A stretch of DNA of 64,000 nucleotides. Source: Escherichia phage phiSUSP1. The DNA lies in sequence record KT454805; one strand, 5' to 3'. The position numbers were made by a program, and so were the translations under genes. The number at the start of each line of letters is the position of its first letter. Within the stretch, counting starts at the first letter, position 1. This document shows, piece by piece, positions 1 through 64,000 of the stretch. The notes under the pieces were generated by a model, which worked only from the letters and a program-made list of their open reading frames with translations, searched no databases and had not been told where the DNA came from.

Positions 1-170
1 AAATCTTTGCGACTTGTGCCTGAGAAAGTTTTCTTTTCTCAATTTCTTTTTCAAAACGGAATGCAACGAACTCTCTCATTTCGTCTACATCCATTGGACA
101 GATATAACTTGCCATCTCATACTCTCTATCAGCTTCCCACTTATCTTGTGGAGCATAAGGGTCAAAGACT

Positions 171-374
171 TCATTCATCTTTCTTCCTCCGTTTTCTGGA
201 AGTGTCAATCAATGAATCTATGTTTGTTGCTCTGACGTTTTCACGAGTACCATTGATATGGTCATCCAGTGCTTTATCTACCTCAGAGTCATCTGCACAG
301 TAAACTCGGAAGATAGCATAACCTTCATCGTCAAGCACTTCTCCATAGTTCTTCCTGCAATGATTCTTCTTCAT
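171..374 (-). CDS. hypothetical small protein
   Basis: 67-aa ORF co-oriented with the minus-strand block; no recognisable motif. Confidence 0.3.
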   Translation of the reverse strand: MKKNHCRKNYGEVLDDEGYAIFRVYCADDSEVDKALDDHINGTRENVRATNIDSLIDTSRKRRKKDE

Positions 375-375
375 A

Positions 376-756
376 TCATAGACCTACGCAGGTACGCTTT
401 TCAACAAAATAGTGAACACCTTTGAAAGTTTCATCCATCATTTCACTTTCAGTATCACTGACCTTCTCAATGCTCTTGGAATCAAGCAAGTCAACATCCT
501 GAGTGACCATAGCATCAGAAACAGCTTCGTAGTAGTCTGCCATCACACGATATTTGTAATCAGTAATACGGTCAGACATTTCTATGACAGTTGGAGAAGA
601 TAACGGCTTAGTTAACTCCCCAGCATCTGTTACGACTTTACGAACAATCTGACAAGCCTCCATAGAGACCTTGCTAAAGTCTGCTTCAGGCATCTTCATA
701 GCTGATGCACCAAAACTCAGAGTTGCCAGAATGACACCTACCATAAGCTTTTTCAT
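376..756 (-). CDS. small secreted protein (N-terminal signal peptide)
   Basis: MKKLMVGVILATLSFGASA hydrophobic leader; followed on the minus strand by a terminator. Confidence 0.45.
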   Translation of the reverse strand: MKKLMVGVILATLSFGASAMKMPEADFSKVSMEACQIVRKVVTDAGELTKPLSSPTVIEMSDRITDYKYRVMADYYEAVSDAMVTQDVDLLDSKSIEKVSDTESEMMDETFKGVHYFVEKRTCVGL

Positions 757-842
757 AACTCACCTCATATAAAATTTTGTATACATTCAAGTATAAAAAT
801 AAGCTATAACACCTGACTTGTCAACAGATTTTATAGCTTATT

Positions 843-966
843 TGGCAGATTTTTTATAAGGCTACTGCCATCCTTCCATACCTCACCACACAAGACCAGA
901 CCATGCCGTACTCCACTTCACAGGACCAAGCATCACTTAAAAACCCTCTTAGAAGACTCTTAAGTG
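843..966. repeat. regulatory block copy 1
   Basis: GGCTACTGCCATCC + CA-rich tract + 36-mer CATCACTTAAAAACCCTCTTAGAAGACTCTTAAGTG (931-966) identical to 2487-2522. Confidence 0.6.
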
Positions 967-971
967 GTGTA

Positions 972-1010
972 AGTCTCATTTTAATGTAGCTGAGACTAAC
1001 TACCCATACC
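972..1010. repeat. 39-bp hairpin element copy 1
   Basis: AGTCTCATTTTAATGTAGCTGAGACTAACTACCCATACC; AGTCTCA/TGAGACT inverted repeat; second copy at 1114-1152. Confidence 0.55.
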
Positions 1011-1113
1011 GAACCTTACTAAACCACACTTTACCTGACTGAACCCTACCAAACATCACCATGCCAGACCAAACCTTATTAAAAGACCCTCTTCAAAGAC
1101 CTTTTAAAAAGGT

Positions 1114-1152
1114 GAGTCTCATTTTAATGTAGCTGAGACTAACTACCCATAC
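1114..1152. repeat. 39-bp hairpin element copy 2
   Basis: identical to 972-1010. Confidence 0.55.
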
Positions 1153-1253
1153 CAAACCAGACCGCACCAGACAAAACCACGCCAAACCGCACCTTACCCA
1201 ACCTTAACACACCAGACCCAACCTTATTAAAAGACCCTGTTTAAAGACCTTTT

Positions 1254-1276
1254 AAAAAGGAGCCTCCGAAGAGGCT
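1254..1276 (-). terminator. rho-independent terminator
   Basis: minus-strand reading GTAGCCTC-TTCG-GAGGCTCC followed by TTTTT, just after stop of ORF 1288..1728. Confidence 0.55.
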
Positions 1277-1287
1277 ACCTAGTCAAC

Positions 1288-1728
1288 TTAGAAAGGCTTT
1301 CTACGTTGCTTGTTAATGTTAGCTTTCATAGCAGCTAAATGGTTTTGCTGTTCAATCAGTCGTGAACGTTCTTGATGACTAAGTGCCATAGTGTTCACAT
1401 TCTCAATTGCTTGGGTGGCTTGCTTTAAAGCTCGACCAATCTTACCAGACATTTTACGTTTTGCAATAGTTGCTTGATGTTTTGGTTCAACTACACGATA
1501 ACCCACACCCATTGAAGCAACCAGATAAATCTTTTCTTCTTTAAGAAGCTTTTCGATAAACTTCTCAAGTCGGTTTAATCGTGTCAGAGAATAAGCCTTC
1601 ATCTCATCTTCGTACTTAACAATATCACCCTGATAAGTTGGCTTCACAATACCTAAGAAGGTATCCATTTCAGAGTGTGATACAGTATCACCGTAACTAA
1701 ACTTTGCTGCTAATGCTTTTGTATTCAT
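1288..1728 (-). CDS. hypothetical protein
   Basis: 146-aa ORF, packed against upstream gene. Confidence 0.45.
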   Translation of the reverse strand: MNTKALAAKFSYGDTVSHSEMDTFLGIVKPTYQGDIVKYEDEMKAYSLTRLNRLEKFIEKLLKEEKIYLVASMGVGYRVVEPKHQATIAKRKMSGKIGRALKQATQAIENVNTMALSHQERSRLIEQQNHLAAMKANINKQRRKPF

Positions 1729-1730
1729 AA

Positions 1731-2336
<606 letters not shown>

Positions 2337-2392
2337 TTAGTTGATTGTTAAGTTGTTTGTAAAGAACCCTCAACAGAAGACTCTTTAGAAAC

Positions 2393-2522
2393 TTGGTAGA
2401 TTTTTAACGTGGCTACTACCATCCACCCACACCAGACCAAACCTAGCCTTACCCCACCGCACCTTACCGAACCACACCTTACCATACATCACTTAAAAAC
2501 CCTCTTAGAAGACTCTTAAGTG
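2393..2522. repeat. regulatory block copy 2
   Basis: GGCTACTACCATCC + ACCTTACC-type CA-rich repeats + identical 36-mer. Confidence 0.6.
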
Positions 2523-2579
2523 ATGCTGGTGAGTACCCGTTGGTTTATGCTGCTCAGTATACTCACCAAATTTTCTATG

Positions 2580-2768
2580 TCAACAACTTTCTAATAAAGT
2601 TTTATAAAGATTTTGCTTAACGACTCGCCTCACATGCCTATGCTCTTTCTTAATAAAGAGTGACCTCTTCTTGATAGAGCGCCTATTCTTGTAAGTGTTG
2701 CTAGGGTACTTATCGTGACCCGGACAACAACTGCCAGGATTTGTAAACTTGATAATCTCTCTTTTCAC
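2580..2768 (-). CDS. small basic protein
   Basis: 62-aa Lys/Arg-rich ORF, GTG start overlapping ligase stop. Confidence 0.3.
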   Translation of the reverse strand: MKREIIKFTNPGSCCPGHDKYPSNTYKNRRSIKKRSLFIKKEHRHVRRVVKQNLYKTLLESC

Positions 2769-3868
2769 TATTCATAATCCCTAATAACGAGACCAACAGG
2801 GAACTGTAAAGACCCCTTACGAGTCATCTTCTGGAACTGAACTGTCAAAGGTTTCCCGATAAACTCTTCAGGATGTTCAGCAAGATACTGTTTCTTCTCG
2901 TGTGTAGTCTTCCATGAAACATCTACAAAGACGTTAGGAAGAGTCTCTACAACGAACTTACCATGACCACGCTTATCGGTCTTCACACCAGTAATTTTAA
3001 ACTCTTCAGTGTGCATCTTCTTGTGCTTAATCAAGAAGTATGAACGGTGACCACACTCGTAGAAAGATTCTTCAGAGATTGAACGGTACATTGCACCTTC
3101 AAACTTAGCTTCAACCCACTTATCATGAGCTTCATCAAACTCTTCCCAAGAATTTACATGGATAGTCTGTACAGGAACAACTCTACAGGTATCCCCAAGC
3201 TGAACGAGAGGTGAACTGTCAATAACTTCACGACGCTCAGGCCAAGATTTTGAATTGTCACAGATATCATACCAGTAGAATTTAAGAAGGTGACGGTCTG
3301 GATTGTCAGCATTCTTAATCATAGAGACAATATCTTCTAAGTCCCAACCATGAGCATAAATCTCACCATCAAAGTCTTCAACTTGTGGATGTAATTTAAG
3401 CAACAAAAGCAAATCTGGGATTAGTTCTGTTGGAACGTTGTAAACAGTATTCTCACGAGAATAAGCCGTGAAACTAACTGAATCAGCATTCTTTGAAATC
3501 CTACAACGGACACCATCAAGTTTTGGTTGAGCATCAGCAGGGAACTTCAGATACTTTGCATGGCTAACCTTTGCAGCATCATGAGCAAGCTGTACACCAA
3601 CCTTCTCAACACACTCTGCTTCAGATTTTGTGTAAGCGTAACCTTTACGGTCAACCTGTTTCTTGTACTTAGCAGCAACTTCAAAGAGAGCTTGCTGTTC
3701 AGCATTACGCTCATTCTTTTTACCGATGTTTTTCGGTTCTGCTGTGTACTCTTCAAACATCATCTTGCCATTTTCTTTACCGTAAGTTGTGACAACTTTA
3801 TCACCTACGGCAACACATGACCAGACGTTGAAAGAACCATCTTTATTTTGTTTGTACAGGATTGTCAT
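2768..3868 (-). CDS. ATP-dependent DNA ligase
   Basis: adenylation motif KLDGVR, DGEIY, EGAMY, FLIKHK; 366 aa. Confidence 0.85.
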   Translation of the reverse strand: MTILYKQNKDGSFNVWSCVAVGDKVVTTYGKENGKMMFEEYTAEPKNIGKKNERNAEQQALFEVAAKYKKQVDRKGYAYTKSEAECVEKVGVQLAHDAAKVSHAKYLKFPADAQPKLDGVRCRISKNADSVSFTAYSRENTVYNVPTELIPDLLLLLKLHPQVEDFDGEIYAHGWDLEDIVSMIKNADNPDRHLLKFYWYDICDNSKSWPERREVIDSSPLVQLGDTCRVVPVQTIHVNSWEEFDEAHDKWVEAKFEGAMYRSISEESFYECGHRSYFLIKHKKMHTEEFKITGVKTDKRGHGKFVVETLPNVFVDVSWKTTHEKKQYLAEHPEEFIGKPLTVQFQKMTRKGSLQFPVGLVIRDYE

Positions 3869-4053
3869 TACATCTCCTTGCTCTTATCTAAGAATCTTGC
3901 ACCGCAGCTATTACATTCATATAAACCTAATTTTGTGTTGTCAGGTTTATGAAAGCAATTACACCCACATTTGCAAGAGAACTCACCACCAGCTACTGTG
4001 ATTATGAACGTCTCAATGTTTCCGTCTTCAGTTCTTACAGGTTCTGTTTTCAT
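3868..4053 (-). CDS. small Zn-ribbon protein
   Basis: CKCGCNC...CNSC cysteine clusters; 61 aa. Confidence 0.4.
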   Translation of the reverse strand: MKTEPVRTEDGNIETFIITVAGGEFSCKCGCNCFHKPDNTKLGLYECNSCGARFLDKSKEM

Positions 4054-4256
4054 TTTCTCTTACCACCAATTTCTACATCAATAACCTGAACATCACCAGC
4101 AACATCAAACTTGTGAATGACATTTTCTACAGTGTAAGTCCAACCTTCAATATGAACCCATTCACCTTCTCGTGGTACGATTGGATTACGTTGAGCCACC
4201 GTTGTAGTAGAATGAACAACATCATAACGGTAGATATAGTTTACTAAAACTTGCAT
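4050..4256 (-). CDS. hypothetical small protein
   Basis: 68-aa ORF, 4-nt overlap with neighbour. Confidence 0.35.
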   Translation of the reverse strand: MQVLVNYIYRYDVVHSTTTVAQRNPIVPREGEWVHIEGWTYTVENVIHKFDVAGDVQVIDVEIGGKRK

Positions 4257-4264
4257 AATTTTCC

Positions 4265-4492
4265 TTAAAAGAATAAGTCAGAGGCTTTTGGAGAATCTTG
4301 CACAAGACCCCACTCAGATTTCTGCCAATCAAGGCCACGATACCATGAAGCCATCGGGTAACCCATTTCACAGACAATCTTTCCATCTTTCATTTCAAAG
4401 AACTCATCAGATGTGAAGTTCTCATTACGTACTTTCTTACCTTGCTTCATTGCTTCAACAGCTTCTTCAAAAGTCATTTTTGGTTTCTCCAA
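4265..4492 (-). CDS. hypothetical small protein
   Basis: 75-aa ORF in co-oriented operon. Confidence 0.35.
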   Translation of the reverse strand: MEKPKMTFEEAVEAMKQGKKVRNENFTSDEFFEMKDGKIVCEMGYPMASWYRGLDWQKSEWGLVQDSPKASDLFF

Positions 4493-4495
4493 TAC

Positions 4496-4708
4496 TTAAA
4501 AGTTAATGTCGATGCGTTCACCCTTAAGGACTCCAGTGCGGTCTCTTGCAATCTTACCGTCAACAATAAGGATATGTGCAGCCCTTAAAGAGTCACGATT
4601 AAAACCTTTTACGAACTTACTAGGCATCACTACAATGAGCATCTCCTGAATCAACTCTGGAGTGTAGCAGTTGTCGTGAAGTTGTTGGATAACGTCTGAA
4701 AGTGTCAT
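4496..4708 (-). CDS. hypothetical small protein
   Basis: 70-aa ORF in co-oriented operon. Confidence 0.35.
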   Translation of the reverse strand: MTLSDVIQQLHDNCYTPELIQEMLIVVMPSKFVKGFNRDSLRAAHILIVDGKIARDRTGVLKGERIDINF

Positions 4709-4759
4709 AAACCCTCCTATACAAGATACAGTATAAGGTACTCTTCCATGAGCACCTTG

Positions 4760-5287
4760 TCAACTTAGTTTTGCAAACTCTCCGTGAAGTTTCATAGAAG
4801 CTTCACAGTAAGCTTTATGGGCTTCTTCAGGGGTGTCATAGTAGCCTAATGACATCTTTTTACCTTTATAGCTTATTTGCGCAACCCACCTACCAGACTT
4901 CTTCTTCAGGCTTACACCCTTATAGCCTGATTTATTGGTGGATAGTTTGCTTTTATTCCAAGCACTTTGGCAGTCGTCTGCTTCTCTTAAGTTTACAATC
5001 CTGTTATCAAGGGAGTCCCCATTACTATGGTCAATAACACCTTTAGGTAACCTACCATACACGTACAGCCATGCGAGTCTGTGCGCTTTATGTGCTTTCT
5101 TGTCAAAATAGATAGTAATCTGCTTATGACCAGTTGAGTCAATCTGGAGGCTTCCCGCTACCTGTCCTGCGTACTGGCTATTAAAAACTTTAACAGCCTT
5201 TGAGTCGCCCTCTCTACGAAGCCAAGTAAAGACCCCTATTTCGGGGTCATAGTGTAGTAGTTCCTTTAAACGTTCTTGTGTAATCAT
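4760..5287 (-). CDS. HNH homing endonuclease with AP2 DNA-binding domain
   Basis: HRLAWLYVYG...DHSNGDSLDNRIVNLR (HNH_3) plus YKGVS...GYYDTPEEAHKAY (AP2); inserted between ligase and polymerase. Confidence 0.8.
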   Translation of the reverse strand: MITQERLKELLHYDPEIGVFTWLRREGDSKAVKVFNSQYAGQVAGSLQIDSTGHKQITIYFDKKAHKAHRLAWLYVYGRLPKGVIDHSNGDSLDNRIVNLREADDCQSAWNKSKLSTNKSGYKGVSLKKKSGRWVAQISYKGKKMSLGYYDTPEEAHKAYCEASMKLHGEFAKLS

Positions 5288-5297
5288 TTTGTCACCA

Positions 5298-7997
5298 TTA
5301 ATGCACTTCCAACCACGATTTACCGACCTTACCAGTACCAGTTACCAGTGTTTTACTCTTTAGTCCTAAGTTCTTAGAGGCTTGCCCGTAATACCAATCA
5401 GTGACAGCCTTCACCTCTGCCGTCATACTTTCTGGACATTCCCAACTTGTCTCATCGTGATAGGAGCACAATAAACGAGCACCTATAGCTGGTTTACGAC
5501 CGTTCAACTTCATCAAACCTTCGTCAATCATACGACGGCAAGCAAGGTTAATTGCCTCGTTCTGAATCTGGCTTTCCGAACCCATGAGCAAGTAGTTCAA
5601 CAGTTTGTGTGGAGACTTACACCACAACCATGCTCCAGCAACCTTGACAAAACCACCTTTAGCAATTGCAGCAGTCTTACCAAATACCTCTTCAAGTGCT
5701 TTCTTAGTTGCTTTAAAGTCAGCTTCCAAGTCATCTAACAGTTTCTTAATCTTCGGCAAACGCACAAAGTAAGTCTGTTTAGTCAATGCACCTTCCTGAG
5801 TAGTCGCAGCTTTAATCGTCTTAGCAAACTTCTCATCACCAGCACCAAACAGCAACGCATAGATGCCATTCTTAGCTTTCTTACGACCTTTACTAATTTC
5901 GTGAAGAAGATTTTCATCCTGAGTCATACGACAAGTCAAGATGTCTTGTTCTTCGTTCAAACTGAAGTAGATACTGTTCAGTGTATGAGCATCAGTGCCT
6001 GAGTAAACTACGTACAAATCGTTTTCAGAGTCATAACGCAGATACTTATCAACTTCTGGATTCAGGTATTCGTCAAAGTGTTTGCAGTAATATCTGCCAT
6101 CTTCCTGACGGATAAACTCAATCTCTTCTTTACCTTGAGTTACCGCTTTGGTGAACTCTTTGTCACCCATAAAGTTACACAGCAAAACAAGCTGTGCAGA
6201 GTTCATGTCAACGGAAACTACGTTGGTTCCTTCTTCACAAATCCAGACTGCCCTCATTGGTTCACCGTAAACAGCAGCCCCAGAAGGTACGTTCACAATC
6301 CCGTATTGTGTCATACGTCCAGTTGAAGTACCAAACACCATTGCACCAGCACTCAAACGACCATCTGGACGAATCTGGTTTAACCAACCCTTTTCATCAT
6401 CCTTTGAGTTCTCAATAGTCCTGCGTCGGTGCATCAAAGTGTAGTACTTCGCAATCTTCTGTCCAAGTTCACCTTCAATCGTATCATAAGATGATTCAGT
6501 CAGTTTCGGTGAAGTACGAATCAAGCAAGGCTCAAGCAAATCTGTGTACTTCTTCACAGACCAGTTGTGTTCGATGTACTGTACACCTTCATGCTCAACA
6601 TAGTTCAACCCGCAACGGTCTACCATCTCTTGCCATTTCGGATGTTTACGAATCATCTTCTTGTTGTCTTTGAAGCGACAAACCTTCACCGGACGACCAT
6701 CAGAATCTTTCTTGTAGTTCCAGTCATCAGGAATCCAGCCAAGAGTTTTCAGATAATCCTTCACAACCGCAACCTGAGTCATGCGTGAAACTTCAAACTC
6801 AATTGGTGTATAAGGTGCATCAATCAAACCTGTGTAACGACTTGACTCAAGTTCGAAGTGGTTTACTACGTGATTGTTGTAGTACTTCACAGTCTTCACA
6901 GTCTTAACTGGTTTCCAGTCTTTGCACTTCTTATCAATCGCAGCATTCAACTCGTTACAAACTGCACGAGCATCTTTCATTGCCACGAAACCTTCTTTGT
7001 ACTCTTCTCCAGTAACCGTGTTAGTTGGAGTGTAGCAGTTACGCTTCTCAATGTTGAAAATCTTGGTAGTTGGTTTACCAAAAGGTTTGATAGCGTAAGT
7101 CTGCATCTCACCATTACGAACCTGCTGACGGAACTTAGTTTTTGGATACTTAGTGATGCGCTTCAGACCATCTGCTTCACCAAATGTCTCAACGTACTCG
7201 TTCCAAGCTTTTGCAAACTCTTCACCAGTGACTTTACCTTTCGTCTTAATAGTCGGTGGCAGATGAGGCTCAACTTCAGCAGCTAATTCATCAGTCATTC
7301 TGTCAAGTTCTTTGACATGGAACTGCATAAGTTCAATATCAGCTTTCCAACCGTTGATAGCTTGCTGACTCATCCAGAAAGATGTTTCTTTAGCTCGCAT
7401 GTAGGTTTCGTAAGTGTCTACACCACACTTCTTCAACTTCAGGTATTCATTATCAAGAGCACGTTTAGCTTTGGCGTTGATTCGAATATCCTCAACAACA
7501 CGGTTCAGAATGTCAGCATTCCAGACACCCCACTCTTCAATCTCTGGCTTACGAACACCAACACGAGCACCCCATGCAGCCAAACCATGAGCACCTTTGT
7601 AACCTTTCGGTGTAGGTCTATCCATCCACTGAACACGAGACTGGATAAGAGAATCCTGAAAGAAGTCTCCCCAAGGTTTACACTTCGGATTATCAAAGTT
7701 CCATAAGTCTGGTGCAATGTGGTTAAACACCCACCAGTCATAGCCAAGACCGTTATGAATGCAGAGACGTTTTGCCTTAAGAGCAAACTCCACACCTTCA
7801 CGAAGACCACCTTTGATGTACTTAGTACACTTGTGACCAAGGATAGGTTCATCGGTGAAGACCCACACAGCAGGTTCGTCACTGTCATCTTTGTAATCTG
7901 CAAATGCCATTACGTGTGCTTTTGTGAACTCAAGGAGTAACCCATCAGTTTCGGTATCACCTACCAAGTGCAAGTTTTCAAAATCTACGTTTTCCAT
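5298..7997 (-). CDS. DNA polymerase, family A (T7-like) with 3'-5' exonuclease domain
   Basis: 899 aa; N-terminal VGDTETDGL exo motif; YALLFGAGDEKFAKT resembles T7 gp5 FIYGFLYGAGDEKIGQ; SYHDETSWECP resembles T7 WVHDEIQVGC. Confidence 0.9.
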   Translation of the reverse strand: MENVDFENLHLVGDTETDGLLLEFTKAHVMAFADYKDDSDEPAVWVFTDEPILGHKCTKYIKGGLREGVEFALKAKRLCIHNGLGYDWWVFNHIAPDLWNFDNPKCKPWGDFFQDSLIQSRVQWMDRPTPKGYKGAHGLAAWGARVGVRKPEIEEWGVWNADILNRVVEDIRINAKAKRALDNEYLKLKKCGVDTYETYMRAKETSFWMSQQAINGWKADIELMQFHVKELDRMTDELAAEVEPHLPPTIKTKGKVTGEEFAKAWNEYVETFGEADGLKRITKYPKTKFRQQVRNGEMQTYAIKPFGKPTTKIFNIEKRNCYTPTNTVTGEEYKEGFVAMKDARAVCNELNAAIDKKCKDWKPVKTVKTVKYYNNHVVNHFELESSRYTGLIDAPYTPIEFEVSRMTQVAVVKDYLKTLGWIPDDWNYKKDSDGRPVKVCRFKDNKKMIRKHPKWQEMVDRCGLNYVEHEGVQYIEHNWSVKKYTDLLEPCLIRTSPKLTESSYDTIEGELGQKIAKYYTLMHRRRTIENSKDDEKGWLNQIRPDGRLSAGAMVFGTSTGRMTQYGIVNVPSGAAVYGEPMRAVWICEEGTNVVSVDMNSAQLVLLCNFMGDKEFTKAVTQGKEEIEFIRQEDGRYYCKHFDEYLNPEVDKYLRYDSENDLYVVYSGTDAHTLNSIYFSLNEEQDILTCRMTQDENLLHEISKGRKKAKNGIYALLFGAGDEKFAKTIKAATTQEGALTKQTYFVRLPKIKKLLDDLEADFKATKKALEEVFGKTAAIAKGGFVKVAGAWLWCKSPHKLLNYLLMGSESQIQNEAINLACRRMIDEGLMKLNGRKPAIGARLLCSYHDETSWECPESMTAEVKAVTDWYYGQASKNLGLKSKTLVTGTGKVGKSWLEVH

Positions 7998-8048
7998 TTT
8001 TACTCCCTCTCAAAATCATTGACTCAATACATTACTGCAAAAAGTTTC

Positions 8049-8078
8049 AAAAAGCAAGTTGACAATTCACTTGACAAG
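8049..8078 (+). promoter_or_regulatory. sigma70-like promoter (tandem TTGACA boxes, TGnTAATCT)
   Basis: TTGACA at 8049 and 8061; extended -10 TGtTAATCT; divergent control region between DNA pol and plus-strand block. Confidence 0.4.
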
Positions 8079-8194
8079 GTGTTAATCTTTGCGAAGTGGG
8101 TTTTAACTTAAAAGACTCCCTTTACAGATTAACTATACAGTTTCTTTAAAACCCTTAAAAGATTTTTAATAGCTTTTAAGAAGCTTTAAAGTTA

Positions 8195-8211
8195 TACGTA
8201 TAGAATACGTA
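8195..8211. promoter_or_regulatory. perfect inverted repeat TACGTAT-aga-ATACGTA (operator candidate)
   Basis: 7-bp arms with 3-bp spacer, 45 bp upstream of ORF 8255. Confidence 0.35.
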
Positions 8212-8254
8212 AAGAAAACAGATTAAGTTTAATAGGTACTTAAAAGAGGGCATT

Positions 8255-8677
8255 ATGCAGAGAATGTTTGTTCACCCAGACATAGCTGACTTCATGAGAG
8301 CTTTAAAAAAGTTGGAAGAACTTGACATTGCTGCTCAAAAGGAATACGCTTACCATCATCGTCGAATGGTTGATGTTCAACATGAGATTGAACTCTCCGA
8401 AGGCTACGATGAAAGAATGAAATGTTCAGTCTTTGAGCATATGAAGGAGATATCGGCTGAGAGGCGTAAAGCAAAAGATACACTCTTCTTGATAGATTCT
8501 TTAAAAAAGAAGTTGCAAAACGGAACAGACTTAGATAACCTAGCAACACTGATTAGCGATGTAGAAAGTTCATGGGATAGACATTACTTCCCAAGGTCTG
8601 AAAAAGTTCTTGACTTTTCCTCTACAGAGAGCTTAAAGTTATCACGACAAACACTTAACAAAATGAGAGAGAATTAA
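8255..8677 (+). CDS. hypothetical protein
   Basis: 140-aa ORF, first gene of plus-strand block. Confidence 0.4.
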   Translation: MQRMFVHPDIADFMRALKKLEELDIAAQKEYAYHHRRMVDVQHEIELSEGYDERMKCSVFEHMKEISAERRKAKDTLFLIDSLKKKLQNGTDLDNLATLISDVESSWDRHYFPRSEKVLDFSSTESLKLSRQTLNKMREN

Positions 8678-8678
8678 T

Positions 8679-9482
8679 ATGACTACTGTAAATGAAATGC
8701 TGGCCTCTAAAGGTATCGATAGCAACTTTATGCTGAACACTATTGAAAGCCTTGCTATCGTTATGCGTAGCAACACCTTCAGTTCACAAGTAATTCCTGA
8801 ATCTTATCAGGTTAACGCAGAGATTTCTGATGAGTCAGCATTTCGCTCACAGGTTGAACTGCTTCTGAATAACCGTCAACTGGCTCTGGCTTCAGTGGCT
8901 GTTGGTGTAGATGCCTTGGCTGGTTATGTCTTTGACAAGATGCAAACTGGCGACTACAAAGTTCTCTCTGAAGAAGAGAAAGAAGCACTGCTTGAGTTCA
9001 CTGAAGACGACACCTTCAACCTGATTATCAACTCAATTGCAAGCGTGATGGCTGTACTTGAGAAACGTGTTACAGAAAAACTCCCACACTATGAAAAACT
9101 TGATTGGGGTTTTGCAGATATCTTTGAGCGTTCACAGGAAATGGTGAAGCTGACTAAAGAGCAACTTCAAGAGGTTGTTGACAATGAAGCTGAACGTGGA
9201 ATTGATGAGATTCAGGTCAAACTGACCGCTCTGGTTCCTTCAATCATCACAGTGATGAGTATTCACGCTCTGTTCGAAGTTGCAGGTATGATTGATGCAC
9301 CTATTGAGTTTGTGGAGCAGATTGCTGGTAATGTAAGTGGTGAAGCACTGCGTGAAGTGATTATGCAAACTGGTGCGGCAGTTCTTCAAGACAAGATTGC
9401 CATCCACTTCGGTGATGAATTTGTAGCAACTATTCAGGCTCTGTCTGAAAAAGAAAAGCTTGATTCTACACAAATTCACTAA
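8679..9482 (+). CDS. hypothetical acidic protein
   Basis: 267-aa ORF, 1-nt gap to upstream gene. Confidence 0.4.
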   Translation: MTTVNEMLASKGIDSNFMLNTIESLAIVMRSNTFSSQVIPESYQVNAEISDESAFRSQVELLLNNRQLALASVAVGVDALAGYVFDKMQTGDYKVLSEEEKEALLEFTEDDTFNLIINSIASVMAVLEKRVTEKLPHYEKLDWGFADIFERSQEMVKLTKEQLQEVVDNEAERGIDEIQVKLTALVPSIITVMSIHALFEVAGMIDAPIEFVEQIAGNVSGEALREVIMQTGAAVLQDKIAIHFGDEFVATIQALSEKEKLDSTQIH

Positions 9483-9493
9483 TAGAATTGTTT

Positions 9494-9525
9494 TCCCAAA
9501 GCCTCCTTAATTGGGGGCTTTTTCG
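9494..9525 (+). terminator. rho-independent terminator (terminator-RBS cassette)
   Basis: hairpin ending GGGGGCTTTTT followed by CGTATGGAGATA RBS; near-identical cassette at 13815-13862. Confidence 0.45.
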
Positions 9526-9542
9526 TATGGAGATAAAGGTAT

Positions 9543-10286
9543 ATGAAAAGTATTATTGCATTTACTGGAAAGGCTCGTTCTGGTAAGGACACTTCCTGCA
9601 TGTTGACAAAGAACTTTCTTCAAGAAGAAGAAGGTTACAACGTTCACATCTTTGCTTTTGCAGACAGTTTAAAAGAATCTGCTGCATACATCTTTGGGCT
9701 TGACTGGAATGATTTGTATGGCGAAACTAAAGAGACACCTCAAAAGTTCAACTTGAGATTCTCTGACTTGTACTTTGCAGTTCAATGTTCACTTGAACAA
9801 GTATTCCCACACAAAAACTTACACCTTGACGTTAAGCTATGTGGTGAACTAACTGGACGATTAATCATGGAACTGAAGAAGGTTGCTAAACCGACTATCT
9901 TAACCAGAATGGGGCTTAGTAAAACTTATAAGTTCTCTTCACGTCAGATTCAACAAATCTGGGGGACTGAAGTTGTCAGGAAGGTTCTTGGAGAGAAGTT
10001 CTGGATTCGTGACCTTGCTGAAAGGATGGAAAGATTCTTTGAGTCGTGCTCAAGAAATAACCAGTATGGCATCGCATTGATTAGTGACTTGCGATTTGAC
10101 CATGAAGCAGAGTTCTTAAAGTCTTTTGACAGCCAAATCATTGAGGTAAAAAGAGACAATCAGGTTAAGGTTTCATCACATAAATCAGAAAATGGAATTT
10201 CTACCAAATTTGAACGTGACATTATTCAAAACAATGGTAGTCTTGAAGACCTCGAAAATAAGTTGAAAGCTATTATCATTAAATAA
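9543..10286 (+). CDS. deoxynucleoside monophosphate kinase (T4 gp1-like)
   Basis: P-loop GKARSGKDT like T4 gp1 GVKRSGKDT; C-terminal NNGSLEDLENKLKAII like T4 NDGSLEELFSKIKNTL. Confidence 0.8.
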   Translation: MKSIIAFTGKARSGKDTSCMLTKNFLQEEEGYNVHIFAFADSLKESAAYIFGLDWNDLYGETKETPQKFNLRFSDLYFAVQCSLEQVFPHKNLHLDVKLCGELTGRLIMELKKVAKPTILTRMGLSKTYKFSSRQIQQIWGTEVVRKVLGEKFWIRDLAERMERFFESCSRNNQYGIALISDLRFDHEAEFLKSFDSQIIEVKRDNQVKVSSHKSENGISTKFERDIIQNNGSLEDLENKLKAIIIK

Positions 10287-10291
10287 GAGAG

Positions 10292-10489
10292 ATGAAGATG
10301 AGAGTGAATAATTTAGAAGTTGTTGACCATCGTTCGGTGGAACTCTCATCTCTTTCCAAGGAAGTTATGATGGAGCGGCTTGAAAGGGTCGCTTCAAGAC
10401 GGAAAGAGATTGCAGAAGAGATTCACGAGCTAGACAAGATTGAAAATGGCTTGAAAGCAGAACTAAAACGCAGAGGTGCTAATGTCTAA
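10292..10489 (+). CDS. hypothetical small protein
   Basis: 65-aa coiled-coil-like ORF. Confidence 0.3.
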   Translation: MKMRVNNLEVVDHRSVELSSLSKEVMMERLERVASRRKEIAEEIHELDKIENGLKAELKRRGANV

Positions 10490-12473
10490 AGGTCGTAAAT
10501 TGAAGGAAGCTGGTAATTTTGTTGGTCATTGTGCTTGCCCTAGATGTGGTTCATCAGATGCTGGTTCAATCTATCATCACGACGATGATTCTTATTCGAT
10601 GACTTGCTTTAGTTGCAACAAAGGTTTTCCAGAGTGGGATTTTGATAAAGGGCAAATTGTGAGTACTTATTCTACTGGTTCAGACAATAAAAATCGTACT
10701 TTCCGTGGTATGGATTTAGATGATGTAAAAGACAACCTTGAAGCAATGGATTTAAAAGACCGTAAGATTCCTGCAAAGGTTCTTGACCGTCTTGGTATCA
10801 AGGTTGATGTAGATGGTGAAGGTGAGATTGATGCACACTTTTACCCAACTTACAAGAAAGATGAAAACGGAAAGCTTGAGCATGTGGGTTATCGTGTTCG
10901 TCACCGTTATCCAGAAGACCATCCGAAAGAGCATCTTCGTGGTAAGTTGAAAGACTTCTCCGGTGGCGTAGGGGATATCAAAGGTGAACTGGCAATGTTC
11001 GGTTCGTGGATTGCTCCAGAAGGTGGTAACCGTCTATTCATCTGGGAAGGTGAGATGGAATGCGCTACAGCAATCTACATGACTTCTCTGGCAATTAAAG
11101 ATAAGTCTCGTCGTAAGAATTACTGCCACGTATCTGTTCCATCAGGTGCAAACATCAAGTCTATCAAAGACAACTATCAGTACATCACGTCATTTGATGA
11201 GATTTACCTGTGCTTTGATAACGATGAAGCAGGTGCAAAAGCCACTAAAGAGGCTGCTGGTATCCTTCCGATTGAGAAGGTTCGCTTATTCCAGTATCCA
11301 GAAGGTGTCAAAGACCTTAACGAATGGTGGACTAAGTTTTATAAAGAGAAAGATACAGTACTGGAAGGATTTAAACAGCGTATCTATAATGCACCTCGTT
11401 ACTGCCCTGCTGGTATCAAGAACTTCGCAGATGGTTTTGAGGCAATGAAGAATCGTGGTCAGATTCCACTGATTCCATTCCCAGAATCTTTCGGAGACTT
11501 GAACAGGCTGACTTATGGCGGTTATGGTCTAGGTGAGATTACAACTCTGGCAGCACCATCTTCAGTAGGTAAATCAGCTTACACTCGTGAAATGATTTAT
11601 ACTGCTTGGAAGGAAACTGATTACAATATCGGTGTGATTCCTGTAGAAGATACTTATGAAGAGTTAATGGAGATGCTTTGTGCGATTCACCTTAGCAAGC
11701 AGATTTCAGAGATTCCTTACGATGAACGTAATTGGGATGAAATCAAGGTTGCACATGCTGAGTTGTCTGCTGGTCGTCGTATTCACATCGTTGACCACCA
11801 AGGGGCAATCGACCAAGATAACCTGTTAGAGTTTGTTGACTATCTGGTTAACAGCTTAGACTGTAAGATTATTATTCTTGACCCTATCACACTGGCTCTG
11901 TCACGTTCTGATACGGATGAAGAAGAAGTCTTATCTGAACTGCTGCGTCGTTGCAAGCGTTACCAATATGCACAGGTAAACGTCTGTCACGTTCGTAAGA
12001 GTGCAGGTGGTCAGAAAGCTAACTCTGAAGGTGGTGATATTTCTGAAGAGGATATCAAGGGTTCTGGAGCATACTTCCAGATTTCCATGAACAACATTCT
12101 GTTAATGCGTAACAAGGTTGACCCAGACCCTGTGAAGAAAAACTTGACCAAAATCAAGTTAACTAAATGTCGTCGTCATGGTAAGTCAACTGGTATTGCT
12201 GGTCACACTTGGTATAATCCAGATACAGGCCGTCTTATCAAGGCTGCTGGTAGTGGTGTTGATATTGATGGTGCAGCAGAGAATATTCGTCAGCAGTTTG
12301 GTATTGGTGAAGCTGATGACCACTATGATGATTCTATGCCGCATTATGATGATGAAGTCTTTGACCGTGAGACTGGAGAGGTTTACACTCAAGAGCAACG
12401 TCAAAGTTCTACTATTCCACCAGTATTAAACGAAGACGGAGAAGATGATGACTGCCCGTTTGAAACTGACTGA
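10482..12473 (+). CDS. DNA primase-helicase (T7 gp4-like)
   Basis: N-terminal Cys4 zinc finger (CACPRCGS...CFSCNKG), TOPRIM-like region, Walker A GKSAYT and Walker B IIILDPIT; ATG at 10482 downstream of listed GTG. Confidence 0.85.
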   Translation: MSKGRKLKEAGNFVGHCACPRCGSSDAGSIYHHDDDSYSMTCFSCNKGFPEWDFDKGQIVSTYSTGSDNKNRTFRGMDLDDVKDNLEAMDLKDRKIPAKVLDRLGIKVDVDGEGEIDAHFYPTYKKDENGKLEHVGYRVRHRYPEDHPKEHLRGKLKDFSGGVGDIKGELAMFGSWIAPEGGNRLFIWEGEMECATAIYMTSLAIKDKSRRKNYCHVSVPSGANIKSIKDNYQYITSFDEIYLCFDNDEAGAKATKEAAGILPIEKVRLFQYPEGVKDLNEWWTKFYKEKDTVLEGFKQRIYNAPRYCPAGIKNFADGFEAMKNRGQIPLIPFPESFGDLNRLTYGGYGLGEITTLAAPSSVGKSAYTREMIYTAWKETDYNIGVIPVEDTYEELMEMLCAIHLSKQISEIPYDERNWDEIKVAHAELSAGRRIHIVDHQGAIDQDNLLEFVDYLVNSLDCKIIILDPITLALSRSDTDEEEVLSELLRRCKRYQYAQVNVCHVRKSAGGQKANSEGGDISEEDIKGSGAYFQISMNNILLMRNKVDPDPVKKNLTKIKLTKCRRHGKSTGIAGHTWYNPDTGRLIKAAGSGVDIDGAAENIRQQFGIGEADDHYDDSMPHYDDEVFDRETGEVYTQEQRQSSTIPPVLNEDGEDDDCPFETD

Positions 12474-12726
12474 TGCGTATCTTAAGGAGGGCTTTACGCC
12501 CTTCTATGAAGAAACAAATTCAGTAAAATTTAAAAAAGAGTGCTTGACTCGTATAGACGATTTCTGTAAAGTACTCATCAACGAAGGACATACGGTTGAG
12601 TTAGAGCACAGAGAACTTGAGATTGGCCTTGATGGAATCTTAGTTTCTGTTGACAATGATACTGGATATATGTTTAAGTTGACTGACAAAACATTTGAAT
12701 ACGAAATTTATCGGAGAGTTGTATGA
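12445..12726 (+). CDS. hypothetical small protein
   Basis: 93-aa ORF overlapping primase-helicase 3' end. Confidence 0.3.
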   Translation: MMTARLKLTDAYLKEGFTPFYEETNSVKFKKECLTRIDDFCKVLINEGHTVELEHRELEIGLDGILVSVDNDTGYMFKLTDKTFEYEIYRRVV

Positions 12727-12866
12727 AACATTCTAAAGCGTTTGAAAAAGTATTTGGCGATTCACTGAAAGCAACTGCTGGTAAATCTGCTGCACACTAC
12801 GAAGCAAAACGTGTTCGCACTGGTAAGACAGCACGTAAAGCAGCTAAAAAATCTGCTTAAAAGTGT

Positions 12867-12895
12867 TTGACAAGGGAGTATGAAGTCTGTAAGAT
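12867..12895 (+). promoter_or_regulatory. sigma70-like promoter
   Basis: TTGACA-N17-TAAGAT upstream of ORF 12946. Confidence 0.55.
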
Positions 12896-12945
12896 TGTAC
12901 TCCTTCAAGTTTGAAAGAAATAATTTTGAGAAAGAGGATTTAAGA

Positions 12946-13797
12946 ATGTCTAAAGTTGTTAAAATGAAATCTCCGGTAGAAAAATACAATGGTACTGAAC
13001 GTCAGACTCTGCGTTACTTGCTGAAAGATGTTTGGTTCTACTACCTGAACACTATTCCACGTCCGGGAAAAGGCAAGTCAGTTGATAAGAAATTCCCAGG
13101 CAAAGATTGTAACTACAGCGTTTCGATTCTGGCAAAAGACGGTAACAAACTCTTCAAAGAGTTCACCAAGTCTAAAAAGAATCCTGATGGTTGGGATAAA
13201 GTTACAACTGAAGCAGTTGATGCAGATGACTTCGAAGAGAAGTTTGGTTGCAAACCACCATTTGAAGCAGACACTTATCACATTCTGAAAGTAAGTCGTG
13301 CTGCTGCTTATAAAGATGGTGCAGTCTGGACAGCGAAACAGTCATTCCCTGTTATGCTGATTGAAGAAGTTAACGGTAAGCGTGTTGCAGTTAAACAGCC
13401 GATGAAGAAAATCAAGGCTCAACATTCTGACAAACACGATGACGACAAAACTTATGATGTTATTCACCCAGATATCGCAGTCGGCAACGGTTCATTTGGT
13501 AGTGTGATTCTTGCAACTCACTTCTACACTTTTGAAAGCAACGTTCTGACGAAGCCGATTCAGGAACAGTTTATCATTGATACTCTGGTTCCGTACACTG
13601 GTGGTACAGGTGGTAACGGTGAGCCTGAACTGGATGAAGATGAACTGGCTCTGCTTGGTCTGGATGGCGTTGAAGATAACGGTGAAATCACCGAAGAAGA
13701 TGCGAAGGATTCTGAAGATACTAACTCTGACGATGACGACGATGATATGCCAGACCCAGATGACGACGACGAAGAAGATTTCGATACTGAAGATTAA
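12946..13797 (+). CDS. putative ssDNA-binding protein (acidic C-terminal tail)
   Basis: C-terminal DDDDDDMPDPDDDDEEDFDTED tail as in phage SSBs; located between primase-helicase and exonuclease; ATG 12946 with AAGAGGA RBS. Confidence 0.4.
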   Translation: MSKVVKMKSPVEKYNGTERQTLRYLLKDVWFYYLNTIPRPGKGKSVDKKFPGKDCNYSVSILAKDGNKLFKEFTKSKKNPDGWDKVTTEAVDADDFEEKFGCKPPFEADTYHILKVSRAAAYKDGAVWTAKQSFPVMLIEEVNGKRVAVKQPMKKIKAQHSDKHDDDKTYDVIHPDIAVGNGSFGSVILATHFYTFESNVLTKPIQEQFIIDTLVPYTGGTGGNGEPELDEDELALLGLDGVEDNGEITEEDAKDSEDTNSDDDDDDMPDPDDDDEEDFDTED

Positions 13798-13814
13798 TTC
13801 TCAGTAGTTACTAC

Positions 13815-13845
13815 AAAGCCCTGTACTTAGTATGGGGCTTTTTCG
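13815..13845 (+). terminator. rho-independent terminator (terminator-RBS cassette)
   Basis: AAAGCCC-loop-GGGGCTTTTT then CGTATTGGAGATA. Confidence 0.45.
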
Positions 13846-13859
13846 TATTGGAGATACAA

Positions 13860-14900
13860 ATGGAAAAGTACACGTTAACAAAACTCCCAGATACTGTGAC
13901 ACATGTCTTTATTGACTCTGACAGTATTGCTTACAAGGGAGCCTGTGTCGTTGAGAAAGCAAAGTACAAGTATGTGAATAAACTCACTGCTGAAGAGTCT
14001 GATGCCTTTGAAAGTGCTAAAGATGCTAATCAATGGCTATCTGACCAGAGAGTTCTGACAGAGGAACTTGGTCTTGCATTCGATGAAGATGAATGGGAAA
14101 GACAATCTTGGAAAGAAGCTAAGAGTGAAAAAGAAGCTATTATGGCAACTCAACAAGTTCTTCAGGAATGGTTGAAGGTTGTCGGGAAAGAGCGAACTTG
14201 GATGGGCTACCTTACTGAAAAAGGTGTTCACAAGCATAAAGATATCAAAGGTCTTGAACATCAGTATCAAGGTAATCGTAAAGACGCAGTAACACCTACG
14301 CATTTAGTTGCTTGTCGTGAGTATCTTCTGTCACGACCTGAGTTTAAGCTCTTACTTAATGGGTTTGAAGCTGACTCCATTGTTATTGCAAAAGCTGAGA
14401 AGATGGGTAAGAAGGCTGCTCTTATGAGTATTGATAAAGACCTTCGCCAAGCGGAAGGAACTTACTGTATTGATATGACTTACGAGAAAGCCCCTCTGAT
14501 TTTCATTGCAGATGGTAACGTAGGTGATATTTGGGATTGTCCTATCAAGTCTAAGCCGAAAGCTAAAAAGACTGTTGGTGTAGGCTTCAAATTCCTCTGC
14601 TATCAAGCTGTAGCAGGAGATAACGCAGATAACTACTTTGGCCTTAAGGGTGCAGGGAAAGTTGCTGTAATGAACGCTCTGGAAGGTAAAGAGACCTATA
14701 AAGAGTGTCTTGACGCTATCTATGAACTCTACGCTAAGAAAGAGTCATATACTTATGAATCGTGGGATGGTCAGGTGATTACAAAAACACCTCTTGAATT
14801 AATGCACCAGCACTTCTGGATTGCCTATCAAGAACGTAACCCTAAAGACGATTTCACCTTTGCTAAATATGGTTGGGAGCCTGTTATGAATGAAGATTAA
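13860..14900 (+). CDS. 5'-3' exonuclease / flap endonuclease (T7 gp6-like)
   Basis: VFIDSDSIAYK, SIDKDLRQ and AGDNADNYFGLKGAGK match T7 gp6 VMDGDWLVFQ, SCDKDFK and GDITDGYSGIAGWG. Confidence 0.75.
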   Translation: MEKYTLTKLPDTVTHVFIDSDSIAYKGACVVEKAKYKYVNKLTAEESDAFESAKDANQWLSDQRVLTEELGLAFDEDEWERQSWKEAKSEKEAIMATQQVLQEWLKVVGKERTWMGYLTEKGVHKHKDIKGLEHQYQGNRKDAVTPTHLVACREYLLSRPEFKLLLNGFEADSIVIAKAEKMGKKAALMSIDKDLRQAEGTYCIDMTYEKAPLIFIADGNVGDIWDCPIKSKPKAKKTVGVGFKFLCYQAVAGDNADNYFGLKGAGKVAVMNALEGKETYKECLDAIYELYAKKESYTYESWDGQVITKTPLELMHQHFWIAYQERNPKDDFTFAKYGWEPVMNED

Positions 14901-15390
14901 AGGTTTTGGCAATTGCCCTGAATATGGACATTGGATTTCACTGTGCGGGGAGATTGACCCCGCTAAGTATTTTGGTTTCGTTTACTTAGTGTACTGCAAA
15001 AAGACTGGACAGTATTACATCGGTAAGAAGCAGTTTAACAATGTCACCAAGAAGAAAGTAGCTGGAAAGACCAGACGTAAGATTGTGACAAAAGAGAGTG
15101 ACTGGATGGTTTACCAGACCTCTTCTGAGTACATTAAGAAAGATATTGAAACTTTCGGTGAAAAAGAGTTTGACTTCTATATTGTGCAAACTTATTATAC
15201 GCGAGGTGGGTTGGTCTACGGAGAAGCTAACCTTCAACATAAGTTTGACGTCATGACAAAAAGGATTGACTCCAAGCTTCGACTCTTCTACAATGCAAAC
15301 ATTGCAGCAATCAAGTTTCTTACTAAAGAGACTTATGAAGATGCTGAGAAGAGAATCCATAAAATCATGAAACTTAATGAGAGAGAATAA
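14890..15390 (+). CDS. GIY-YIG family endonuclease-like protein
   Basis: FVYLVYCKKTGQYYIGKK resembles GIY-(10)-YIG motif. Confidence 0.45.
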   Translation: MKIKGFGNCPEYGHWISLCGEIDPAKYFGFVYLVYCKKTGQYYIGKKQFNNVTKKKVAGKTRRKIVTKESDWMVYQTSSEYIKKDIETFGEKEFDFYIVQTYYTRGGLVYGEANLQHKFDVMTKRIDSKLRLFYNANIAAIKFLTKETYEDAEKRIHKIMKLNERE

Positions 15391-15604
15391 GATTATGTTT
15401 AACAAACTGAAGAATGACCACGTAGCTAAAATTGACAGCCACATTGCAGCACTGAAAGATGCAATCATCAAAGCTAAAGAAGCTACGGAGTCCGAAATGG
15501 AGGCTCTTGAGTCCCAGATTCAGCACCTGATTAACAAGCGTGTTGAACTGAAAGGCCGACTGGATTATATTGAGTCTCAGCAGAAACTGTTTCAGGAGGT
15601 TTAA
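15377..15604 (+). CDS. hypothetical small coiled-coil protein
   Basis: 75-aa ORF. Confidence 0.35.
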   Translation: MRENKIMFNKLKNDHVAKIDSHIAALKDAIIKAKEATESEMEALESQIQHLINKRVELKGRLDYIESQQKLFQEV

Positions 15605-16359
15605 TGTTTAATTCCAGAGAATCCGTTTTAACTTGGAACCAGCGTTGTGGTAAAACCCCGTTGACTCCGTATACACCTGAGTACTGGTCTTCGATGCGTA
15701 GTCAAGCACTTTGCATGTTAGAAGAAGCCAAAGAGCTTTTGAAAGCTGTTGATGAAAAAGACCCTATCGAGGCTCTTGATGCTCAGGCAGACTTACAGTA
15801 TGTTCTTGATGGACTGATTTACCTTTCACAGCATGACCATGACGGAGCTATGAAAGCAGTCTGTGAGAATAACAACCTGAAGTATACCGATAACTACGAA
15901 GAAGCTTTGAAGCGTCTTGCAGATATCGAGAAACGTACTGGTGATGAATGTCGTGTACGTGCTTCAATGATTGACGGCAAAGAGTGGTACGCCATTATCC
16001 GTGAGTCTGATAAGAAGGTTATGAAGCAATCTAATCTTCCTAAAGTACAGCTTGCAGAGTTCATCGCGGAACTTGAAAGCAGAGAATTGTTCGTGGTAAC
16101 ATCTGACACATGCGTTATCTGTAAAGGTCTTGTAGGAAGTTTGAAAGACCTTGGATTGAGTGACTTCACAGAAGTTCGACCAATCAGTTCGAAAGCAGAC
16201 AAAGACTTCTGCCGAGAAAACGGATTATGGCTTGCAGATATTGTTTACTATGACGGTGAGAAGTTCCATGTGACCTCATACCCGAAACTGAACTATGATG
16301 CAAATAACCTTAAGAATTGGTTAAAAGGGGTTGGTTATAATGGATTCACAGAACATTAA
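15604..16359 (+). CDS. protein with N-terminal MazG-like nucleotide pyrophosphohydrolase motif
   Basis: LEEAKELLKAVDEKDPIEALDAQADLQYVLDGL resembles MazG/HisE EExxE...D motif pattern; C-terminal half unknown. Confidence 0.35.
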   Translation: MFNSRESVLTWNQRCGKTPLTPYTPEYWSSMRSQALCMLEEAKELLKAVDEKDPIEALDAQADLQYVLDGLIYLSQHDHDGAMKAVCENNNLKYTDNYEEALKRLADIEKRTGDECRVRASMIDGKEWYAIIRESDKKVMKQSNLPKVQLAEFIAELESRELFVVTSDTCVICKGLVGSLKDLGLSDFTEVRPISSKADKDFCRENGLWLADIVYYDGEKFHVTSYPKLNYDANNLKNWLKGVGYNGFTEH

Positions 16360-16663
16360 TACTGAAGAGGTGGCTCCAAAGAGCCATTTCTCAAACTATA
16401 ATCTCTCTATGACAGTGTTTATGAATGATTCACTGTTAGTAAAATACGGAGAGACACCAGAAACTTTACTGGATAATGAACAGGTCTTGAAAGCAGTGCT
16501 TTTCAAATATGGCCTGAACATTGAGAAAACGTATTCTTATGAGATTTGTCAACATCGCAATACGTTTGGAAAGGTTGTAACGGCTCCACTATTCATGGGT
16601 GTTGAACGCACTGATGATGGGTGGCTTTACCTAAAACGAAACTTGGATAAATATCATGTCTAA
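16331..16663 (+). CDS. hypothetical protein
   Basis: 110-aa ORF. Confidence 0.35.
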   Translation: MVIMDSQNINTEEVAPKSHFSNYNLSMTVFMNDSLLVKYGETPETLLDNEQVLKAVLFKYGLNIEKTYSYEICQHRNTFGKVVTAPLFMGVERTDDGWLYLKRNLDKYHV

Positions 16664-16991
16664 AGCAAACAAGCTTACAATTGAAGATGTAAAAGCTGGC
16701 GTTGAACTTGGAGTAGATAAGTTTGACAACCCTTTACGATTCGGTGACATAGTGATGTACACAGAAGATTGTAAAGGGCGAAGTGATATCAAGTTTGGTC
16801 GTGTTTCTGGTAAGCATCGTGGTAATTTTGTTATATCACGCATGGAAGATGACCCTTACGAAAACCTTGCAAAACTTTTTGATGAGACTAAGAGTTATTG
16901 GTATCACAACGCAATGTCAAAAGGTTCACTGACCAAGGTTTCTCACAAGTTTTATGAACTTTGGCAAAATAAACAAATCTTTAGCATTTAA
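16656..16991 (+). CDS. hypothetical protein
   Basis: 111-aa ORF. Confidence 0.35.
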   Translation: MSKANKLTIEDVKAGVELGVDKFDNPLRFGDIVMYTEDCKGRSDIKFGRVSGKHRGNFVISRMEDDPYENLAKLFDETKSYWYHNAMSKGSLTKVSHKFYELWQNKQIFSI

Positions 16992-16996
16992 TCTCT

Positions 16997-17023
16997 AAGG
17001 GGTCTCTTCGGAGACCCTTTTTC
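16997..17023 (+). terminator. rho-independent terminator
   Basis: GGGGTCTC-TTCG-GAGACCC followed by TTTTT. Confidence 0.7.
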
Positions 17024-17043
17024 ACCTGTAGGACTCTAAAATA

Positions 17044-19278
17044 ATGATTAAGACCATTCGCAAATCTGACGGTACAATCGTACCATTCGAACCAGAACGT
17101 TTAAACAAATGGGCTTCATGGGCTGACAAACGAGGAATCATTTGGTCAGAGGTAACTATGGAAGCTATGAAGCGTGTCTATGAAGGTTGCTCTACCAAAG
17201 AGATGCACCAAGCTATGATTGACGTTTGTATTGATAAGCAGACTCAAGAATACTCTGATATGGCTGGTCGATTACTTCTTGGTATCATCTACAAAGAAGC
17301 CTTTGGTGGTTTCACAAAAGTTCCTCAACTGTTTAACTTCGTTATGAAGATGGAGCAAATGGGATTGTGGGAACACATGGATTACACTGAACAAGAGATT
17401 GACTATTTACAAGGTCACATTGTTCACTCAAAAGATATCTCTTACGGCTATGCAGTACTGAAACAGTTCCGTGACAAATACGGTATCCGAGATATCAAGT
17501 CAGGTCGTCTGTTTGAGTCTCCACAGTTTATGTTTATGGGTATGGCTATGAAAGCCTTTGAGAGACAACCTAAGCACCGTAGACTGGAAGATGTTATCAA
17601 GCTGTACACTTACCTGTCTGACCTGAAGATTAACGCCCCTACGCCTTATCTGAATGGTTTACGTGCTACTAAGTCAGGTTATGCGTCATGCTGCTTAATC
17701 AAGGCTAATGACACTGCTGAGTCTCTTGGCATTGCTACTAAGGTAGCTTATGATATGACCACGAAGCAAGCTGGTATTGGTATGCTGATGGAGACCCGTA
17801 CAATTGGTGACGGTATCCGACAAAACACTATTGAGCATATGGGAAAACTCCCTTATTACAAGCTTGTACGTGCTGCTGTAGAAGCTAATAAGCAGAAGAG
17901 TCGTGGTGGTTCAGCTAACAACTTCTTTACTGCATTAGACCCACAGATAGAAGATTTGCTACGCTTAAAGCACCCTACAACGGTTCCTGCAAAGCGTATT
18001 AATGAGATGGACTACTCATTTGGTGCAAACGACTATTTCTGGCAGTGTGTACAGTACGATACAGATTGGTTATTGTTCTCTTACAAGGACGCACCAAGGT
18101 TGTATGATATGTTCTACACGGCTAGTGCTGATGAGTTTGCTATGGCAGTCGGTCACGCAGTACATACAGGTGTTAAACATAAACGTGTAAAAGCTCGTGA
18201 AGTCGCTAAACTGTTTATCCAGCAACGTTATGCTACAGGACGTGTTTACCCGTTCTTTACTAACAATGCAAACTACCATACACCTTTCAAAGAGCCTTTG
18301 AAAATGTCTAACCTGTGTATGGAAATTGTATTGCCAGTACATGGTTTTGAAGATGAACGAGACCTATACAGCTACACAGCCAAGAAAGAAGATGGTGAAG
18401 TTGCTCTTTGCTTCCTAGCTAGTTTGGTTGCAGGGAGAATCTCAGAAGATGAATACGCTGACGTTGCTTATTATGCTCTGGCAATGGTTGACTCCGTTAT
18501 TGACCTTATGGATTATCCGTATCCGTCGATGCGTAACCATGTTCAGAAGCGTCGTTCTGTTGGTATTGGCCTTACTAATGTGGCTCATTACCTTGCGAAG
18601 AACTATGTGAACTATTCTTCAAGAGCAGGTAAAACTAAGCTTCATGAGTTGGCTGAGATGCACTCTTACTTCTTGCATGAGGCATCTTTAAGACTTGCAA
18701 AAGAACGTGGTGTACCAGAGTACATGCAGTTTACCAAGTACCCTGATGGTTGGGTTCCACCTAAGACTGCTAACAAGAAGATTGATGAGAAACACGATGC
18801 AAAACTTCGTTATGATTGGGATGACCTGTCACATCGAATTAAAGAAAATGGCGGTATCCGTAACTCTGTGTTAGAGGCTTACATGCCTAATGAGAGTTCT
18901 TCTCTGGCAACTAACACGACAAACGGTTTATACCCTATTCGTGACTTTATCTTAACCAAGAAGTCTGCAACTGGTAACGTGCTGTTTATTGTACCTGACT
19001 ATGAAGAATTGAAGTACGTCTATGAAATTGCTTGGGATATTGACACTTTTGATATGATTGATTGTTATGCAATTGTTCAAAAATTCACTGGTCAAGCTAT
19101 CTCTTCAGATTTCTATGTTGACTACTCAAAGTCTAAGAAGGTATCATTAGAACTAGCTTTGAAATACATGATTTATGCAAACCTTGTTGGTTTGAAAACT
19201 ATGTACTACCTGAACAGTCGTATTGGTGTTGGTAAATCAGCACTGCAAGATGCCTACTGTGAGGGTTGTGGTGTTTAG
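17044..19278 (+). CDS. nrdA: ribonucleotide reductase class Ia alpha subunit
   Basis: 744 aa; active-site NLCMEIVLP; N-terminal ATP-cone-like. Confidence 0.9.
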   Translation: MIKTIRKSDGTIVPFEPERLNKWASWADKRGIIWSEVTMEAMKRVYEGCSTKEMHQAMIDVCIDKQTQEYSDMAGRLLLGIIYKEAFGGFTKVPQLFNFVMKMEQMGLWEHMDYTEQEIDYLQGHIVHSKDISYGYAVLKQFRDKYGIRDIKSGRLFESPQFMFMGMAMKAFERQPKHRRLEDVIKLYTYLSDLKINAPTPYLNGLRATKSGYASCCLIKANDTAESLGIATKVAYDMTTKQAGIGMLMETRTIGDGIRQNTIEHMGKLPYYKLVRAAVEANKQKSRGGSANNFFTALDPQIEDLLRLKHPTTVPAKRINEMDYSFGANDYFWQCVQYDTDWLLFSYKDAPRLYDMFYTASADEFAMAVGHAVHTGVKHKRVKAREVAKLFIQQRYATGRVYPFFTNNANYHTPFKEPLKMSNLCMEIVLPVHGFEDERDLYSYTAKKEDGEVALCFLASLVAGRISEDEYADVAYYALAMVDSVIDLMDYPYPSMRNHVQKRRSVGIGLTNVAHYLAKNYVNYSSRAGKTKLHELAEMHSYFLHEASLRLAKERGVPEYMQFTKYPDGWVPPKTANKKIDEKHDAKLRYDWDDLSHRIKENGGIRNSVLEAYMPNESSSLATNTTNGLYPIRDFILTKKSATGNVLFIVPDYEELKYVYEIAWDIDTFDMIDCYAIVQKFTGQAISSDFYVDYSKSKKVSLELALKYMIYANLVGLKTMYYLNSRIGVGKSALQDAYCEGCGV

Positions 19279-19333
19279 TTTTAATAACTATGAGGGTCGT
19301 AAAAGACCCTCTAAAATTAACTTGGAGAAAGAT

Positions 19334-19609
19334 ATGCTAGATTTAATTCGTAATGCAAGAGTACGTAGCAAAGATAGCTCACTATACTTATTCTATATCC
19401 CAAGACGGTCTTTGTATTATATTGCAGATTTGGACTTAAAAGTTAAGATGCCAGATGATTCTTGGAAAGAGCATATACGTTATGTGGATTGCTTTAATCC
19501 AAAGCAAACATATGCAAGGCCACTAGATATGTTCAATAAGAACAATTGGGTTGTTTTGACGACAACCGAAGCCAGAAACTTTTTAGATACAGGAATCTTA
19601 CCGGAATGA
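19334..19609 (+). CDS. hypothetical small protein between nrdA and nrdB
   Basis: GGAGAAAG RBS then ATG 19334; 91 aa. Confidence 0.35.
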   Translation: MLDLIRNARVRSKDSSLYLFYIPRRSLYYIADLDLKVKMPDDSWKEHIRYVDCFNPKQTYARPLDMFNKNNWVVLTTTEARNFLDTGILPE

Positions 19610-20679
19610 TTAATCCACATCCAATTTTCTTAGGTGGTGAACGAAAGACTTTCGATTCACTAAATAAACACTATCCAAAAATCTTTGAACTGTATAAGCA
19701 GCAGAAAGCACAAGACTGGTCTGAAGATGAGTTCCCGTTTGAACAGTCACGACTAGATTTTGAAAGCGTTCCACAGTCAATGTCTGGTGTAATGCTTGAA
19801 ATTCTTAAGTGGCAATGGGAAGCAGATACACAGGTTGCTAAAAGTTTAGCTTTTGCATTTGCACCATTCATCTCTGATGATATCTATGCAACTGCTATTA
19901 TGAAGCAATCAGAAATTGAGAACCTTCATGCACTAACTTATTCAGAGATTGTACGTCAGTGTATTAAGAACCCTGAAACAATCCTTGATGAAATTAACCA
20001 GAACGCTGCTGTTCAGGACAGACTGAAAACTGTTAACAGAGCATTGGCAGAACTGCTTGACGAAGGTATTAACTATCGTCTAAACTACGTTCGACAAGAA
20101 TTGATTGAGAAAGACCCTTTACATTTCCATAAGGTAATTTTGAAAGGTCTTTTCGCAGTGACAGCACTTGAAGGAATTTCTTTCATGGCATCCTTTGCAT
20201 GTACCTTTGCACTTGATGCTCAAGATAAATTCCAAGGTATTGCTCAAGCAGTACAGAAAATTATGCTTGATGAAATCATTCACACAAAGATTGATATCGA
20301 AGCATTAAAAGAAACTTTGAAAGACGAAGAGTGGCAAGAAGCGTTCCGTCAAGTACTCCCAGAAATTAAAGTAATTCTGGATGAAGTAGTTGAAAGTGAA
20401 GAGAAATGGTCTTATTATATTTTCTCTGAAGGACGCGCTGTTGTAGGGTTAAATACAAAACTTCTTCACGAATGGGTTTACTACAACGCTGCTCCATTGT
20501 ATGATATGTTTGGTATTCCAAGAGACTTTGTAGCTCCTAAAGAACCACCTTTGAAATATATGATTAAGAAGATGGAAATTGATAAAGAGCAAAACGCTAA
20601 CCAAGAACAACAAAATGGTGCGTATCTTTTGAATACTGTTGTTGATGATTTAAATTCAGGATTTTTAGAGGTTCCTTAA
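19606..20679 (+). CDS. nrdB: ribonucleotide reductase class Ia beta subunit
   Basis: ferritin-like di-iron protein; listed ORF begins at an upstream TTG, ATG 19606 preferred. Confidence 0.85.
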   Translation: MINPHPIFLGGERKTFDSLNKHYPKIFELYKQQKAQDWSEDEFPFEQSRLDFESVPQSMSGVMLEILKWQWEADTQVAKSLAFAFAPFISDDIYATAIMKQSEIENLHALTYSEIVRQCIKNPETILDEINQNAAVQDRLKTVNRALAELLDEGINYRLNYVRQELIEKDPLHFHKVILKGLFAVTALEGISFMASFACTFALDAQDKFQGIAQAVQKIMLDEIIHTKIDIEALKETLKDEEWQEAFRQVLPEIKVILDEVVESEEKWSYYIFSEGRAVVGLNTKLLHEWVYYNAAPLYDMFGIPRDFVAPKEPPLKYMIKKMEIDKEQNANQEQQNGAYLLNTVVDDLNSGFLEVP

Positions 20680-20921
20680 TGACTTATGTAATTTACTCAA
20701 AAGATGGATGCCCACAATGTGTGACTGCTAAAAACTTTGCTCAGGCTCGTGGCCTAGACCACGTTGTAAGAATGCTTGGCAAAGATTATGAGCTAAGTGA
20801 CCTTATGGATATTTCAAAAGTTCCTGTTCGTCAGATGCCTTTCATTATGAAGGTTGAAGATAATGAAATGAAACCAGTTGGAACACTACAAAACTTTATG
20901 GCAGAGGTGAATAATGCTTAA
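20679..20921 (+). CDS. glutaredoxin/thioredoxin-like protein (NrdC/NrdH-like)
   Basis: CPQC redox motif; 80 aa; directly after nrdB. Confidence 0.7.
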   Translation: MTYVIYSKDGCPQCVTAKNFAQARGLDHVVRMLGKDYELSDLMDISKVPVRQMPFIMKVEDNEMKPVGTLQNFMAEVNNA

Positions 20922-21114
20922 ACGTTTATGGGATGGTTTTGTTGAAGATGCACCGATGATTGCTCTTGCATTCATGGTTATCAGTATGTTTACTGATTTA
21001 AAACAAGGTGTCCTCTTCGGAGCTATGCTAGTATGGGTTATCTTTGAGATACTGGATATTCAGCATGACTTAAGCGGAAAACTTAAAAAGCTTATTGAAA
21101 AGTTTTCTAAGTAG
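20914..21114 (+). CDS. small membrane protein
   Basis: hydrophobic segment IALAFMVISMF...LFGAMLVWVIF. Confidence 0.3.
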   Translation: MLKRLWDGFVEDAPMIALAFMVISMFTDLKQGVLFGAMLVWVIFEILDIQHDLSGKLKKLIEKFSK

Positions 21115-21123
21115 ATTTAATAT

Positions 21124-21150
21124 AAGGGTCTCTTCGGAGACCTTTTTTGC
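21124..21150 (+). terminator. rho-independent terminator
   Basis: GGGTCTC-TTCG-GAGACC followed by TTTTTT; lies inside the listed 5' extension of the nrdD ORF. Confidence 0.65.
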
Positions 21151-21163
21151 ATTAGGAGTTAGA

Positions 21164-23305
21164 ATGGTTAAAGTACAAGTTATTAAGAAAGATGGTTCAC
21201 TAGAAAAACCAAATGTAAATAAAATCGTTGAAGCAGTCACCAAGTCAGCTAATAGAGTTGGGTACAAAGAACTACCAATAGAAGTTATCCATGCTCTTGA
21301 GTCAGCTTTTAACAGACTGCTTGCCAGAGCAACTAATCAGAATGCAATGCTAATCTCTGTAGATGACATTCATAGCATCGTTGAAGGGACTCTGGCAGAG
21401 GTGAACCATGAAATCTATGAGTCATATTCAACATACAGAAACTACCGTAAAGAGGTGGCTCAGAATTGGGATGAACTATATCAGAAGACTAAAGACACAC
21501 TCTTCTTAGGTGACCGTGAGAATGCTAACTTTGACAGTAGCTTAATCTCCACAAAAGGCTCAATCATCCGTGGTTACCTGACAAAAGAAATCTTTAAGCA
21601 GTACCACTTAACACCAGAAGAAACAAGTGCTATTGAAGATGGATTCATTTATATCCATGACTTAAGAGATTTAATCTTCGGTGGTATTAACTGCTGCTTG
21701 TTTGACATTGGAAGTGTCCTGAAAGGTGGCTTTGAAATGTCCGGCATCGAATACTGTGAACCTAAGTCTGTGCTATCAGCTTTACAGGTTATCGGTGATG
21801 TTGTACTCTCAGCAACTGCACAGCAGTTTGGAGGGTTCACTATTCCAGAGATTGATAAGGTTCTTGTGCCATATGCTAAGAAGTCTTTTGAGTATCATCT
21901 GGAAAAAGCAAAGCAATATAATATCCCAGGCAAGGGAGCATACTACTACGCTAAAGAGCAACTCCAGATTGAACTAACTCAGGGATTCCAATCACTGGAA
22001 ATGAAGCTGAACACTGTTCCTTGTAGCCGTGGGGACTTTGCATTCACAACATTAACATTTGGTTTACTTGAACCAGATATGGCTAGTGAAGATAACCGTT
22101 TGCAATTTATGATTGCTAAGACTATCCTAGATGTTAGGATGAATGGTCAAGGTAAATCTAAGAAGCCTGTTGTGTTTCCTAAGCTGGTTTATATCTATGA
22201 TGAAACAAGACATATACTAGACCCTTGGCAGGGGCAGCTTTATGATAAAGCTATTGAGTGTTGTTCTAAAGCTATGTATCCAGACTTCTTAAGCGTGTCT
22301 GGTAGTGGTTCTGTTGCAGAGGCTTTTGAACGTTCAGGTGCAGTCATCTCTCCAATGGGTTGCAGGGCTTTCTTATCTCCTTATTACGATGATGAAGGTA
22401 AAGAGTTCTATACAGGTCGAGCAAACATTGGTGCAGTATCTCTTAATCTGCCGATGATTTACAAGTATTCTGAAGAGAATGACTTAGACTTTTGGAAAGA
22501 ACTTGACAAGTATCTTGAGATGATTAGAAGCTTCCACAAGAAGCGCTATGAGATGATTGCTAATATGCCAGCAAGTTCTAACCCTCTTGCATTCACTCAA
22601 GGTGGATTGTATAAAGGTCATAAGAAGCCAACTGATAAGATTGGTTGGGATACTGTGAAATCTTTTACAGCATCTTTTGGTGTAACTGCATTAGATGAGT
22701 TAACAGTGCTTGCCCAAGGTAAAAGGTTGCATGAATCTGATGGTGATATTGCAAGTAAGGTTTTAAGCTACCTGAATAGCAAGCTGGAGCAGTTTAAGCA
22801 GGAAGATGGTTTCTTGTATGCCCTCTATGGTACACCTGCTGAGAGCCTTTGTGGTACGCAATTGAAGCAGTTCAGAAATATGTTCGGAGTTGTTAAAGGT
22901 GTTTCTGATAAAGAATACTTTACAAATAGTTTTCACATGAATGTTGGTGCAGATATCACACCGTTTGAAAAGCAAGACTTAGAAGAACCTTTCTTCCATT
23001 CTTGTAATGGAGGCCATATCCAGTATGTTCGTATCGCTAACCCAGAGAACCACAAAGCCATTAGAGCTTGTGTAACAAGGGGTATGGGTAAAGGTTTCTA
23101 TCAAGGTGTTAACTTTGATTTAGCAATCTGTGAAAATTGTGGTCACCGTCCAAGTGCAGATGTTGAATTATGTCCTAAGTGCAACTCACACGATATCTCT
23201 GTGATTAATAGGGTGTGTGGTTATCTTTCGTTCACTAAGATTAAAGGACAGTCTCGAATGAACGATGCAAAAATTGCCGAGATTAAGGATAGAAAGTCTA
23301 TGTAA
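21164..23305 (+). CDS. nrdD: anaerobic ribonucleoside-triphosphate reductase
   Basis: C-terminal glycyl-radical motif RVCGYLS and Cys4 zinc site (CENCGH...CPKCNSH); start moved to ATG 21164 after terminator. Confidence 0.85.
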   Translation: MVKVQVIKKDGSLEKPNVNKIVEAVTKSANRVGYKELPIEVIHALESAFNRLLARATNQNAMLISVDDIHSIVEGTLAEVNHEIYESYSTYRNYRKEVAQNWDELYQKTKDTLFLGDRENANFDSSLISTKGSIIRGYLTKEIFKQYHLTPEETSAIEDGFIYIHDLRDLIFGGINCCLFDIGSVLKGGFEMSGIEYCEPKSVLSALQVIGDVVLSATAQQFGGFTIPEIDKVLVPYAKKSFEYHLEKAKQYNIPGKGAYYYAKEQLQIELTQGFQSLEMKLNTVPCSRGDFAFTTLTFGLLEPDMASEDNRLQFMIAKTILDVRMNGQGKSKKPVVFPKLVYIYDETRHILDPWQGQLYDKAIECCSKAMYPDFLSVSGSGSVAEAFERSGAVISPMGCRAFLSPYYDDEGKEFYTGRANIGAVSLNLPMIYKYSEENDLDFWKELDKYLEMIRSFHKKRYEMIANMPASSNPLAFTQGGLYKGHKKPTDKIGWDTVKSFTASFGVTALDELTVLAQGKRLHESDGDIASKVLSYLNSKLEQFKQEDGFLYALYGTPAESLCGTQLKQFRNMFGVVKGVSDKEYFTNSFHMNVGADITPFEKQDLEEPFFHSCNGGHIQYVRIANPENHKAIRACVTRGMGKGFYQGVNFDLAICENCGHRPSADVELCPKCNSHDISVINRVCGYLSFTKIKGQSRMNDAKIAEIKDRKSM

Positions 23306-23313
23306 GGTGGTGA

Positions 23314-23877
23314 ATGAACTATGAACTAATCTATGACAAGTTAATGAAGAAAGCACACTCTGAGAGGGGTGTGCCTTTAACATTTTACAAATGCCAAGGC
23401 TTAGGTTATGAGAGACACCATATCAAACCACTGTGTCTCGGAGGGGATAGATTTGACGGTAGCAATATAGCCTTATTAACACCAAGGGAACATTATATTG
23501 CACACAAGCTTTTGGTTAAGATGCATCCTGAAAAGTACAAACTCTGGATTGCTTGGCAAAGGCTGTCTACAGATGGACTAAATAGAAAGGTTTCATCAAG
23601 AGACCATGAACACGTCAAACGTTTAAACTCAAAAGCTATGTCTATAATCAATAAAGGTAGATTGTTTACAGATGAGCATAGGTTTAGATTGAGTCAATCC
23701 CAGATTGGTAATACCAAGCCCAAAGGGTGTAAGAGGTCTTTAGAAACAAGGCAACGAATGTCAGAATCTGCAAAGAAACCACAGGCGAAAAAGACGTGCC
23801 CATACTGCGGCATGACAGGTGGTGCAAGCAACATGACACGTTACCATTTTGAGAATTGTAAAAGTAAATCTATGTAA
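23314..23877 (+). CDS. HNH homing endonuclease
   Basis: HHIKPLCLGGD...NIALLTPREHYIAH HNH motif; NUMOD-like repeats; inserted between nrdD and nrdG. Confidence 0.8.
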   Translation: MNYELIYDKLMKKAHSERGVPLTFYKCQGLGYERHHIKPLCLGGDRFDGSNIALLTPREHYIAHKLLVKMHPEKYKLWIAWQRLSTDGLNRKVSSRDHEHVKRLNSKAMSIINKGRLFTDEHRFRLSQSQIGNTKPKGCKRSLETRQRMSESAKKPQAKKTCPYCGMTGGASNMTRYHFENCKSKSM

Positions 23878-23942
23878 GTAGTTGACAAGGTGGTGTAGGT
23901 CTTGATAGGCTTACATCACCTTTTTTTATTAGGAATCACAAC

Positions 23943-24044
23943 ATGATTAAGACATTCTTGTTAGTCACCTTAGTAGGCTCTGTTTTACTAGGTTTCTTGT
24001 TAGGGCTTTTATACAACACATTGAAAGGAAAGAAAGATGACTAA
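23943..24044 (+). CDS. possible 33-aa single-TM mini-protein
   Basis: AGGA RBS, ATG, hydrophobic core LLVTLVGSVLLGFLLGLL; below ORF-track size cut-off. Confidence 0.25.
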   Translation: MIKTFLLVTLVGSVLLGFLLGLLYNTLKGKKDD

Positions 24045-24429
24045 GTTAAATAAAAATCAAATAAATTGGCTTAAAGACTATGCTTTAGAGTGTGGCTCTT
24101 GTAAGAAAACTCACAGAAAATACTCAGAGTTTTACATCACTTGCACATTGATGATAGATGAAGAGGTTATTGGTGAATCTGAGGAAGAAGGTATTAGTAT
24201 CCCTCCATCACTATGTGGTAAAGTTTTGGTAGCAACTGGTACATGGTCAGACTCATATGGCACAGAGATTGGTGACCTATCCTTCTACAGCATTGAACAA
24301 ACGATGAATCCAAAATATGTTACTCTTATGACTCGTGCTCAGGAAGATGAACTCCTTCAGGAATTTATTAAAGAACACTGTGAAGAGTACGTCACAAAAC
24401 ATGTAAGGTTTGAAGTTGAGGTGATTTAA
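24037..24429 (+). CDS. hypothetical protein
   Basis: 130-aa ORF. Confidence 0.4.
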   Translation: MTKLNKNQINWLKDYALECGSCKKTHRKYSEFYITCTLMIDEEVIGESEEEGISIPPSLCGKVLVATGTWSDSYGTEIGDLSFYSIEQTMNPKYVTLMTRAQEDELLQEFIKEHCEEYVTKHVRFEVEVI

Positions 24430-24914
24430 TGAATTACATGGAAATACGAAAATTCGATACAGCAAACGGTGAAGGTGCTCGTGTTAGTCTTTTTGTAGCT
24501 GGCTGCAAACACCACTGTGAAGGATGCTTTAACAGGGAGTCTTGGAAGTTTAATGCTGGCAAGGAGTTTACTTATGCAAACCTTTATGGCATTATGCAAC
24601 TAATGAACGATGATGCTATCAGTGGATTCTCTATATTAGGTGGAGAACCTCTTGATGACCGAAACGTACAGGAAGTGACAAATATCTGTAAGCGGATTAA
24701 GACTGTCTATCCAGATAAAACTATATGGTTGTGGACAGGTTACCAGCTACATGAAAAAATTCACTTAGAAGTGATGAAATATGTTGACGTGGTAGTAGAT
24801 GGTAAGTATGATGCTTCTAAACCGACACACAAACCATATCGTGGGTCTGATAATCAAATACTTTGGAGAAAAGAATATGGCTGGCAAGGTGACTGTCAAT
24901 GGAGAGCAGAGTAG
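24429..24914 (+). CDS. nrdG: anaerobic RNR activating radical-SAM protein
   Basis: CKHHCEGC (CxxxCxxC) cluster; 161 aa. Confidence 0.8.
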   Translation: MNYMEIRKFDTANGEGARVSLFVAGCKHHCEGCFNRESWKFNAGKEFTYANLYGIMQLMNDDAISGFSILGGEPLDDRNVQEVTNICKRIKTVYPDKTIWLWTGYQLHEKIHLEVMKYVDVVVDGKYDASKPTHKPYRGSDNQILWRKEYGWQGDCQWRAE

Positions 24915-25170
24915 CTACTCTGGTAAGTGGATTTATAACATCAACAAGCTTGATGCTTGGATGGTTTATACTCAAGAAAAATTTGGTGAGAGTGGTTTAA
25001 CGGCTTTAGCTGCACTTGTTAAGCAGGTAACATTCACAGTTGAAGAAAAATCAACACTTGGGGATGGACTAATGCTTTTCACTGATGTAAGATACGGAAA
25101 CATACAAGTCTGTATTGAAAAAGAAGAACTAGACCAGTTCTGTATTAAACTTTAAAAGAGAGATATTAAA

Positions 25171-25428
25171 ATGGGTATTTTTTCAAACATGAAAGCAGGT
25201 TTATTAGCAGCTCTGGCAAAAGCAGCAGCTATCGTTTCAATGACTGGTAAGCAGGTTGGAGTAGATGCTTCAGCAGTTGCACAGGTTTTTGCAAGCCAGA
25301 TTGGACAGCAACCTTACATCCATGTTGGACGTGGTAAAGGTGGTAAGAAACAAGCTCATCGCCAAACTGGTGCAGCAGCAATTAAACGTGCAGCTAAAAA
25401 AGCTCGCAACCGTAAACGTAGCAAGTAA
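25171..25428 (+). CDS. hypothetical small protein with basic C-terminus
   Basis: 85-aa ORF; N-terminal hydrophobic segment. Confidence 0.35.
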   Translation: MGIFSNMKAGLLAALAKAAAIVSMTGKQVGVDASAVAQVFASQIGQQPYIHVGRGKGGKKQAHRQTGAAAIKRAAKKARNRKRSK

Positions 25429-25439
25429 GGATTACTAAA

Positions 25440-25751
25440 ATGGAAAAGATTTATAACACCCGTAAAATTCAGATTGCAATTCTGTGCCAATTCATGGCTG
25501 ATAAACATGATTCACACTATTGCGGTACAGGTTTTCTTACTCTAGGTGGTGGGTATGTCAGCTTCAAAGAGGCTGTGAAGATGTACAATGAACATCCTGA
25601 AGATGATAAAGAGTTGAAGCAACTGAAGCTTACCTATGATAAGAAACGTAAGAAAATTATATGCTTGAACAACCTTATCAAGCCAACTGAAAACGTTCAT
25701 GATTCAATTGGCGAAGAAGGTTTCTTCAAAGTCTTGAAATTGGCTCAGTAA
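25440..25751 (+). CDS. hypothetical protein
   Basis: 103-aa ORF. Confidence 0.35.
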   Translation: MEKIYNTRKIQIAILCQFMADKHDSHYCGTGFLTLGGGYVSFKEAVKMYNEHPEDDKELKQLKLTYDKKRKKIICLNNLIKPTENVHDSIGEEGFFKVLKLAQ

Positions 25752-25764
25752 GAGTATATGATTA

Positions 25765-25789
25765 GGGAACTGTAAAAGGTTCCCTTTTT
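25765..25789 (+). terminator. rho-independent terminator
   Basis: GGGAAC-loop-GTTCCC followed by TTTTT. Confidence 0.6.
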
Positions 25790-25803
25790 ATTTTGGAGAA
25801 ATC

Positions 25804-26319
25804 ATGTACTATTCAAATCTAAAACATGCTGCTGCAATGTCTGTTCTTCGTCTTGATTTCGATGAGCGTCAAGAGTTCATTGAATCCCACAAGTATAATC
25901 CTTCAAATTCTAATCACATGGTACTTTGGAACCGTGGTAAGTTCCGTGACAGTACCCTGTTTCAATACTATCCCCACTATACCATTGATAACCTCTATGA
26001 ATATTGTGTTGTCAAGAACACTATAGCAACTCTTAACAAGCTTTGTAGATACTCTGGGAAGAAAGCTTTCACATTAGGCCACCATAAGCCTGTGACAAAA
26101 GGTGGAGAACATCATTGCTCAAACTGGTTTATTCAGACACAAGAAGATAATCAGAAGCAAGGTGAGAAGCTTCCTGAGACTCCTAAGATGACTTGGGAAG
26201 AACAAAAAGCATATCTCAGAAATAATATGCCACCAATGCTTGACAAGGACTATTCAATTCTGGCAATATCTCTCTTGTTGAAGCTTGAGACAGTTTATGA
26301 GGCAACTTATCATGGCTAG
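25804..26319 (+). CDS. HNH-motif nuclease-like protein
   Basis: LGHHKPVTKGGEHHCSNWFIQTQEDNQKQG resembles HNH His-Me finger. Confidence 0.4.
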   Translation: MYYSNLKHAAAMSVLRLDFDERQEFIESHKYNPSNSNHMVLWNRGKFRDSTLFQYYPHYTIDNLYEYCVVKNTIATLNKLCRYSGKKAFTLGHHKPVTKGGEHHCSNWFIQTQEDNQKQGEKLPETPKMTWEEQKAYLRNNMPPMLDKDYSILAISLLLKLETVYEATYHG

Positions 26320-26600
26320 AGAACAATGGGAAATCAAAGAACTCATTAGTGAAGCTGGAAATGGTAGTGAGATGTATATGATACGTGGTCACGTCCCAGA
26401 TGCACTTGCTATTGAAATGATTGACCACTACTCCAACGGATTCTATAAAGAATTTGGAGAGCCAAATATTGAACGTACTTGGACAAAACCAGTACCAGAT
26501 GGAACAGGGAACTGTTCAGTTATCTATCACATTGTAGACCCAAAGAAATGTAAGTCAGCTATGGCTGTAACATTTGTAACTTTTGACTGAGAGAAATATT

Positions 26601-27482
26601 ATGAAAACTATTATTCAAGTCCTGATTAATTCAAACTCTAAAGGCACTCACCAAGAGAACTTCAACATTATCCAGTTCCCTTCAGGAGAAATTGGTGGTA
26701 ACTTCTCAGAAGATTTGGTAGACTTTGTTGAACATGCTGCTGGTAAGATTGATAACGTAATCTTCACGGTACAAGGCTATGATAAAGATACACTCTTTGC
26801 ATTAGCTCTGGCTAAAGAAGCAATTGACCGTATGATTCCTCAGAAAGCAGCTATGAAGACTGTTGTCTTTGGTTTCTTACCAAATGCTAGATATGACCGT
26901 CACATGTTTAAAGGTGATGCAGCAGCACTTAAAGCATTTGCAAATCTTGTAAACGCTATGGAGTTTGATGCAATTTGTGCTCTGGATGCTCATAGTAACG
27001 TGGCAGAGAATCTATTTAAGTGCTTCTACAACCTACCTCAAAAAGAGGCAGCAGTACACTTTGCAAGTGACCCACGAATTGATTACTTAGTGGCTCCAGA
27101 TGCAGGTGCAGCTAAGAAGACTGAAGAAGCTGCTAAGGATGTTGAGAAGCCTTATATCACAATGGCTAAGGTGCGTAACCTGAAAACTGGTGAAATCACT
27201 GGTATGCGAATCCTTGATGACGTAGATTTAACAGGCAAGACTGTCATGATTCTGGATGATATCTGTGACGGTGGTCGTACCTTCATTGAGGCTGCAAAGT
27301 ATCTTCGTGAAGCTGGTGCAGAACGTGTAGAACTGTATGTCACTCATGGGATTTTCTCTAAAGGTGTTGAAAATCTTCTTGACAACGGTATTGACCATAT
27401 CTACACTACAAACTCACTAGGCGATGTAGAAGACCGTGGACTTTCACACTTCTCACAAGTGACTGTAGCAAACATTGAATAG
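26601..27482 (+). CDS. ribose-phosphate pyrophosphokinase family protein (Prs-like; candidate ADP-ribose pyrophosphokinase)
   Basis: VVFGFLPNARYDR resembles Prs AVIPYFGYARQDR; PRPP-binding loop TVMILDDICDGGRT resembles CVLVDDMIDTGGT; THGIFS resembles THPIFS. Confidence 0.85.
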   Translation: MKTIIQVLINSNSKGTHQENFNIIQFPSGEIGGNFSEDLVDFVEHAAGKIDNVIFTVQGYDKDTLFALALAKEAIDRMIPQKAAMKTVVFGFLPNARYDRHMFKGDAAALKAFANLVNAMEFDAICALDAHSNVAENLFKCFYNLPQKEAAVHFASDPRIDYLVAPDAGAAKKTEEAAKDVEKPYITMAKVRNLKTGEITGMRILDDVDLTGKTVMILDDICDGGRTFIEAAKYLREAGAERVELYVTHGIFSKGVENLLDNGIDHIYTTNSLGDVEDRGLSHFSQVTVANIE

Positions 27483-27490
27483 GTAACAAG

Positions 27491-27982
27491 ATGGATAAGG
27501 GTTACTTTGAAAAATACCTAAGATACGAACCAGAGACAGGTTTGTTAATTTGGAAAGTAACCCTTTGTAGCACCGCTATTGCTGGTAATGTGGCTGGCAC
27601 AAGGTCTAAGAAGGGTTATATCCAAGTTCAGATAAACAAGAAGAGGTACTATGCACACAATATCGCATGGATTCTATCTGGAGGTGAGATACCAAGTGGA
27701 TATGAGATAGACCACATAGACCTTGACAAGACAAATAATAAGTTGGAAAACTTAAGACTGAGTACAAAGTCACAAAACCAAAGAAATAGAGGTATACAAA
27801 AGAACAACAAAACTGGCGTGAAGGGTGTAAGTGTATGTACACAGACAGGTCTTTATAAAGCAAGAGTGATGCTTTATCATAAAGAATACTTTTGCGGAAG
27901 ATTTAAAACGCTAGAAGAAGCGAAAGAAGCTGTAATTAAAAAACGATTAGAACTTCATGGTAAGTTTGCAAGACATAACTAA
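27491..27982 (+). CDS. HNH homing endonuclease with AP2 domain
   Basis: YYAHNIAWILSGG...IDHIDLDKTNNKLENLR HNH_3; GVKGVS...YKARV AP2; inserted between Prs-like and NAMPT-like genes. Confidence 0.8.
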   Translation: MDKGYFEKYLRYEPETGLLIWKVTLCSTAIAGNVAGTRSKKGYIQVQINKKRYYAHNIAWILSGGEIPSGYEIDHIDLDKTNNKLENLRLSTKSQNQRNRGIQKNNKTGVKGVSVCTQTGLYKARVMLYHKEYFCGRFKTLEEAKEAVIKKRLELHGKFARHN

Positions 27983-27998
27983 TAGAGAGATATAAAAT

Positions 27999-29816
27999 AT
28001 GAGTAAATCACTTTACGCAGTACCAGCAGGTCTTAATGCAGATGCTTACAAGTCATCACACATCTACCAGTATCCAGATGCTACTCAGTATCTTATGCTG
28101 AATTTAACGCCTCGTGGAGACAAATGGTTTAACTCTCCATTAGAAATTGATGGTGTTGTAGCATTTGGTATTCAGCGTTTTGTAAAAGACTATCTGGTAG
28201 ACCACTGGAATGCAACGTTCTTTGAACGTGATAAGAAAGAAGCCATTGACGAAATCTTGGAAATCATGAATGGTGTACTTGGTGCAGATGCCATTGGTCG
28301 TCAACATTGGGAAGAACTTCATGACTTAGGTTATCTGCCTGTTGAAGTCTACTCTGTAGAGGAAGGTACAATTGTCCCTATGCGTGTCCCGATGATTATA
28401 TTCAAAAACACTGTAGAGGGCTTCCATTGGGTAGCTGGTTATCTCGAAGATGCTTTCTCTGCTGAAATCTGGAAAGCTTGTACAATTGCAACTATTGCAC
28501 TACATTACAAACGTATTTGTAAGAAGTGGTCAGATTTGACCTGTGATAACGACTTCCATCTTCCTTGGCAGTGTCATGACTTTGCAATGCGTGGTATGTC
28601 TGGATTCACAGATGATGCGTTTAACGCAGTAGGTCACCTGACAAGTTTTAAAGGTACTGACAGCTTCCCTGCTGTATACACAGCTAAACGTGCATATGGT
28701 CAGTTTATGACTGTAAGTGATATCGGGAACTCTGTACCAGCAACTGAACACTCTGTGATGTGTGCAAACATCTCATGGAATAGTTGTGCCAAAGAAGTAA
28801 GTGATTGGCATCTGCTACAGTCTGACAACTTGTTAGATGCAATGCGTTGGCGTGGTGAGGTAGAAACTTTCCAACGTCTTCTGACAGAAGTCTACCCAAC
28901 TGGTATTGCAAGTGTTGTATCAGATACTTACAACTTCTGGAGAACTGTTACACAGATTTTACCAGAGCTACGTAATGTGATTCTGAATCGTGATGGTAAG
29001 TTGGTAATCCGTCCAGACTCTGGAGACCCTGTTCACATTGTCACTGGTTACAAAGTCATTGAATGGGAAACTGCTAAGTCAATGTTCTATAAGCACATGA
29101 AAGGTCTTGCACCAGATAACACCCACCTGCATGATGCAATCTTGAATTGTGAAATGGCTGATATTGGCTTTGGATTATCTGCTTGGCTAATCTCTGAAGG
29201 TTATGAGATGGTTGTTGAAAATGAAGATTTTGATTATATTGATACAATCAACCTGATTACTGCTCAGAAAACTGGACAGTTTACTGTGAAGCGTATGTTA
29301 ACAGCAGAAATTGATGGAGCTATCCACACGCTGTATAACATCTTTGGTGGTACTGTTAACTCCAAAGGGTACAAAGTACTGGATGAGCACATTGGACTAA
29401 TCTACGGTGATTCTATCACTTTGGAAAGGGCTAATGAGATTCTATCACGTCTTGCTGATAAAGGTTTTGCAAGTTCTAACGTAGTGTTTGGTGTAGGTTC
29501 ATACACCTATCAGTACCTGACTCGTGATACCTTTGCATTTGCTGTTAAAGCAACTCTTGCACAGATGGACGGTCAAGAAATCATGCTGGCTAAAGACCCT
29601 AAAACAGATAGTGGTCTGAAGAAATCTGCTTTTGGTGGAGTCATCCCTATGTGGGACGGTGATAAGCTGGAAGCTGTAGATGGTTTTGGTTTTGCAGAGT
29701 TTGAAGGTGCAATTGAGAATTGTCAGAGCGCTTTGAAACTGGTATTTAGCAACTCACAACCTTATGGTTATGTTAATCTACGTGATGTACGAAATACTAT
29801 TGACAAGCAACTTTAA
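27999..29816 (+). CDS. nicotinamide phosphoribosyltransferase family protein (NAMPT-like; candidate Namat)
   Basis: NADAYKSSHIYQYP, FKGTDS, SVPATEHS, VVSDTYNFW, IRPDSGDP match human NAMPT ATDSYKVTHYKQYP, FKGTDT, SVPAAEHS, VVSDSYDIY, IRPDSGNP; 605 aa, longer than canonical. Confidence 0.9.
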   Translation: MSKSLYAVPAGLNADAYKSSHIYQYPDATQYLMLNLTPRGDKWFNSPLEIDGVVAFGIQRFVKDYLVDHWNATFFERDKKEAIDEILEIMNGVLGADAIGRQHWEELHDLGYLPVEVYSVEEGTIVPMRVPMIIFKNTVEGFHWVAGYLEDAFSAEIWKACTIATIALHYKRICKKWSDLTCDNDFHLPWQCHDFAMRGMSGFTDDAFNAVGHLTSFKGTDSFPAVYTAKRAYGQFMTVSDIGNSVPATEHSVMCANISWNSCAKEVSDWHLLQSDNLLDAMRWRGEVETFQRLLTEVYPTGIASVVSDTYNFWRTVTQILPELRNVILNRDGKLVIRPDSGDPVHIVTGYKVIEWETAKSMFYKHMKGLAPDNTHLHDAILNCEMADIGFGLSAWLISEGYEMVVENEDFDYIDTINLITAQKTGQFTVKRMLTAEIDGAIHTLYNIFGGTVNSKGYKVLDEHIGLIYGDSITLERANEILSRLADKGFASSNVVFGVGSYTYQYLTRDTFAFAVKATLAQMDGQEIMLAKDPKTDSGLKKSAFGGVIPMWDGDKLEAVDGFGFAEFEGAIENCQSALKLVFSNSQPYGYVNLRDVRNTIDKQL

Positions 29817-29827
29817 AACAGTATGAT

Positions 29828-29852
29828 AAGAGGCTCCTACGGGAGCCTTTTT
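29828..29852 (+). terminator. rho-independent terminator
   Basis: AGAGGCTCC-TACG-GGAGCC followed by TTTTT. Confidence 0.65.
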
Positions 29853-29857
29853 AATTT

Positions 29858-30085
29858 GTGGAGAATGTTATGAGATTTAACACTGATTTATTTTATACAG
29901 ATAGTACTGGATTCTTTGGTGGATACTGTGTAGCATCTTGGCAGTTATGGTTCTCAGAAGACTACAGAGATGATATGCAGGTTTTTGTAGATGATTACAA
30001 GTTCCCTACAAAACCCACTAAACGTCAGATTAGAAAGCTTCGCAGAGAGTTTCGTAAAACTTGCAAAGGGATTAATAGACTATGA
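29858..30085 (+). CDS. hypothetical small protein
   Basis: 75-aa ORF. Confidence 0.3.
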   Translation: MENVMRFNTDLFYTDSTGFFGGYCVASWQLWFSEDYRDDMQVFVDDYKFPTKPTKRQIRKLRREFRKTCKGINRL

Positions 30086-30417
30086 AAATTAAACAGATGA
30101 ATGTCAATGTAATCATTGAAGAACGTTGGGAAAATATTCAGCGACCTGAAGATGGTCACAAGTTTATCAACGAACTGTTTCAAGCAGCACAGTCAGAGTT
30201 AGCTTCTGAGATTTATACAACGGTCACTTTGAAGGTTTACATCAAAGGTCTGCCACAAAATCACCAAGAGGCACTTGATTTGTTCCAAAAAGGATTCTAC
30301 AATCCAAATAAAGATATACTTGAGAACAGTTTTGCAGTATCTTCGAGTATTGTTCATGACAGAAGTTTTGTCCTATTCAGAACTGTAGGAGATAAGGTAT
30401 GCAAAGTTATTGGTTAG
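30082..30417 (+). CDS. hypothetical protein
   Basis: 111-aa ORF. Confidence 0.35.
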   Translation: MKIKQMNVNVIIEERWENIQRPEDGHKFINELFQAAQSELASEIYTTVTLKVYIKGLPQNHQEALDLFQKGFYNPNKDILENSFAVSSSIVHDRSFVLFRTVGDKVCKVIG

Positions 30418-30640
30418 AACTTGTACTGTCACTCGGTTGCATTGTTGCTATTGCAGTGATACTATGCAGATACTTCTCAGAGACAGAACCTTGTGATGAG
30501 TGTGAAGGCTCTGATATAGCTGGTATGGGGCATTGTTGCCCTTACTGTAACGGAACTGGAAAGAAATTTAAAAAGTAACTTGACAGTGGCATCTATAAAA
30601 TTATATAGTTTGCCACATCAACCACTAAGGAGATATTCTT

Positions 30641-33013
30641 ATGCGCATGGTAAATGACCACGCAACTGTAATTAAAAGCTCAAGTACACTGGAAACCTCT
30701 CAGGCTCAGATTAAGATGACACCTGAAATGTTCAGTCTCCTAAGCTCAGGTGTTTACACATACAAAGAACGTGCTGTTATTCGTGAGTTATCATGTAACG
30801 CAGTAGATGCTCACATTGATTCTGGTAATGTTGATAAACCTTTCTTGGTTCACTTACCAACTCGTTTTGAACCTTTCTTTGAAGTTCGTGATTTTGGTAC
30901 AGGTCTGACTCATGATAAAGTTATGAAGCTTTACATGACCTATGGAGAATCTACAAAGAATGATTCGAACGACTACATCGGTGCTATGGGTATCGGCTCA
31001 AAGTCACCATTTGCAATTGCTCAGTCATTTACTGTGTCAAGCTATGTTGATGGTGTAGTTAATAAATACTCAGTTTATCTTGAGAATGGTATTCCTCAAG
31101 TGACTAAGTTGACTACTAACCCAACTACCGAACCAAATGGTTTAGCTGTTCGCGTAGCAGTATCTGACAACCGTATTAATAAGTTCCATGAAGAAGCAAG
31201 TAATGTTTACTCATACTTCAAAGTGAAACCAGAATGCAACGTTGAGTACTACGACATTCTTGAAGCGATGACTTCCATCTCTCGTGAAGATGGTATCTAT
31301 GATGCAATGAAGTACAAAGAAAACTGGCGTTCAAATAGTAACAGTGTACATTTCAATGTAATCATGGGTAATATTGCTTATCCTGTTGAAATGGGTGAAC
31401 TGCTTGGTTCAGAGTTTACAAGTATTCTGCCTCAGTTCTTCCGTAGTGCTGTAGACCTTGTTAATATCTACATGCCAATCGGTTCAGTGGCTATCGCTGC
31501 ATCTCGTGAAGCATTGCAGATGAATGAGACCACTAAGACAAAGATTGTTGAAGCTGTGAAGAAAATCACTAAGACAATAGTTGAAGATGTGGTAAAAGAG
31601 ATTGCTAATAAGCCAACTCTGATTGATGCTGCACAAGCTTATGACACCATGAGGAAAGAGGCTCGTGAAATCTTTAATCACGTCCAAGATTCTCTGGAGT
31701 GGCAAGGTCAGAACTTGAAAAAGCTTGAACAAAAGCTGTTGGGTATTCGTCGTGGTCAGTTAACTGAAGCAGATGGTTCTCCATCATTCTTGAAAGATGA
31801 TGCAGGTAACTTAAGGCTTGACAAAGACGGTAATCCAGTTCCTAATATTGGTAATCTGTATGAACCTGTAGCGTATTACAAGTACAGCAGTCTGGAGAAT
31901 CGTATTCGAGCAACTTCAGCAACATATTCACAAGATGCTGCAATGTTCAGTATCTTTGGTGCAATGAGTAAAGATAAGTTGAGCAACTACTTGTTCCTTA
32001 TCAATGACCGTCGAAACAAGAACGGGTCTGAAAAGACGACTGGTAAAAATCAGATTATCCGTGGAGCTTGCCGTGACCGTGAACAGGAAGATTCTAACTT
32101 CCGTCGCTATAATGGTATTGCTTTCTTGTTCAGCAGTCAGCAGCAATTTGATGAGTTTGTAGCTTTGCATATGCTTGACAAGAATCTGTTAAGTGTGCAT
32201 ACAATGTCAGCTAAAGAGCACCACTATGAGAAACGTACCATTGTACGTGGTGTAGTGAAACTGTACAAAGCATACTTCAGCCCTGCAACTGGAAGGGTTC
32301 TTTATACGGAAGTTAAAGAAAACTTTGATGAGATTGAAGAACCACAACTATATATCAAAGCACAGAGTGATGAAGTTCTGGGTGGTATCTTCTCATGCTC
32401 ACCAGAACGTGCTGCAACGTTGATGACAGAACTAACTGGACAACCAGTTTATGTCTTCCGTAAAGCAAACTGGAAAAAGATTCCTGAAGATTGGGCTGAA
32501 GTCAATGCACAGGTGATGAAAGATTTTATTGAGAATACTCACTGGATTGAGTATCATCGATACTTGACGTATCAGTATATGACTGATAAGCATGATATTA
32601 CAGACTGTAATGTTGTTGCTCGTAACTTCAACTTTGCTGGTAAGAAGAAGTCAAGAGGTCATGTATATAACAAAGACTTTGATTCAACAATCCTGTTAGA
32701 AGGGAACGAAGACGCTGTAGAAGCAATGTTTGGTCGCTTGGCATACACTGCTGCACCGATTGCTTATAAAGAAGTCTACAGCACTCTTGACACTCTTCGC
32801 AGGAATATGAGAGGCTCTTGTAAGCCAAGAAAGATTCTGGACAATGCTAAGAAGCGTCTTGAAAGCAAGTTCAAAGATTACTTTGAGAAACGCCGTAAAG
32901 AAAACTTCTTGCTTTCTAATCTGGATTGGAATAAAGTGTCACCTGTTGAAGTTGGTAGGTTCTTAGGATTTGACGTTAGAGGTCTTCCAGAAGATACCAA
33001 CTGTTGGGAATAA
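30641..33013 (+). CDS. rIIA: rIIA protein (GHKL ATPase fold N-terminus)
   Basis: VIRELSCNAVDAH, RDFGTGLT, GAMGIGSKSP match T4 rIIA VRELISNSVDAN, SGNGHGMT, NAFGIGSKSP. Confidence 0.85.
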   Translation: MRMVNDHATVIKSSSTLETSQAQIKMTPEMFSLLSSGVYTYKERAVIRELSCNAVDAHIDSGNVDKPFLVHLPTRFEPFFEVRDFGTGLTHDKVMKLYMTYGESTKNDSNDYIGAMGIGSKSPFAIAQSFTVSSYVDGVVNKYSVYLENGIPQVTKLTTNPTTEPNGLAVRVAVSDNRINKFHEEASNVYSYFKVKPECNVEYYDILEAMTSISREDGIYDAMKYKENWRSNSNSVHFNVIMGNIAYPVEMGELLGSEFTSILPQFFRSAVDLVNIYMPIGSVAIAASREALQMNETTKTKIVEAVKKITKTIVEDVVKEIANKPTLIDAAQAYDTMRKEAREIFNHVQDSLEWQGQNLKKLEQKLLGIRRGQLTEADGSPSFLKDDAGNLRLDKDGNPVPNIGNLYEPVAYYKYSSLENRIRATSATYSQDAAMFSIFGAMSKDKLSNYLFLINDRRNKNGSEKTTGKNQIIRGACRDREQEDSNFRRYNGIAFLFSSQQQFDEFVALHMLDKNLLSVHTMSAKEHHYEKRTIVRGVVKLYKAYFSPATGRVLYTEVKENFDEIEEPQLYIKAQSDEVLGGIFSCSPERAATLMTELTGQPVYVFRKANWKKIPEDWAEVNAQVMKDFIENTHWIEYHRYLTYQYMTDKHDITDCNVVARNFNFAGKKKSRGHVYNKDFDSTILLEGNEDAVEAMFGRLAYTAAPIAYKEVYSTLDTLRRNMRGSCKPRKILDNAKKRLESKFKDYFEKRRKENFLLSNLDWNKVSPVEVGRFLGFDVRGLPEDTNCWE

Positions 33014-33019
33014 AATAGT

Positions 33020-33048
33020 TTGACAGGGGCTGAAAAGCCCCTTAGAAT
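33020..33048 (+). promoter_or_regulatory. sigma70-like promoter with hairpin in spacer
   Basis: TTGACA-GGGGCTGAAAAGCCCCT-TAGAAT. Confidence 0.5.
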
Positions 33049-33091
33049 ACGAACCACTAAGTAACTTTAAACAACAAAGAGAGATATTAAG

Positions 33092-34213
33092 ATGACTACT
33101 AAGACTAAAGCACAAATCGACGCAGAAATCTACGCACTGGTTAAAGAAGGTAAACTGACCAAAACTGCAATTGCTCTGAAGTACAATACTTCAACTCGTT
33201 CTGTAGGTCGTGCTGTAGAGCGTCATGAAGCAACTCTGCTGACAGGGAAAACCAAAGCAAAACCTGCAAAGACCCTGAAAGATATTGCAAAGGGTGCTAA
33301 GAAAGCTAAAGCAACTAAAAAGGTAGCTACCCAGAAACCTATTGCAAAAGCTGTTAAAGAGGCAGCCAAAGCAGAACCTGTAAATGCTCTGCACGAAGCG
33401 ATGCAGAATAACAGCCAGATTGAGTACATGATTACTGGTGACTCGGTTATCATGACTTTCGGTGCAGAGTCAGAGATTGTTGAGTCAACTCACCCTAACT
33501 ACACTGAAATTGTTATGGCTGTTGTATCAGGTGAGTACAAGAAAGCCTTTGAACTGATGAACATTCGCAAATCCATTGAGAACTTCACTCAGGGTGCTGT
33601 GACCATTAAAGGTGATAACCTGTACTACGGTGCTGTTCAAATGCGTTCAACTCTGGTAGACCGTATTCTGGACATGATGAAGAAAGGCGATGAAGGCTTT
33701 ACCCGTCTTATTGCATTCTTCGAAAAACTGATGGAAAACCCATCAAAAGATTCTGTAGAACAACTTTGGGGCTTTGTGTCACACCTCGATGTTGAAATTG
33801 ATGAAGAAGGTTATATCATCGGTTGGAAGAAAGTCACAACTCGTAGTGGTAAACTGTTTGACTCTCGTACCTGCAAAGTGCCAAACGATTTGGGTAACAT
33901 TGTTGAAATGCCACGTTGGATGGTTGATAATAACCGCCATGTAACATGCTCTCAAGGTCTACATGTTGGTGCTTGGGATTACGTAACTAGCTTCTCTGGT
34001 GACACTATCCTGAAAGTTCGTGTTCACCCTCGTGATGTTGTTTCAGTACCAACTGACTACAACGATATGAAGATGCGAGCCTCTCGTTATGAAGTTGCAG
34101 CGATTGTAAATAGTCGCCGTGAAGTCATCAAAGAGTGGGATGGTTCAGAAGCACTCCACGTAGTTGTAGGAACTGCTGGTGAACTGATTTCTCAGCGTAA
34201 ACGTGAAGTCTAA
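33092..34213 (+). CDS. rIIB: rIIB protein
   Basis: LVDRILDMMKKGDEGF...KVRVHPRDVVSVPTDYNDMKMRASRYEV matches T4 rIIB LVDRILDSMEKGENFE...KVKVHPRDVVSIPIDYNDAKMRTCQYEV. Confidence 0.85.
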   Translation: MTTKTKAQIDAEIYALVKEGKLTKTAIALKYNTSTRSVGRAVERHEATLLTGKTKAKPAKTLKDIAKGAKKAKATKKVATQKPIAKAVKEAAKAEPVNALHEAMQNNSQIEYMITGDSVIMTFGAESEIVESTHPNYTEIVMAVVSGEYKKAFELMNIRKSIENFTQGAVTIKGDNLYYGAVQMRSTLVDRILDMMKKGDEGFTRLIAFFEKLMENPSKDSVEQLWGFVSHLDVEIDEEGYIIGWKKVTTRSGKLFDSRTCKVPNDLGNIVEMPRWMVDNNRHVTCSQGLHVGAWDYVTSFSGDTILKVRVHPRDVVSVPTDYNDMKMRASRYEVAAIVNSRREVIKEWDGSEALHVVVGTAGELISQRKREV

Positions 34214-34230
34214 TAAGTAAATTCCTAAAT

Positions 34231-34255
34231 GGGCTGCTTCGGCAGCCTTTTTTAT
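34231..34255 (+). terminator. rho-independent terminator
   Basis: GGGCTGC-TTCG-GCAGCC followed by TTTTTT. Confidence 0.65.
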
Positions 34256-34283
34256 TTGAAAAATGTGCAGGATGATGTATAAT
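34256..34283 (+). promoter_or_regulatory. sigma70-like promoter with TGTGCAGG spacer motif
   Basis: TTGAAA-N16-TATAAT; spacer contains TGTGCAGG, also present in the 39015-39205 repeats. Confidence 0.5.
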
Positions 34284-34315
34284 TGTCTGCATGTTTAACA
34301 AAATAGGAGTGCAAA

Positions 34316-34863
34316 TGAAGAAATTTGTTTTAGGTTTGTGCTTATTCTTTACAGCACATTTAGCTACAGCATCTGACTGTCCAGAACTTACAATCAGCCA
34401 GAAAGTAAATATGTTAAAAGCATATAACTATGGCGAAGGACAGATGGGAAAAGGTTGGGGAATCCCTTTAGCAGCTATAGCCTTACAAGAGTCACAATTA
34501 GGTGTCATGTTAGAAAATAAAAGGACTCATGATTATGGTGTTTTCCAGAATCACTTGAAGACTGTTGTAAAGCGTAACAAAGTATCTCCAAAGGTTGCTA
34601 AGAAGAAGTTGGTAAGTGACTTCCATTACTCAGCAAAAGAGGCTCATAAAGAGTTGCTATTCTGGACAAAGGTTCACGGTAACCCAGATGGAAAGTACTC
34701 TATGAAGCGTGTCCTAGCTTCTTATAATGCTGGTTACAAATATAAGATTCCAAAGGCTAGACAATACTCTCAAGATGTGTACAATAACATGAAACTGCTT
34801 GCTCAATGTGAGTTTGCAACAAACATTAAAAAGGTAAAATATGAGCGAATCAAAACAATTTGA
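34316..34863 (+). CDS. secreted lytic transglycosylase-like protein
   Basis: signal peptide MKKFVLGLCLFFTAHLATA; AIALQESQLG...HDYGVFQ resembles SLT catalytic ES/Q motifs. Confidence 0.5.
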
Positions 34864-35536
34864 TACGGTTCTGTGTCATGCTTATGATATCAAACCACTT
34901 GATTTAGATATCAGTTCTGCAAGCTGGTCAGACGTTGCTAAAGCTGACTTTGCAGATACAGCAAGATATGTTGCGTGTAGCTTTGAAGACTTTCATTCAA
35001 CAAAGACACAGATTCCTTGTCAAGATTTGCTAACAGGTAAAACTGTGTATGTAGGTCGCAATAGTCTTATCTTGGTTGCAAAGAACTTGGAAGAAAAACG
35101 TAAGATGGTCTTAGCAGATATTGACGGTGTTCTTACAAGCTTTGATAAGAAACTTAACGCAACCTTGTTAGATGATGGTACTTACTCACAGTACACTAAC
35201 TTGGTAGACTCTCGCAGAGCTAAACCAACTTATGTTTTTAACATTCTGTGTGGTATATCACAAAATGCTGATATAGGATTCTTAACTGCTCGTGGTGAAT
35301 CTCAAAGAGTGGTCACTCACCTCTTCCTGAATGAAAATGTAGACAGTAACTTCTTACTGTTTATGCGTGGATTTGGTGACAATGAAATTAGTGCAGAAAG
35401 TTTGAAAGTTCGTATGCTTCAGTCTTGCATTCTACCTTACTATGATGTAGTATGCTTTATAGAAGATACAGTAAAGAACGTGGCAAAGGTTGAAAGAATC
35501 TTACCACACATCAAAACAATGCTTGTTAAAAACTGA
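34841..35536 (+). CDS. HAD-like hydrolase candidate
   Basis: MVLADIDGVL resembles HAD motif I DxDG; FLTARG and FIEDT as motifs II and IV; weak. Confidence 0.3.
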   Translation: MSESKQFDTVLCHAYDIKPLDLDISSASWSDVAKADFADTARYVACSFEDFHSTKTQIPCQDLLTGKTVYVGRNSLILVAKNLEEKRKMVLADIDGVLTSFDKKLNATLLDDGTYSQYTNLVDSRRAKPTYVFNILCGISQNADIGFLTARGESQRVVTHLFLNENVDSNFLLFMRGFGDNEISAESLKVRMLQSCILPYYDVVCFIEDTVKNVAKVERILPHIKTMLVKN

Positions 35537-35547
35537 GAGAGTAAATC

Positions 35548-36012
35548 ATGCAAAACATTATTACAGTAGCTATCGATGCTTCCGGTAACAAATCACAGGT
35601 AGTTCGTGAGATTATCAAGAATAACTTCGATGGTAAAATCTTTCGTGCAGTAAACGTGAAAGCTGATGGTAACATTCGTGAGTATCGTGCAATGTTGAAT
35701 GTAACAAAACACGTTAAAGGTGTTGGCTCAACAACTGCACATAAAGAAAATCTGATGACTATCTATGATATGGGTATGGCTTCAGAGTTAGGTGCAAAAG
35801 GTATTATACAATCCGGTGCTCCTTACCGTTCTTTCAATCTGGAAACTGCTCTTATGCTTTCCTTTACAAGTGGTTCTCAAACTACCACTTACCTCTTCAC
35901 AGACTCTGCAACGGTGTCTGCGATTAAGGATAATACCATTAAGGCTGGCGTAGCTGCTGCTTCAAAAGCCTCAACAATGGCAGCAAATGTCCTTGCGAAA
36001 GTTCTTGGTTAA
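35548..36012 (+). CDS. hypothetical protein
   Basis: 154-aa ORF. Confidence 0.4.
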   Translation: MQNIITVAIDASGNKSQVVREIIKNNFDGKIFRAVNVKADGNIREYRAMLNVTKHVKGVGSTTAHKENLMTIYDMGMASELGAKGIIQSGAPYRSFNLETALMLSFTSGSQTTTYLFTDSATVSAIKDNTIKAGVAAASKASTMAANVLAKVLG

Positions 36013-36021
36013 AGTTATTAT

Positions 36022-36047
36022 AGAGGCTCCTACGGGAGCCTTTTTCA
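36022..36047 (+). terminator. rho-independent terminator
   Basis: AGAGGCTCC-TACG-GGAGCC followed by TTTTT (same hairpin as at 29828). Confidence 0.65.
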
Positions 36048-36064
36048 TTTTTAGGAGAAGTTAA

Positions 36065-36412
36065 ATGACATTTAAAGAATTTTGTCAAGCAGCTTTTGTA
36101 ATCATTTTCTTAATAGGTGTTGGTGCTTGGGGAGGTTACACTTACAAGACCAGCCAAGTTAATGAAAAGGAGTTAACTAACCAGAGACTTGTAAGTGTTG
36201 CTAAAGATGCTTATCAAGAAGGTTTATCAAATCTTAGCTCCAATTACAAAAATGATTTGAAAGATGTGCTTGCTAAAAACAAACACACAAAAGAGGTATT
36301 GAATTATGAAAAAACTAAGACAGTCTTTATTAATGATTGTGCTACTGAGCCTTATGTCAGGGTGTTCAACGAACAAAGTGAACAGTACCTTCAAAAACTC
36401 CCAAGTAAGTGA
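36065..36412 (+). CDS. i-spanin-like protein (N-terminal TM)
   Basis: N-terminal TM FVIIFLIGVGAWGGY; gene overlaps lipoprotein ORF in another frame. Confidence 0.45.
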   Translation: MTFKEFCQAAFVIIFLIGVGAWGGYTYKTSQVNEKELTNQRLVSVAKDAYQEGLSNLSSNYKNDLKDVLAKNKHTKEVLNYEKTKTVFINDCATEPYVRVFNEQSEQYLQKLPSK

Positions 36413-36575
36413 GAGTGACAAGTATACTCAAGAGGAAGCACGATATGAAGTCAAAAGCACTAAAGGTAAAGATATTGCAAGTGCTCTTGAGTTTTATCGT
36501 GACGGCTACTATGAGTGTACTATCAAGGCAAACAACTTGATTGATATGATTTTGTTAGGGAATAAGCAGCAATGA
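36306..36575 (+). CDS. o-spanin-like lipoprotein
   Basis: lipobox LSLMSGC after signal peptide; start embedded in 3' end of upstream TM-protein gene. Confidence 0.5.
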   Translation: MKKLRQSLLMIVLLSLMSGCSTNKVNSTFKNSQVSESDKYTQEEARYEVKSTKGKDIASALEFYRDGYYECTIKANNLIDMILLGNKQQ

Positions 36576-36841
36576 CAGAAAAGAATGAAACTTTTTTCGT
36601 GGAAGGTTACCTTCTGTTACCAAGACCAAATAACACCTACATGAGATTTGACATTATGCCAACGGTTATGGATGATGTAACCTGTCACATCTTTATGCAA
36701 GGTGTTTCTGCACAACTTAAACATGTTGGAAGAGATTGCAAAATACGTGTTGACAACCACCCTGAAATCAACGAGAATCACTACACATGGTTCGGGGAAG
36801 ATTCTAAAGAAATCTACGCAGTTCTTAAAACGAGGAAATAA
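36572..36841 (+). CDS. hypothetical protein
   Basis: 89-aa ORF, ATGA overlap. Confidence 0.35.
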   Translation: MTEKNETFFVEGYLLLPRPNNTYMRFDIMPTVMDDVTCHIFMQGVSAQLKHVGRDCKIRVDNHPEINENHYTWFGEDSKEIYAVLKTRK

Positions 36842-36990
36842 CATGGATAAGCAAGAGTTGCTTAAACTGATTGAAGAGTATGGTGATTCCCGTTACAATG
36901 AAGCTGGAGAAAGCTGTGTAGGTTCTATAGAGGCATTAACACTCTGGGAAGAATCCTCAGCAGCTTTACTTCAGCAGATTAAAGAGGTTA

Positions 36991-37401
36991 TTGCAAATGG
37001 GTGACTGTGCAGATGATGCAGACCGTTGGGCTGAACTCCAAGATTTAAGAGCAGAGTTTAGAGACCTCTTAGTGAGGTCTTCTAAAACAAATGTAGAGTA
37101 TACACAAAAGGATTTTCCAAAGGCTCCTTTGTATGTTATACATCAAAACAATCTAATGAACTCTGGATTAAGTTTGCAACAAAGGATGGACATTTGCCTA
37201 GCAAGGTATTACATTAATGTTGATGCCAAAGTTGGTGACTTGATTAAGTGTCCATGTTGTAACCTTGAATTTAAAAAGAAGTCATACCAACAAAAGTTTT
37301 GTGGAGTTAAGAAGAAAGGTCGCTCTAACTGTAAAGACTTCTTCTTTAATTTCACCGACTTAAAGAGAAACAGCAGAGTTAAGTTCTTCACTGGAGAGTG
37401 A
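36991..37401 (+). CDS. hypothetical protein with Cys cluster
   Basis: CPCCNLEF...CGVKKKGRSNC. Confidence 0.35.
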   Translation: MQMGDCADDADRWAELQDLRAEFRDLLVRSSKTNVEYTQKDFPKAPLYVIHQNNLMNSGLSLQQRMDICLARYYINVDAKVGDLIKCPCCNLEFKKKSYQQKFCGVKKKGRSNCKDFFFNFTDLKRNSRVKFFTGE

Positions 37402-37730
37402 TTATGCAGTTAGATGGTAAGAATTATGTAGCCGTCTTTTCAGATGGTGAAAAAGAAATTGGTACAGCCCAAGTTTGTCACAGTGGGAAAGAGTTCCTCT
37501 ACGGAGTTATCGCATTTATCGGTACTCGTGGAGATATGAAAACTTTCAAAGATTGTGTTGACAAGCTGGAAGAATCAATAGAAAATCATTGGTGTCTGAT
37601 ATGGCTTAATGATGAGAGCCTTAAAGAACGCTATGCAAAAGTTGGCATACATGTTGAAAGCATTGAGCATGTTGACCTGTTCGAACTAACTGAAAGGGTG
37701 ATGTATGAAAGCAATAATCACACGCTGTAA
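37398..37730 (+). CDS. hypothetical protein
   Basis: 110-aa ORF, ATGA overlap. Confidence 0.35.
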   Translation: MIMQLDGKNYVAVFSDGEKEIGTAQVCHSGKEFLYGVIAFIGTRGDMKTFKDCVDKLEESIENHWCLIWLNDESLKERYAKVGIHVESIEHVDLFELTERVMYESNNHTL

Positions 37731-37962
37731 AAAGACCAGAAAAGCCCTTAGTGGGGCAATCTTTGTAGGTCGCCAAGAAGTAATTCCTTTTGGTGCAAAG
37801 ATTTATGAAGGTTCTGTATTAGCACATAGTCATTTCAAAAATGACAATTTGAAACATTATGTATATGGGATTTACCGAAGTGAGACATTGGAAGAGTACA
37901 AACAACGCCAATATCAAGCTTACAAAGATGTATTCTTCCAAGAGGTAATCTCAAATGGCTGA
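37705..37962 (+). CDS. hypothetical small protein
   Basis: 85-aa ORF. Confidence 0.3.
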   Translation: MKAIITRCKKTRKALSGAIFVGRQEVIPFGAKIYEGSVLAHSHFKNDNLKHYVYGIYRSETLEEYKQRQYQAYKDVFFQEVISNG

Positions 37963-38155
37963 TTTCTGCACTAAGTGTTCTATTGAGATGTTTGGTAAAG
38001 ATACAGGAGACTTAAAAGGTCTCTTTACAAAAGCAGAGTTTGAGGCTGGTTCAGCAATGCCAGTAATCTGTGAAGGTTGTGGTGCTTCATGGGTAGACCA
38101 TGAAGGTAACCGAGTTAAACCCTCTGAAGACAACGAACGTTGGGAGCATTATTAA
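37955..38155 (+). CDS. small Zn-ribbon protein
   Basis: CTKCS...CEGCG. Confidence 0.35.
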   Translation: MADFCTKCSIEMFGKDTGDLKGLFTKAEFEAGSAMPVICEGCGASWVDHEGNRVKPSEDNERWEHY

Positions 38156-38156
38156 T

Positions 38157-38951
38157 ATGGGTATCGTAAAGATTATTAAAGGTGATATCTTTAAAGACTT
38201 TGATAATAAGAAGTTTGATATTATTGGTCACGGTTGTAACTGTATGAACTTAATGGGTGCAGGTATTGCAGCAACAATTGCTAAACGCTACCCAAAAGTT
38301 TATGAGACTGATGCTGAAGTTTATACCACAGTAGGTGGTCAAGACCATAAACCTAAGCATATAATGCTTGGCAATATCTCTGTAGCACGTTTTAAGCAGG
38401 GTCGAATTGCTAACCTTTACACTCAGATTATCACTGGTAAAGATGCACGATACAATGCTTTAGAAGCAGCTTTGCAGCGTCTTAACAATTACTGCAAAGT
38501 AAACCAGCTTAAGAAAGTTGGACTTCCTATGATTGGTGCAGGGATTGGTGGTCTTGACAGCATGGCTGTGCTGTCTATCATCAATCAGACCATGAAAGAT
38601 GTTGACGTTTATATGTATGTCTATGAAGATAAGATGTACAGTCAGTTGACTAGTCCGGTTACTGGTTGGGAAAACTTTAGTGAACCTCAATACTTTGATG
38701 GTGTTGCCGTGGTAGGCAAGGATAAAGTTACCCTCAAGGTGAAGCGTAATGGCAAGGTACACACTAGTTACCCTCCGGTTGAGAAGTACAATCGAAGTAA
38801 CGCTCAAGTTACCCACCCGTTACAAGGCCATTGTCACAGAGCCGTAACATTTGGTGATGATGCAAGTGTGTATATCTGTGCTGCTACAGAAGAGTTTGCA
38901 GAGGATTATACCACACATGAAAACGTTAACTATGTTGAAGCACATAACTAA
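38157..38951 (+). CDS. macrodomain protein (ADP-ribose binding/processing) with C-terminal extension
   Basis: IIKGDIF...DIIGHGCNCMNLMGAGIAATIAKRYP and GLPMIGAGIGGL resemble macro-domain Gly-rich ADPR-binding loops; GGGAG RBS before ATG 38157. Confidence 0.6.
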   Translation: MGIVKIIKGDIFKDFDNKKFDIIGHGCNCMNLMGAGIAATIAKRYPKVYETDAEVYTTVGGQDHKPKHIMLGNISVARFKQGRIANLYTQIITGKDARYNALEAALQRLNNYCKVNQLKKVGLPMIGAGIGGLDSMAVLSIINQTMKDVDVYMYVYEDKMYSQLTSPVTGWENFSEPQYFDGVAVVGKDKVTLKVKRNGKVHTSYPPVEKYNRSNAQVTHPLQGHCHRAVTFGDDASVYICAATEEFAEDYTTHENVNYVEAHN

Positions 38952-38975
38952 TAAGTTACCTAAATAGACATAGAC

Positions 38976-39023
38976 AAGCCCTCCAAAGTTTGAGTTTAAA
39001 ATCTCAGGTAAGGAGGGCTTTTT
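38976..39023 (+). terminator. rho-independent terminator (long hairpin)
   Basis: AGCCCTCC...GGAGGGCT followed by TTTTT after the macrodomain gene. Confidence 0.5.
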
Positions 39024-39205
39024 CATTTCAAATTTGTGCAGGTGAAATTGCATAGAACTCTGGACAGATTTCTTTAGCTGAACTCCAAAGAGAAAATTCA
39101 TTTCCAATTTGTGCAGGTCTAGACTCCAAAGGGCTTTTTCATTTTCAATCTGTGCAGATGCAGTTGGACTCCAAAGGGAAAATTCATTTTCAATTTGTGC
39201 AGGTA
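39015..39205 (+). repeat. four tandem degenerate ~45-bp repeats (promoter-like)
   Basis: 4 copies of ACTCCAAAGGG-(A/T)4-TTCATTTYCAATYTGTGCAGRT. Confidence 0.6.
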
Positions 39206-39375
39206 GGTAGCTATAGGAAGCAAGACCCACCACCCTCTTACTCCCCCTCCTCCCAAAAGTCAAGAGAAAAATTTGTAGAGAACTAAAAAATAATTCTTGA
39301 CTAGTTTTATGTTTTCTGTTAGTTGCGTACACGCGTTTCATTCACAACTTGCCAAAAATATTTTTAAAAATCTTG

Positions 39376-39404
39376 TTGACTCTATGAATCCAGTTTTGTA
39401 GTAT
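39376..39404 (+). promoter_or_regulatory. sigma70-like promoter
   Basis: TTGACT-N17-TAGTAT upstream of first array gene. Confidence 0.55.
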
Positions 39405-39455
39405 TTGCATCAACGGGCAAGCAAGCCCCAACAATCCTAAACTGGAGAATCTAAG

Positions 39456-39662
39456 ATGTTATATCAACGTGAATTAATGATTGTTGACAACAACAAAACA
39501 AAGAAACGCCGTTTTTATATGCTAATCTGCGACGTTTGGCAACGTATCTCAGAAAAGGATTTTGATAAATATGTTGATACGTCAATCAGGTCTGATTGTT
39601 ACTTGACAAATCACACAAGACAATTTACAAGACATACGGCAATTTATTACTATAACGTTTAA
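39456..39662 (+). CDS. small early-array protein
   Basis: preceded by conserved CAATCCTAAACTGGAGAATCTAAgATG cassette. Confidence 0.55.
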   Translation: MLYQRELMIVDNNKTKKRRFYMLICDVWQRISEKDFDKYVDTSIRSDCYLTNHTRQFTRHTAIYYYNV

Positions 39663-39674
39663 AAGGGCTTGACA

Positions 39675-39836
39675 ATGATTAAAGAAGGTTATGTAATAAA
39701 GTACAAAGGGCAAGACGGATACACAAAGTTGGGACGTGTTTTCTATCTCTATACTTCAGCGATGGGCAATGAGTGTATAGCCCTTACAAATGGCGACAAA
39801 ATAACCATGAAAGATTTTATAAAAATTATTTCATAA
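39675..39836 (+). CDS. possible 53-aa array protein
   Basis: ATG 39675 to TAA 39836 fills the gap between array genes; no conserved cassette. Confidence 0.3.
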   Translation: MIKEGYVIKYKGQDGYTKLGRVFYLYTSAMGNECIALTNGDKITMKDFIKIIS

Positions 39837-39841
39837 AGTGC

Positions 39842-39877
39842 TTTACATGGGGTTTAAAAGGTAGTATCTTAAGCCCC
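39842..39877 (+). promoter_or_regulatory. promoter-hairpin cassette (class A)
   Basis: TTTACA-N17-TATCTT with GGGG...CCCC stem. Confidence 0.5.
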
Positions 39878-39924
39878 AGATAAAGAGCTTTGCTAACCAA
39901 TAGTCCTAAACTGGAGAATCTAAA

Positions 39925-40305
39925 ATGAAATATCGTGCGCCTAAATTTATCAACAAAGAAAACTTTCGTGATGCTCTGGAAAAATCCATGAATGAGCAGT
40001 TCAAAGGTAAAATCATTGTTGTTCACGCTTACAATTTTAAGTATGATGTAAATGGTAACAAGATAAACCACTACACCGCTACAATGTTAGATGGTACACT
40101 CTCAGGAGAAAAGGCTATTATAAATGCACTGGCTGGACGTGGTAAAACGTTAATCCGTTGCGATAAGCGCCGCTATCAAGGAAGTGCTTATGGTTATGAG
40201 GATGCAATCTATCATCTTGATAACATGGGTTACAACGTGGTAAAAGCTGGAGTATCTCAAATGATTGGTAGTGATGGCTACGTAACAATCTTTGAAATTA
40301 ACTAA
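39925..40305 (+). CDS. small early-array protein
   Basis: conserved CCTAAACTGGAGAATCTAAAATG initiation cassette. Confidence 0.6.
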   Translation: MKYRAPKFINKENFRDALEKSMNEQFKGKIIVVHAYNFKYDVNGNKINHYTATMLDGTLSGEKAIINALAGRGKTLIRCDKRRYQGSAYGYEDAIYHLDNMGYNVVKAGVSQMIGSDGYVTIFEIN

Positions 40306-40313
40306 TAAAGTGC

Positions 40314-40349
40314 TTTACATGGGGTTTATAGTTCGATAGGATAAGCCCC
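40314..40349 (+). promoter_or_regulatory. promoter-hairpin cassette (class A)
   Basis: TTTACA-N17-TAGGAT with GGGG...CCCC stem. Confidence 0.5.
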
Positions 40350-40391
40350 AGATAAAGAACTTTATCACTAACCTAAACTGGAGTTTTAAAA

Positions 40392-40649
40392 ATGGCTACT
40401 ATCAAAAATATTGTAATTACTGCAAAGTCCCGTGATGACGCTCGCGCAACTGCTAAAAAATTAAATGGCAAAGTGGTTGACAACGGAAAAGAATCTGCTG
40501 TAAGATGGGGTGTAAAGACAGACAAGAAATTAACCCTTAAACATAGTTCTTACAACATGTTTAAAGGTGTGAAAACTATCGGTAACACTAATGTATTCAC
40601 AAAGCAAGGTTACAAAATGCACTTATCATTAACTGACAATTTAATCTGA
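40392..40649 (+). CDS. small early-array protein
   Basis: cassette variant CTAAACTGGAGTTTTAAAAATG. Confidence 0.55.
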   Translation: MATIKNIVITAKSRDDARATAKKLNGKVVDNGKESAVRWGVKTDKKLTLKHSSYNMFKGVKTIGNTNVFTKQGYKMHLSLTDNLI

Positions 40650-40657
40650 TAAAGTAC

Positions 40658-40693
40658 TTTACATGGGGTTTATAAGTTGTTAGTATAAGCCCC
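40658..40693 (+). promoter_or_regulatory. promoter-hairpin cassette (class A)
   Basis: TTTACA-N17-TAGTAT with GGGG...CCCC stem. Confidence 0.5.
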
Positions 40694-40740
40694 AGATAAA
40701 GAGCTATATTAACCAATAGTCCTAAACTGGAGATTCTAAA

Positions 40741-41253
40741 ATGAAAACCACTGATGCTATTTTTGAAGTTGTAAAAGAAAAATATACCATTATTTATGCA
40801 GCAGTTAATTTCTATGAGCCTTCCCATTGTGTGGATAACTGGCAATTTACTGATGAGCATAAAGGAGGGATTACAATCAAAGTTAAGAATGCAGAACGTA
40901 ACAGCTACAAATATGCAATCCCTACGCATTACCCACTTTCACAGCTTGCCAGTGACTACGCAAAACAGGGAAGGGATAACCCATCATTGGAAGCTTACAA
41001 GAGCTTACAGGATGAGCTAGAAAGGGATTTAGAAGCTAATAGTTATCTCTTGTATGCCTCAGTAATTGACGCTGAAGGGAACACGGTTTTAAATAGTTTT
41101 TCTCTTGCGTACTCTTTTGATTGGTGCTATCTTGACGGGGAAGATTTAGAGACACGTTTAGAAGAGGAAGTGTCGAACTCTGACGGGGAGACTGAAGTGA
41201 TGGAACGTTTAGAAGCCTTGAAAGATTCAGTTATGAATATCTTTAATATCTAA
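40741..41253 (+). CDS. small early-array protein (acidic)
   Basis: conserved initiation cassette. Confidence 0.6.
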   Translation: MKTTDAIFEVVKEKYTIIYAAVNFYEPSHCVDNWQFTDEHKGGITIKVKNAERNSYKYAIPTHYPLSQLASDYAKQGRDNPSLEAYKSLQDELERDLEANSYLLYASVIDAEGNTVLNSFSLAYSFDWCYLDGEDLETRLEEEVSNSDGETEVMERLEALKDSVMNIFNI

Positions 41254-41259
41254 AAGTGC

Positions 41260-41294
41260 TTTACATGGGGTTATCAAGTTGATAAGATAGCCCC
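41260..41294 (+). promoter_or_regulatory. promoter-hairpin cassette (class A)
   Basis: TTTACA-N17-TAAGAT with GGGG...CCCC stem. Confidence 0.5.
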
Positions 41295-41336
41295 AGATAA
41301 AGAGCTTTACCAACAATCCTAAACTGGAGAATCAAA

Positions 41337-41633
41337 ATGTTTATTTCCGCAAACGTTAGAACTAAATTAAGCCAACTATTAAACAACATTCAATTCATTG
41401 AATCTATGCGCCGTCAATCTGAAGCTGTAGAGTGGTATCATGGAAAGATTAACAAAAAAGAAGTAATAGTTTGTGTATGGAACTTTTGTAAAGAATACAA
41501 AAAGCCGTTGCTTCAGGTTGATATCTATGATAACACTAACAAATCATCAATTAAAACCACTAGAGATATGATTGATTCATACGAAATTAGTCACACTGGG
41601 AAACTATTTCACAAAGGTGTAAACAAATGTTAA
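41337..41633 (+). CDS. small early-array protein
   Basis: conserved initiation cassette. Confidence 0.6.
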   Translation: MFISANVRTKLSQLLNNIQFIESMRRQSEAVEWYHGKINKKEVIVCVWNFCKEYKKPLLQVDIYDNTNKSSIKTTRDMIDSYEISHTGKLFHKGVNKC

Positions 41634-41974
41634 TCACATATACAGCTATTTTTATCTCTATTGTGGCGCTCTATAAAGCCTTTAAAGCGCATCAGTTAGC
41701 TAATAAGGCAATCACAAGGGATTTAAAAATAAACCTTGTAAGGGGCTTTATAGAGCGTTTAAGCTTGGAACAATTGAAACGTTTAGAGATGAGCTTTCGA
41801 TTTAAAGCGGAGACATACAGAATTGACAACATTCTAGCAGGTGATTTTAAGCTAATTAGTGATTATGACATACTGTTAGAAGCAATTCAAGACATAAATT
41901 TAAAAGATTATTACATCGTAATAGCTCAAGAAATTAATAAAAAAGAGCTTGCAATGAAAAACCAAAACAAGTAA
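41627..41974 (+). CDS. small membrane protein
   Basis: N-terminal TM ITYTAIFISIVALY; start overlaps upstream stop. Confidence 0.45.
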   Translation: MLITYTAIFISIVALYKAFKAHQLANKAITRDLKINLVRGFIERLSLEQLKRLEMSFRFKAETYRIDNILAGDFKLISDYDILLEAIQDINLKDYYIVIAQEINKKELAMKNQNK

Positions 41975-42040
41975 AGTATTTATCAACGGGGAGGGAAAAC
42001 TCCCCCCACTAAGCAAAATTCCTAAACTGGAGAATCTAAA

Positions 42041-42313
42041 ATGTATACAACTAACAATGGTAATACCCTTAATGTAACTCTAAAGCACTATGTAGACGGT
42101 GTATTAAACTTTGAAGACTTGCAAGCGGAGCAACATTTATTAGATTGGCAAGTAGCAGGACTGCAAAAAACTGCTACGGGGTACGGTACAAAAATTCCTA
42201 CATCTTGGAAAGTACGCTATTTAGGAAAGTTACGAAGAATTTATCAAGATGTTTATAGCAATAGTGGTGTAAGTTACATTATTGTTAACGGTAAAAAGTT
42301 GTATTTAGTCTAA
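42041..42313 (+). CDS. small early-array protein
   Basis: conserved initiation cassette after GGGGAGGG...CCCCCC hairpin. Confidence 0.6.
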   Translation: MYTTNNGNTLNVTLKHYVDGVLNFEDLQAEQHLLDWQVAGLQKTATGYGTKIPTSWKVRYLGKLRRIYQDVYSNSGVSYIIVNGKKLYLV

Positions 42314-42321
42314 TAAATTGC

Positions 42322-42356
42322 TTTACATGGGGTTATCAGGTTGATAAGATAGCCCC
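42322..42356 (+). promoter_or_regulatory. promoter-hairpin cassette (class A)
   Basis: TTTACA-N17-TAAGAT with GGGG...CCCC stem. Confidence 0.5.
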
Positions 42357-42401
42357 AGATAAAGAGATTCATCTGACACTAACCTAAACTGGAGAATCAA
42401 A

Positions 42402-42809
42402 ATGACTACTATTAATCATAAAGAAGTTGCAATTCTGAAAGCACGTTTGACTATTAACCGTATCAACATTGTCACATCAGCAGCACCAGATGAAACATTG
42501 CATAATATTATTGGTAAAATTCAGGGTGTAGTAGTAGATGTAAAACAGATTAAAGAAGCTTTACAAGACGTAGCAGCGGGGGCTATAATTGACGGCGCAC
42601 AATATGAAATGCAGGAAATGCTTTCAAAATCTAGAGTAATGAATAAAGAATTAGACTTGAAAATGTTTCGATTTGCTGTTAAAGTATGGCTATGTGTTGA
42701 TTTTGATGCTAACTTTGCAATAGCTGATTTCTTTGCTACATGGTTACAGCGTAATTTACCATCAGAAAAATTTCGTGAAATTTGCGATGCAATTTATTCA
42801 GAAATTTGA
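42402..42809 (+). CDS. small early-array protein
   Basis: conserved initiation cassette. Confidence 0.6.
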   Translation: MTTINHKEVAILKARLTINRINIVTSAAPDETLHNIIGKIQGVVVDVKQIKEALQDVAAGAIIDGAQYEMQEMLSKSRVMNKELDLKMFRFAVKVWLCVDFDANFAIADFFATWLQRNLPSEKFREICDAIYSEI

Positions 42810-42893
42810 TTGACACTGCAAAAACATAGTAGTAAAGTACTCATCAACGGGGCAAGATAAAGCCCCAACAATCCTAAACTGGAGAATCTAAAA

Positions 42894-43142
42894 ATGTTTA
42901 ATATGCTGAATATCCCTGATACCTGCCGACTGTTAACACAACTTGAAAATCTTGGCAAGCCCTTTTTATATCATATGCCAGATAACACGGCAAAAACTTA
43001 CAGCTATATTGTGAATCGTTTCACGGCTTATGGTTCAAAATATGGTTACAATGTCAAGACTCAAAAAGTGACTTTGTTCACAAGTATTGAAGAGTTGCCG
43101 ACTGTTGCAGTTAAACTAATCTTTACAAAGAAAACTAAATAA
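42894..43142 (+). CDS. small early-array protein
   Basis: conserved initiation cassette (class B upstream hairpin). Confidence 0.6.
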   Translation: MFNMLNIPDTCRLLTQLENLGKPFLYHMPDNTAKTYSYIVNRFTAYGSKYGYNVKTQKVTLFTSIEELPTVAVKLIFTKKTK

Positions 43143-43147
43143 AGTCC

Positions 43148-43184
43148 TTTACATGGGGTTTATAGTTAGATAAGATAAGCCCCA
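43148..43184 (+). promoter_or_regulatory. promoter-hairpin cassette (class A)
   Basis: TTTACA-N17-TAAGAT with GGGG...CCCC stem. Confidence 0.5.
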
Positions 43185-43226
43185 GATAAAGAGCTTTACC
43201 AACAATCCTAAACTGGAGAATCTAAA

Positions 43227-43784
43227 ATGAAATGCTTTCATGGTACTACTCAAGAAAACTTTTTAAACCTTATCAATGGCGGTGAAAAACCATCAGGAGC
43301 TTGGAATTGCTCTGATATGGATGGATGTTTTTACGTGTATCCGGTTAATAAGTTCTATGATGTAGAAGACTTAGACGACGAACAAATCACTAGCGAGGGT
43401 ATTAGAAATGCACTTGATAGTGCAAGCATTACAGCAGCATATCAAATGAAATCACAAAAAATTGTCATCTTGGAACTTGACATTCCAGAGGAAGATTTAC
43501 AAGATGACTGGAGTTGTGAAAATATGAGCGACGTTGCAAGCTTTACAGAATACTTTGATAAAGAATGGATTAAAAAGATTTACACAACTGAATTTAACGG
43601 GATGTATGCACCTTTCTTTGTGCCTAACCTGAATAACAGGAATTTAGGATACATACCGGATGAGTTACGCAACATTGCAGCAATGATACAGCGTAGCGAT
43701 GAAATGAATAATGTGTATATTGATATCTTTGAAACTATGCAGACATACGTTTCAGAAACGTCTATAAGCGATTTAACAGCATAA
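43227..43784 (+). CDS. small early-array protein
   Basis: conserved initiation cassette. Confidence 0.6.
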   Translation: MKCFHGTTQENFLNLINGGEKPSGAWNCSDMDGCFYVYPVNKFYDVEDLDDEQITSEGIRNALDSASITAAYQMKSQKIVILELDIPEEDLQDDWSCENMSDVASFTEYFDKEWIKKIYTTEFNGMYAPFFVPNLNNRNLGYIPDELRNIAAMIQRSDEMNNVYIDIFETMQTYVSETSISDLTA

Positions 43785-43847
43785 ACTATAGAATCATACC
43801 AGATAACCATAAAAGCCCCGCATAGGGGCTTACAGGAGCTTTAAAAG

Positions 43848-44078
43848 ATGCTTACAACAATCTATCTTATCCTTTCCTTGTCTAATGGTGCTGAATGGAA
43901 CTTCAAAGGGCTTGAAGAGTTCACAGGAAGCAAGGAAAACGCCATTGCAGCTTGTCAGATAGCAAGACTTGACTATCCTGCCAGCGATGATATACAATGC
44001 TACTTCAAGACAGAAGATGAGGAATCAATCTATTTTGATAGTATAGATGGTCAATATGAGATTCTTATAGAAAAATAG
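43848..44078 (+). CDS. small early-array protein
   Basis: own AGGAG RBS after AGCCCCGCATAGGGGCT hairpin. Confidence 0.5.
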   Translation: MLTTIYLILSLSNGAEWNFKGLEEFTGSKENAIAACQIARLDYPASDDIQCYFKTEDEESIYFDSIDGQYEILIEK

Positions 44079-44088
44079 TTGACACTGA

Positions 44089-44117
44089 AAAACAAAACAA
44101 GTAAAGTACTCATCAAC
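44089..44117 (+). promoter_or_regulatory. sigma70-like promoter (class B cassette)
   Basis: TTGACA-N17-TAAAGT followed by CATCAACGGG...CCC hairpin and conserved initiation cassette. Confidence 0.45.
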
Positions 44118-44155
44118 GGGAAGCAATCCCACAATCCTAAACTGGAGAATCTAAA

Positions 44156-44377
44156 ATGTTGCAAATCTTGAATGTAAAAACCATTGATTTTAAAGCCTTA
44201 AATGTTCGCCGTACCTATTTACAACCATTCAATAATCCTGTTAGAATATCCAACGATGACGCTAAAAAGTTAATTGATGAGATTCTAGCTAATGGCGGTT
44301 ATCTGGCAAGCCATAACCAATATGATGATGAGGATGGAAGCCTGATAAATGAATTTACATATTATTACTACAAATAA
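44156..44377 (+). CDS. small early-array protein
   Basis: conserved initiation cassette. Confidence 0.6.
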   Translation: MLQILNVKTIDFKALNVRRTYLQPFNNPVRISNDDAKKLIDEILANGGYLASHNQYDDEDGSLINEFTYYYYK

Positions 44378-44389
44378 CTAATAAAGTGC

Positions 44390-44425
44390 TTTACATGGGG
44401 TTTAAAAGGTAGTATCTTAAGCCCC
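44390..44425 (+). promoter_or_regulatory. promoter-hairpin cassette (class A)
   Basis: TTTACA-N17-TATCTT; identical to the copy at 39842. Confidence 0.5.
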
Positions 44426-44469
44426 AGATAAAGAGCTTTACCAACAATCCTAAACTGGAGAATCTAAAA

Positions 44470-44811
44470 ATGGCATATGTAACAATTATCACTGATAAAG
44501 AAAATTCGTCTTGGTCAACTCAGGTTAGCGACAAAATGACTCCTATGCAGTGTCTCAAGTACTTTGAACAGTGGAATCGTGGAGAGGATGTTAGCCCCTT
44601 TCAAGTGATGCAAGTTGTACACGTTGACAATGACGGCAACAAAACAACCCTTAACACTGAATACTATGCAAGCCGTTTTGAAACTAGAGCGGAGACAATG
44701 AAGCAATTACGTGAGAAGGGTTATAGTCACATAGCGGGATTAATCTGGAATGACTTACTAAAACAGCAGCGTATGACATATGTTAAGCCAGAAAAAATCT
44801 TTATAAGCTAA
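44470..44811 (+). CDS. small early-array protein
   Basis: conserved initiation cassette. Confidence 0.6.
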   Translation: MAYVTIITDKENSSWSTQVSDKMTPMQCLKYFEQWNRGEDVSPFQVMQVVHVDNDGNKTTLNTEYYASRFETRAETMKQLREKGYSHIAGLIWNDLLKQQRMTYVKPEKIFIS

Positions 44812-44843
44812 TCAACAACTTATAAAATTCTTTGAAAAAACTG

Positions 44844-44872
44844 TTGACATTGCCCCTTGACAATAGTACATT
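44844..44872 (+). promoter_or_regulatory. sigma70-like promoter
   Basis: TTGACA-N17-TACATT (second TTGACA in spacer). Confidence 0.5.
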
Positions 44873-45008
44873 TGTTCGAGGGGGTTTATCTAAAAGGATT
44901 CACTTAAAAGATTCTTTATAGATAAGCCAAAAATTACTTGCAAGACTCTAAGCAATTCTGTATAGTTCTATTCAAGCGATAAAACAATCCTAAACTGGAG
45001 AATATAAG

Positions 45009-45536
45009 ATGAATAAGTTCAATGCAATTAACGCTATCCGCTCAAAAGATGTAATGAAAAAACCTGTAAAAGACACTTTCGAATTTACCCTTAAAAACAA
45101 GTTGTTTGCAGTTATCACAAAAGGGGAAGATAAAAAGTATTACATTCATCGCCCCAATCAGAAAACGGTAACCACTAACAACTTTATGCAAGCCGTGGCG
45201 GTCATTCTGCCAGATTATATGGCTATTGTCGCAGAGATTCACGAAATGGCTATAAAAGCAACTAAAAACGAGTTAAATCGTTACAAAATGGCTTATGAGC
45301 GCTCTATTAAGTCTCACAATCTTTTTATTGCAATTCATCATACAGGGATGTATGCTATGGGAACGGGTAACCAACAATCCCCGCTCTATGATGTAGAAAA
45401 CATCTTTACAAGTGACTACCCGACAACTAAATTTAAAATTACGTTAGGGGAAGCATTAACTAGAGGGATTAAGCTGTACGAACAATCTTTAAAAAACTTA
45501 GAAAATTCACTTGACGAAATCATCAGAACTCTATAA
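45009..45536 (+). CDS. small early-array protein
   Basis: cassette variant CAATCCTAAACTGGAGAATATAAGATG. Confidence 0.6.
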   Translation: MNKFNAINAIRSKDVMKKPVKDTFEFTLKNKLFAVITKGEDKKYYIHRPNQKTVTTNNFMQAVAVILPDYMAIVAEIHEMAIKATKNELNRYKMAYERSIKSHNLFIAIHHTGMYAMGTGNQQSPLYDVENIFTSDYPTTKFKITLGEALTRGIKLYEQSLKNLENSLDEIIRTL

Positions 45537-45597
45537 AGTACTCATCAACGGGGAGGGAATGACCTTCCCCCAACAATCCTAAACTGGAGACTAGAAA

Positions 45598-45861
45598 ATG
45601 AATAATCAAGAAATCACTATCATGTTACAGATTGGTACTGACAAAGAAGATATCCAACTTTGCAAACGTATCGAAAGTGATTGGTTTAATGGTGAAATCA
45701 TCGCGGAGTCTTATGAGGTAGTTGGATTCATGAATGGTGAAATCGTAAGCCATTTTGGTTTAACTAAATCTGAAGCAATTGTAAAGTATGACGTTTTATC
45801 TTGTGAGATTCTTACAAAATACAACGAAAAAAGACTTGCAACATACGCCGCAATGAATTAA
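45598..45861 (+). CDS. small early-array protein
   Basis: conserved cassette after GGGGAGGGAATGACCTTCCCCC hairpin. Confidence 0.6.
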   Translation: MNNQEITIMLQIGTDKEDIQLCKRIESDWFNGEIIAESYEVVGFMNGEIVSHFGLTKSEAIVKYDVLSCEILTKYNEKRLATYAAMN

Positions 45862-45924
45862 TATTACTTTCAACGGGGAGGGAGACTTCCCCACTAACCC
45901 AAAATCCTAAACTGGAGATTCAAA

Positions 45925-46176
45925 ATGGCTACTATCCGCGCAACTGTTAACAACTTCGGCTTCAACGTACTAGATGTTAAATTTGATATGGTTGGCACTG
46001 GTGATGCTTTCGGTATGGTTGAAATGTGTCTGAAGGCAACTATTCAGGACTATAACCCATCAGAACCATTCTGGAAGGAAACTAAACAGGAAGTCTTAAA
46101 AGATGGGGTAACGTCCTACTATTGGGGTGATTCTCTTATCACACTTTACTACCAAAAATTCGGTGTGATTAACTAA
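45925..46176 (+). CDS. small early-array protein
   Basis: conserved cassette after GGGGAGGGAGACTTCCCC hairpin. Confidence 0.6.
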   Translation: MATIRATVNNFGFNVLDVKFDMVGTGDAFGMVEMCLKATIQDYNPSEPFWKETKQEVLKDGVTSYYWGDSLITLYYQKFGVIN

Positions 46177-46217
46177 CAGGACGCCGCAACGGGGCAAATA
46201 GCCCCAGACACCTTTAC

Positions 46218-46240
46218 AGCCCCTTAAATGGGGCTTTTCT
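46218..46240 (+). terminator. rho-independent terminator
   Basis: AGCCCC-TTAAAT-GGGGCT followed by TTTTCT; ends plus-strand array. Confidence 0.6.
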
Positions 46241-47830
46241 ACGTCTATGAGATAGAACTCTATCGAATCCTATATACAGAACCCTTCCTAGAATCTTAGA
46301 GATTCATCTAACAAGTTAGACTCATACCAGACATTTAGAACAATAACTCTATAGCTTACTCTATATCTTCTTATCAAGTCAACTACAATATAAGCCCATA
46401 ACCCGAAAGGGAAGGGCAATCTCTAAAACGCTCTATAACGCTCTATACGGGCTTATCATCTCATCTTAAGCAATCATATTAATCCATTCTTAAAAGCCCT
46501 TTATAGAGCTTCCTAGAGCCTTAAAAGAATCTTATAAGGGAGTAAGCTTATAGGCTGGATAGAATCTTGTGAATAATTAAAAAGGGGCTTGATAGTTACT
46601 TAAAAGTATGTTATGGAGGTTTAAAAGAGCCTTAAAAGTAACGTAAAAGTTAGCCCCCTTTACATTCTCTTAACAAAATCTTAACAAATGCTACATAGTT
46701 ATGCTTATTAGAGACTTGTTAGGGTCTTGTTAAATCCTTGTTAGAGGTATGTTAAAAGCTTGTTAGACTCTTTGAAGTCCCTGTATAAGCCCCTAGAAAG
46801 GGCTATAAAGAGCTGTACAGGTAGTTGGGGTGTAGTTACTAGGGAGAAGCTTAGAAGAGGCTATATAGAGCTATACAGAGCTTTTAAGAGGGCTTTTAAG
46901 AGAATCACTAAGAAGGGGAAGGGAACTATAGACCAGAGATAGTGACCATGTTAATAGCTTGTTAAAAAGGTTTAGAACTTATTAGAGCCTTGTTAATTAT
47001 CTTAACAAAATAACTCTTAAGATTTAACTATTTAGCAACTTATAAGCAACTTGTTAGACTCTTGTAAGCAATGTTACAGACTTGTTAAACCCTTGTTAGT
47101 TATGTTAAGGGTCTGTTAAGAACTTTGAAGAGATGTTAAGAGCTTGAGAGAGTTGTTAAGTGATTGTTAATGATATTTTAAGATTTTGCAAAGGGGATGT
47201 TACAGGGCTGTTTAGGGCTACCAAGCAGATATACATCCTATGTAGATATTTTTGAGTTACTCTCAAGACCCTAAAAAATGACTTGACAGTTCTATTTTAT
47301 AAAAATTTATGAGTTTAGATATTTCTAAACGAAATACTAAAGAATTGCATAAATATCTATATAGTATTCTGTATAAAACAGGTAAATACAGGCTTATAAG
47401 ATACCTTGTTAACACCGTGTTAGACCTTGTAGGATAAGCCTTAGAAGGTGATACCTGTTTAGTTAGTTAAAACAGTCTATATAGAGGATTAGTAGAACCT
47501 AGTGAATACCCTATAGAGAGTCATATCGTTAACATAGAGATTAAGATGGGTATAGGGGCTTCTAAGGGGATAGGAAGAGATGGTTAAGGTGATTGTATAG
47601 GTTTAGAAGAGAGATGCTTAGAGGGCTATTTAGAAGGGTTATACAGAGAGCTATAGAGACTCACTGTTAAGGGACTAAGAGACTATATAGCACTATATAA
47701 CACTATATAACTATATAGAGAGTAAGATTAAGTAGGCTGTTAAGAAGGGTAGATATTTTATCACATGATATGGTGACCCAAGATGAACGGAGTGAATCTA
47801 AATTTTATAAAAATTATAAATTTCGTAAAT
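46241..47830. repeat. non-coding iteron-rich region
   Basis: no credible ORF; more than ten TTGTTA(A/G) copies plus ATGTTA/CTGTTA variants, often ~11 bp apart, and repeated CTATAnAGAG motifs. Confidence 0.7.
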
Positions 47831-47840
47831 TTTACTCAAT

Positions 47841-47862
47841 AAAAAGCCCCATTGAAGGGGCT
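47841..47862 (-). terminator. rho-independent terminator
   Basis: minus-strand reading AGCCCC-TTCAAT-GGGGC followed by TTTTT, just after stop of ORF 47871..48485. Confidence 0.6.
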
Positions 47863-47870
47863 GTATAGTT

Positions 47871-48485
47871 TTACATCACTTCTTTGAGCATTGCATTCAA
47901 TGAGGTCTTAGTCGTTTGGAAGAAGTGTGTGAACCCATTGTGACGTTCTCTTACCTGAAGCATTATCTGGTCACCCTTAATTGGATGTGAACTGATATGG
48001 TATTCATTCAGGTTCAAAACTGCACTTCCACCTTCAAAGATGTGTCTCAGGTATGTAGCATCAATAAATTCTTCTTTACCTGTGACCTTGATGCAAACAC
48101 CCTTATTAACTCGTTTAGGATTAATATCTTCCATCACAAGCATTTGTTGTCCACCAAGTGAAACCATAGAGAACTCTTGACGGTTCTGCTGCTTAACATA
48201 CATCTCAAGTTTCTGCAAAGTGTCTTTATAGAACGGATAAGAATCTTTAACAAAGATACCTTTTAGCTGCTCTTTACCATCTACAAACTCTCTTGAATGC
48301 CTTAGTGACATTACAATTTGTTGAAGCTGGTCTCTGCACTCAGGTGATAAGTAGTTATCAATATCTTCCAAACTTAGTACCAAGTACTTTCTCTCTAACT
48401 CAAATTCTCTTTTTCTCATCTCAAAACCCTTCAAAGTGTTTACAGTGAACTTAACCATTTCCCAATACTGTTCAGTAACTATCAA
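47871..48485 (-). CDS. hypothetical protein
   Basis: 204-aa ORF, last gene of minus-strand block. Confidence 0.45.
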   Translation of the reverse strand: MIVTEQYWEMVKFTVNTLKGFEMRKREFELERKYLVLSLEDIDNYLSPECRDQLQQIVMSLRHSREFVDGKEQLKGIFVKDSYPFYKDTLQKLEMYVKQQNRQEFSMVSLGGQQMLVMEDINPKRVNKGVCIKVTGKEEFIDATYLRHIFEGGSAVLNLNEYHISSHPIKGDQIMLQVRERHNGFTHFFQTTKTSLNAMLKEVM

Positions 48486-48952
48486 CGAATCACCTCGTAA
48501 CGTGGTACAGCAAATTTGTTATCACCTGCATCAAGTATTAAGTCTTCTTTAGAGACGATAAGACGATACCCACAAAGATGTGCATAAGGTTTAGCATATT
48601 CAAAGATGCTTATAATGTATGTACCATCACTGTAGACCTGCTCTACTTCACCCTTAGCAATCACCTGCTGAGTCTGGAAGTCTTTAATTTGATATAGATT
48701 ACCTACTTTCACTGGAGGTTTCATTTCAGGTTCTTTAAACTCTTTACCAACCTTGATATCACCTATCAAATTAGAACTGTCAAAAGCTGCATGAATCATG
48801 TAGGCTTCTGAGCATTCCCAAATAAAGCTATGGAGCAGAACCTTTGCAGCATGTCTTGAGCAGTTCAGTTTGTCGCAGATATCTTTGTACATCTCGTCTT
48901 TGGTGGAGTTGTCAAGCATTGACTTACGTACAATCTCTTTAACATTCTTCAT
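48482..48952 (-). CDS. hypothetical protein
   Basis: 156-aa ORF, ATGA-type overlap. Confidence 0.45.
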   Translation of the reverse strand: MKNVKEIVRKSMLDNSTKDEMYKDICDKLNCSRHAAKVLLHSFIWECSEAYMIHAAFDSSNLIGDIKVGKEFKEPEMKPPVKVGNLYQIKDFQTQQVIAKGEVEQVYSDGTYIISIFEYAKPYAHLCGYRLIVSKEDLILDAGDNKFAVPRYEVIR

Positions 48953-48994
48953 TTTCGCTACCTTTTAAAGAGGGGCTGTTACACCCCTTTGAAA

Positions 48995-49231
48995 TTACTC
49001 TTCAGTCTTATTCTCATCAGACTTTTTAGTTTTCTTCTCAGCTTTCTTAGGCTTCTCTTCAGCCTTAGCTTCTGTCTCATTTTGAGTTGCCTGAATAGCA
49101 ATGTCAACAAGTTTTGCCAAGTCTGATTTAATCACCGTAACAGGTTGCTCGTTGTAGTAGCTTTTGTCAAGGTGCTCTTTCAGTTCGTTAAGAGAGCTAA
49201 AACCAAATGGTTGAATAGGTGTCTTAATCAT
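48995..49231 (-). CDS. hypothetical small Lys/Glu-rich protein
   Basis: 78-aa ORF. Confidence 0.4.
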   Translation of the reverse strand: MIKTPIQPFGFSSLNELKEHLDKSYYNEQPVTVIKSDLAKLVDIAIQATQNETEAKAEEKPKKAEKKTKKSDENKTEE

Positions 49232-49305
49232 TTATCACTCCTTATAGGCATCTTTCAGGATTGCTTGGTTAATCATATCAGCAATTGCATAACGGACACA
49301 TACAG

Positions 49306-49842
49306 CTAAAATCTTAGGTTGCATTCTTTACTTACCTCTTCAAATTTATTCTCAGCGTCCACAAGTCGTTTCTTATGAACCTTCATTCTCCAATAGGCAG
49401 CAATCATACCAGCAATTGGAAGTACATACAAGAACCAGAGTTCACCAAGTTTCTTCTCGGTCTGATTCAGTGTTAAATCTTGGTTGTAAAAACCCATAAA
49501 GGAGATTACACAAATCATCACAAGGAAGATTCCAAGCATCAGGATAGTTCCAGCCCAACCTCTGGCTTTATACTCACTGCTTGTGCAGTCATTCTTTGCT
49601 TGAACAAGTTCGTTGTAGTCATTAATAAAATCTCGGTAGAATGCTTTCAGATATTCTTTGCTGTAACCTTCAAAGCACCCTGTACCAAACCAATTATCAC
49701 CTCCGAAGTGGGAGATAACACCTGCTTCACCATTTGGCTTAGTAATCTTCAGAGATACATGATGGTTAGACTGCTGAAAAGAAATCACATCACGGCTATC
49801 TTCGTAAATCATTTTGCTACCCTCTCTAAACGAGCATTCCAC
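49306..49842 (-). CDS. membrane protein (two predicted TM helices)
   Basis: GTILMLGIFLVMICVISFMGF and LYVLPIAGMIAAYW hydrophobic helices. Confidence 0.4.
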   Translation of the reverse strand: MECSFREGSKMIYEDSRDVISFQQSNHHVSLKITKPNGEAGVISHFGGDNWFGTGCFEGYSKEYLKAFYRDFINDYNELVQAKNDCTSSEYKARGWAGTILMLGIFLVMICVISFMGFYNQDLTLNQTEKKLGELWFLYVLPIAGMIAAYWRMKVHKKRLVDAENKFEEVSKECNLRF

Positions 49843-50030
49843 TCAATATCCATCAGACGTTTGAAAGTTTTACCTCTTGGTGTAACATGAGGCATCCCAT
49901 CATGCACTGTGCAATACAGAATATCACCTTCAGATTTCTTACCGTAACACTGCTTAGTCTTTTTGGCTTTCCTGTAGGATTCTGTAGCAGCAAGCATCCA
50001 GTACTCACCAAGTGTTGTAAATTTTTTCAT
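49809..50030 (-). CDS. hypothetical small protein
   Basis: 73-aa ORF. Confidence 0.3.
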   Translation of the reverse strand: MKKFTTLGEYWMLAATESYRKAKKTKQCYGKKSEGDILYCTVHDGMPHVTPRGKTFKRLMDIEWNARLERVAK

Positions 50031-50764
50031 TCGTTCACCATAGCGTTGTAGAACTGACGTTGAATTTCTTCAGCAATCTGATGAGGTGTTAAACCAGCTT
50101 TCATCATCATCCTCACGGTGTACTCAATATCTCCGTGTTTTACTACTCTCTCCGTGATAAACGCTGCTTCTCTCACCTCTTCAGCAGATTTTACATCCTC
50201 TTCACATTTACTTGTCAACATTGAATCAAGTTTTGTTTGAGGTGTGAAGTAGTGGTGATGTTGACTGCCTGAAGAGAAAGCTTTGAAGAAGTCTTGGGCT
50301 TTGTCAACAACTACTGAAGCTGCGCCATTAGCATCTGCCTTAGTTGTGAAACGTGCTGTACCATAGTCATGTTTAGGCAGGTCTTCTGCTTTTAGGGCAG
50401 GTGCTTCACATGTATCCTTCGAGATTTCACTTTTATTATCTTGTACAACACTCAGGCTTAACATGAGGGCATCCTTCCATGTACCAGTAAACATGCCTCT
50501 GTGAAAATCATCAGTTGAGTAAACTTGACCAGCATAAATCCTCTGCTCAACATTGTTGACCATGAATGTCATATTTGCTATTGGTTTAAAGTAAACTCTT
50601 CCAGTGTCTGATACAAATGTCACATCTGCATAAACTGTATCAGCACCAGCTATTGAAAATCGAGATGTGTTAGCAACATTGATAGTTATTACATCACCTT
50701 TTTGTACTTTCATTTTACTTTCCTCGCATATGAAAAAGGGACTACCCTTAAGTAGCCCCATCAT
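50027..50764 (-). CDS. hypothetical protein
   Basis: 245-aa ORF; true start may be internal (MKVQKGD). Confidence 0.4.
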   Translation of the reverse strand: MMGLLKGSPFFICEESKMKVQKGDVITINVANTSRFSIAGADTVYADVTFVSDTGRVYFKPIANMTFMVNNVEQRIYAGQVYSTDDFHRGMFTGTWKDALMLSLSVVQDNKSEISKDTCEAPALKAEDLPKHDYGTARFTTKADANGAASVVVDKAQDFFKAFSSGSQHHHYFTPQTKLDSMLTSKCEEDVKSAEEVREAAFITERVVKHGDIEYTVRMMMKAGLTPHQIAEEIQRQFYNAMVNE

Positions 50765-50791
50765 ATAGAAATCTGTATACTGCTGTCAAGA

Positions 50792-51382
50792 TTATTTTTT
50801 AGGCAGTAATGCACTACGCCTGTTTCGTTCGTTCTCAAGCATAGAGATAAAGTCATCTTTAGCACCACGCCAAGGGCTAAACCCAGGAATATGCTCACGA
50901 ATAGCTTCAACTACAGTCTTCAGTGCATTGTTTTTCATCCACCAATCAGGGCTTGAAGCAGCAGTCACGTAGAACTGTGCATCATCTGTCAAAACTGGTT
51001 CAGTAATGCAAGGAGAGGTGTACGTAGTGATAATTGCACCACTATTCATGTAGTATGTACGCTTCAGAACCTTTTCAAGCAGCTTGTGCAGGTCACCAAA
51101 CAGTGAAACTACGTCACGATGGTTAATATCTTTGTCAAGGGTTGCACGATACTTCAAAAGTGCTGCATCAACCTCTTTGTCGTTATACTTGAAGTACTGA
51201 ACTTCTTCGATAACACATGCAGAGATGTTGTTAACGTTCATCGTCACTGTACAAACCTTTGCAGGTGAGTTAACAGTTGGTTGGAATGCTGCAAGAATAC
51301 CTTCAATGTTACCAAAGTGTTGTACAAGGGTAACTTGTGGCATAAACTCTTCTTGATTCTCTGGCTTTACTTCTTCAGACAT
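50792..51382 (-). CDS. hypothetical protein
   Basis: 196-aa ORF. Confidence 0.4.
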   Translation of the reverse strand: MSEEVKPENQEEFMPQVTLVQHFGNIEGILAAFQPTVNSPAKVCTVTMNVNNISACVIEEVQYFKYNDKEVDAALLKYRATLDKDINHRDVVSLFGDLHKLLEKVLKRTYYMNSGAIITTYTSPCITEPVLTDDAQFYVTAASSPDWWMKNNALKTVVEAIREHIPGFSPWRGAKDDFISMLENERNRRSALLPKK

Positions 51383-51819
51383 TATAGTTTCCTCACTAAA
51401 TATTTTTTAAGTTGTGTGTTAGGAGTTTCAAAGACCTCTAAAGAAGAAATCTTGATGTTATCACCACGCATGTTTGTATGGCGGTAAATGTAGTACTCCA
51501 ACATGCCTATGTGTTTTGCTGGAAGGTCATGCTTGACGAAAACTGTTACGCTATCCTCAAACTGTAAGACTCTGACACCATCTTTGTATTTAAACTCTTT
51601 AGGATGCTGGTAATCTCCTAAATCACACATGATAAAGAGCCTTGAACGGTGCTTGTCAACTTGTGAAGTCAAAGCATTCTGCATATCCGCAAAGCTCTTG
51701 TAAACAACAACGTGTAACTTAGTCATCACGGTATTCCCTGACGAAGAAATAGTTAACTTTGTTGCCACCAATAAGTAACTCGAAGCAGGTGTTCTCAAAA
51801 GGTGTCTTTGAGGCATCAT
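51382..51819 (-). CDS. hypothetical protein
   Basis: 145-aa ORF, start uncertain. Confidence 0.35.
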   Translation of the reverse strand: MMPQRHLLRTPASSYLLVATKLTISSSGNTVMTKLHVVVYKSFADMQNALTSQVDKHRSRLFIMCDLGDYQHPKEFKYKDGVRVLQFEDSVTVFVKHDLPAKHIGMLEYYIYRHTNMRGDNIKISSLEVFETPNTQLKKYLVRKL

Positions 51820-52012
51820 ACGTAGTGTACGGTTCAGACACCTGCTTAGTGGTGAGTTTCTTGTTGGCTGGATTTAAGAGGCCACCATAAAGTTTCTTGA
51901 TAGCCTCTTCAACGACACTCCAAGTCATGTCGTCGGTTATTTCTTCGTACAGGTCGAACTCTCGTTCAAGAACAAAGTCACAAATCGGAAAGACAACCTG
52001 TAAACGACTCAT
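51719..52012 (-). CDS. hypothetical protein
   Basis: 97-aa ORF overlapping neighbour; uncertain. Confidence 0.3.
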   Translation of the reverse strand: MSRLQVVFPICDFVLEREFDLYEEITDDMTWSVVEEAIKKLYGGLLNPANKKLTTKQVSEPYTTYDASKTPFENTCFELLIGGNKVNYFFVREYRDD

Positions 52013-52500
52013 TAGCGAATTACCTGTGTGACCTGAATAGCTTCGGTAACAGAAATGTCACCAACTTTTTCTTCAGTGACAAAAGTGAAGGTTAGCTCTA
52101 CAGGCTCCTTCTCAACTTCCAGTTCTACAGGAACACCGTTCAGTTCATCAAAGATTGATTGGGTAGTCCAATCCTCCTGACCATCTGGGTAGTGGATAGC
52201 ATAGAACGGGAACTCTACATCATACCAACCAAATACAGGACATCCATCTGCATCATTGTATCTGTGTTTCAGTACGTTTCCAGTTCTTACAAAACGCAGT
52301 CTCAGACTATTGTCTTGCATAAAAATAACAGCATCTGAGTAACGCTCACCAAAGTCACTGTGTGGTGTTACGTCAACTTTTACAGAAATCTCTTTACTCA
52401 TAATAACCTCTCTCAGCTTTTTCAATCTTGTCCAGAAGCTTGATGCACTGGTTGTTGTGGTAGTTAGCCTCACCCTGATGCAAAGCTTTCTGCTTCTCAA
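52012..52500 (-). CDS. hypothetical protein
   Basis: 162-aa ORF, start uncertain. Confidence 0.35.
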   Translation of the reverse strand: MRSRKLCIRVRLTTTTTSASSFWTRLKKLREVIMSKEISVKVDVTPHSDFGERYSDAVIFMQDNSLRLRFVRTGNVLKHRYNDADGCPVFGWYDVEFPFYAIHYPDGQEDWTTQSIFDELNGVPVELEVEKEPVELTFTFVTEEKVGDISVTEAIQVTQVIR

Positions 52501-52792
52501 GTAGGCTTTTATAGTAACCGGAAAGCTGCTCTCTTGTCAAGGGGTGTTCTGAAATAATGTCTAAACCATTCTCACCAAGTGGACTGAACATACCTTCACC
52601 ATCCACGTTGTACATACTTCCTACATAGAAAGCGTTGTTAGCAATCGTGATAGGCGAACGTTCAATCACTTCTATGATAAACTTTGTATAAACCTTCTCA
52701 CCCAACGTTACAATCTTGCTTCCACTGATACGAACCTTCATACCACTACGGGTGTATTTGAAAGTCCCAACATCACTAGCCCAAATCTTCAT
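52394..52792 (-). CDS. hypothetical protein
   Basis: start moved to MKIW ATG with GGAG RBS, downstream of terminator 52810-52832. Confidence 0.35.
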   Translation of the reverse strand: MKIWASDVGTFKYTRSGMKVRISGSKIVTLGEKVYTKFIIEVIERSPITIANNAFYVGSMYNVDGEGMFSPLGENGLDIISEHPLTREQLSGYYKSLLEKQKALHQGEANYHNNQCIKLLDKIEKAERGYYE

Positions 52793-52809
52793 AGTTTTCT
52801 CCATAGAAA

Positions 52810-52832
52810 TAAAAAGGCTCCCGAAGGAGCCT
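52810..52832 (-). terminator. rho-independent terminator
   Basis: minus-strand reading GGCTCC-TTCG-GGAGCC followed by TTTTT, after endolysin stop. Confidence 0.6.
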
Positions 52833-52841
52833 CTAAATCTA

Positions 52842-53306
52842 CTATTTCGGATAAACAGCGTCAAGGTAAATTTTTGCTTCTAAACTACGTCTATTTTTCA
52901 GACCCTTAGAAACTTCTTTCTTACCGTTGACTGTTACCTTGTTCCACCACTGCATAGCTTCAGCACAACCAGCCTTATTACCAGCATTGTGACGCTTGAT
53001 GAAAGTGGAATCTCTCATAGCTGTGATGCCAATGTTGTAAGTTTCTACAACGAGAGCATCAAACTCATTTTGGGAAGTTGGAACCTTGATAGCTTTGTTC
53101 ACCGCACCAACATAGCTTTCAACATCTGCAAGCAGATACTGTTCAGCTTGTTCAGAAGTAATCTTCATACCCATCGTAACAGGTTTACCACCAATACGGA
53201 TTGTCCCGTACCCAATTGTTGGGATTCCAGCAGAGTCTTTATAGGCTTCTAGACGAAGCCCTTCAAAAAACTTAATTGCTGCAAGCCCCTTATCAGAGAG
53301 TTGCAT
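52842..53306 (-). CDS. endolysin (GH24 phage lysozyme)
   Basis: FEGLRLEAYKDSAGIPTIGYG matches T4-type lysozyme [20 protein letters not shown]. Confidence 0.85.
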   Translation of the reverse strand: MQLSDKGLAAIKFFEGLRLEAYKDSAGIPTIGYGTIRIGGKPVTMGMKITSEQAEQYLLADVESYVGAVNKAIKVPTSQNEFDALVVETYNIGITAMRDSTFIKRHNAGNKAGCAEAMQWWNKVTVNGKKEVSKGLKNRRSLEAKIYLDAVYPK

Positions 53307-53308
53307 TA

Positions 53309-54193
53309 TTAACCTCCTACTTCGTTAACCACAACAGTAGCTGCATTAGAAGTCACAGAACCACCTGCACCAGTAACTACACAAGTGTATGTTCCGGCAT
53401 CATCAGCAGTTGTTGCATCCTCTTTTGTGTAAGTCGCTGAAGTTGCTCCAGAGATGTTATCAGCACCTTTCTTCCACTGGTAACCAGTTGCTCCAGTAGC
53501 CACGATGCTCAACTCAAGAGTGTCACCTTCAGTGATTTCAACGTTTTGCGGCTGCGTAGTGATTACTGGCAAAGCATTCACTGTCACAGTTGCAGCATTT
53601 GACGTTACAGTTGCACCACCTTCACCAGTTACTACGCAGGTGTAAGAACCAGCATCAGCAGGTACTACATTTGATTTGGTGTAAGTTGCAGATATTGCAC
53701 CGGAGATGTTACTTGCGCCTTTCTTCCACTGATAACCCGTAGCACCAGTTGCAACAATACTCAGAGTCAGCGTTCCACCCTCATTAACGGTCTGGTTAGT
53801 TGGCTGTGTAGTAATCACTGGAGGAACTACAGAATCTTTCAGTTTTGCGTTGAGCATTGAGAAAGGTTTAACTCTTGCAAGCCATTCACAGTAAACGGTG
53901 TCAACATCTTTACCGTTGATGATTGCATACTGCAAATCCATGAAGAAATCAGCAGTTCTCATTTGAGCACCAACGCTGTAAAGAAGTTCTGAACTGAATG
54001 GGACTGTGTAGGCTGGCTCATAAGCAAAGTTGGTAACCTCTGCAATATCTGCTTCAGGCCAAGGTGAACTGTAAGTCAGTGGGAGAATAGCTTCCTGATA
54101 TGTTCTGAAGTCATATCTTTTACCAGCTTTAACGTTCGCAATAAAACCTTTAACGAACTCTTTAAAATCTGGATATGTTTTTGCCTTAATCAT
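53309..54193 (-). CDS. Ig-like domain protein (possible virion decoration/adhesion)
   Basis: two tandem ~80-aa repeats (VITTQP...GATGYQWKKGA...YTCVVTG...VTSNAATVTVN); N-domain paralogous to ORF 54186..54560. Confidence 0.55.
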   Translation of the reverse strand: MIKAKTYPDFKEFVKGFIANVKAGKRYDFRTYQEAILPLTYSSPWPEADIAEVTNFAYEPAYTVPFSSELLYSVGAQMRTADFFMDLQYAIINGKDVDTVYCEWLARVKPFSMLNAKLKDSVVPPVITTQPTNQTVNEGGTLTLSIVATGATGYQWKKGASNISGAISATYTKSNVVPADAGSYTCVVTGEGGATVTSNAATVTVNALPVITTQPQNVEITEGDTLELSIVATGATGYQWKKGADNISGATSATYTKEDATTADDAGTYTCVVTGAGGSVTSNAATVVVNEVGG

Positions 54194-54560
54194 TTTTATT
54201 AGCCTCTAATCTTGCATTTAATCTAAAGTAGCCTTTGTGTTGCGGAGAAACATCACCAAGAACTACACCTTCAATTTTATATCCCTTACCCATCACATAC
54301 TGAATATCCATCAGGAAAGTACCCAGACCAACAATGTGAAACATTGGGTAGAGTAATTCTTCAGAATCTGGTAGGTCAATTTTAGGAGTGTATTTGAAGG
54401 TTGCAGTGGTTGGTGGGATATCCGTTTCAGGCCATTGACTAGTACGCCACGTTAAAGGAGTTGGGAGAACATCATCAAGATTATATCTCTCACCTTCTTC
54501 AATTGTTTGTACATAGGATTGTAGGAAGCAGTAAAAGTCTTTTCCACTCTTCGCCTTCAT
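54186..54560 (-). CDS. paralog of Ig-like protein N-terminal domain
   Basis: FLMDIQYVMGKG and ELLYPMF align with FFMDLQYAIINGK and ELLYSV of neighbour. Confidence 0.45.
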   Translation of the reverse strand: MKAKSGKDFYCFLQSYVQTIEEGERYNLDDVLPTPLTWRTSQWPETDIPPTTATFKYTPKIDLPDSEELLYPMFHIVGLGTFLMDIQYVMGKGYKIEGVVLGDVSPQHKGYFRLNARLEANKND

Positions 54561-54579
54561 TATCTATCCTTAAATAATT

Positions 54580-54598
54580 AAAAAGGGGCTTTCGCCCC
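54580..54598 (-). terminator. rho-independent terminator
   Basis: minus-strand reading GGGGCG-AAAG-CCCC followed by TTTTT. Confidence 0.55.
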
Positions 54599-54605
54599 GA
54601 AGTAC

Positions 54606-55196
54606 TTAAGCTTTAGTCTTAAGCAGGTTTTTAAGCTTTTTGAGATTCATAGTCTCATCAAACTTAAAGCCGAATCCATTGACGTATTCAATGAACTCAG
54701 ATTTCTTACTCAAAGCAAGTGCGTAATCCATGTCGAAATCATTGCTTGGAGTTGCGTCTGGTGTAGTGTTCACATCAAACGAGATATCTGTAGGTGTCAG
54801 GTCACCACTTCTCATGTTGTCCACAAGAACGCATGTGTAGTTTGCTGGATAGAATGATACAGAGCCATCAACATAAGTGTACTTGTCATTGTGGATAAGA
54901 TTTGAGAAGACCTTCAGGAAGGTTTCAGCGTCGTGACAGACAAGTTTAAACTTACTTTCTGCACCAAGAGCCATTAAGGAGTATGGACATTCTTCGCTTA
55001 GGTCGTATGAAGGGTTCACATTACATACCGTCACACGCATCAGGTTATTTGCAATTGTCTTCTGTTTAAAAGTGTCAGGTACGTAGTGCATACCTCTTCC
55101 ACACTGATTAACCAACTCTTTTAAGAGGTCATTTGCATAAGGTGAAGTGACGGATACAGAACCATCACTATTATAATTAAAACTTACGGTTAACAT
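54606..55196 (-). CDS. hypothetical protein
   Basis: 196-aa ORF. Confidence 0.4.
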   Translation of the reverse strand: MLTVSFNYNSDGSVSVTSPYANDLLKELVNQCGRGMHYVPDTFKQKTIANNLMRVTVCNVNPSYDLSEECPYSLMALGAESKFKLVCHDAETFLKVFSNLIHNDKYTYVDGSVSFYPANYTCVLVDNMRSGDLTPTDISFDVNTTPDATPSNDFDMDYALALSKKSEFIEYVNGFGFKFDETMNLKKLKNLLKTKA

Positions 55197-55423
55197 TTAT
55201 CAGTTCTCCTACGATTTATAATTTTGCTGCAATAGAGAAACGAAGCAAACTCACTGGAAGAAACCATTAAATGCTGTTCACTAGATTGAGCTACAGCCCT
55301 GAAATACATTCCAGTTAGAGCATCATAGTGACTATTCTTCCCAATAGAAGTTATATAGCCATGATTCTTTGCAGTCTGATACAACTCAATAATATCTGTG
55401 ATTTCTAATTGTGAACTACACAT
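55190..55423 (-). CDS. hypothetical small protein
   Basis: 77-aa ORF, first gene of minus-strand block. Confidence 0.35.
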   Translation of the reverse strand: MCSSQLEITDIIELYQTAKNHGYITSIGKNSHYDALTGMYFRAVAQSSEQHLMVSSSEFASFLYCSKIINRRRTDKC

Positions 55424-55814
55424 AAATAATCCTCTTGTCTTCTGTAATTTTGAAAGAACAGGTACAGACCAATTTCAGAGGACGAATAGTAGATTGATTC
55501 TACCCTTTTTGATTCCTTACAGTGATTGGTATTATTACCTTTCTTCGGTTTATTAGATTTTCTCATTAAGTCTCCTTTGTAGATAAAGGCAGACCTACAG
55601 CTTTAAGTAAGATGGTACAGTAATCCATACAACAAGTCAAGAACTATTGCAACTGAAAAAAGTTGTTGACAAATGACTTGACAAGCTGTAGCCTAATAAA
55701 ACACTTAGAAGATTACTTAAAAGACTCTTCTAAAAAGGCTATTTAAACAGATATCTTTCTGGATATCTATCTCTTATCTTAAAAGCCTTTTAAGAAGTCT
55801 TAGAAGGAGACTGA

Positions 55815-56186
55815 ATGACAAAACGTACAAACAAAGGCCAATTCAAGAAAGGCCAGTCTGGTAACCCATCTGGAAGACCAAAAGGTTCACGTAACAAGAG
55901 TTCTCTTGTAAAAGCCCAATTAACCATTGACAACTCAGCAGAGTATGCTGCAAAGTTGTTTGAGGCAATTGTTACCAGAGACCCTGTAAAACTTGCAGAG
56001 TTTGGACTTTCACCAAATGATGTTCAGATTAAATCCATGATGGAAGCTGGTAAGGTCATCATGACCCACTCAGCAGGTGAGATGAAAGCCATCGCTGGAG
56101 ACACTAAGAAGGGTGATGATAAGGGTGGAGACAAACCACAAGAGAACAAACCAACGTTCTCTGCTGTAGCGGCTCTGAAAAAATAA
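55815..56186 (+). CDS. hypothetical protein with GNPSGRPKG motif
   Basis: KKGQSGNPSGRPKGSRNK basic Gly-rich N-terminus. Confidence 0.4.
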   Translation: MTKRTNKGQFKKGQSGNPSGRPKGSRNKSSLVKAQLTIDNSAEYAAKLFEAIVTRDPVKLAEFGLSPNDVQIKSMMEAGKVIMTHSAGEMKAIAGDTKKGDDKGGDKPQENKPTFSAVAALKK

Positions 56187-56266
56187 TTTAAAAGATGTTG
56201 ACAGGCTCTACGAAGATGTTCTAAAGTCTGTCACATCAAACAACAAATGAGAGAAGAGAGTAAAAT

Positions 56267-57682
56267 ATGAGCGATTTATTTAAACATTCGCACCTCCATG
56301 CAGGGCGAACTGAAAATGGTGCTGTTAACCATACATCATCAATGTCTGCCTTGGTAGACTTCTATAAAGCTGCTGGCTCAAGCCGTGGCAATGTAGAGAT
56401 TCTCCCAGACTTGTTCTACAAAGCTTTGCGTGAGGATGTTGATGTAGCAGTTCGTATTTTACTGCATATGCGAGATGTACGAGAAGGTATGGGTGAGCGT
56501 AAAGCTTTCCGAACTGTCCTCTTACAAGCAATCGAAGATAACATTCTGGATTCTTTCCAAGTTCTTCGTATCATGGATAAGATTTCTGAATTAGGTCGTT
56601 TCGATGACTTCAAAATCTTCGTAGGTACTCGTTATGAGACAGATGCTTTCAAGCATTTAGAAGCAGCCTTGTTAGACCCTGATACAGCAGGTTTAGCAGC
56701 TAAGTGGTTACCACGAGTAAAACCACGCCACAAAAAGTTTGTAAAACGTTTCTGTAAGTTTGCAAACTTGAGTGAGAAAGAATACCGTACACTGTTATCA
56801 GCTTTGTCTGATACCGTTGAACAGAAAATCTCTACAAATAACTTTGGTGAGATTGACTACAGCAAGATTCCTTCACTGGCTGCTGCACGTTACCAAAAAC
56901 TGTTCAGCAAGAAAGACGGTGAACGTTATACAGCTTACGTTGAAGCTTTATCCAAAGGTGAGGCCAAGATTAATGCTGGTGCTGTGTACCCATACGATAT
57001 TCTGAAGTCCGTTAATCATGGTAAAGCAAGTGTTGCAAACGAACAGTGGAAAGCATTACCAAACTGGATGGCAGAAGGTGAAAACATTCTGTGCATGTCA
57101 GATGTATCAGCGTCTATGACTTGGCAGACATTTGGTTCTGTAACTGCTCTTGATATTGGCCTGTCTTTGGCGTTATATGTCTCAGAACGCAATACAGGGT
57201 GCTTTAAAGATGAGTTAATGGTTTACTCCACAAGACCTCACTTTATCACTCTGAGTGGTGATTTACAGACTCGTATGCGTCAAGTAATGAGTCATGTTGA
57301 GTATGGTTCAACAAACCTGCAAGCAGCATTTGACCGTATTCTTGAAATTGGTGTAAGAAATGGCTTGACTCAGGTAGCAATGCCAAGTAAGCTTATTATC
57401 TTCTCTGATATGGAGTTCAATCAGGTTGACGGTGCAAATGGTTGTACAAACTTCGAAGCAATTCGTAGTAAGTACGAAAAAGCTGGATACGAAATGCCAC
57501 AACTGGTATTCTGGTACTTAGCAAACCGTAATGGTACTTGCGAAGTGTCTGTTAAGGATAATGGTGTAGCAATGGTATCAGGTTTCTCTCCAGCCACTTT
57601 AAAAGCTCTGCTTGGTGGTGAGAAGTTTGACCCAATCAGCGTAATGCTCAAAGCAGTAATGATTGACCGTTACATCTGGTAA
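56267..57682 (+). CDS. Ro60-like protein (TROVE-like N-domain plus vWA domain with MIDAS)
   Basis: AVYPYDILKSVNHG, CMSDVSASM, LIIFSDMEFN, VSGFSPATLKAL align with human Ro60 RIHPFHILIALETY, AVDVSASM, FIVFTDNETF, MCGFDTGALDVI. Confidence 0.7.
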   Translation: MSDLFKHSHLHAGRTENGAVNHTSSMSALVDFYKAAGSSRGNVEILPDLFYKALREDVDVAVRILLHMRDVREGMGERKAFRTVLLQAIEDNILDSFQVLRIMDKISELGRFDDFKIFVGTRYETDAFKHLEAALLDPDTAGLAAKWLPRVKPRHKKFVKRFCKFANLSEKEYRTLLSALSDTVEQKISTNNFGEIDYSKIPSLAAARYQKLFSKKDGERYTAYVEALSKGEAKINAGAVYPYDILKSVNHGKASVANEQWKALPNWMAEGENILCMSDVSASMTWQTFGSVTALDIGLSLALYVSERNTGCFKDELMVYSTRPHFITLSGDLQTRMRQVMSHVEYGSTNLQAAFDRILEIGVRNGLTQVAMPSKLIIFSDMEFNQVDGANGCTNFEAIRSKYEKAGYEMPQLVFWYLANRNGTCEVSVKDNGVAMVSGFSPATLKALLGGEKFDPISVMLKAVMIDRYIW

Positions 57683-57699
57683 AAAGTTTTAAAAAGGGT

Positions 57700-57728
57700 A
57701 TTGACAATCTGCTCGATACCCTTTAATA
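57700..57728 (+). promoter_or_regulatory. sigma70-like promoter for tRNA cluster
   Basis: TTGACA-N17-TAATAT; -35 flanked by inverted repeat AAGGGTAT...ATACCCTT. Confidence 0.6.
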
Positions 57729-57848
57729 TGTTCTACATAGAAACGAAATCGAGAGTTTTTCTAAGATACTGAAAAATATTTTAAAAAAGTTCTTGACAAC
57801 CACTAAAAAATAATGTTAAAGTGGTTACATAGAGTTTGAAAAGATTAT

Positions 57849-57925
57849 CTCCGTTTAGCTCAGTTTGGTAGAGTGCGCCGTTTGGGGCGGTGAGGTCGAA
57901 GGTTCAATCCCTTCAACGGAGACCA
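57849..57925 (+). tRNA. tRNA-Pro (anticodon TGG)
   Basis: acceptor CTCCGTT/AACGGAG, T-arm GGTTCAATCC, loop TTTGGGG; CCA encoded. Confidence 0.75.
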
Positions 57926-57932
57926 AATTAAT

Positions 57933-58010
57933 GTTCCAGTAGACAAATTGGTAAAGTCACCACACTTTCAATGTGGAGTTTTGAGGGTTCAAGTCCCTTC
58001 TGGAACGCCA
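57933..58010 (+). tRNA. tRNA-Glu (anticodon TTC)
   Basis: acceptor GTTCCAG/CTGGAAC, T-arm GAGGGTTCAAGTCCCTT, loop CTTTCAA. Confidence 0.75.
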
Positions 58011-58017
58011 AATTTGA

Positions 58018-58082
58018 CAGAAGACCAAGTACAGCAAATAACTTTACTTTTCGCGCATAGAAAACTTAAAAGTTTGGTCTGG
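58018..58082 (+). ncRNA. inverted-repeat-bounded inter-tRNA element E1
   Basis: CAGAAGACCAA...TTGGTCTGG, 7-bp closing stem AGACCAA/TTGGTCT. Confidence 0.4.
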
Positions 58083-58093
58083 TCATAAAAGTT

Positions 58094-58170
58094 CGCGGGT
58101 ATAGAGAAAGGGCGTCTCACATGTCTCATTAGCATGGTATCGGCAGGTTCGACTCCTGCACCCGCCTCCA
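58094..58170 (+). tRNA. tRNA-Met/Ile2 (anticodon CAT)
   Basis: T-arm GCAGGTTCGACTCCTGC, loop CTCATTA, 3' ACCCGCC-T-CCA; 5' boundary uncertain. Confidence 0.6.
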
Positions 58171-58176
58171 AATTTG

Positions 58177-58239
58177 CAGAAGACCGTTTACAGCAATCTC
58201 AAAAATTTTTATCGGAAAAAATGAAAAGATACGGTCTGG
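58177..58239 (+). ncRNA. inverted-repeat-bounded inter-tRNA element E2
   Basis: CAGAAGACCGT...ACGGTCTGG, 7-bp closing stem. Confidence 0.4.
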
Positions 58240-58252
58240 CAATACTAAACAT

Positions 58253-58329
58253 GGTGAGGAAGCACATAAGGCATGTGCGGTCGGCTGTTAACCGAATGGT
58301 ATAGGGTTCGAATCCCTAACTCACCGCCA
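58253..58329 (+). tRNA. tRNA-Asn (anticodon GTT)
   Basis: D-arm GCAC-ATAAGGCAT-GTGC, loop CTGTTAA, T-arm TAGGGTTCGAATCCCTA, CCA encoded. Confidence 0.75.
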
Positions 58330-58399
58330 AGATTTGGGAGAGAAGCGTAATGCTCACCGATTTGTAAGGTGTAAGTCCTTAGCCTGAATAGAATAAAAT

Positions 58400-58487
58400 G
58401 CGTCGTTATCCCGTAGATGGAAGCGGTGGTGACTGTAAATCACTTGTCATTATGACTCGGTAGGTTCGACTCCTTCACGGCGCACCA
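58400..58487 (+). tRNA. tRNA-Tyr (anticodon GTA), class II
   Basis: 88 nt with long variable arm; loop CTGTAAA; acceptor GCGTCGT/ACGGCGC. Confidence 0.7.
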
Positions 58488-58493
58488 AATAAA

Positions 58494-58571
58494 GGTTATG
58501 TAGTTTAATCTGGTTAAAATACCTCACTGTCACTGAGGAAGATGAGGGTTCAAATCCCTTCGTAACCGCCA
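58494..58571 (+). tRNA. tRNA-Asp (anticodon GTC)
   Basis: anticodon arm CCTCA-CTGTCAC-TGAGG; T-arm GAGGGTTCAAATCCCTT. Confidence 0.75.
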
Positions 58572-58632
58572 ATTTTGAGAGGGCTTTCTAGCCCCTCCCT
58601 TAAAGAGTTCTTACGAGTATTCTTTAAAGGAG

Positions 58633-58709
58633 CAGAAGACCAAATTCAGCAAGCCAACTTAAAAAATTTCAAGCCAATTTAATTTTGAAAAATTTAAAAC
58701 TTGGTCTGG
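58633..58709 (+). ncRNA. inverted-repeat-bounded inter-tRNA element E3
   Basis: CAGAAGACCAA...TTGGTCTGG closing stem. Confidence 0.4.
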
Positions 58710-58722
58710 CTCAACAAATTTA

Positions 58723-58849
58723 CAGAAGACCGTTTACAGCAAGTATAAAACAATCTATTTCTCTGGTAAAGAAAAGGAGAAGGTTCGATTCCTTCACACG
58801 TTACGGCGTGTTGGTGTAATGGTAGCACTTAAGATAAACAACGGTCTGG
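58723..58849 (+). ncRNA. structured element E4 with tRNA-like T-arm (Y-RNA-like candidate)
   Basis: closing stem AGACCGT/ACGGTCT; internal hairpins GAAGG-TTCGATT-CCTTC (T-arm-like), ACACG-TTACGG-CGTGT, GTGT-AATGGTA-GCAC (D-arm-like); no anticodon arm. Confidence 0.4.
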
Positions 58850-58998
58850 TAATCCTCTTTGCAGTGACTTATGGAGCTAAATGTCGTCCCATGAGTGCCG
58901 ATGAATTTCCTTAGCATGATTCTAGATTAGCTTAATAGGAAATGACTCTACAAACCCTTTAGCAAGGTTTGCGTAGGTTACTGCAAAGATGATTTAAT

Positions 58999-59074
58999 GG
59001 GGGTGTAGCAGAAAGGTGATGCGGCAGACTTTTAATCTGACAGGCGACGGGTTCGAATCCCTCCACTCCCACCA
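58999..59074 (+). tRNA. tRNA-Lys (anticodon TTT)
   Basis: acceptor GGGGGTG/CACTCCC, loop CTTTTAA, T-arm GACGGGTTCGAATCCC. Confidence 0.7.
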
Positions 59075-59078
59075 ATAT

Positions 59079-59155
59079 GGTTCAGTCGCAGATAAGGTAA
59101 TGCAAGGGTTTCATAAGCCCTATGAATGTGGGTTCGAATCCCATCTGAACCTCCA
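59079..59155 (+). tRNA. tRNA-Met/Ile2 (anticodon CAT), second copy
   Basis: acceptor GGTTCAG/CTGAACC, loop TTCATAA, T-arm GTGGGTTCGAATCCCAT. Confidence 0.7.
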
Positions 59156-59156
59156 A

Positions 59157-59232
59157 GCTGGTATAGTTAAGAAGGTTATAACACTCCCCTGATAAGGGAA
59201 CATCGGTGGTTCGATTCCACCTACCAGTACCA
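59157..59232 (+). tRNA. tRNA-Ile (anticodon GAT)
   Basis: loop CTGATAA, T-arm GGTGGTTCGATTCCACC, acceptor GCTGGTA/TACCAGT. Confidence 0.7.
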
Positions 59233-59247
59233 ATTTCAATAAAGTTG

Positions 59248-59276
59248 TTGACATGGAGATGTGACTACTTTATAGT
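59248..59276 (+). promoter_or_regulatory. sigma70-like promoter inside tRNA cluster
   Basis: TTGACA-N17-TATAGT. Confidence 0.6.
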
Positions 59277-59509
59277 AGCCTTAGTTTTCGTTAGCGTAGC
59301 GTCTATTTTGCAAACTTAAAAATAAATGCAAACGATAATGCTTTTCTGGCAGTAGCTTAATAGGCTAAACACCAGTGAGGTCTTCCAATTCCTCATCAAA
59401 GAATTTGGCGTACTCGCCCACGGTATGATTAATAAGGTGGGCAACATTCTAAAGGGTATCCCGTATGGGGCTTGGCTTAAATGCAATGAGTACCCTTTAA
59501 AATGTTAAT

Positions 59510-59586
59510 GCACCCTTAGTTCAATTGGATAGAGCAAGTGCCTTCTAAGCACTGAGTTACAGGTTCGAGTCCTGTAGGGTGTGCCA
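59510..59586 (+). tRNA. tRNA-Arg (anticodon TCT)
   Basis: anticodon arm AGTGC-CTTCTAA-GCACT, T-arm ACAGGTTCGAGTCCTGT. Confidence 0.75.
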
Positions 59587-59593
59587 GTTTAAT

Positions 59594-59715
59594 GGTCAAG
59601 ACAACACTAGTAAGCCATCTGGATACATGTTAACAGATGTACGAAAGTCGGAAAGTTGCTGAAGGTTAGCTACCTTCGAGAGTAAGTAGGTTCGACTCCT
59701 ACCTTGACTGCCAAA
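59594..59715 (+). ncRNA. atypical tRNA-like element (possible pseudogene or insertion-containing tRNA)
   Basis: perfect T-arm GTAGG-TTCGACT-CCTAC and 3' CTTGACT-G-CCA pairing with GGTCAAG ~120 nt upstream; no canonical D-arm. Confidence 0.3.
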
Positions 59716-59849
59716 TAGTTAGCAGATTACTTAGACGACCTTAGCGGGTCTCCGTGTTGATTCAGATGAGTCAACTTCATAAGGAGGTGGTCTGTATCTC
59801 ATGTTTTCCAGAACATGTAAATAATCTGAGAAGAGGCTTGACAGTGTTG

Positions 59850-59878
59850 TGACAATACGGTAAGCTTCGAATTATAGT
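59850..59878 (+). promoter_or_regulatory. sigma70-like promoter
   Basis: TGACAA-N17-TATAGT upstream of tRNA-Trp and HNH gene. Confidence 0.5.
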
Positions 59879-59884
59879 GTTAAT

Positions 59885-59955
59885 AGGGGTGAGCTAAGGC
59901 AGCAATAGAGTCTCCAAAATTCTTGATTAGAGTTCGAATCTCTACACCCCTGCCA
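59885..59955 (+). tRNA. tRNA-Trp (anticodon CCA), short D-arm
   Basis: acceptor AGGGGTG/CACCCCT, loop CTCCAAA, T-arm TAGAGTTCGAATCTCTA; 71 nt. Confidence 0.6.
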
Positions 59956-59969
59956 GAATAGGTACTTGT

Positions 59970-60374
59970 ATGAAACTTTGTAGAAAATGCTCACAAGAAA
60001 AACCTTTAAGTTGTTTTCATAAGCGTGGTAATGGATACCAGTCAGTATGCAAAGATTGCAAATCCAAATACTCTTCTAAGAAGTATCAAGAAGACCCAAC
60101 TTATAAAGCTAAAAGGAAAATTAGGGCGGTAGCTGACAGAAAAAGAAACAGAGAGTTTCTTAACCGATACAAAAGAATCTGCAAATGCAGAGTTTGTGGT
60201 GAATCTGAACCAGTAGCATTAGACTTCCACCATTTAGACCCAAATGAAAAAGACTTTGAACCTAGCAATTTAAAGACTTACTCTAGAGGGACTATTAAGA
60301 GAGAAGTTAGAAAATGTGTTGTACTGTGTTCTAACTGTCATAGGAAAGTTCATGCAGGACTGTTAGAGGTTTAA
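59970..60374 (+). CDS. HNH endonuclease inside tRNA cluster
   Basis: Cys pairs CRKC...CKDC...CRVC and DFHHLDPN...LCSNCHRKVH HNH motif. Confidence 0.7.
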   Translation: MKLCRKCSQEKPLSCFHKRGNGYQSVCKDCKSKYSSKKYQEDPTYKAKRKIRAVADRKRNREFLNRYKRICKCRVCGESEPVALDFHHLDPNEKDFEPSNLKTYSRGTIKREVRKCVVLCSNCHRKVHAGLLEV

Positions 60375-60388
60375 CAGTCTTATTAGGG

Positions 60389-60475
60389 GTAGATAGCGGC
60401 TAATGGAAGCCAAATTGTCTTGAAAACAATTGCCATTGTAGTGATACGGTGAGGGTTCGACTCCTTTATCTACCG
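60389..60475 (+). tRNA. tRNA-Ser (anticodon TGA), class II
   Basis: 87 nt with long variable arm; anticodon arm ATTGT-CTTGAAA-ACAAT; CCA not encoded. Confidence 0.65.
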
Positions 60476-60628
60476 CCTAATGAGATTTAAGCCCACGCTC
60501 TGGTACAGCGTTCGGTTTCCCTCGTGTATTGTCGTACACGCACAACAAAGCACCTAGTAGGTGTCACGGAGAAGAGATAATATCAAGCTCTCCAAAGGTT
60601 CTAGTCACCGGATTAAACAAGACTATGC

Positions 60629-60648
60629 AAAGACCAGTTAGGTCTTTT
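60629..60648 (+). terminator. rho-independent terminator
   Basis: AAGACC-AGTTA-GGTCTT followed by TTT; ends a ~150-nt structured non-tRNA segment. Confidence 0.5.
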
Positions 60649-60718
60649 TAGAGAATTGTTAAGGCATTTGATACCATTGTTGCTTTGGCGTCTTAGCAGT
60701 TCTCTACAAAGATTTAAT

Positions 60719-60796
60719 GGGAGATTGACGGTAATTGGTAAACCTACCATCCTTAGAAGTTGGTGTTTGAGGGTTCGAATCCCTTGTCTCCTACCA
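60719..60796 (+). tRNA. tRNA with anticodon read as TAG, class I
   Basis: acceptor GGGAGAT/GTCTCCT-A-CCA, T-arm GAGGGTTCGAATCCCTT; anticodon arm CCATC-CTTAGAA-GTTGG is a 1-nt variant of the Val tRNA arm. Confidence 0.5.
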
Positions 60797-60803
60797 AATT
60801 AAT

Positions 60804-60879
60804 GCAGGTGTAGCAAAATGGTTATGCGGCTGACTCTTAATCAGTAAGACGATGGGTTCAATTCCCTCCACCTGTACCA
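60804..60879 (+). tRNA. tRNA-Lys (anticodon CTT)
   Basis: paralog of tRNA-Lys(TTT); loop CTCTTAA with compensatory stem change. Confidence 0.6.
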
Positions 60880-60885
60880 AATATT

Positions 60886-60961
60886 GGGGTTGTAGTTTAA
60901 ATGGTTAAAACATAAGTTTTGCAAACTTAAGTACAGGGTTCGATTCCCTGCTTCTCCACCA
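60886..60961 (+). tRNA. tRNA-Cys-like (anticodon GCA), imperfect acceptor stem
   Basis: anticodon arm AAGTT-TTGCAAA-AACTT, T-arm CAGGGTTCGATTCCCTG; two U-U mismatches in acceptor; possible pseudogene. Confidence 0.4.
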
Positions 60962-60967
60962 ATTAGT

Positions 60968-61042
60968 GCATCCATAGTTTAAACGGGAAAATTACAGTCT
61001 TCCAAACTGAGGTTGAGGGTTCGATTCCCTCTGGATGCTCCA
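60968..61042 (+). tRNA. tRNA-Gly (anticodon TCC)
   Basis: acceptor GCATCCA/TGGATGC perfect; loop CTTCCAA. Confidence 0.75.
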
Positions 61043-61049
61043 AATTAAT

Positions 61050-61125
61050 GCTCCTATCGTATAATTGGCTATTACGGTTGCCTTGTAAGCAACTTATCAG
61101 GGTTCGAATCCTTGTGGGAGCACCA
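61050..61125 (+). tRNA. tRNA-Thr (anticodon TGT)
   Basis: anticodon arm GTTGC-CTTGTAA-GCAAC; acceptor GCTCCTA/TGGGAGC. Confidence 0.75.
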
Positions 61126-61221
61126 ATTCAGAGGTCGAGTGAAAGACCGCTTGAGTCAACTGAAGACCGTAACAAATTCCACGGAGTTGAGTTAGCGGCA
61201 CAACTTCAGACCTCTTTTCAT

Positions 61222-61296
61222 ACTCGCTTAGTTTATACGGTAAAGCCCCATCCTTACAAGTTGGTGAAGAAGGTTCAAGTCCTTCAGCGAGTACCA
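61222..61296 (+). tRNA. tRNA-Val (anticodon TAC)
   Basis: loop CTTACAA as in E. coli tRNA-Val; acceptor ACTCGCT/AGCGAGT; T-arm GAAGGTTCAAGTCCTTC. Confidence 0.7.
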
Positions 61297-61298
61297 AT

Positions 61299-61376
61299 GT
61301 TCCAGTATCCCAATTGGCAGAGGATGCAAGCTCAAACCTTGTATTAGTGACGGTTCGAATCCGTCTTGGAACACCA
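61299..61376 (+). tRNA. tRNA with anticodon read as CAA, class I
   Basis: acceptor GTTCCAG/TTGGAAC-A-CCA; anticodon arm GCAAG-CTCAAAC-CTTGT; T-arm GACGGTTCGAATCCGTC. Confidence 0.5.
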
Positions 61377-61392
61377 ATTTTAGGAGATTCCT

Positions 61393-61605
61393 ATGAAGCC
61401 TTATGGTAGACACGGTAAAGTTGAAATTGCAAGTTGTGGTTGCTGTGCTTCTCACGATGGTGAAGAAGATTACTACAAGTGGCGTACAGACCATCGTAGA
61501 CGCTTTCTCAGAAGAGATAAGAAGAGAGCTAGACAGGAATCTCAAAAGAACATTGCAGAATTAGTTCAAATGGATAGAGCAGCAGCCTACGAAGTTGCTT
61601 GTTAG
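61393..61605 (+). CDS. small basic Cys-containing protein; 3' end overlaps tRNA-Arg
   Basis: AGGAG RBS 7 nt before ATG; 70 aa; last ~50 nt overlap tRNA 61555-61631. Confidence 0.25.
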   Translation: MKPYGRHGKVEIASCGCCASHDGEEDYYKWRTDHRRRFLRRDKKRARQESQKNIAELVQMDRAAAYEVAC

Positions 61606-61631
61606 GGGTTCGAATCCCTTATTCTGCACCA
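61555..61631 (+). tRNA. tRNA-Arg (anticodon ACG)
   Basis: acceptor GCAGAAT/ATTCTGC perfect; anticodon arm GCAGC-CTACGAA-GTTGC. Confidence 0.7.
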
Positions 61632-61650
61632 ATTTAAAGAGGCTATTTAA

Positions 61651-62208
61651 ATGAGATATTTGAAGTATGCTTCATGGATTTTCCTAGCTTTGCTAGAGCC
61701 ATTTGCAGCAATCTTAGCAGTAATCTTAGCACCCTTTGTGGTTCCATTCTACAGTGAGAGGAAAGGTCACTTACCTTTTGGATTCAGATGGATGGAAACT
61801 TATGATAACCCGATTGACGGTGACAAAGGTCACGTTGAGCGATGGGCTAAGATTCGAAAGATTGGTAAGCTCGGTGTTTATATGCAGAGAGTTGGATGGC
61901 TCTGGAGAAACAAAGCTTATAACTTCTCTTACCATGTATTAGGAAGAGATGTAAAAGATGTTACTAAGTGGAAAGGTAATATCAACGTAAGTTCTAACCC
62001 TGAAGATAAACAGACAGGTTATCTCCTGATGTGGAACAGTAATGCTTGGGGTTTATTCGCTTTTATCCCGTCAATTAAAATCTTTGGTAAACAATTTTAC
62101 TGGAGAATTTATGTTGGTTGGAAACTTAAAAGTGTTGTCCCAGAAGAAAGAGCATTTTCAAGGGAAAGAATTATGTTGGCATTCTTTATTCATCCACTAA
62201 GAAAGTAA
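61651..62208 (+). CDS. hypothetical protein with N-terminal hydrophobic helix
   Basis: AAGAGG RBS; WIFLALLEPFAAILAVILAPFVV; 185 aa inside tRNA cluster. Confidence 0.4.
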   Translation: MRYLKYASWIFLALLEPFAAILAVILAPFVVPFYSERKGHLPFGFRWMETYDNPIDGDKGHVERWAKIRKIGKLGVYMQRVGWLWRNKAYNFSYHVLGRDVKDVTKWKGNINVSSNPEDKQTGYLLMWNSNAWGLFAFIPSIKIFGKQFYWRIYVGWKLKSVVPEERAFSRERIMLAFFIHPLRK

Positions 62209-62216
62209 AGATTTAA

Positions 62217-62292
62217 AGGGGATTAGTTTACAAGGTTAAAACCTCGGTCTTTGAAATCGAAGAAGTTGGTTCAATTCCAACATCCCCCGCCA
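62217..62292 (+). tRNA. tRNA-Gln (anticodon TTG)
   Basis: anticodon arm TCGGT-CTTTGAA-ATCGA; T-arm GTTGGTTCAATTCCAAC; A1-C72 mismatch. Confidence 0.65.
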
Positions 62293-62294
62293 AT

Positions 62295-62373
62295 GCTCCA
62301 TTACTCCAATTGGCAGAGAGGCCAGACTTAAAATCTGTGTTATGTATCGGTTCGAATCCGATATGGAGTACCA
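62295..62373 (+). tRNA. tRNA with anticodon read as TAA
   Basis: acceptor GCTCCAT/ATGGAGT-A-CCA; loop CTTAAAA in a Lys-tRNA-like arm; 7-nt variable loop. Confidence 0.5.
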
Positions 62374-62380
62374 AATTAAT

Positions 62381-62456
62381 AGCAGTGTAGCATAACTGGC
62401 AATGCTCCAGCCTCTGAAGCTGAAAGATTAAGGTTCAAATCCTTACGCTGCTGCCA
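62381..62456 (+). tRNA. tRNA-Gln (anticodon CTG)
   Basis: anticodon arm CAGC-CTCTGAA-GCTG; T-arm TAAGGTTCAAATCCTTA. Confidence 0.65.
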
Positions 62457-62487
62457 CTTCTAAGGGTTCTTACGAGAGTCCTTACAT

Positions 62488-62564
62488 GTGTCCTTATCAT
62501 AAATGGATAATGACCCATGCTGTGAACATGGTCTATACGGGTTCGATTCCCGTAGGTCACCCCA
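62488..62564 (+). tRNA. tRNA-His (anticodon GTG)
   Basis: D-arm TCAT-AAATGGATA-ATGA, anticodon arm CCATG-CTGTGAA-CATGG, discriminator C73. Confidence 0.7.
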
Positions 62565-62572
62565 AATTTAAT

Positions 62573-62648
62573 GGGTTAAGTAGCTTATATGGTTAAAGCG
62601 CGTGTCTGAAAAACATGAGAAGAGGGTTCAAATCCCACTAACCCGCCA
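62573..62648 (+). tRNA. tRNA-Phe (anticodon GAA)
   Basis: anticodon arm CGTGT-CTGAAAA-ACATG; acceptor GGGTTAA/CTAACCC. Confidence 0.6.
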
Positions 62649-62665
62649 ATTTCAAAAGGTGCTTA

Positions 62666-63400
62666 ATGAAAGAGATGACAGAACAAGGTAAAGAGATTTT
62701 TAATCTCCTGAAATCCGGTAACGGGTTTTCTAACCCTCTTATTACTGGTGCAGCAATCCTTGGTGGCACAATTGCCGCTTCTACTTCATTAGTAAGCTCT
62801 ATTAGCTCGGTATCAGACCCTACAGTAAAAGATAAACTTATTGCTGCTGGTTTGACTACAGCCTTGTTAAGTAGCTTCTCAACGAGCCTTGGAAGCACTA
62901 CAACGACAACTAACACTTTGACTCAATACGGGCAGAAGTCTGTAGATGAGTTCTCATCACGTATGCAGGTAGCTAAAGGTTACTCTAACGTTATGGGTGC
63001 AGCAGGAGAACAAGTTGGTTGTACACCGTTTAGTGGAATCATGGGAGTAGCTACAGAGTACGGTCAAAAAGCTATGGATTTGATTAACACCTCCATAGAC
63101 ACTGTGAATGGCGTTCTAAGTGATTTGCAAGATGCAATCAACAAAGGACTAGATACTATATCTCCCTTAGCCTCACAAGCCGTTACAGCGATTAATCAGG
63201 GCATTGCTAAGATTACTGCATATGCTAATGAGGTCACTCAGATGATTGCAGATGAAGCAGCGTTAATTGCTGATTACTTGAAAACGAATATCAATGGTTT
63301 CCTTGCAGGTATCTTACCAGACTGGTTTGATGATGCTTGTAAAACTGGCGTGATTGATTCAATCGCAACTCCAGAGATGAAGGATGCCTTGAATAAATAA
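62666..63400 (+). CDS. hypothetical Ser/Thr/Ala-rich protein
   Basis: 244-aa ORF between tRNA-Phe and tRNA-Ser. Confidence 0.4.
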   Translation: MKEMTEQGKEIFNLLKSGNGFSNPLITGAAILGGTIAASTSLVSSISSVSDPTVKDKLIAAGLTTALLSSFSTSLGSTTTTTNTLTQYGQKSVDEFSSRMQVAKGYSNVMGAAGEQVGCTPFSGIMGVATEYGQKAMDLINTSIDTVNGVLSDLQDAINKGLDTISPLASQAVTAINQGIAKITAYANEVTQMIADEAALIADYLKTNINGFLAGILPDWFDDACKTGVIDSIATPEMKDALNK

Positions 63401-63402
63401 TT

Positions 63403-63495
63403 GGAAGATTAACCCTAAAAGGTAAGGGAACAGTTTGCTAAACTGTCAGTAACCGAGAAATCGGCGTACCAGTTCAAGTCTGGTATCTTCCTCCA
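63403..63495 (+). tRNA. tRNA-Ser (anticodon GCT), class II
   Basis: 93 nt; acceptor GGAAGAT/ATCTTCC perfect; anticodon arm ACAGT-TTGCTAA-ACTGT; long variable arm. Confidence 0.75.
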
Positions 63496-63503
63496 ATTTA
63501 ATG

Positions 63504-63578
63504 CGTCGATGACAGAAATGGCTATGTGCCTGTCTGCAAAACAGGATTATGAGGGTTCGACTCCCTTTCGACGCTCCA
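63504..63578 (+). tRNA. tRNA-Cys (anticodon GCA)
   Basis: acceptor GCGTCGA/TCGACGC perfect; anticodon arm CCTGT-CTGCAAA-ACAGG. Confidence 0.75.
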
Positions 63579-63612
63579 AATTATTTTACTCTCTCTCAAA
63601 ATAAAATAATAA

Positions 63613-63673
63613 CGCCCTGCTACGAGTATTCTTCCTTTCGCTACCGAAGAGTATTTTTAGACAGGGCTTTTTT
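63613..63673 (+). terminator. rho-independent terminator closing the tRNA operon
   Basis: CGCCCTG...CAGGGC followed by TTTTTT. Confidence 0.55.
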
Positions 63674-63738
63674 ACAGATGTATACTTTATAAGAAGACTT
63701 ATACAGTATGTCTCTGGCATACATTGTGGTTTCTCCTT

Positions 63739-63766
63739 GACGGTCTCTGCGCCGTCTTTTTTCAGG
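63739..63766 (+). terminator. second rho-independent terminator
   Basis: GACGG-TCTCTGCG-CCGTC followed by TTTTTT. Confidence 0.55.
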
Positions 63767-63799
63767 AGAACCATTCACTTATTATTTTGGAGAAATACA

Positions 63800-64000
63800 A
63801 TGAACGAGACTAATGTTTACAAAGAACTTTATGAAGCAAACAAAAGAGCCGAACTGTTGCAGAACACTATTATCAGTGTTGCTCACCGTCTGGCTAATGC
63901 AACTGGTAAGGACATTAAAGAAACCAATATGGATGAACTGTTAGACGCAGTTGATGCAAAGTTTGGTGTTAAGGCTGCCGAAGAAGTTGCTGCTGAATAA
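63800..64000 (+). CDS. hypothetical small protein
   Basis: GGAGAAA RBS then ATG 63800; 66 aa; stop at window end. Confidence 0.4.
   Translation: MNETNVYKELYEANKRAELLQNTIISVAHRLANATGKDIKETNMDELLDAVDAKFGVKAAEEVAAE

What the first reader, a model, noticed from the sequence alone, without database searches (positions are those of the whole stretch)
4760..27982. High density of homing endonucleases splitting functional gene pairs
Seen: HNH-AP2 genes sit between ligase and DNA polymerase (4760-5287) and between the Prs-like and NAMPT-like genes (27491-27982); an HNH gene sits between nrdD and nrdG (23314-23877); another HNH lies within the tRNA cluster (59970-60374); an HNH-motif ORF (25804-26319) and a GIY-YIG-like ORF (14890-15390) are also present. 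Established: free-standing homing endonucleases in T4-like and Felix-O1-like phages insert between conserved genes and drive marker exclusion. Here they flank exactly the modules of most interest (NAD+ pair, RNR), which may affect their inheritance in mixed infections.
Basis: partly seen in the sequence, partly recalled or inferred. Interest (0 to 1): 0.35.

Follow-up and report, generated by a model that had tools for sequence, protein, structure and literature searches.

The report
Homing endonuclease genes in Felix-O1-like phage
This Felix-O1-like coliphage carries four selfish, mobile nuclease genes wedged next to its DNA polymerase, ribonucleotide reductase, NAD-rescue and tRNA genes, plus two old, fixed nuclease-like genes; this is real, but it is the ordinary and already published state of this phage group.

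Summary
All six ORFs exist at the stated coordinates. Five have nuclease-domain support; 25804-26319 has only a conserved HNH-like motif. The window is an Ounavirinae phage, closest to SUSP2.

Four genes behave as free-standing homing endonuclease genes (HEGs). They are present in a minority of about 260-300 relatives and sit 8-14 nt after the upstream gene or tRNA.
- HNH-AP2 gene after DNA polymerase (4760-5287).
- MobE-like HNH after nrdD (23314-23877).
- HNH-AP2 gene between the prs-like and NAMPT-like genes (27491-27982).
- HNH gene between tRNA-Trp and tRNA-Ser (59970-60374).

The third and fourth are far more conserved between distant phages than their flanks: 92-96% versus 64-87%, and 100% versus 91-97%. 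Three of the four carry short HEG-linked flank tracts, in the nrdD 3' end, the NAMPT-like 5' end and the tRNA-Trp/Ser genes.

The GIY-YIG gene and the HNH-motif gene are fixed across the subfamily and are not mobile insertions.

HEG abundance and HEG insertions and deletions in Felix-O1-like phages are published. T4 has the same placements (mobC between nrdG and nrdD, segB among tRNAs). Cleavage and marker exclusion remain untested. Low interest.

The parts
4760..5287 (-). HEG1: free-standing HNH_3-AP2 endonuclease gene. It starts 10 nt after the DNA polymerase stop and ends inside a conserved TTGACAAGGTG hairpin motif.
   Evidence: Pfam HNH_3 plus AP2; phrog_99. It is 100% identical to SUSP2 gp046. 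In 26 IMG/VR loci the site after the polymerase gene holds an HNH-AP2 gene in 12 and is empty in 12. Those HEGs are 44-100% identical at the protein level, while the polymerase is 88-99% identical in the enterobacterial loci. Junction alignment.
14890..15390 (+). GIY-YIG (SegE-type) nuclease-domain gene. It is fixed in the subfamily and is not a polymorphic insertion. Databases often misname it 'NAD synthetase'.
   Evidence: Pfam SegE_GIY-YIG 6e-27 over residues 22-138 of 166. Present in 256/300 records, with identity that tracks the flanks. SUSP2 gp057 and phrog_447 carry the name 'NAD synthetase'.
23209..23305 (+). The last ~97 nt of nrdD form a HEG3-linked allele. It encodes ...RVCGYLSFTKIKGQ... 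where HEG-less genomes encode ...RVCGYLGWTKIKG[T/E]....
   Evidence: Identity to Moogle-type nrdD falls from 99% to 80% in this tract only. All 4 HEG3-carrying genomes have SF and all 21 empty genomes have GW, directly after the glycyl-radical motif.
23294..23306 (+). Left copy of a 13-nt direct repeat, AAGTCTATGTAAG (the nrdD stop region), that brackets HEG3.
   Evidence: The right copy, AAATCTATGTAAG, is at 23866-23878. The same structure is present in Hafnia phage SarahDanielle.
23314..23877 (+). HEG3: MobE-like HNH-NUMOD3-zinc-finger endonuclease gene. It lies between the nrdD stop and the nrdD terminator.
   Evidence: phrog_655 and NUMOD3; HNH core matches colicin E9. It is 26-40% identical to Mob proteins of T4-like phages, and 50 Ounavirinae records hold copies at 60-80% identity, with none at 80% or above. 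Absent from SUSP2 and from the Moogleviruses, whose flanks are 95-100% identical.
23887..23922 (+). Intrinsic terminator hairpin (16 pairs plus a T-run) downstream of HEG3. In HEG-less relatives it directly follows nrdD.
   Evidence: It is annotated as a terminator in Mijalis.
25804..26319 (+). Conserved ORF with an HNH-like motif (phrog_3500). It is a fixed core gene of the subfamily, not a mobile HEG.
   Evidence: Present in 221/257 records and 27/27 IMG/VR loci at 73-94% identity, tracking the flanks. The motif is invariant in the orthologues. No Pfam family. The structure model is weak and the fold search was uninformative.
27491..27982 (+). HEG5: HNH_3 endonuclease gene with a divergent AP2 domain, inserted between the prs-like (Adps) and NAMPT-like (Namat) genes. 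It replaces a ~30-nt intercistronic hairpin.
   Evidence: Pfam HNH_3 9.3e-19; AP2 18.6 bits. Present in 60/283 records, including Felix O1 itself, and in 5/27 IMG/VR loci. It is 92-96% identical to the Felix O1 copy, against 64-87% for the flanks. Junctions.
27999..28095 (+). The first ~85-100 nt of the NAMPT-like gene form a HEG5-linked allele.
   Evidence: This tract is near-identical in all six HEG5-carrying genomes from three lineages. It differs from the empty-site genomes at fixed positions, ATGAGT versus ATGACT and TAC versus TAT.
59885..59955 (+). tRNA-Trp(cca) with a weak D-arm, part of the block that travels with HEG6.
   Evidence: Rfam tRNA 32.6 bits in a local scan; ARAGORN at relaxed threshold. 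The homologous tRNA-Trp is called in wV8. SUSP2 has no callable copy.
59970..60374 (+). HEG6: zinc-finger HNH endonuclease gene. It lies 14 nt after tRNA-Trp and 13 nt before tRNA-Ser(tga).
   Evidence: phrog_2255 3e-45. It is absent from SUSP2, which has 289 nt of unrelated sequence there. It is 100% identical to Mooglevirus Sf19 over 59900-60300, where the flanks are 91-97% identical. 21 records carry it at this site.
60388..60477 (+). tRNA-Ser(tga) allele linked to HEG6. It is about 74% identical to the SUSP2 allele, while the surrounding DNA is 97-100% identical.

Best explanation
Four of the six genes are free-standing homing endonuclease genes of known families: 4760-5287, 23314-23877, 27491-27982 and 59970-60374. 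Each sits at the 3' end of a conserved gene or tRNA and is probably read from the upstream transcript.

The inferred mechanism is as follows. In a cell co-infected with a relative that lacks the gene, the enzyme would cut the empty allele in or near the adjacent conserved sequence. Recombinational repair from the HEG-bearing genome would then copy in the HEG together with the DNA between the cut site and the insertion site. The genome carrying the HEG is protected, either by substitutions in that stretch or by disruption of the site.

Steps shown here:
- Nuclease domains with intact motifs.
- Intergenic placement.
- Sporadic distribution among near-identical relatives.
- For HEG5 and HEG6, much higher conservation than their flanks.
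- HEG-linked flank tracts in nrdD, the NAMPT-like gene and the tRNA-Trp/Ser genes.

Steps inferred:
- Actual cleavage and its position. My guess for HEG3 is the DNA that encodes the NrdD glycyl-radical motif region. My guess for HEG5 is the start of the NAMPT-like gene or the intercistronic hairpin.
- Biased inheritance in mixed infection.

The GIY-YIG gene (14890-15390) and the HNH-motif gene (25804-26319) are old, vertically inherited core genes. They are possibly domesticated nucleases, and their role is unknown.
For: Domains.

Occupancy (share of records that cover at least 80% of a flank+HEG+flank query):
- HEG3: 29 of 353 matching records, about 260 of them Ounavirinae (my estimate).
- HEG5: 60 of 283.
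- HEG1: 51 of 324.
- HEG6: 21 records, against roughly 300 Ounavirinae records (my estimate).
- By contrast, 256/300 for the GIY-YIG gene and 221/257 for the HNH-motif gene.

Independent IMG/VR sample: HEG5 in 5/27 loci, HEG3 in 0/21, and an HNH-AP2 gene after the polymerase gene in 12/26.

Excess conservation:
- HEG5 protein is 92-94% identical in Felixounaviruses whose prs-like and NAMPT-like proteins are 75-76% identical. At the DNA level it is 92-96% identical, against 64-87% for the flanks.
- The HEG6 block is 100% identical to Sf19, whose flanks are 91-97% identical. The SUSP2 backbone is 97-100% identical on both sides but lacks the block.

Linked tracts:
- The NAMPT-like 5' allele is shared by all 6 carriers.
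- The last ~97 nt of nrdD drop from 99% to 80% identity to Moogle-type genomes, with SF against GW in 4/4 carriers and 21/21 empties.
- A 13-nt direct repeat brackets HEG3.

Precedent from T4: mobC lies between nrdG and nrdD, mobE between nrdB and nrdA, and segB inside the tRNA cluster. Cleavage at a distance and co-conversion are documented there (PMC2988022, PMC2330249, PMC2790892).
Against: - No nuclease activity, cut site or inheritance bias was or could be measured here.
- HEG3 is no more conserved than its flanks (64-80% DNA identity to other copies). Its history could therefore be old vertical descent with repeated loss, plus one recombination into this backbone.
- The HNH-AP2 genes after the polymerase gene are much more diverged than the polymerase (44-100% against 88-99%). 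That fits repeated invasion by different alleles or decay, not one recent sweep.
- The window's own HEG1 is identical to that of SUSP2 along with its flanks, so it gives no information about mobility.
- The genomes are related, so the 4/4 versus 21/21 association is not 25 independent observations.
- The window is a large-scale mosaic whose breakpoints (~18 kb and ~49.5 kb) are not at HEGs. General recombination also moves DNA in this group.
Confidence: 0.85

Rival explanations
1. The presence/absence pattern comes from ordinary mosaic recombination and deletion between related phages. The endonucleases are now inactive passengers (relics) and do not drive their own spread.
For: - The genome is a large mosaic whose breakpoints are unrelated to HEGs.
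- HEG3 is as diverged as its flanks.
- The HNH-AP2 genes after the polymerase gene are more diverged than the polymerase.
- Three empty-site genomes (L026, L034, L040) carry part of the HEG5-linked NAMPT-like tract. This would fit loss of the HEG.
Against: - All four ORFs are full length with intact catalytic motifs.
- HEG5 and HEG6 are far more conserved than their flanks across genera.
- The recombination junctions hug the HEGs on one side, and the linked tracts begin at the same place in different lineages. Random recombination does not predict either pattern.
Confidence: 0.12
2. The genes are domesticated and serve the phage, for example as AP2-type regulators of the neighbouring polymerase or NAD-rescue genes, or as nucleases that degrade host or competitor DNA. 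On this view their position reflects function rather than selfish mobility.
For: - Two of the six genes (the GIY-YIG gene and the HNH-motif gene) really are fixed across the subfamily.
- AP2 is a DNA-binding domain that has been reused as a regulator elsewhere (PMC10448857 discussion).
- HEG5 replaces an intercistronic hairpin inside the two-gene NARP1-type operon, so it could alter expression.
Against: - The four polymorphic genes are missing from most close relatives. These include Bas63, whose operon counters SIR2-HerA defence with the empty site (row H147; bioRxiv 10.1101/2024.02.11.579819).
- A useful regulator would not be expected in only about 7-25% of genomes, with horizontal-transfer signatures.
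Confidence: 0.08
3. The insertions belong to introns or inteins. On this view the HEGs are intron- or intein-encoded rather than free-standing.
For: [quoted passage not shown] RNR and polymerase genes are classic intron and intein hosts.
Against: - Rfam finds no group I intron anywhere in the window.
- Polymerase (899 aa) and nrdD (736 aa) are uninterrupted.
- Every HEG lies after a stop codon or between tRNA genes, with its own start codon.
Confidence: 0.01

Closest known systems
Phage T4 free-standing Mob HNH endonucleases: mobC (between nrdG and nrdD) and mobE (between nrdB and nrdA)
   Same: - HEG3 is an HNH gene with the Mob-type architecture.
- It is 26-40% identical to Mob proteins of T4-like phages.
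- It sits between nrdD and nrdG, as T4 mobC does (PMC2988022, Table 1).
- It lies behind the upstream RNR gene, inside that gene's transcription unit.
- It is associated with a converted tract in the adjacent RNR gene, like MobE and nrdB (PMC2790892).
   Different: - It occurs in a different phage subfamily (Ounavirinae).
- No activity data exist.
- The inferred target is the nrdD 3' end around the glycyl-radical motif codons, and this is a guess from allele association. The T4 mobC target is listed as unknown.
- A 13-nt direct repeat of the nrdD stop region brackets the gene. I did not find this described for mobC.
The six HNH endonuclease genes of Salmonella phage Felix O1, and HEG insertions/deletions among Felix-O1-like phages (Whichard 2010, PMC3185647; Moreno Switt 2013, PMC3728262)
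   Same: - Same phage group and the same phenomenon.
- HEG5 is the orthologue of Felix O1 ORF305 at the identical site, at 92-96% DNA identity.
- The papers already state that HEG insertions and deletions are the main differences between these genomes, and that the HEGs sit between or within conserved genes.
   Different: Those papers do not report the per-site occupancy, the excess conservation, or the linked flank alleles described here.
HNH-AP2 homing endonucleases (the family noted in protists, cyanobacteria and phages, and the 'IPA-HNH' HEGs of ICP1; Barth et al. 2023, PMC10448857)
   Same: HEG1 and HEG5 have an N-terminal HNH_3 domain and a C-terminal AP2 domain. That survey found such genes near DNA polymerase genes (29%) and RNR genes (18%).
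   Different: - The HNH_3 domains here are canonical Pfam hits. The ICP1 ones needed profile-profile searches.
- HEG5 sits inside a NARP1-type (adps-namat) operon. I did not see that neighbourhood listed in the passages I read.
Phage T4 SegB, a homing endonuclease inside the tRNA gene cluster (PMC2330249)
   Same: HEG6 lies between tRNA genes in the tRNA array. Neighbouring tRNA alleles travel with it, matching the SegB-driven preferential inheritance of the T4 tRNA region.
   Different: - SegB is a GIY-YIG enzyme, whereas HEG6 is a zinc-finger HNH (phrog_2255).
- Homologues of HEG6 sit in the tRNA arrays of many unrelated large phages: 34 of 80 IMG/VR loci.

Membership tests
Free-standing homing endonuclease gene (functional class, as defined for the T4 seg/mob genes) | Encodes a nuclease domain of a HEG family (HNH or GIY-YIG) with the catalytic motif intact | tested here: met
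   HEG1, HEG3, HEG5 and HEG6.
Free-standing homing endonuclease gene (functional class, as defined for the T4 seg/mob genes) | Intergenic; not inside an intron or intein | tested here: met
   No Intron_gpI hit in the window. Each gene starts 8-14 nt after a stop codon or tRNA.
Free-standing homing endonuclease gene (functional class, as defined for the T4 seg/mob genes) | Sporadic presence/absence among close relatives at one precise site | tested here: met
   Met for HEG1, HEG3, HEG5 and HEG6. Not met for 14890-15390 or 25804-26319, which are fixed.
Free-standing homing endonuclease gene (functional class, as defined for the T4 seg/mob genes) | Evidence of horizontal spread with co-conversion of flanking DNA | tested here: met
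   Clear for HEG5 and HEG6. HEG3 has a linked tract but no excess conservation. The window's own copy of HEG1 gives no information.
Free-standing homing endonuclease gene (functional class, as defined for the T4 seg/mob genes) | Site-specific cleavage of the HEG-less allele and super-Mendelian inheritance in mixed infection | not testable with these tools
   Needs biochemistry and phage crosses.
Mob-type (MobE-like) HNH endonucleases | N-terminal HNH core and sequence homology to the Mob proteins of T4-like phages | tested here: met
   tblastn gives 26-40% identity over 85-100% of HEG3 to annotated MobE and homing endonucleases of T4-like phages. phrog_655 1e-49. Colicin E9 HNH core, E 2e-4.
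Mob-type (MobE-like) HNH endonucleases | Nuclease-associated modular DNA-binding domain (NUMOD) C-terminal to the HNH core | tested here: met
   NUMOD3 22.1 bits against a cut-off of 20.4. In addition, a C-terminal CxxC...C motif is conserved in four orthologues.
HNH-AP2 homing endonucleases | HNH_3 domain followed by an AP2 DNA-binding domain | tested here: met
   HEG1: both domains score above the Pfam cut-offs. HEG5: HNH_3 is above the cut-off. AP2 reaches only 18.6 bits against a cut-off of 33.3 but spans the full profile, and it aligns with the AP2 region of HEG1. For HEG5 the AP2 part is therefore probable rather than certain.
Seg-type GIY-YIG homing endonucleases (applied to 14890-15390) | GIY-YIG catalytic domain | tested here: met
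   Pfam SegE_GIY-YIG 6e-27, residues 22-138.
Seg-type GIY-YIG homing endonucleases (applied to 14890-15390) | Separate C-terminal DNA-binding domain and a sporadic, mobile distribution | tested here: not met
   Only 28 residues follow the nuclease domain. The gene is present in 256/300 records, with identity that tracks the flanks. I therefore do not file it as an active HEG. It has the family's nuclease domain only.
HNH (beta-beta-alpha-Me) nuclease superfamily (applied to 25804-26319) | Recognisable HNH domain by profile or by fold | tested here: inconclusive

The most novel reading that the evidence does not exclude
The most novel reading that the evidence leaves open has three parts.

- The MobE-like enzyme (HEG3) recognises the DNA that encodes the NrdD glycyl-radical motif region (...RVCGYLGW...). 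Phages carrying it survive because their nrdD has an 'immune' GW-to-SF allele at an otherwise conserved position.
- The HNH-AP2 gene inside the adps-namat (NARP1-type) operon drags the 5' end of namat with it.
- The phrog_2255 HNH family is a specialist of phage tRNA arrays that shuffles tRNA genes (here tRNA-Trp and a tRNA-Ser allele) between phages.

Together these would make HEGs direct drivers of allele exchange in the RNR, anti-defence and tRNA modules of this phage group.
Probability: 0.45. Interest if true: 0.35.

Novelty: already known. Interest (0 to 1): 0.2.

Why it matters
The practical value is modest. It identifies which parts of Felix-O1-like genomes are mobile. That matters when comparing, classifying or engineering these widely used Salmonella and E. 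coli phages, and when reading synteny around the NARP1-type NAD+ rescue operon and the RNR genes.

The analysis also yields concrete candidate target sites for three uncharacterised endonucleases: the nrdD glycyl-radical region, the adps-namat junction, and the tRNA-Trp/Ser interval. These could be tested quickly, and the enzymes might be useful as site-specific nucleases. It corrects a propagated misannotation, in which the GIY-YIG gene is called 'NAD synthetase'. It does not reveal a new kind of system.

Tried and rejected
1. I first thought the SUSP2-like/Moogle-like mosaic breakpoint coincided with HEG3, because one search showed a block boundary at 23305. A 500-nt identity scan places the breakpoints at ~18 kb, inside nrdA, and at ~49.5 kb. 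I rejected the idea and corrected it in the notebook.

2. I looked for further HEGs among 20 other ORFs, using Pfam and PHROGs. None was found.

3. I looked for introns in the window. None was found.

4. I tried to settle whether 25804-26319 is an HNH nuclease.
   - Sequence search of solved structures found nothing.
   - Local hhalign against the other HEG families gave no signal; the alignments had Neff 1.3.
   - A homologue search found only 20 clusters, all Ounavirinae-like and without Pfam domains.
   - The question remains inconclusive.

5. The solved-structure searches for HEG5, HEG6 and the GIY-YIG gene gave no useful relatives.

6. I tried to fetch SUSP1 (KT454805) to test whether the window is that phage. 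The record is not in the collection. Annotation notes in Sf19 and radambza refer to SUSP1 homologues of HEG6 and HEG3, so the window is probably SUSP1 or a near relative, but this is unverified.

7. I considered reading TTGACAAGGTG after HEG1 and HEG3 as a shared sigma-70 promoter. The spacing to a -10 element does not fit, and both copies start hairpins. I left it as an observation.

Full report
**What the window is.** Megablast places the window in the Ounavirinae (Felix-O1-like myophages). The closest record is Escherichia phage SUSP2, genus Suspvirus.
- Positions 1-18000 and 49500-64000 are 95-100% identical to SUSP2.
- Positions 18000-49500 are only 70-88% identical to SUSP2, but 90-96% identical to Moogleviruses such as Mijalis, HP1 and Sf13-19.
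- The genome is therefore a mosaic, and its breakpoints do not coincide with any endonuclease gene.
- Annotation notes in relatives point to SUSP1 homologues of two of the genes. The window is probably SUSP1 or something very close. That record is not in the collection, so I could not confirm this.

**Checking the observation.**
- 4760-5287(-) is HNH_3 plus AP2.
- 27491-27982 is HNH_3 with a divergent AP2. The AP2 match is 18.6 bits across the whole profile, and the protein is a full-length paralogue of the first at 33% identity.
- 23314-23877 is a MobE-like HNH with NUMOD3 and a C-terminal zinc-finger-like motif.
- 59970-60374 is a zinc-finger HNH, phrog_2255 3e-45.
- 14890-15390 has a SegE-type GIY-YIG domain, 6e-27.
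- 25804-26319 has no family assignment. It does carry an HNH-like motif that is invariant in its orthologues. Further tests of that gene were inconclusive.

Twenty other ORFs showed no further endonuclease, and the window holds no group I intron.

A 130-aa ORF separates the nrdD-side gene from nrdG. Four small ORFs separate the polymerase-side gene from the ligase gene.

**Which genes are insertions.** I queried the phage collection with each gene plus about 650 nt of flank on each side. The gene makes up more than 27% of each query, so a record that covers at least 80% of the query must hold the gene at that site.

| Gene | Records with the gene at the site |
|---|---|
| GIY-YIG gene (14890-15390) | 256 of 300 |
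| HNH-motif gene (25804-26319) | 221 of 257 |
| HEG3 (nrdD side) | 29 of 353 matching records, about 260 of them Ounavirinae (my estimate) |
| HEG5 (prs-like/NAMPT-like) | 60 of 283, Felix O1 included |
| HEG1 (polymerase side) | 51 of 324 |
| HEG6 (tRNA cluster) | 21, against roughly 300 Ounavirinae (my estimate) |

- For HEG3, tblastn finds 50 records at 60-80% identity and none higher.
- The HEG1 figure is rough, because the small flanking ORFs vary.
- The GIY-YIG and HNH-motif genes are fixed. The latter is in 27 of 27 IMG/VR loci at 73-94% identity, in step with its neighbours.
- An independent IMG/VR sample agrees: HEG5 in 5 of 27 loci, HEG3 in 0 of 21, and an HNH-AP2 gene after the polymerase gene in 12 of 26.
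- SUSP2, the nearest relative, lacks HEG3, HEG5 and HEG6.

**Anatomy of the sites.** Each polymorphic gene follows its upstream neighbour in the same orientation.
- Gaps: 10 nt after the polymerase stop, 8 nt after the nrdD stop, 8 nt after the prs-like stop, and 14 nt after tRNA-Trp.
- HEG3 sits between the nrdD stop and the strong nrdD terminator at 23887-23922. It is bracketed by a 13-nt direct repeat of the nrdD stop region, at 23294-23306 and 23866-23878. The same structure is seen in Hafnia phage SarahDanielle.
- HEG1 ends inside a conserved TTGACAAGGTG hairpin that directly follows the polymerase gene in empty genomes.
- HEG5 replaces a ~30-nt intercistronic hairpin (GGGGCTGAAAAGCCCC) present in empty genomes.
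- HEG6 sits between a weak-D-arm tRNA-Trp(cca) and tRNA-Ser(tga).

**Signatures of mobility, HEG5.** The window's copy is 92-96% identical to the Felix O1 copy, while the flanking genes are 64-87% identical. In Felixounaviruses the protein is 92-94% identical, against 75-76% for the neighbouring proteins. All six carriers examined, from three lineages, share a near-identical first 85-100 nt of the NAMPT-like gene. That stretch differs from the empty genomes at fixed positions.

**Signatures of mobility, HEG6.** The block from about 59876 to 60400 is 100% identical to Mooglevirus Sf19, whose flanks are 91-97% identical. The SUSP2 backbone is 97-100% identical on both sides but has 289 nt of other sequence in between. 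The block includes tRNA-Trp and a distinct tRNA-Ser allele.

**Signatures of mobility, HEG3.** This gene shows no excess conservation. It is 64-80% identical to the other copies, much like its flanks. The window's nrdD is 92-99% identical to Moogle-type nrdD, except in its last ~97 nt, where identity drops to 80%. All four carriers encode ...RVCGYLSFTKIKGQ..., and all 21 empty genomes encode ...RVCGYLGWTKIKG[T/E].... The change sits directly after the glycyl-radical motif, which aligns with T4 NrdD. In Felixounaviruses the diverged tract starts at the same place. This is what is expected if the cut site lies near those codons, because the DNA between the cut and the HEG is then always co-inherited. 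I stress that this is inference from related genomes.

**Signatures of mobility, HEG1.** The window copy is identical to that of SUSP2, together with its flanks. Across the family the site holds very different HNH-AP2 alleles (44-100%) next to a conserved polymerase. That suggests repeated invasion or decay.

**Mechanism.** The best-supported reading is classical intronless homing, as worked out for T4. The enzyme cuts the HEG-less allele in a co-infecting relative, and recombinational repair copies in the HEG and the adjacent DNA (PMC2988022). Domains, placement, distribution, excess conservation and linked tracts are shown here. Cleavage, cut positions and biased inheritance are inferred.

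The rivals are less likely for the four polymorphic genes.
- Passive relics moved by general recombination: confidence about 0.12.
- Domesticated regulators or nucleases: about 0.08. Some form of the domestication idea is the natural reading for the two fixed genes.
- Intron or intein genes: effectively excluded.

**Comparison with what is known.**
- Whichard et al. reported six HNH genes in Felix O1 (PMC3185647).
- Moreno Switt et al. stated that HEG insertions and deletions are the major differences among Felix-O1-like phages, and that the HEGs sit between or within conserved genes (PMC3728262).
- Barth et al. showed that HNH-AP2 and other HEGs cluster next to polymerase and RNR genes across phages (PMC10448857).
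- T4 has mobC between nrdG and nrdD, mobE between nrdB and nrdA, and segB inside the tRNA cluster, where it drives preferential inheritance of the tRNA region (PMC2988022, PMC2330249, PMC2790892).
- HEG5 is the orthologue of Felix O1 ORF305 at the same site.
- The prs-like/NAMPT-like pair corresponds to the NARP1 operon (Adps and Namat) shown in the Felixounavirus Bas63 to counter NAD+-depleting defence (bioRxiv 10.1101/2024.02.11.579819). Bas63 has the empty site (H147).

**Verdict.** The phenomenon is already published for this phage group and closely mirrors T4. The small additions here are the per-site occupancies, the HEG-linked alleles that suggest target sites, and the link between the phrog_2255 family and tRNA arrays (34 of 80 loci). 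Interest is low.

Noticed in passing
window 1-64000 (breakpoints near 18000 and 49500): The genome is a mosaic. The outer parts are 95-100% identical to SUSP2 (Suspvirus). The middle 31 kb is 70-88% identical to SUSP2 but 90-96% identical to Moogleviruses. The left breakpoint lies inside nrdA. Neither breakpoint is at an endonuclease gene.
   Followed up: partly
window 59885-59955: A tRNA-Trp(cca) with a weak D-arm was missed by the default ARAGORN run and by the whole-window Rfam scan. It scores 32.6 bits (gathering cut-off 29) in a local scan. It brings the tRNA count to 26 and travels with the tRNA-cluster HNH gene. SUSP2 has only an uncallable remnant there.
   Followed up: yes
L088 2781-3064; L013 4784-5067; L049 2082-2406 (relatives, not the window): Some Felixounaviruses carry group I introns that the window lacks. 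One is in the DNA polymerase gene at residue 714/715 (BPS17W1, REP11; 62 bits). Another is in nrdD near residue 425 (EC6; 53.6 bits). Larger inserts of about 730 nt occupy the same nrdD position in L048, L050 and L055. This explains the 'DNA polymerase (x2)' annotations.
   Followed up: partly
window 14890-15390: The conserved GIY-YIG gene is named 'NAD synthetase' in phrog_447 and in many GenBank records, including SUSP2 gp057. Nothing supports that name. Pfam gives SegE_GIY-YIG at 6e-27.
   Followed up: yes
window 4753-4763 (-), 8071-8081 (+), 23882-23892 (+): The 11-mer TTGACAAGGTG occurs exactly three times. Allowing one mismatch gives 7 matches against 1.9 expected. Two of the exact copies directly follow the stop codons of the polymerase-side and nrdD-side endonuclease genes and begin hairpins. 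The third lies in the divergent intergenic region upstream of 8255. Its role (promoter, terminator or processing site) is unknown.
   Followed up: partly
L089-L168 (IMG/VR loci): Homologues of the tRNA-cluster HNH protein (34-87% identity) lie within 0-300 nt of tRNA genes, inside arrays of 5-24 tRNAs, in 34 of 80 loci from diverse large phage contigs. They sit next to many different tRNA species. The family looks like a tRNA-array specialist.
   Followed up: partly
window 26583-29816: The prs-like and NAMPT-like genes correspond to the NARP1 operon (Adps and Namat) characterised in the Felixounavirus Bas63. The endonuclease gene splits this two-gene anti-defence operon and removes its intercistronic hairpin. 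Three empty-site genomes (L026, L034, L040) carry part of the endonuclease-linked namat tract, which is possibly a scar of loss.
   Followed up: partly
window 20 kb region around 14890; relatives Sf16, pinkbiff, heid, EcSzw_1: In several relatives an extra HNH homing endonuclease gene is inserted next to the fixed GIY-YIG gene, between it and the exonuclease gene. The window has this site empty.
   Followed up: no

Follow-up and report, generated by a model that had tools for sequence, protein, structure and literature searches.

A very probable NARP1 anti-defence operon of Escherichia phage phiSUSP1 with a predicted HNH homing endonuclease gene in its spacer

NARP1 (NAD+ reconstitution pathway 1) was discovered as genes 79-80 of Bas63, a Felixounavirus, and deletion of these genes sensitised the phage to SIR2-HerA (Osterman et al., bioRxiv 10.1101/2024.02.11.579819). 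In vivo, ADPR-PP was detected only when wild-type Bas63 met the defence system, and the phage remained protected in hosts lacking pncC and nadR (bioRxiv 10.1101/2024.02.11.579819). Because Bas63 Adps did not purify, the in vitro enzymology is confined to the SpβL1 homologs. Tested in a Prs-type reaction, SpβL1 Adps formed no product, and Namat offered PRPP and ADPR-PP together formed NAD+ as the sole product. Namat keeps a side activity in vitro that turns PRPP into NMN, therefore some NMN production is possible. The survey in the same paper counted a Namat homolog as neighbouring when it lay no more than 10 genes from adps, and its Table S2 labels the Namats of Moogle, FelixO1 and Bas63 as "Adps-associated" (bioRxiv 10.1101/2024.02.11.579819).

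We analysed a stretch of 64,000 nucleotides (hereafter the window) of the ~90.7 kb genome of Escherichia phage phiSUSP1 (KT454805). The original prediction had named three open reading frames, and all of them were found intact on the plus strand, the strand of all features below unless noted: a Prs-like gene at 26601-27482, an HNH gene at 27491-27982 and a NAMPT-like gene at 27999-29816. The outer two are separated by 516 nt with the single HNH gene between them, well within the 10-gene vicinity used in the NARP1 survey. They are flanked by NrdG upstream and rIIA downstream, the same context as the Bas63 pair; neighbours of this kind (the large replication, Nrd and rIIA genes) were named by synteny with the Bas63 annotation. 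Twelve nucleotides past the namat stop lies a terminator-like hairpin (29828..29851), found by a consensus scan, whose 10-bp stem has 5 GC pairs and precedes a T-run. It probably marks the 3' end of the transcription unit, although terminator-like sites in the region do not exceed the number expected from shuffled sequence.

We read the region, with high confidence, as an anti-defence operon of the NARP1 type in an Ounavirinae myovirus, with an HNH selfish element in its spacer. By analogy with the characterised homologs, the pair would have the same activities as these. Host NADase defence (SIR2-HerA/Nezha, Thoeris I, DSR1/2, SEFIR and similar systems) would split NAD+ into ADP-ribose and nicotinamide; Adps would then transfer a pyrophosphate from ATP to the terminal ribose of ADPR, yielding ADPR-PP, and Namat would swap this pyrophosphate for nicotinamide. 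NAD+ would form directly in this way, and neither NMN as an intermediate nor an NMN adenylyltransferase would be needed. This is the reading that the original prediction had preferred, and it is supported by orthology and synteny with Bas63, by identity to an entry in Table S1 of the discovery paper and by the clamp signature described below. The reading is right but not new, as the pathway has been published, was found in the same phage lineage, and the exact Adps stands in the table of the discovery paper.

The adps gene (26601..27482) encodes a Prs-family protein of 293 aa, a putative ADP-ribose pyrophosphate synthetase. The ATG at 26601 is supported as its start over an upstream TTG at 26583, because the resulting product has the length of the Bas63, FelixO1, Moogle and HP1 orthologs. 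Pfam recognised Pribosyltran and Pribosyl_synth in this product, and PHROGs assigned it to PHROG 619 (ribose-phosphate pyrophosphokinase, E 4e-98). The motifs quoted for both proteins in the original prediction could all be located in the translations; in the Prs-like protein these are ARYDR (aa 96-100), the PRPP loop MILDDICDGGRT (aa 216-227) and THGIFS (aa 248-253). The protein is 81% identical to Bas63 gp79, the founding Adps, over 293/293 residues without gaps. Supplementary Table 1 of the NARP1 paper lists the very same sequence (100% identity) as KT454805_00075 from phiSUSP1, with "Yes" entered for a Namat within 10 genes (bioRxiv 10.1101/2024.02.11.579819). Cellular Prs structures matched only at E 1e-16 or weaker, and pairwise similarity places the protein with the phage Adps clade rather than with cellular Prs. 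Its flexible loop (K190-x-R192...T196-G197) and PRPP loop are invariant in 7 Adps from 5 phage lineages. The catalytic lysine mutated in the literature is K162 of SpβL1 Adps, equivalent to K197 of B. subtilis Prs; judging from the conserved loop, with the SpβL1 Adps sequence outside the alignment, K190 would be the corresponding residue.

The namat gene (27999..29816) encodes a NAMPT-family protein of 605 aa, a putative nicotinamide ADP-ribose transferase, which is 100% identical to the phiSUSP1 protein at NCBI and shares 75% identity with Bas63 gp80 along its whole length. It carries the motifs FKGTDS (aa 217-222), SVPATEHS (245-252), VVSDTY (306-311) and IRPDSG (337-342); Pfam recognised NAPRTase and NAMPT_N, and PHROGs returned nicotinamide phosphoribosyltransferase (E 5e-199). 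The profile and structure comparison suggested with the original prediction placed the protein nearest to the SpβL1 Namat crystals 9W5W/9W5X and not to human NAMPT. By sequence these crystals were the top solved-structure match (E 6e-125 versus 3e-41 for human NAMPT), and an AF2 model (pLDDT 93.3) likewise had Namat crystals as its nearest structures (Foldseek E 3e-53, TM 0.94-0.95). The catalytic core is kept (F195, R198, D221, H251, R338, D340): D215, F189, the catalytic His and R306 of SpβL1 Namat, the last of these mutated in published work, are conserved as D221, F195, H251 and R338.

Two further elements, both known from the published adenine clamp of Namat, could be assigned. The selectivity-clamp loop (SCL; TPRGDKW, aa 37-43; 28107..28127) follows, as read from sequence only, the published rule of R, K or Y at the third position, with adenine stacking left to the fourth residue when the third is K or Y: its G40-D41-K42-W43 has the same K-W pattern as S-D-K-W in Bas63. 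The selectivity-clamp helix (SCH; GSYTYQYLTRD, aa 500-510; 29496..29528) fits the clamp motif as defined in PMC12774641, with Leu at Φ3, where Asn or Val is typical. We found the SCH motif in 7/7 of the Adps-paired homologs aligned, and its aromatics were missing from the controls, namely the unpaired KP27 Nampt (GGGLLQEVTRD), H. ducreyi NadV (9ke8, GAQTYQRNTRD) and Xanthomonas Nampt (GGALLQKVDRD). The protein thus carries, at the level of its primary structure, the published Namat adenine-clamp (ADPR-PP selectivity) signature that bona fide Nampts lack.

At 605 aa, Namat of the window exceeds the solved NAMPT and Namat chains (477-496 aa) by about the 100 aa that had been claimed. The use of this length as an argument for the ADPR route does not hold, however: the SpβL1 Namat, proven both by biochemistry and by crystallography, has 491 aa and the Adps-paired Bacillus Kida homolog 495 aa, so that the extra ~100 aa are not diagnostic. 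The extra length resides in two lineage-variable insertions of ~115 aa in total, whose lengths form a continuum across Namat-type homologs. Insertion 1 (aa 258-286; 28770..28856) is helical, directly follows the catalytic His251 and has no Pfam family match; it measures 20-37 aa in Ounavirinae-type homologs, whereas SpβL1 Namat and the 495-aa forms lack it and have 7 aa at this place. Insertion 2 (aa 352-439, 88 aa; 29052..29315), between the RPDSGD and YGDS active-site elements, is predicted to be a folded α/β subdomain, and we found no known structural relative for it; the 495-aa forms have a 17-aa linker at the same place. A regulatory or partner-docking role for this subdomain is a possibility.

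Classical nicotinamide salvage offers another account of the pair: the phage Prs would make PRPP, the phage Nampt (NadV) would make NMN, and host NadR or PncC would complete NAD+. Pfam, PHROGs and every deposited annotation describe a ribose-phosphate pyrophosphokinase and a nicotinamide phosphoribosyltransferase, the FelixO1 record reads "part of pyridine nucleotide salvage pathway", and the in vitro formation of NMN from PRPP by Namat points the same way. We nevertheless regard salvage as very improbable, given that the closely related Bas63 pair still protects its phage in a ΔpncC ΔnadR host and that ADPR-PP was detected in vivo, that the SpβL1 enzymes showed neither Prs-type activity nor any product other than NAD+ when Namat had both substrates, and that Namat of the window has the adenine clamp missing from true Nampts.

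The middle gene (27491..27982) encodes a predicted free-standing homing endonuclease inserted in the adps-namat spacer. It had been labelled HNH-AP2; the HNH part stands (Pfam HNH_3 E 9e-19; PHROG 99, HNH endonuclease, E 7e-68), whereas the AP2 part is only suggestive, the C-terminal 63 aa covering the full AP2 profile at 18.5 bits against a cut-off of 33.3. A paralog elsewhere in the window (4760-5287, minus strand) shows a clear HNH_3 and AP2 pair. The insert is present at the adps-namat junction of the window, Moogle, Mijalis, S.Kent 1-2-1, FelixO1 and LF110P4, and absent in HP1, Michonne, Mordin, the Sf13-Sf19 phages and Bas63, i.e., at this fixed site the insert is polymorphic among genomes that are otherwise collinear. 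Compared with insert-free relatives, the GC-rich hairpin of the 45-nt spacer is replaced and the namat ribosome-binding region is kept. The gene would have invaded the short spacer as a selfish element and would take no part in NAD+ chemistry. Loss of the spacer hairpin might also be taken to mean that the insertion uncoupled or silenced the operon, leaving the pair as a decaying remnant. The flanking ORFs are both intact and full length, however, the ribosome-binding region is retained, and the arrangement, followed through HNH gene copies at least 90% identical, is conserved in ~59 records of sequenced Ounavirinae including FelixO1, a pattern that speaks for both genes still being under selection; decay is very improbable.

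The original prediction had also reported that no NMNAT or Nudix gene is recognisable in the window, and this holds for the 66 ORFs we scanned with Pfam (those above about 75-110 aa, other than the large replication, Nrd and rIIA genes), none of which matched CTP_transf_like, NadR or NUDIX. A NARP2-type pathway (Nampt plus Nmnat) with its Nmnat encoded in the about 27 kb of genome beyond the window is the least credible account and can practically be set aside, as NARP2 Nampts form a separate clade without an Adps partner and with Nmnat co-occurring in 94%, the authors' survey found no phage with both NARP1 and NARP2, and the locus, with its adjoining Adps, its Namat-type clamp and no Nmnat found in the window, does not belong to that class.

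A single Macro-domain gene was found in the window, at 38157-38951, unlinked and ~8.3 kb downstream of the pair. It is syntenic with Bas63 gene 95, and its product shares 31% identity (E 5e-18) with Cilsick gp173, itself 98.7% identical to Gary Adpp. NARP1-AP requires that an ADPR-1''-phosphate phosphatase with a Macro domain lie no more than two genes from NARP1 (bioRxiv 10.64898/2026.01.28.702374). The locus falls outside this class, as its in-operon gene is an HNH endonuclease, and the small ORFs flanking the pair gave no Macro match. It is tempting to speculate that Ounavirinae run a "split" NARP1-AP, in which the Macro protein would act as an Adpp-like ADPR-1''-phosphate phosphatase that feeds ADPR to Adps and Namat and also defeats RES-type (aRES) NAD+ phosphorylase defence, but we consider this rather doubtful. 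If true, the published survey would have overlooked it because only Macro genes within two genes of NARP1 were counted, and the unlinked gene might extend the pathway against aRES. Separately, the ADP-ribose-sensing repressor NrtR adjoins pairs of the Adps-Namat type on chromosomes, a neighbourhood that could account for a puzzle noted in 2008.

For the NARP1 operon itself, the practical value of the analysis lies in annotation. Across ~240 Ounavirinae genomes in GenBank the two genes are still named ribose-phosphate pyrophosphokinase and nicotinamide/nicotinate phosphoribosyltransferase, names that Adps and Namat should replace. Beyond this, a small value remains in three leads, i.e., the insertion subdomain present in many phage Namats, the unlinked Macro gene, and NrtR beside the chromosomal pairs.

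The locus can be compared with several known systems. NARP2, exemplified by KVP40 NadV-NatV, and cellular Nampts (human NAMPT, H. ducreyi NadV, Xanthomonas Nampt) share the NAMPT fold and the catalytic core for nicotinamide and ribose-phosphate, but prefer PRPP, need an Nmnat and have neither an Adps partner nor the aromatic clamp residues. NARP1-AP of Vibrio phage Gary (Adps, the Macro-domain phosphatase Adpp, Namat; bioRxiv 10.64898/2026.01.28.702374) also has a third gene between adps and namat, which encodes a Macro phosphatase in Gary and a homing endonuclease in the window. The SpβL1 Adps and Namat (9W5W/9W5X; NAR 2026, PMC12774641) agree with the pair in fold, catalytic residues, SCH motif and operon logic, whereas SpβL1 Namat lacks both insertions, has Arg40 instead of K-W in its clamp loop and is only ~37% identical to Namat of the window. 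In FelixO1 (NC_005282; ORF127/ORF128/nadV) the HNH-split order of Prs-like, HNH and NadV genes is identical and had already been annotated, its HNH protein is 95% identical, and its Adps and Namat are listed in the tables of the NARP1 paper; the sequences diverge by ~20-25% and the annotation is that of classical salvage, a label older than NARP1. Bas63 (JohannRWettstein) genes 79-80, likewise from Ounavirinae and lying between NrdG and rIIA, encode an Adps of the same 293 aa and a Namat that shares both insertions and the K-W clamp loop. In contrast to the window, Bas63 has a spacer of 45 nt with a hairpin in place of the HNH gene, and its Namat is 12 aa shorter, the difference lying within insertion 1.

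The three genes predicted at this locus are all present, intact and on the same strand. They comprise a Prs-like gene, adps (26601-27482, +; 293 aa counted from the ATG; Pfam Pribosyltran and Pribosyl_synth), an HNH gene (27491-27982, +; 163 aa; HNH_3) and a NAMPT-like gene, namat (27999-29816, +; 605 aa; NAPRTase and NAMPT_N), separated by gaps of 8 nt and then 16 nt. PHROGs labels their products ribose-phosphate pyrophosphokinase, HNH endonuclease and nicotinamide phosphoribosyltransferase (E 4e-98, 7e-68 and 5e-199 in turn), and each Prs or NAMPT motif quoted in the original prediction could be located at a defined position in the proteins. By DNA similarity, the phage is an Ounavirinae myovirus with Salmonella phage S.Kent 1-2-1 (94%) and Citrobacter phage Moogle (92.6%) as its closest records, and a DNA similarity search found the Prs-like and NAMPT-like gene pair in 241 phage records. 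The Namat sequence is 100% identical to the phiSUSP1 protein at NCBI.

The NAD+ reconstitution pathway NARP1 was first found in BASEL phage Bas63 (JohannRWettstein) as genes 79-80; without them Bas63 becomes sensitive to SIR2-HerA, ADPR-pyrophosphate (ADPR-PP) was seen only in defence-carrying cells infected by wild-type Bas63, and protection was independent of host pncC or nadR (10.1101/2024.02.11.579819). Bas63 (MZ501086) is a Felixounavirus, within the same subfamily as phiSUSP1. Its gp79 (293 aa) is 81% identical to the window Adps without gaps, gp80 (593 aa) is 75% identical to Namat over the full length, and both genomes share NrdG upstream of the pair and, downstream, small conserved ORFs followed by rIIA. 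The discovery paper lists the window Adps: row KT454805_00075 of its Supplementary Table 1, assigned to "Escherichia phage phiSUSP1", is identical at 293/293 residues and flagged "Namat within 10 genes: Yes", and Table S2 tags the Namats of Moogle, FelixO1 and Bas63 as "Adps-associated" (10.1101/2024.02.11.579819). The pair is therefore already catalogued as NARP1, and the feature is known to this exact sequence. In the same Supplementary Table 1, row FJ373894_00125 of Shigella phage Ag3 opens with Adps sequence and, past the PRPP loop, runs straight on into Namat sequence (...ATEHAVMC...RPDSGDP...); it represents a natural fusion of the two proteins, or else a deletion or an assembly artefact.

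The original prediction preferred an ADPR-based route over classical salvage from PRPP, a preference supported by orthology and synteny with Bas63, by signature residues and by fold similarity; the pair is very probably NARP1. Structural work on SpβL1 Namat published in 2026 defined a "selectivity clamp", a helix motif and a loop gripping the adenine of ADPR-PP (PMC12774641; PDB 9W5W/9W5X). In the window Namat the helix reads GSYTYQYLTRD (aa 500-510) and the loop has the Bas63-type pattern G-D-K-W (aa 40-43), including K42-W43. Alignment revealed the clamp motif in 7/7 Adps-paired homologs from five phage lineages, as well as in all 47 close database homologs. It was not found in the Nampt of Klebsiella phage KP27 (GGGLLQEVTRD), which no Adps adjoins, in crystallised H. 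ducreyi NadV (GAQTYQRNTRD) or in Xanthomonas Nampt (GGALLQKVDRD). The Namat arginine R306, essential by mutagenesis, corresponds to R338 in the window protein, which also keeps counterparts of D215, F189 and the catalytic His, and the flexible-loop lysine of Adps, likewise essential in the literature, is K190. By sequence, the top solved structure for Namat is SpβL1 Namat (E 6e-125; human NAMPT 3e-41). The proposed structure comparison, run for Namat, agreed: a confident AlphaFold2 model (pLDDT 93.3, pTM 0.91) retrieved the Namat crystals best in Foldseek (E 3e-53, TM 0.94-0.95), ahead of H. ducreyi NadV and human NAMPT.

Among 66 window ORFs scanned with Pfam, none matched an NMNAT-type or Nudix domain, as had been claimed; in agreement with this, the NARP1 authors found no phage with both NARP1 and the Nampt-Nmnat route NARP2. 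The extra length of Namat, previously taken as a hint of the ADPR route, does not hold as an argument, because proven or Adps-paired Bacillus phage Namats are 491-495 aa long. Two insertions that SpβL1 Namat lacks account for the extra residues: aa 258-286 directly follow the catalytic His, and aa 352-439 separate the active-site elements RPDSGD and YGDS. The length at the latter site ranges over 47 homologs from a 17-aa baseline up to 44-95 aa, marking it as an insertion hotspot.

The predicted homing endonuclease between the two genes was confirmed and is mobile, being polymorphic among relatives. As regards its "HNH-AP2" label, Pfam supports the HNH_3 part, whereas the AP2 match covers the entire profile at a sub-threshold 18.5 bits (cut-off 33.3); AP2 gains indirect support from a 33%-identical paralog at 4760-5287 (-) with a clear HNH_3+AP2 pair. 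Without the HNH gene the adps-namat spacer is 45 nt, as in HP1 and Bas63. A GC-rich hairpin, GGGGCT-GAGA-AGCCCC, is conserved in these HNH-less spacers (HP1 locus L007, 3883-3926; Bas63 locus L006, 23629-23673). In the window and Moogle the HNH gene stands where the hairpin would be and the namat ribosome-binding region is kept; in LF110P4, 20 nt separate the end of the HNH gene from namat. Copies at >=90% protein identity occur in about 59 phage records, and the FelixO1 reference annotation has the identical Prs/HNH/nadV order. The gene is a free-standing homing endonuclease of the usual polymorphic kind, annotated at this site ever since the FelixO1 genome publication. Besides this gene, homing-endonuclease-like genes lie at 4760-5287 (-), 14890-15390 (+), 23314-23877 (+) and 25804-26319 (+): the HNH_3+AP2 paralog, located beside DNA polymerase, a SegE-type GIY-YIG gene, a gene combining NUMOD3 with a colicin-DNase-like part directly after nrdD and, two genes upstream of adps, a conserved ORF of 171 aa with weak PHROG similarity to HNH endonuclease.

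What novelty remains lies solely in side leads, not in the NARP1 pair. A Macro-domain ORF at 38100-38951 (+; likely start 38157; Pfam E 1.2e-7; PHROG 335 "phosphatase", E 6e-107) has yeast Poa1p, an ADP-ribose-1''-phosphate phosphatase, and human OARD1 as its best solved structures; its C-terminal extra region of ~100 aa has no Pfam match. The protein is 64% identical to the product of Bas63 gene 95. Against gp173 of Vibrio phage Cilsick its identity is 31% (E 5e-18), and the H-x-CNC, MG-GIA and GLP-IG-G motifs occur in both proteins. The gp173 gene sits between Adps and Namat, and its product shares 98.7% identity with the Adpp of Vibrio phage Gary, an ADPR-1''-phosphate phosphatase validated biochemically (10.64898/2026.01.28.702374). 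The Adpp survey counted Macro genes solely within two genes of NARP1 (10.64898/2026.01.28.702374), so an unlinked copy would escape it. The window protein could be an unlinked Adpp extending NARP1 against the NAD+ phosphorylase defence aRES; this is a lead rather than a finding, because the family is very large (2,787 phage records, T-even Tk.4 among them) and not NARP1-specific. A MazG-like nucleotide pyrophosphohydrolase gene at 15604-16359 (+; Pfam PRA-PH, E 3e-7; PHROG 2144, E 3e-94) belongs to nucleotide metabolism, with possible anti-defence relevance. A tRNA cluster at 57849-63578 (+) has 25 genes that together serve most amino acids, with small ORFs scattered among them, an arrangement typical of FelixO1-like phages.

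A Klebsiella michiganensis contig (GCA_023685665.1; L015 3127-5491) carries a chromosomal pair of Prs-like (289 aa) and Namat-type (496 aa) genes, the latter with the clamp motif GSFTYQYNTRD, beside a divergent NrtR-type regulator (NUDIX + WHD_NrtR; L015 2211-2930). NrtR represses γ-proteobacterial "prs-nadV" operons and is released by ADP-ribose, and their dedicated prs paralog was termed unexplained (Rodionov et al., 2008; PMC2330246). If read as Adps-Namat, the K. michiganensis pair would have ADPR for its inducer and its substrate alike, which would resolve the puzzle of the prs paralog. Our literature search found no paper naming NrtR together with Namat.

In the literature, the SpβL1 enzymes convert ADPR and ATP to ADPR-PP, and SpβL1 Namat, with solved crystal structures, joins ADPR-PP to nicotinamide to give NAD+, favouring ADPR-PP over PRPP (PMC12774641). 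Bas63 Adps failed to purify, and the in vitro enzymology comes from the SpβL1 homologs, not from Ounavirinae. By analogy, the window Adps and Namat would catalyse these same reactions, and we infer that they share the Bas63 and SpβL1 activities; Bas63 provides the close ortholog of the pair, whereas the SpβL1 enzymes are more distant.

Follow-up and report, generated by a model that had tools for sequence, protein, structure and literature searches.

Phage macrodomains of the family PHROG 335 defeat two defences based on NAD+ and ADP-ribose, DarTG2 and aRES, in roles that were established in 2025-2026. In phage T4, a transposon screen found that tk.4 is the only gene needed for resistance to DarTG2, and the gene was renamed adfM; a clean knockout agrees and is specifically sensitised to DarTG2, the mechanism of T4 AdfM resting on genetics (bioRxiv 10.1101/2025.11.20.689424). 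The AdfM of phage PhiKZ, gp104, takes the ADP-ribose of DarT2 off DNA in vitro, and it shields chimalliviruses (PMC13309987). In DarG, residue K80 is essential: the mutant K80A is inactive (PMC5179494).

The other role is tied to NARP1, which was discovered in Felixounavirus Bas63, a phage of the same subfamily as the one studied here. The NAD+ phosphorylase aRES yields ADPR-1''-phosphate, which the Adpp of Vibrio phage Gary (gp137) converts to ADPR, and NARP1 then rebuilds NAD+; the activity of Adpp has been demonstrated both biochemically and genetically, Adpp is defined by a position within two genes of NARP1, and about 15% of NARP1 operons hold a Poa1p-like macrodomain (bioRxiv 10.64898/2026.01.28.702374).

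We describe here a gene of the window, that is, of the whole stretch of 64,000 nucleotides of Escherichia phage phiSUSP1 that was analysed (sequence record KT454805). Its product joins a macrodomain, a further member of this known family, to a C-terminal domain of its own. The two-domain architecture itself is not previously described: a literature search found no published description of it.

The gene and its transcription unit

The layout of the gene and its immediate surroundings is as follows.

37955..38155, plus strand: context gene for a 66-aa four-cysteine protein (PHROG 2210, unknown function)
38142..38146, plus strand: Shine-Dalgarno-like GGGAG, 10 nt 5' of the ATG, read from the sequence
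38157..38951, plus strand: coding sequence of the two-domain protein, 264 aa and a stop, from the ORF list and the sequence
38157..38627, plus strand: macrodomain of the Tk.4/AdfM-Adpp family, residues 1-157
38628..38948, plus strand: C-terminal extension, residues 158-264, about 105 aa
38962..39034, plus strand: terminator-like hairpin and T-run 3' of the macro gene, an inverted repeat AAGCCCTCC ... GGAGGGCTTTTT with a 27-nt loop

The ATG at 38157 lies 2 nt past the stop of the upstream ORF, at 38155, and the gene ends with its own stop at 38949-38951; translation of the two genes is probably coupled. The initial annotation had placed the gene at 38157-38951; the ORF there, of 264 aa, agrees with gp013 of Citrobacter phage Mordin, which has identical start and length and is annotated as “phosphatase, contains macro domain”. 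ORFs overlapping the gene on the minus strand are mechanical only.

The 5 kb around the macro gene share 95.5% identity with Citrobacter phage vB_CbrM_HP1; with phages Mordin, Maleficent and Michonne and the Shigella phages Sf14-Sf19 the figure is 88-92%. On sequence grounds, the window is that of a Felix-O1-like myovirus of genus Mooglevirus, Ounavirinae. The gene is the final member of a plus-strand run that starts past a terminator at ~36.03 kb and includes, besides the two spanins, several small genes without assigned function, and it is predicted to close the transcription unit. Because of its long loop (27 nt), the hairpin that follows is overlooked by a simple terminator scan.

Within the window, no darT toxin gene stands beside the macro gene, which has small phage genes and spanins around it. 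The gene for the 66-aa four-cysteine protein adjoins the macro gene upstream in all of loci L001, L005-L032 and L084, with 70-97% identity, and its product is a possible partner of the macro protein.

A macrodomain of the Tk.4/Adpp group

The initial annotation had recognised a macrodomain in the N-terminal part of the protein, and profile and structure comparisons agree on this. Pfam PF01661 matches residues 25-141 (E 1e-7, 32.4 bits, for a curated gathering cut-off of 22 bits), and the PHROG 335 profile matches residues 1-263 (E 1e-105). In both NCBIfam and PADLOC, the best hits are DarG models, which cover residues 5-163 with E about 1e-15; the alignment takes in the macro half only, and the full-length DarG equivalog, which includes the DarT-binding C-terminal domain, is not matched. 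Searches of PDB sequences return TARG1/OARD1, the DarG macrodomain and Poa1p. The earlier reading had been staked on structure prediction: the AF2 model, built with 29 homologues, has the three-layer alpha/beta/alpha macro fold (pLDDT 90.3, pTM 0.88), and the best structural matches of this fold are DarG macrodomains. The macrodomain assignment, which is far beyond chance, is thus confirmed. The boundaries had to be moved: the macrodomain stops at about residue 157, short of the ~170 aa first proposed, and the extension has about 105 aa instead of ~95.

The main motifs of the macrodomain are these.

38229..38243, plus strand: HGCNC motif, residues 25-29, with H25, G26 and N28 invariant
38247..38294, plus strand: first glycine-rich loop and next helix, NLMGAGIAATIAKRYP, residues 31-46, with M33, G36 and A38 invariant
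38412..38426, plus strand: NLYTQ motif, residues 86-90, with N86, Y88, T89 and Q90 invariant
38520..38555, plus strand: second glycine-rich (diphosphate-binding) loop, GLPMIGAGIGGL, residues 122-133, with P124, G127 and G129 invariant

Together, the residues named in this list are the invariant positions of the family alignment; in the first glycine-rich segment, G34, I37 and P46 are conserved at 90% or more. The motifs quoted in the initial annotation were all found, the two loops at the residues above, IIKGDIF at residues 6-12 and HCH at residues 225-227. Around the ADP-ribose pocket, HGCNC, MGAGIA, NLYTQ and IGAGIGG resemble Tk.4 more than the NARP1-adjacent macros. MGAGIA sits in the first loop, and its A35 is Tk.4-like, unlike the NARP1-adjacent macros. 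Residue N28 aligns with N22 of TaqDarG (PMC5179494) and with N23 of PhiKZ AdfM (PMC13309987), both of which bind ADP-ribose and support catalysis, and the second loop is equivalent to G117-G121 of TaqDarG (PMC5179494). With the binding loops and N28 conserved, binding or hydrolysis of ADP-ribose may be expected of this macrodomain.

In a profile alignment to TARG1, Q90 stands at the site of the catalytic Lys, which is K84 in TARG1 and K80 in TaqDarG, and D125 of TARG1 aligns with G131. Since Gln replaces the catalytic Lys, the protein is not a strict DarG/TARG1-type enzyme. The same Gln is common to T6 Tk.4 and to all the NARP1-linked macros, but PhiKZ AdfM keeps Lys.

The family PHROG 335 also takes in T6 Tk.4, Gary Adpp, the Pakpunavirus NARP1-linked macro and PhiKZ AdfM. 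In pairwise comparisons (blastp) with the macrodomain of the window, the NARP1-linked macro of PAK_P1 has the top score, 81 bits, at 32.7% identity; it is followed by T6 Tk.4 (38.8% identity, 70 bits, E 7e-20), Gary Adpp (30.5%, 65 bits, E 6e-18) and PhiKZ AdfM (24%, 35 bits). Scored with the DarG model, the window macrodomain reaches 55 bits, T6 Tk.4 25, Gary Adpp 35 and PhiKZ AdfM 138. The macro subfamily, which the initial annotation had left among MacroD, Af1521 and DarG-like types, is by these comparisons the Gln-type Tk.4/Adpp group of PHROG 335. The two functions considered at that stage, reversal of a DarT-like modification and release of ADP-ribose for an NAD+ pathway, are both supported for the protein by homology, since each activity has been shown for a member of PHROG 335, Tk.4 for the one and Adpp for the other.

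The C-terminal extension and its distribution

Two short segments of the extension are referred to below.

38679..38702, plus strand: SEPQYFDG, residues 175-182, where conservation within the extension is highest
38829..38837, plus strand: HCH, residues 225-227, not conserved

The extension is predicted to open with a linker helix (158-164) and an extended conserved segment; residues 182-252 then form six beta-strands and one helix, and the tail is acidic. Its pLDDT is 80-92 by block in the full model, with a mean of 80 when it is modelled alone. The conserved segment reads W-x-N-x-S-E-P-Q-Y-F-D-G, in which P177 and G182 do not vary within the clade. The initial annotation had singled out HCH, which is indeed present but without significance: in the corresponding columns of 37 two-domain sequences, residue 225 is N in 20 and H in 6, residue 226 is H in 22 and C in 4, and residue 227 is R in 21 and H in 5, for a majority motif of N-H-R. 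A metal or catalytic motif was rejected on this lack of conservation, and a metal site is unlikely.

The extension had been called uncharacterised, and this description holds: neither fold nor sequence yields a relative. A BFVD fold search with the extension returns its own family only; Pfam, NCBIfam and PADLOC give no match, and the PDB sequences nothing credible. When 1.84 billion representative proteins were searched by profile, the extension turned up only as a macro fusion, with one exception of 114 aa (P0032). This sole short hit is encoded by the 3' half of a two-domain gene broken by a frameshift, and a free-standing extension was rejected. Also rejected were the blades of PQQ/BamB beta-propellers, whose scores (E about 1e-4 summed over repeats, E 0.018) were judged to be beta-hairpin pattern noise, and an origin in a gene flanking tk.4 in T-even phages, the hhalign probability being 0.1% for both neighbours in T6.

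A codon analysis reveals purifying selection on both parts of the protein: the median omega is 0.12 in the macrodomain and about 0.30 in the extension, the latter median being taken over the pairs with usable dS, and the closest pairs have values of 0.06-0.15 for the extension. Non-synonymous divergence is 2.4 times higher in the extension than in the macrodomain, and omega is below 1 throughout; positive selection on the extension was not seen. A conserved charge, as for DNA binding or DNA mimicry, was looked for and not found, the net charge of the extension varying between -4 and +5 within the clade.

A homologous macrodomain occurs in 2633 phage records, of which about 240 cover >80% of the query and have the full-length two-domain protein; the surrounding 5-kb region is matched by 256. 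The two-domain proteins of the phage records, and those metagenomic ones whose contigs have sufficient length for a judgement, are on contigs of ~84-94 kb, the size of Ounavirinae. One divergent member, of the 33-48% identity class, has rIIB and a PNK-like gene on its 5' side, an arrangement shared with the window, and the version in the phiEa21-4 group is strongly diverged. Names in databases are generic: phosphatase, macro domain-containing protein and O-acetyl-ADP-ribose deacetylase.

In an NJ tree of 58 non-redundant family members, all the two-domain proteins form one clade, with a bootstrap of 42%. The tree gives no resolved sister group, so that the choice between a Tk.4 and an Adpp clade is not decided by phylogeny. 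The NARP1-adjacent macros are scattered over this tree, and that of phiAbaA1 groups with macros from T4-sized contigs.

Given the predicted fold, the absence of relatives, the restricted distribution and the purifying selection, the extension is best regarded as a true orphan domain with a single origin by acquisition. The analogy with the two-domain DarG, together with the consideration that a metabolite phosphatase would hardly need an extra domain, suggests that it may be a targeting or partner-binding module.

Substrate and role

The phage carries two further genes that bear on the role of the macrodomain.

26583..27482, plus strand: Prs-like gene, candidate Adps of NARP1 (Pfam Pribosyltran, Pribosyl_synth)
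27999..29816, plus strand: NAMPT-like gene, candidate Namat of NARP1 (Pfam NAPRTase, NAMPT_N)

Homologues of the Prs-like protein are encoded by the NARP1 phages SPbetaL1, Pakpunavirus and KIT04, and an HNH homing endonuclease splits the pair. An upstream NAD+ pathway based on ADPR had already been suspected, and the two genes, with their NARP1 make-up, are candidates for it. They are 8.3 kb away from the macro gene and in a separate unit, with more than 10 genes between, including rIIA/B-like ones; the macro gene is not within two genes of Adps or Namat. ADPR freed by the macrodomain could be consumed by the Adps candidate.

Our preferred reading, to which we give a probability of roughly one half, is that the protein is a DNA de-ADP-ribosylase of the AdfM type, directed against DarT2 and equipped with an accessory domain for targeting or binding. 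The macrodomain would grip the ADP-ribose moiety through HGCNC, both glycine-rich loops and T89, and would hydrolyse an ADP-ribose conjugate; the likeliest substrate would be the ADP-ribose that host DarT2-type toxins put on thymidines of single-stranded phage DNA. The enzyme would then work as an orphan antitoxin like T4 Tk.4/AdfM, and replication would be restored. Since Gln90 replaces the nucleophilic Lys, a lysyl-ADPr intermediate as in DarG/TARG1 is precluded, and the chemistry would be whatever Tk.4 and Adpp share. The freed ADP-ribose might serve as substrate for the NARP1 candidate genes of the phage itself. The beta-rich accessory module, presumably gained once, in the ancestor of the phage group, would most likely target the enzyme to a macromolecular substrate or a partner.

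The argument for this AdfM-type role comes from the pocket, in which macros on T4-sized contigs were compared with NARP1-adjacent macros. In all the two-domain proteins G26, A35, I130 and the invariant T89 are Tk.4-like: the clade has HG and not HQ, GAG and not GSG, T89 against a mix of G, T and S, and GAGI and not GxGL. The loop past Q90 also has the length found in Tk.4, versus the longer, aromatic-rich loop of Adpp. The DarG-type fold matches, and the family PHROG 335 and 38.8% identity shared with Tk.4, point in the same direction, as do a DarG-model score above those of T6 Tk.4 and Gary Adpp, and the position of the gene outside the NARP1 operon. The added domain fits a macromolecular substrate or partner better than a small metabolite, as comparison with the two-domain DarG suggests (PMC5179494), and it is a real, selected domain, the two-domain form being near-universal at the matching region (about 240 versus 256 records).

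However, several observations speak against this role. The Lys that is essential in DarG is Gln, and Gln-type de-ADP-ribosylation has genetic support alone, from T4; similarity to the NARP1-linked macros (81 and 65 bits) is about equal to that with T6 Tk.4 (70 bits); the sister group in the NJ tree and the 42% bootstrap of the two-domain clade give no help; and the variable net charge of the extension lends no simple support to DNA binding or mimicry. The phage also has NARP1 candidates, which would fit an Adpp role. A serious though less likely rival is an ADPR-1''-phosphate phosphatase of the Adpp type that would act in trans, turning the product of the RES-type NAD+ phosphorylase aRES into ADP-ribose for NARP1 (Adps and Namat, at 26.6-29.8 kb). 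Such an activity has biochemical and genetic precedent in Gary Adpp, a member of PHROG 335 that is 30.5% identical to the window macrodomain; the PAK_P1 macro tops the blastp comparison, the Gln at the DarG Lys position is common to all these proteins, the Prs-like and NAMPT-like pair is typical of NARP1, as in Felixounavirus Bas63, and the scatter of NARP1-adjacent macros in the tree, with the example of phiAbaA1, implies that Tk.4-like macros can serve NARP1. Yet the distance of 8.3 kb and the separate unit sit badly with a definition of Adpp by position within two genes, and G26, A35, T89, I130 and the short loop after Q90 are those of Tk.4, not of the HQxNC, GSG, YGQYxY and GxGL consensus. 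Moreover, a phosphatase of small molecules has no evident need of an extra domain of 105 aa, and none is present among the listed Adpps. The phosphatase role is compatible with a role against DarT2, free ADPR being the product either way.

Macrodomains are generally promiscuous, and one database name of these proteins is O-acetyl-ADP-ribose deacetylase. It can thus be asked whether the protein reverses some other ADP-ribosylation, of protein or RNA, whether made by host ART defences such as CmdT-like mRNA ARTs or by phage ARTs, or deacetylates O-acetyl-ADP-ribose. This is distinctly unlikely: the catalytic pair of TARG1, K84/D125, is replaced by Q90/G131, there is no experimental precedent within PHROG 335, and the database names are transferred annotations. 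The missing DarG/TARG1 nucleophile could also signal a non-catalytic binder that sequesters molecules derived from ADP-ribose, either immune signals or ADPr-marked targets, with the C-terminal domain for oligomerisation or as an extra binding surface. Phage sponges for ADPR-derived Thoeris signals are reported (10.64898/2026.05.28.727677), but the PHROG 335 family offers no sponge precedent. A relative with the same Gln is catalytic, since Gary Adpp turns over ADPR-1P, and N28 and both glycine loops, which are required for catalysis in relatives, are invariant; a pure binder is very improbable.

A bolder proposal concerns the extension itself, which might be an inhibitor or adaptor of new fold that binds a host defence protein, such as DarT2 or another NAD+-consuming effector, or else the replisome or ssDNA. 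In that case the whole protein would amount to a “complete antitoxin” reached by convergence, both eraser enzyme and stoichiometric binder, like DarG but with an unrelated domain, and the released ADP-ribose would go straight to NARP1. We hold this to be rather a long shot. A confident fold, purifying selection yet 2.4 times faster evolution, and no occurrence elsewhere are compatible with it.

Comparison with known systems

Felix-O1-like phages are in common use for therapy against, and typing of, Salmonella, E. coli, Shigella and Citrobacter, and almost all those that match the macro region carry the two-domain version, with its extra domain without known relative. The macro gene is a candidate host-range determinant against strains that carry DarTG or RES systems. 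The binding target of the extension would reveal whether phages have re-invented the two-pronged strategy of DarG, in which the mark is erased and the toxin blocked; it would also bear on the choice of substrate, ADPr-DNA or ADPR-1''-P, in a family without the canonical catalytic lysine.

Among cellular proteins, human TARG1/OARD1 has K84/D125 where the window protein has Q90/G131, and it is a single-domain enzyme. Yeast Poa1p, of the Poa1p-like macro subfamily, is also a single-domain cellular enzyme, and its residue at the position equivalent to Q90 is presumably Ser. Bacterial DarG (PDB 5m3i, 7omu) is the antitoxin of DarTG2, and its catalytic Lys corresponds to Gln90 in the window protein.

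Among the phage proteins, PhiKZ AdfM is likewise an orphan macrodomain and shares the conserved Asn (N23, equivalent to N28), but it keeps the Thr-Lys of the DarG type, is a one-domain protein and is taken up by the phage nucleus. The Adpps share the H-x-C/A-N-C motif, the Gln, the Poa1p-like fold and 30-33% identity with the window protein, and NARP1-type genes are present in both phages. However, Adpp is a single domain encoded inside the NARP1 operon, whereas the window gene is 8.3 kb off, and the Adpps mostly have the HQ, GSG, YGQY and GxGL variants and a longer loop past the Gln. To our knowledge, T4 is without NARP1. The Tk.4 of T4 and T6 is an orphan macrodomain with no toxin alongside, as is the window protein; HGCNC, MxAG, NLYTQ and IGAGIG are identical in the two, the Gln stands at the DarG Lys site in both, and the loop after it is of equal length. 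The difference is in architecture: with its 155 aa, Tk.4 consists of one domain, to which the window protein adds a C-terminal domain of 105 aa.

Neighbours of the macro gene

Two features flank the macrodomain gene (38157-38951, plus strand):

37955-38155, plus strand: 66-amino-acid protein with two CxxC pairs, a member of PHROG 2210
39001-39204, intergenic, just 3' of the macro gene: four direct repeats of about 43 nucleotides each, with core TTCATTTYCAATTTGTGCAGGT and a spacing of 41-75 nucleotides

The stop of the 66-amino-acid gene lies 2 nucleotides 5' of the macro start codon, and the gene is found directly 5' of the two-domain macro gene in all Mooglevirus-, Felixounavirus- and Suspvirus-like loci examined; it is absent from phiEa21-4-like loci. 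Across the loci that carry it, its product is 70-97% identical, a higher conservation than that of the macro protein, and it may be a functional partner of the latter. The direct repeats, which overlap a small minus-strand ORF annotated as a hypothetical protein in the related Citrobacter phage Mordin, could be regulatory elements or promoters.

The C-terminal domain and other tails

The macro gene itself contains a strong promoter-like match, shortly 5' of the segment that encodes the C-terminal domain:

38554-38581, plus strand: sigma-70-like match TTGACA-16-TATCAT, 11 of 12 positions

In one metagenomic contig (L084, 291-1069), a frameshift splits the macro gene into two overlapping ORFs, a macro ORF of 162 amino acids and a C-terminal one of 114.

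Two other macrodomain proteins of PHROG 335, the phage family of the window protein, also carry tails. The first, of 249 amino acids (L060, 4001-4750, on an 87-kb contig), has a lysine-rich, helical tail; that of the second (L067, match from 4001) differs from it. Both are unrelated to the tail of the window protein, and the family appears to have gained accessory C-terminal regions repeatedly.

Other loci in the window

27491-27982, plus strand: HNH_3 homing-endonuclease ORF
34291-35536, plus strand, 3' of rIIA/rIIB: RegB-like/lysozyme-like protein and HAD-type polynucleotide kinase
57849-63578, plus strand: cluster of 25 tRNA genes covering most amino acids

The HNH_3 ORF sits between the Prs-like gene (Adps candidate, 26583-27482) and the NAMPT-like gene (Namat candidate, 27999-29816), so that the putative NARP1 pair, which would rebuild NAD+, is interrupted by its insertion. 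The two ORFs at 34291-35536 are named by correspondence with the Mordin annotation; a Pfam search of both gave no match at E 0.001.

Subtypes among known phage macrodomains

In the family alignment, Tk.4 (AdfM) of T4 and T6 (T6 locus L002, 2438-2905) and Adpp of phage Gary have a glutamine at the position of the essential catalytic lysine of DarG/TARG1, whereas PhiKZ AdfM retains that lysine. The two proteins called AdfM, Tk.4 and that of PhiKZ, are therefore mechanistically different macro subtypes.
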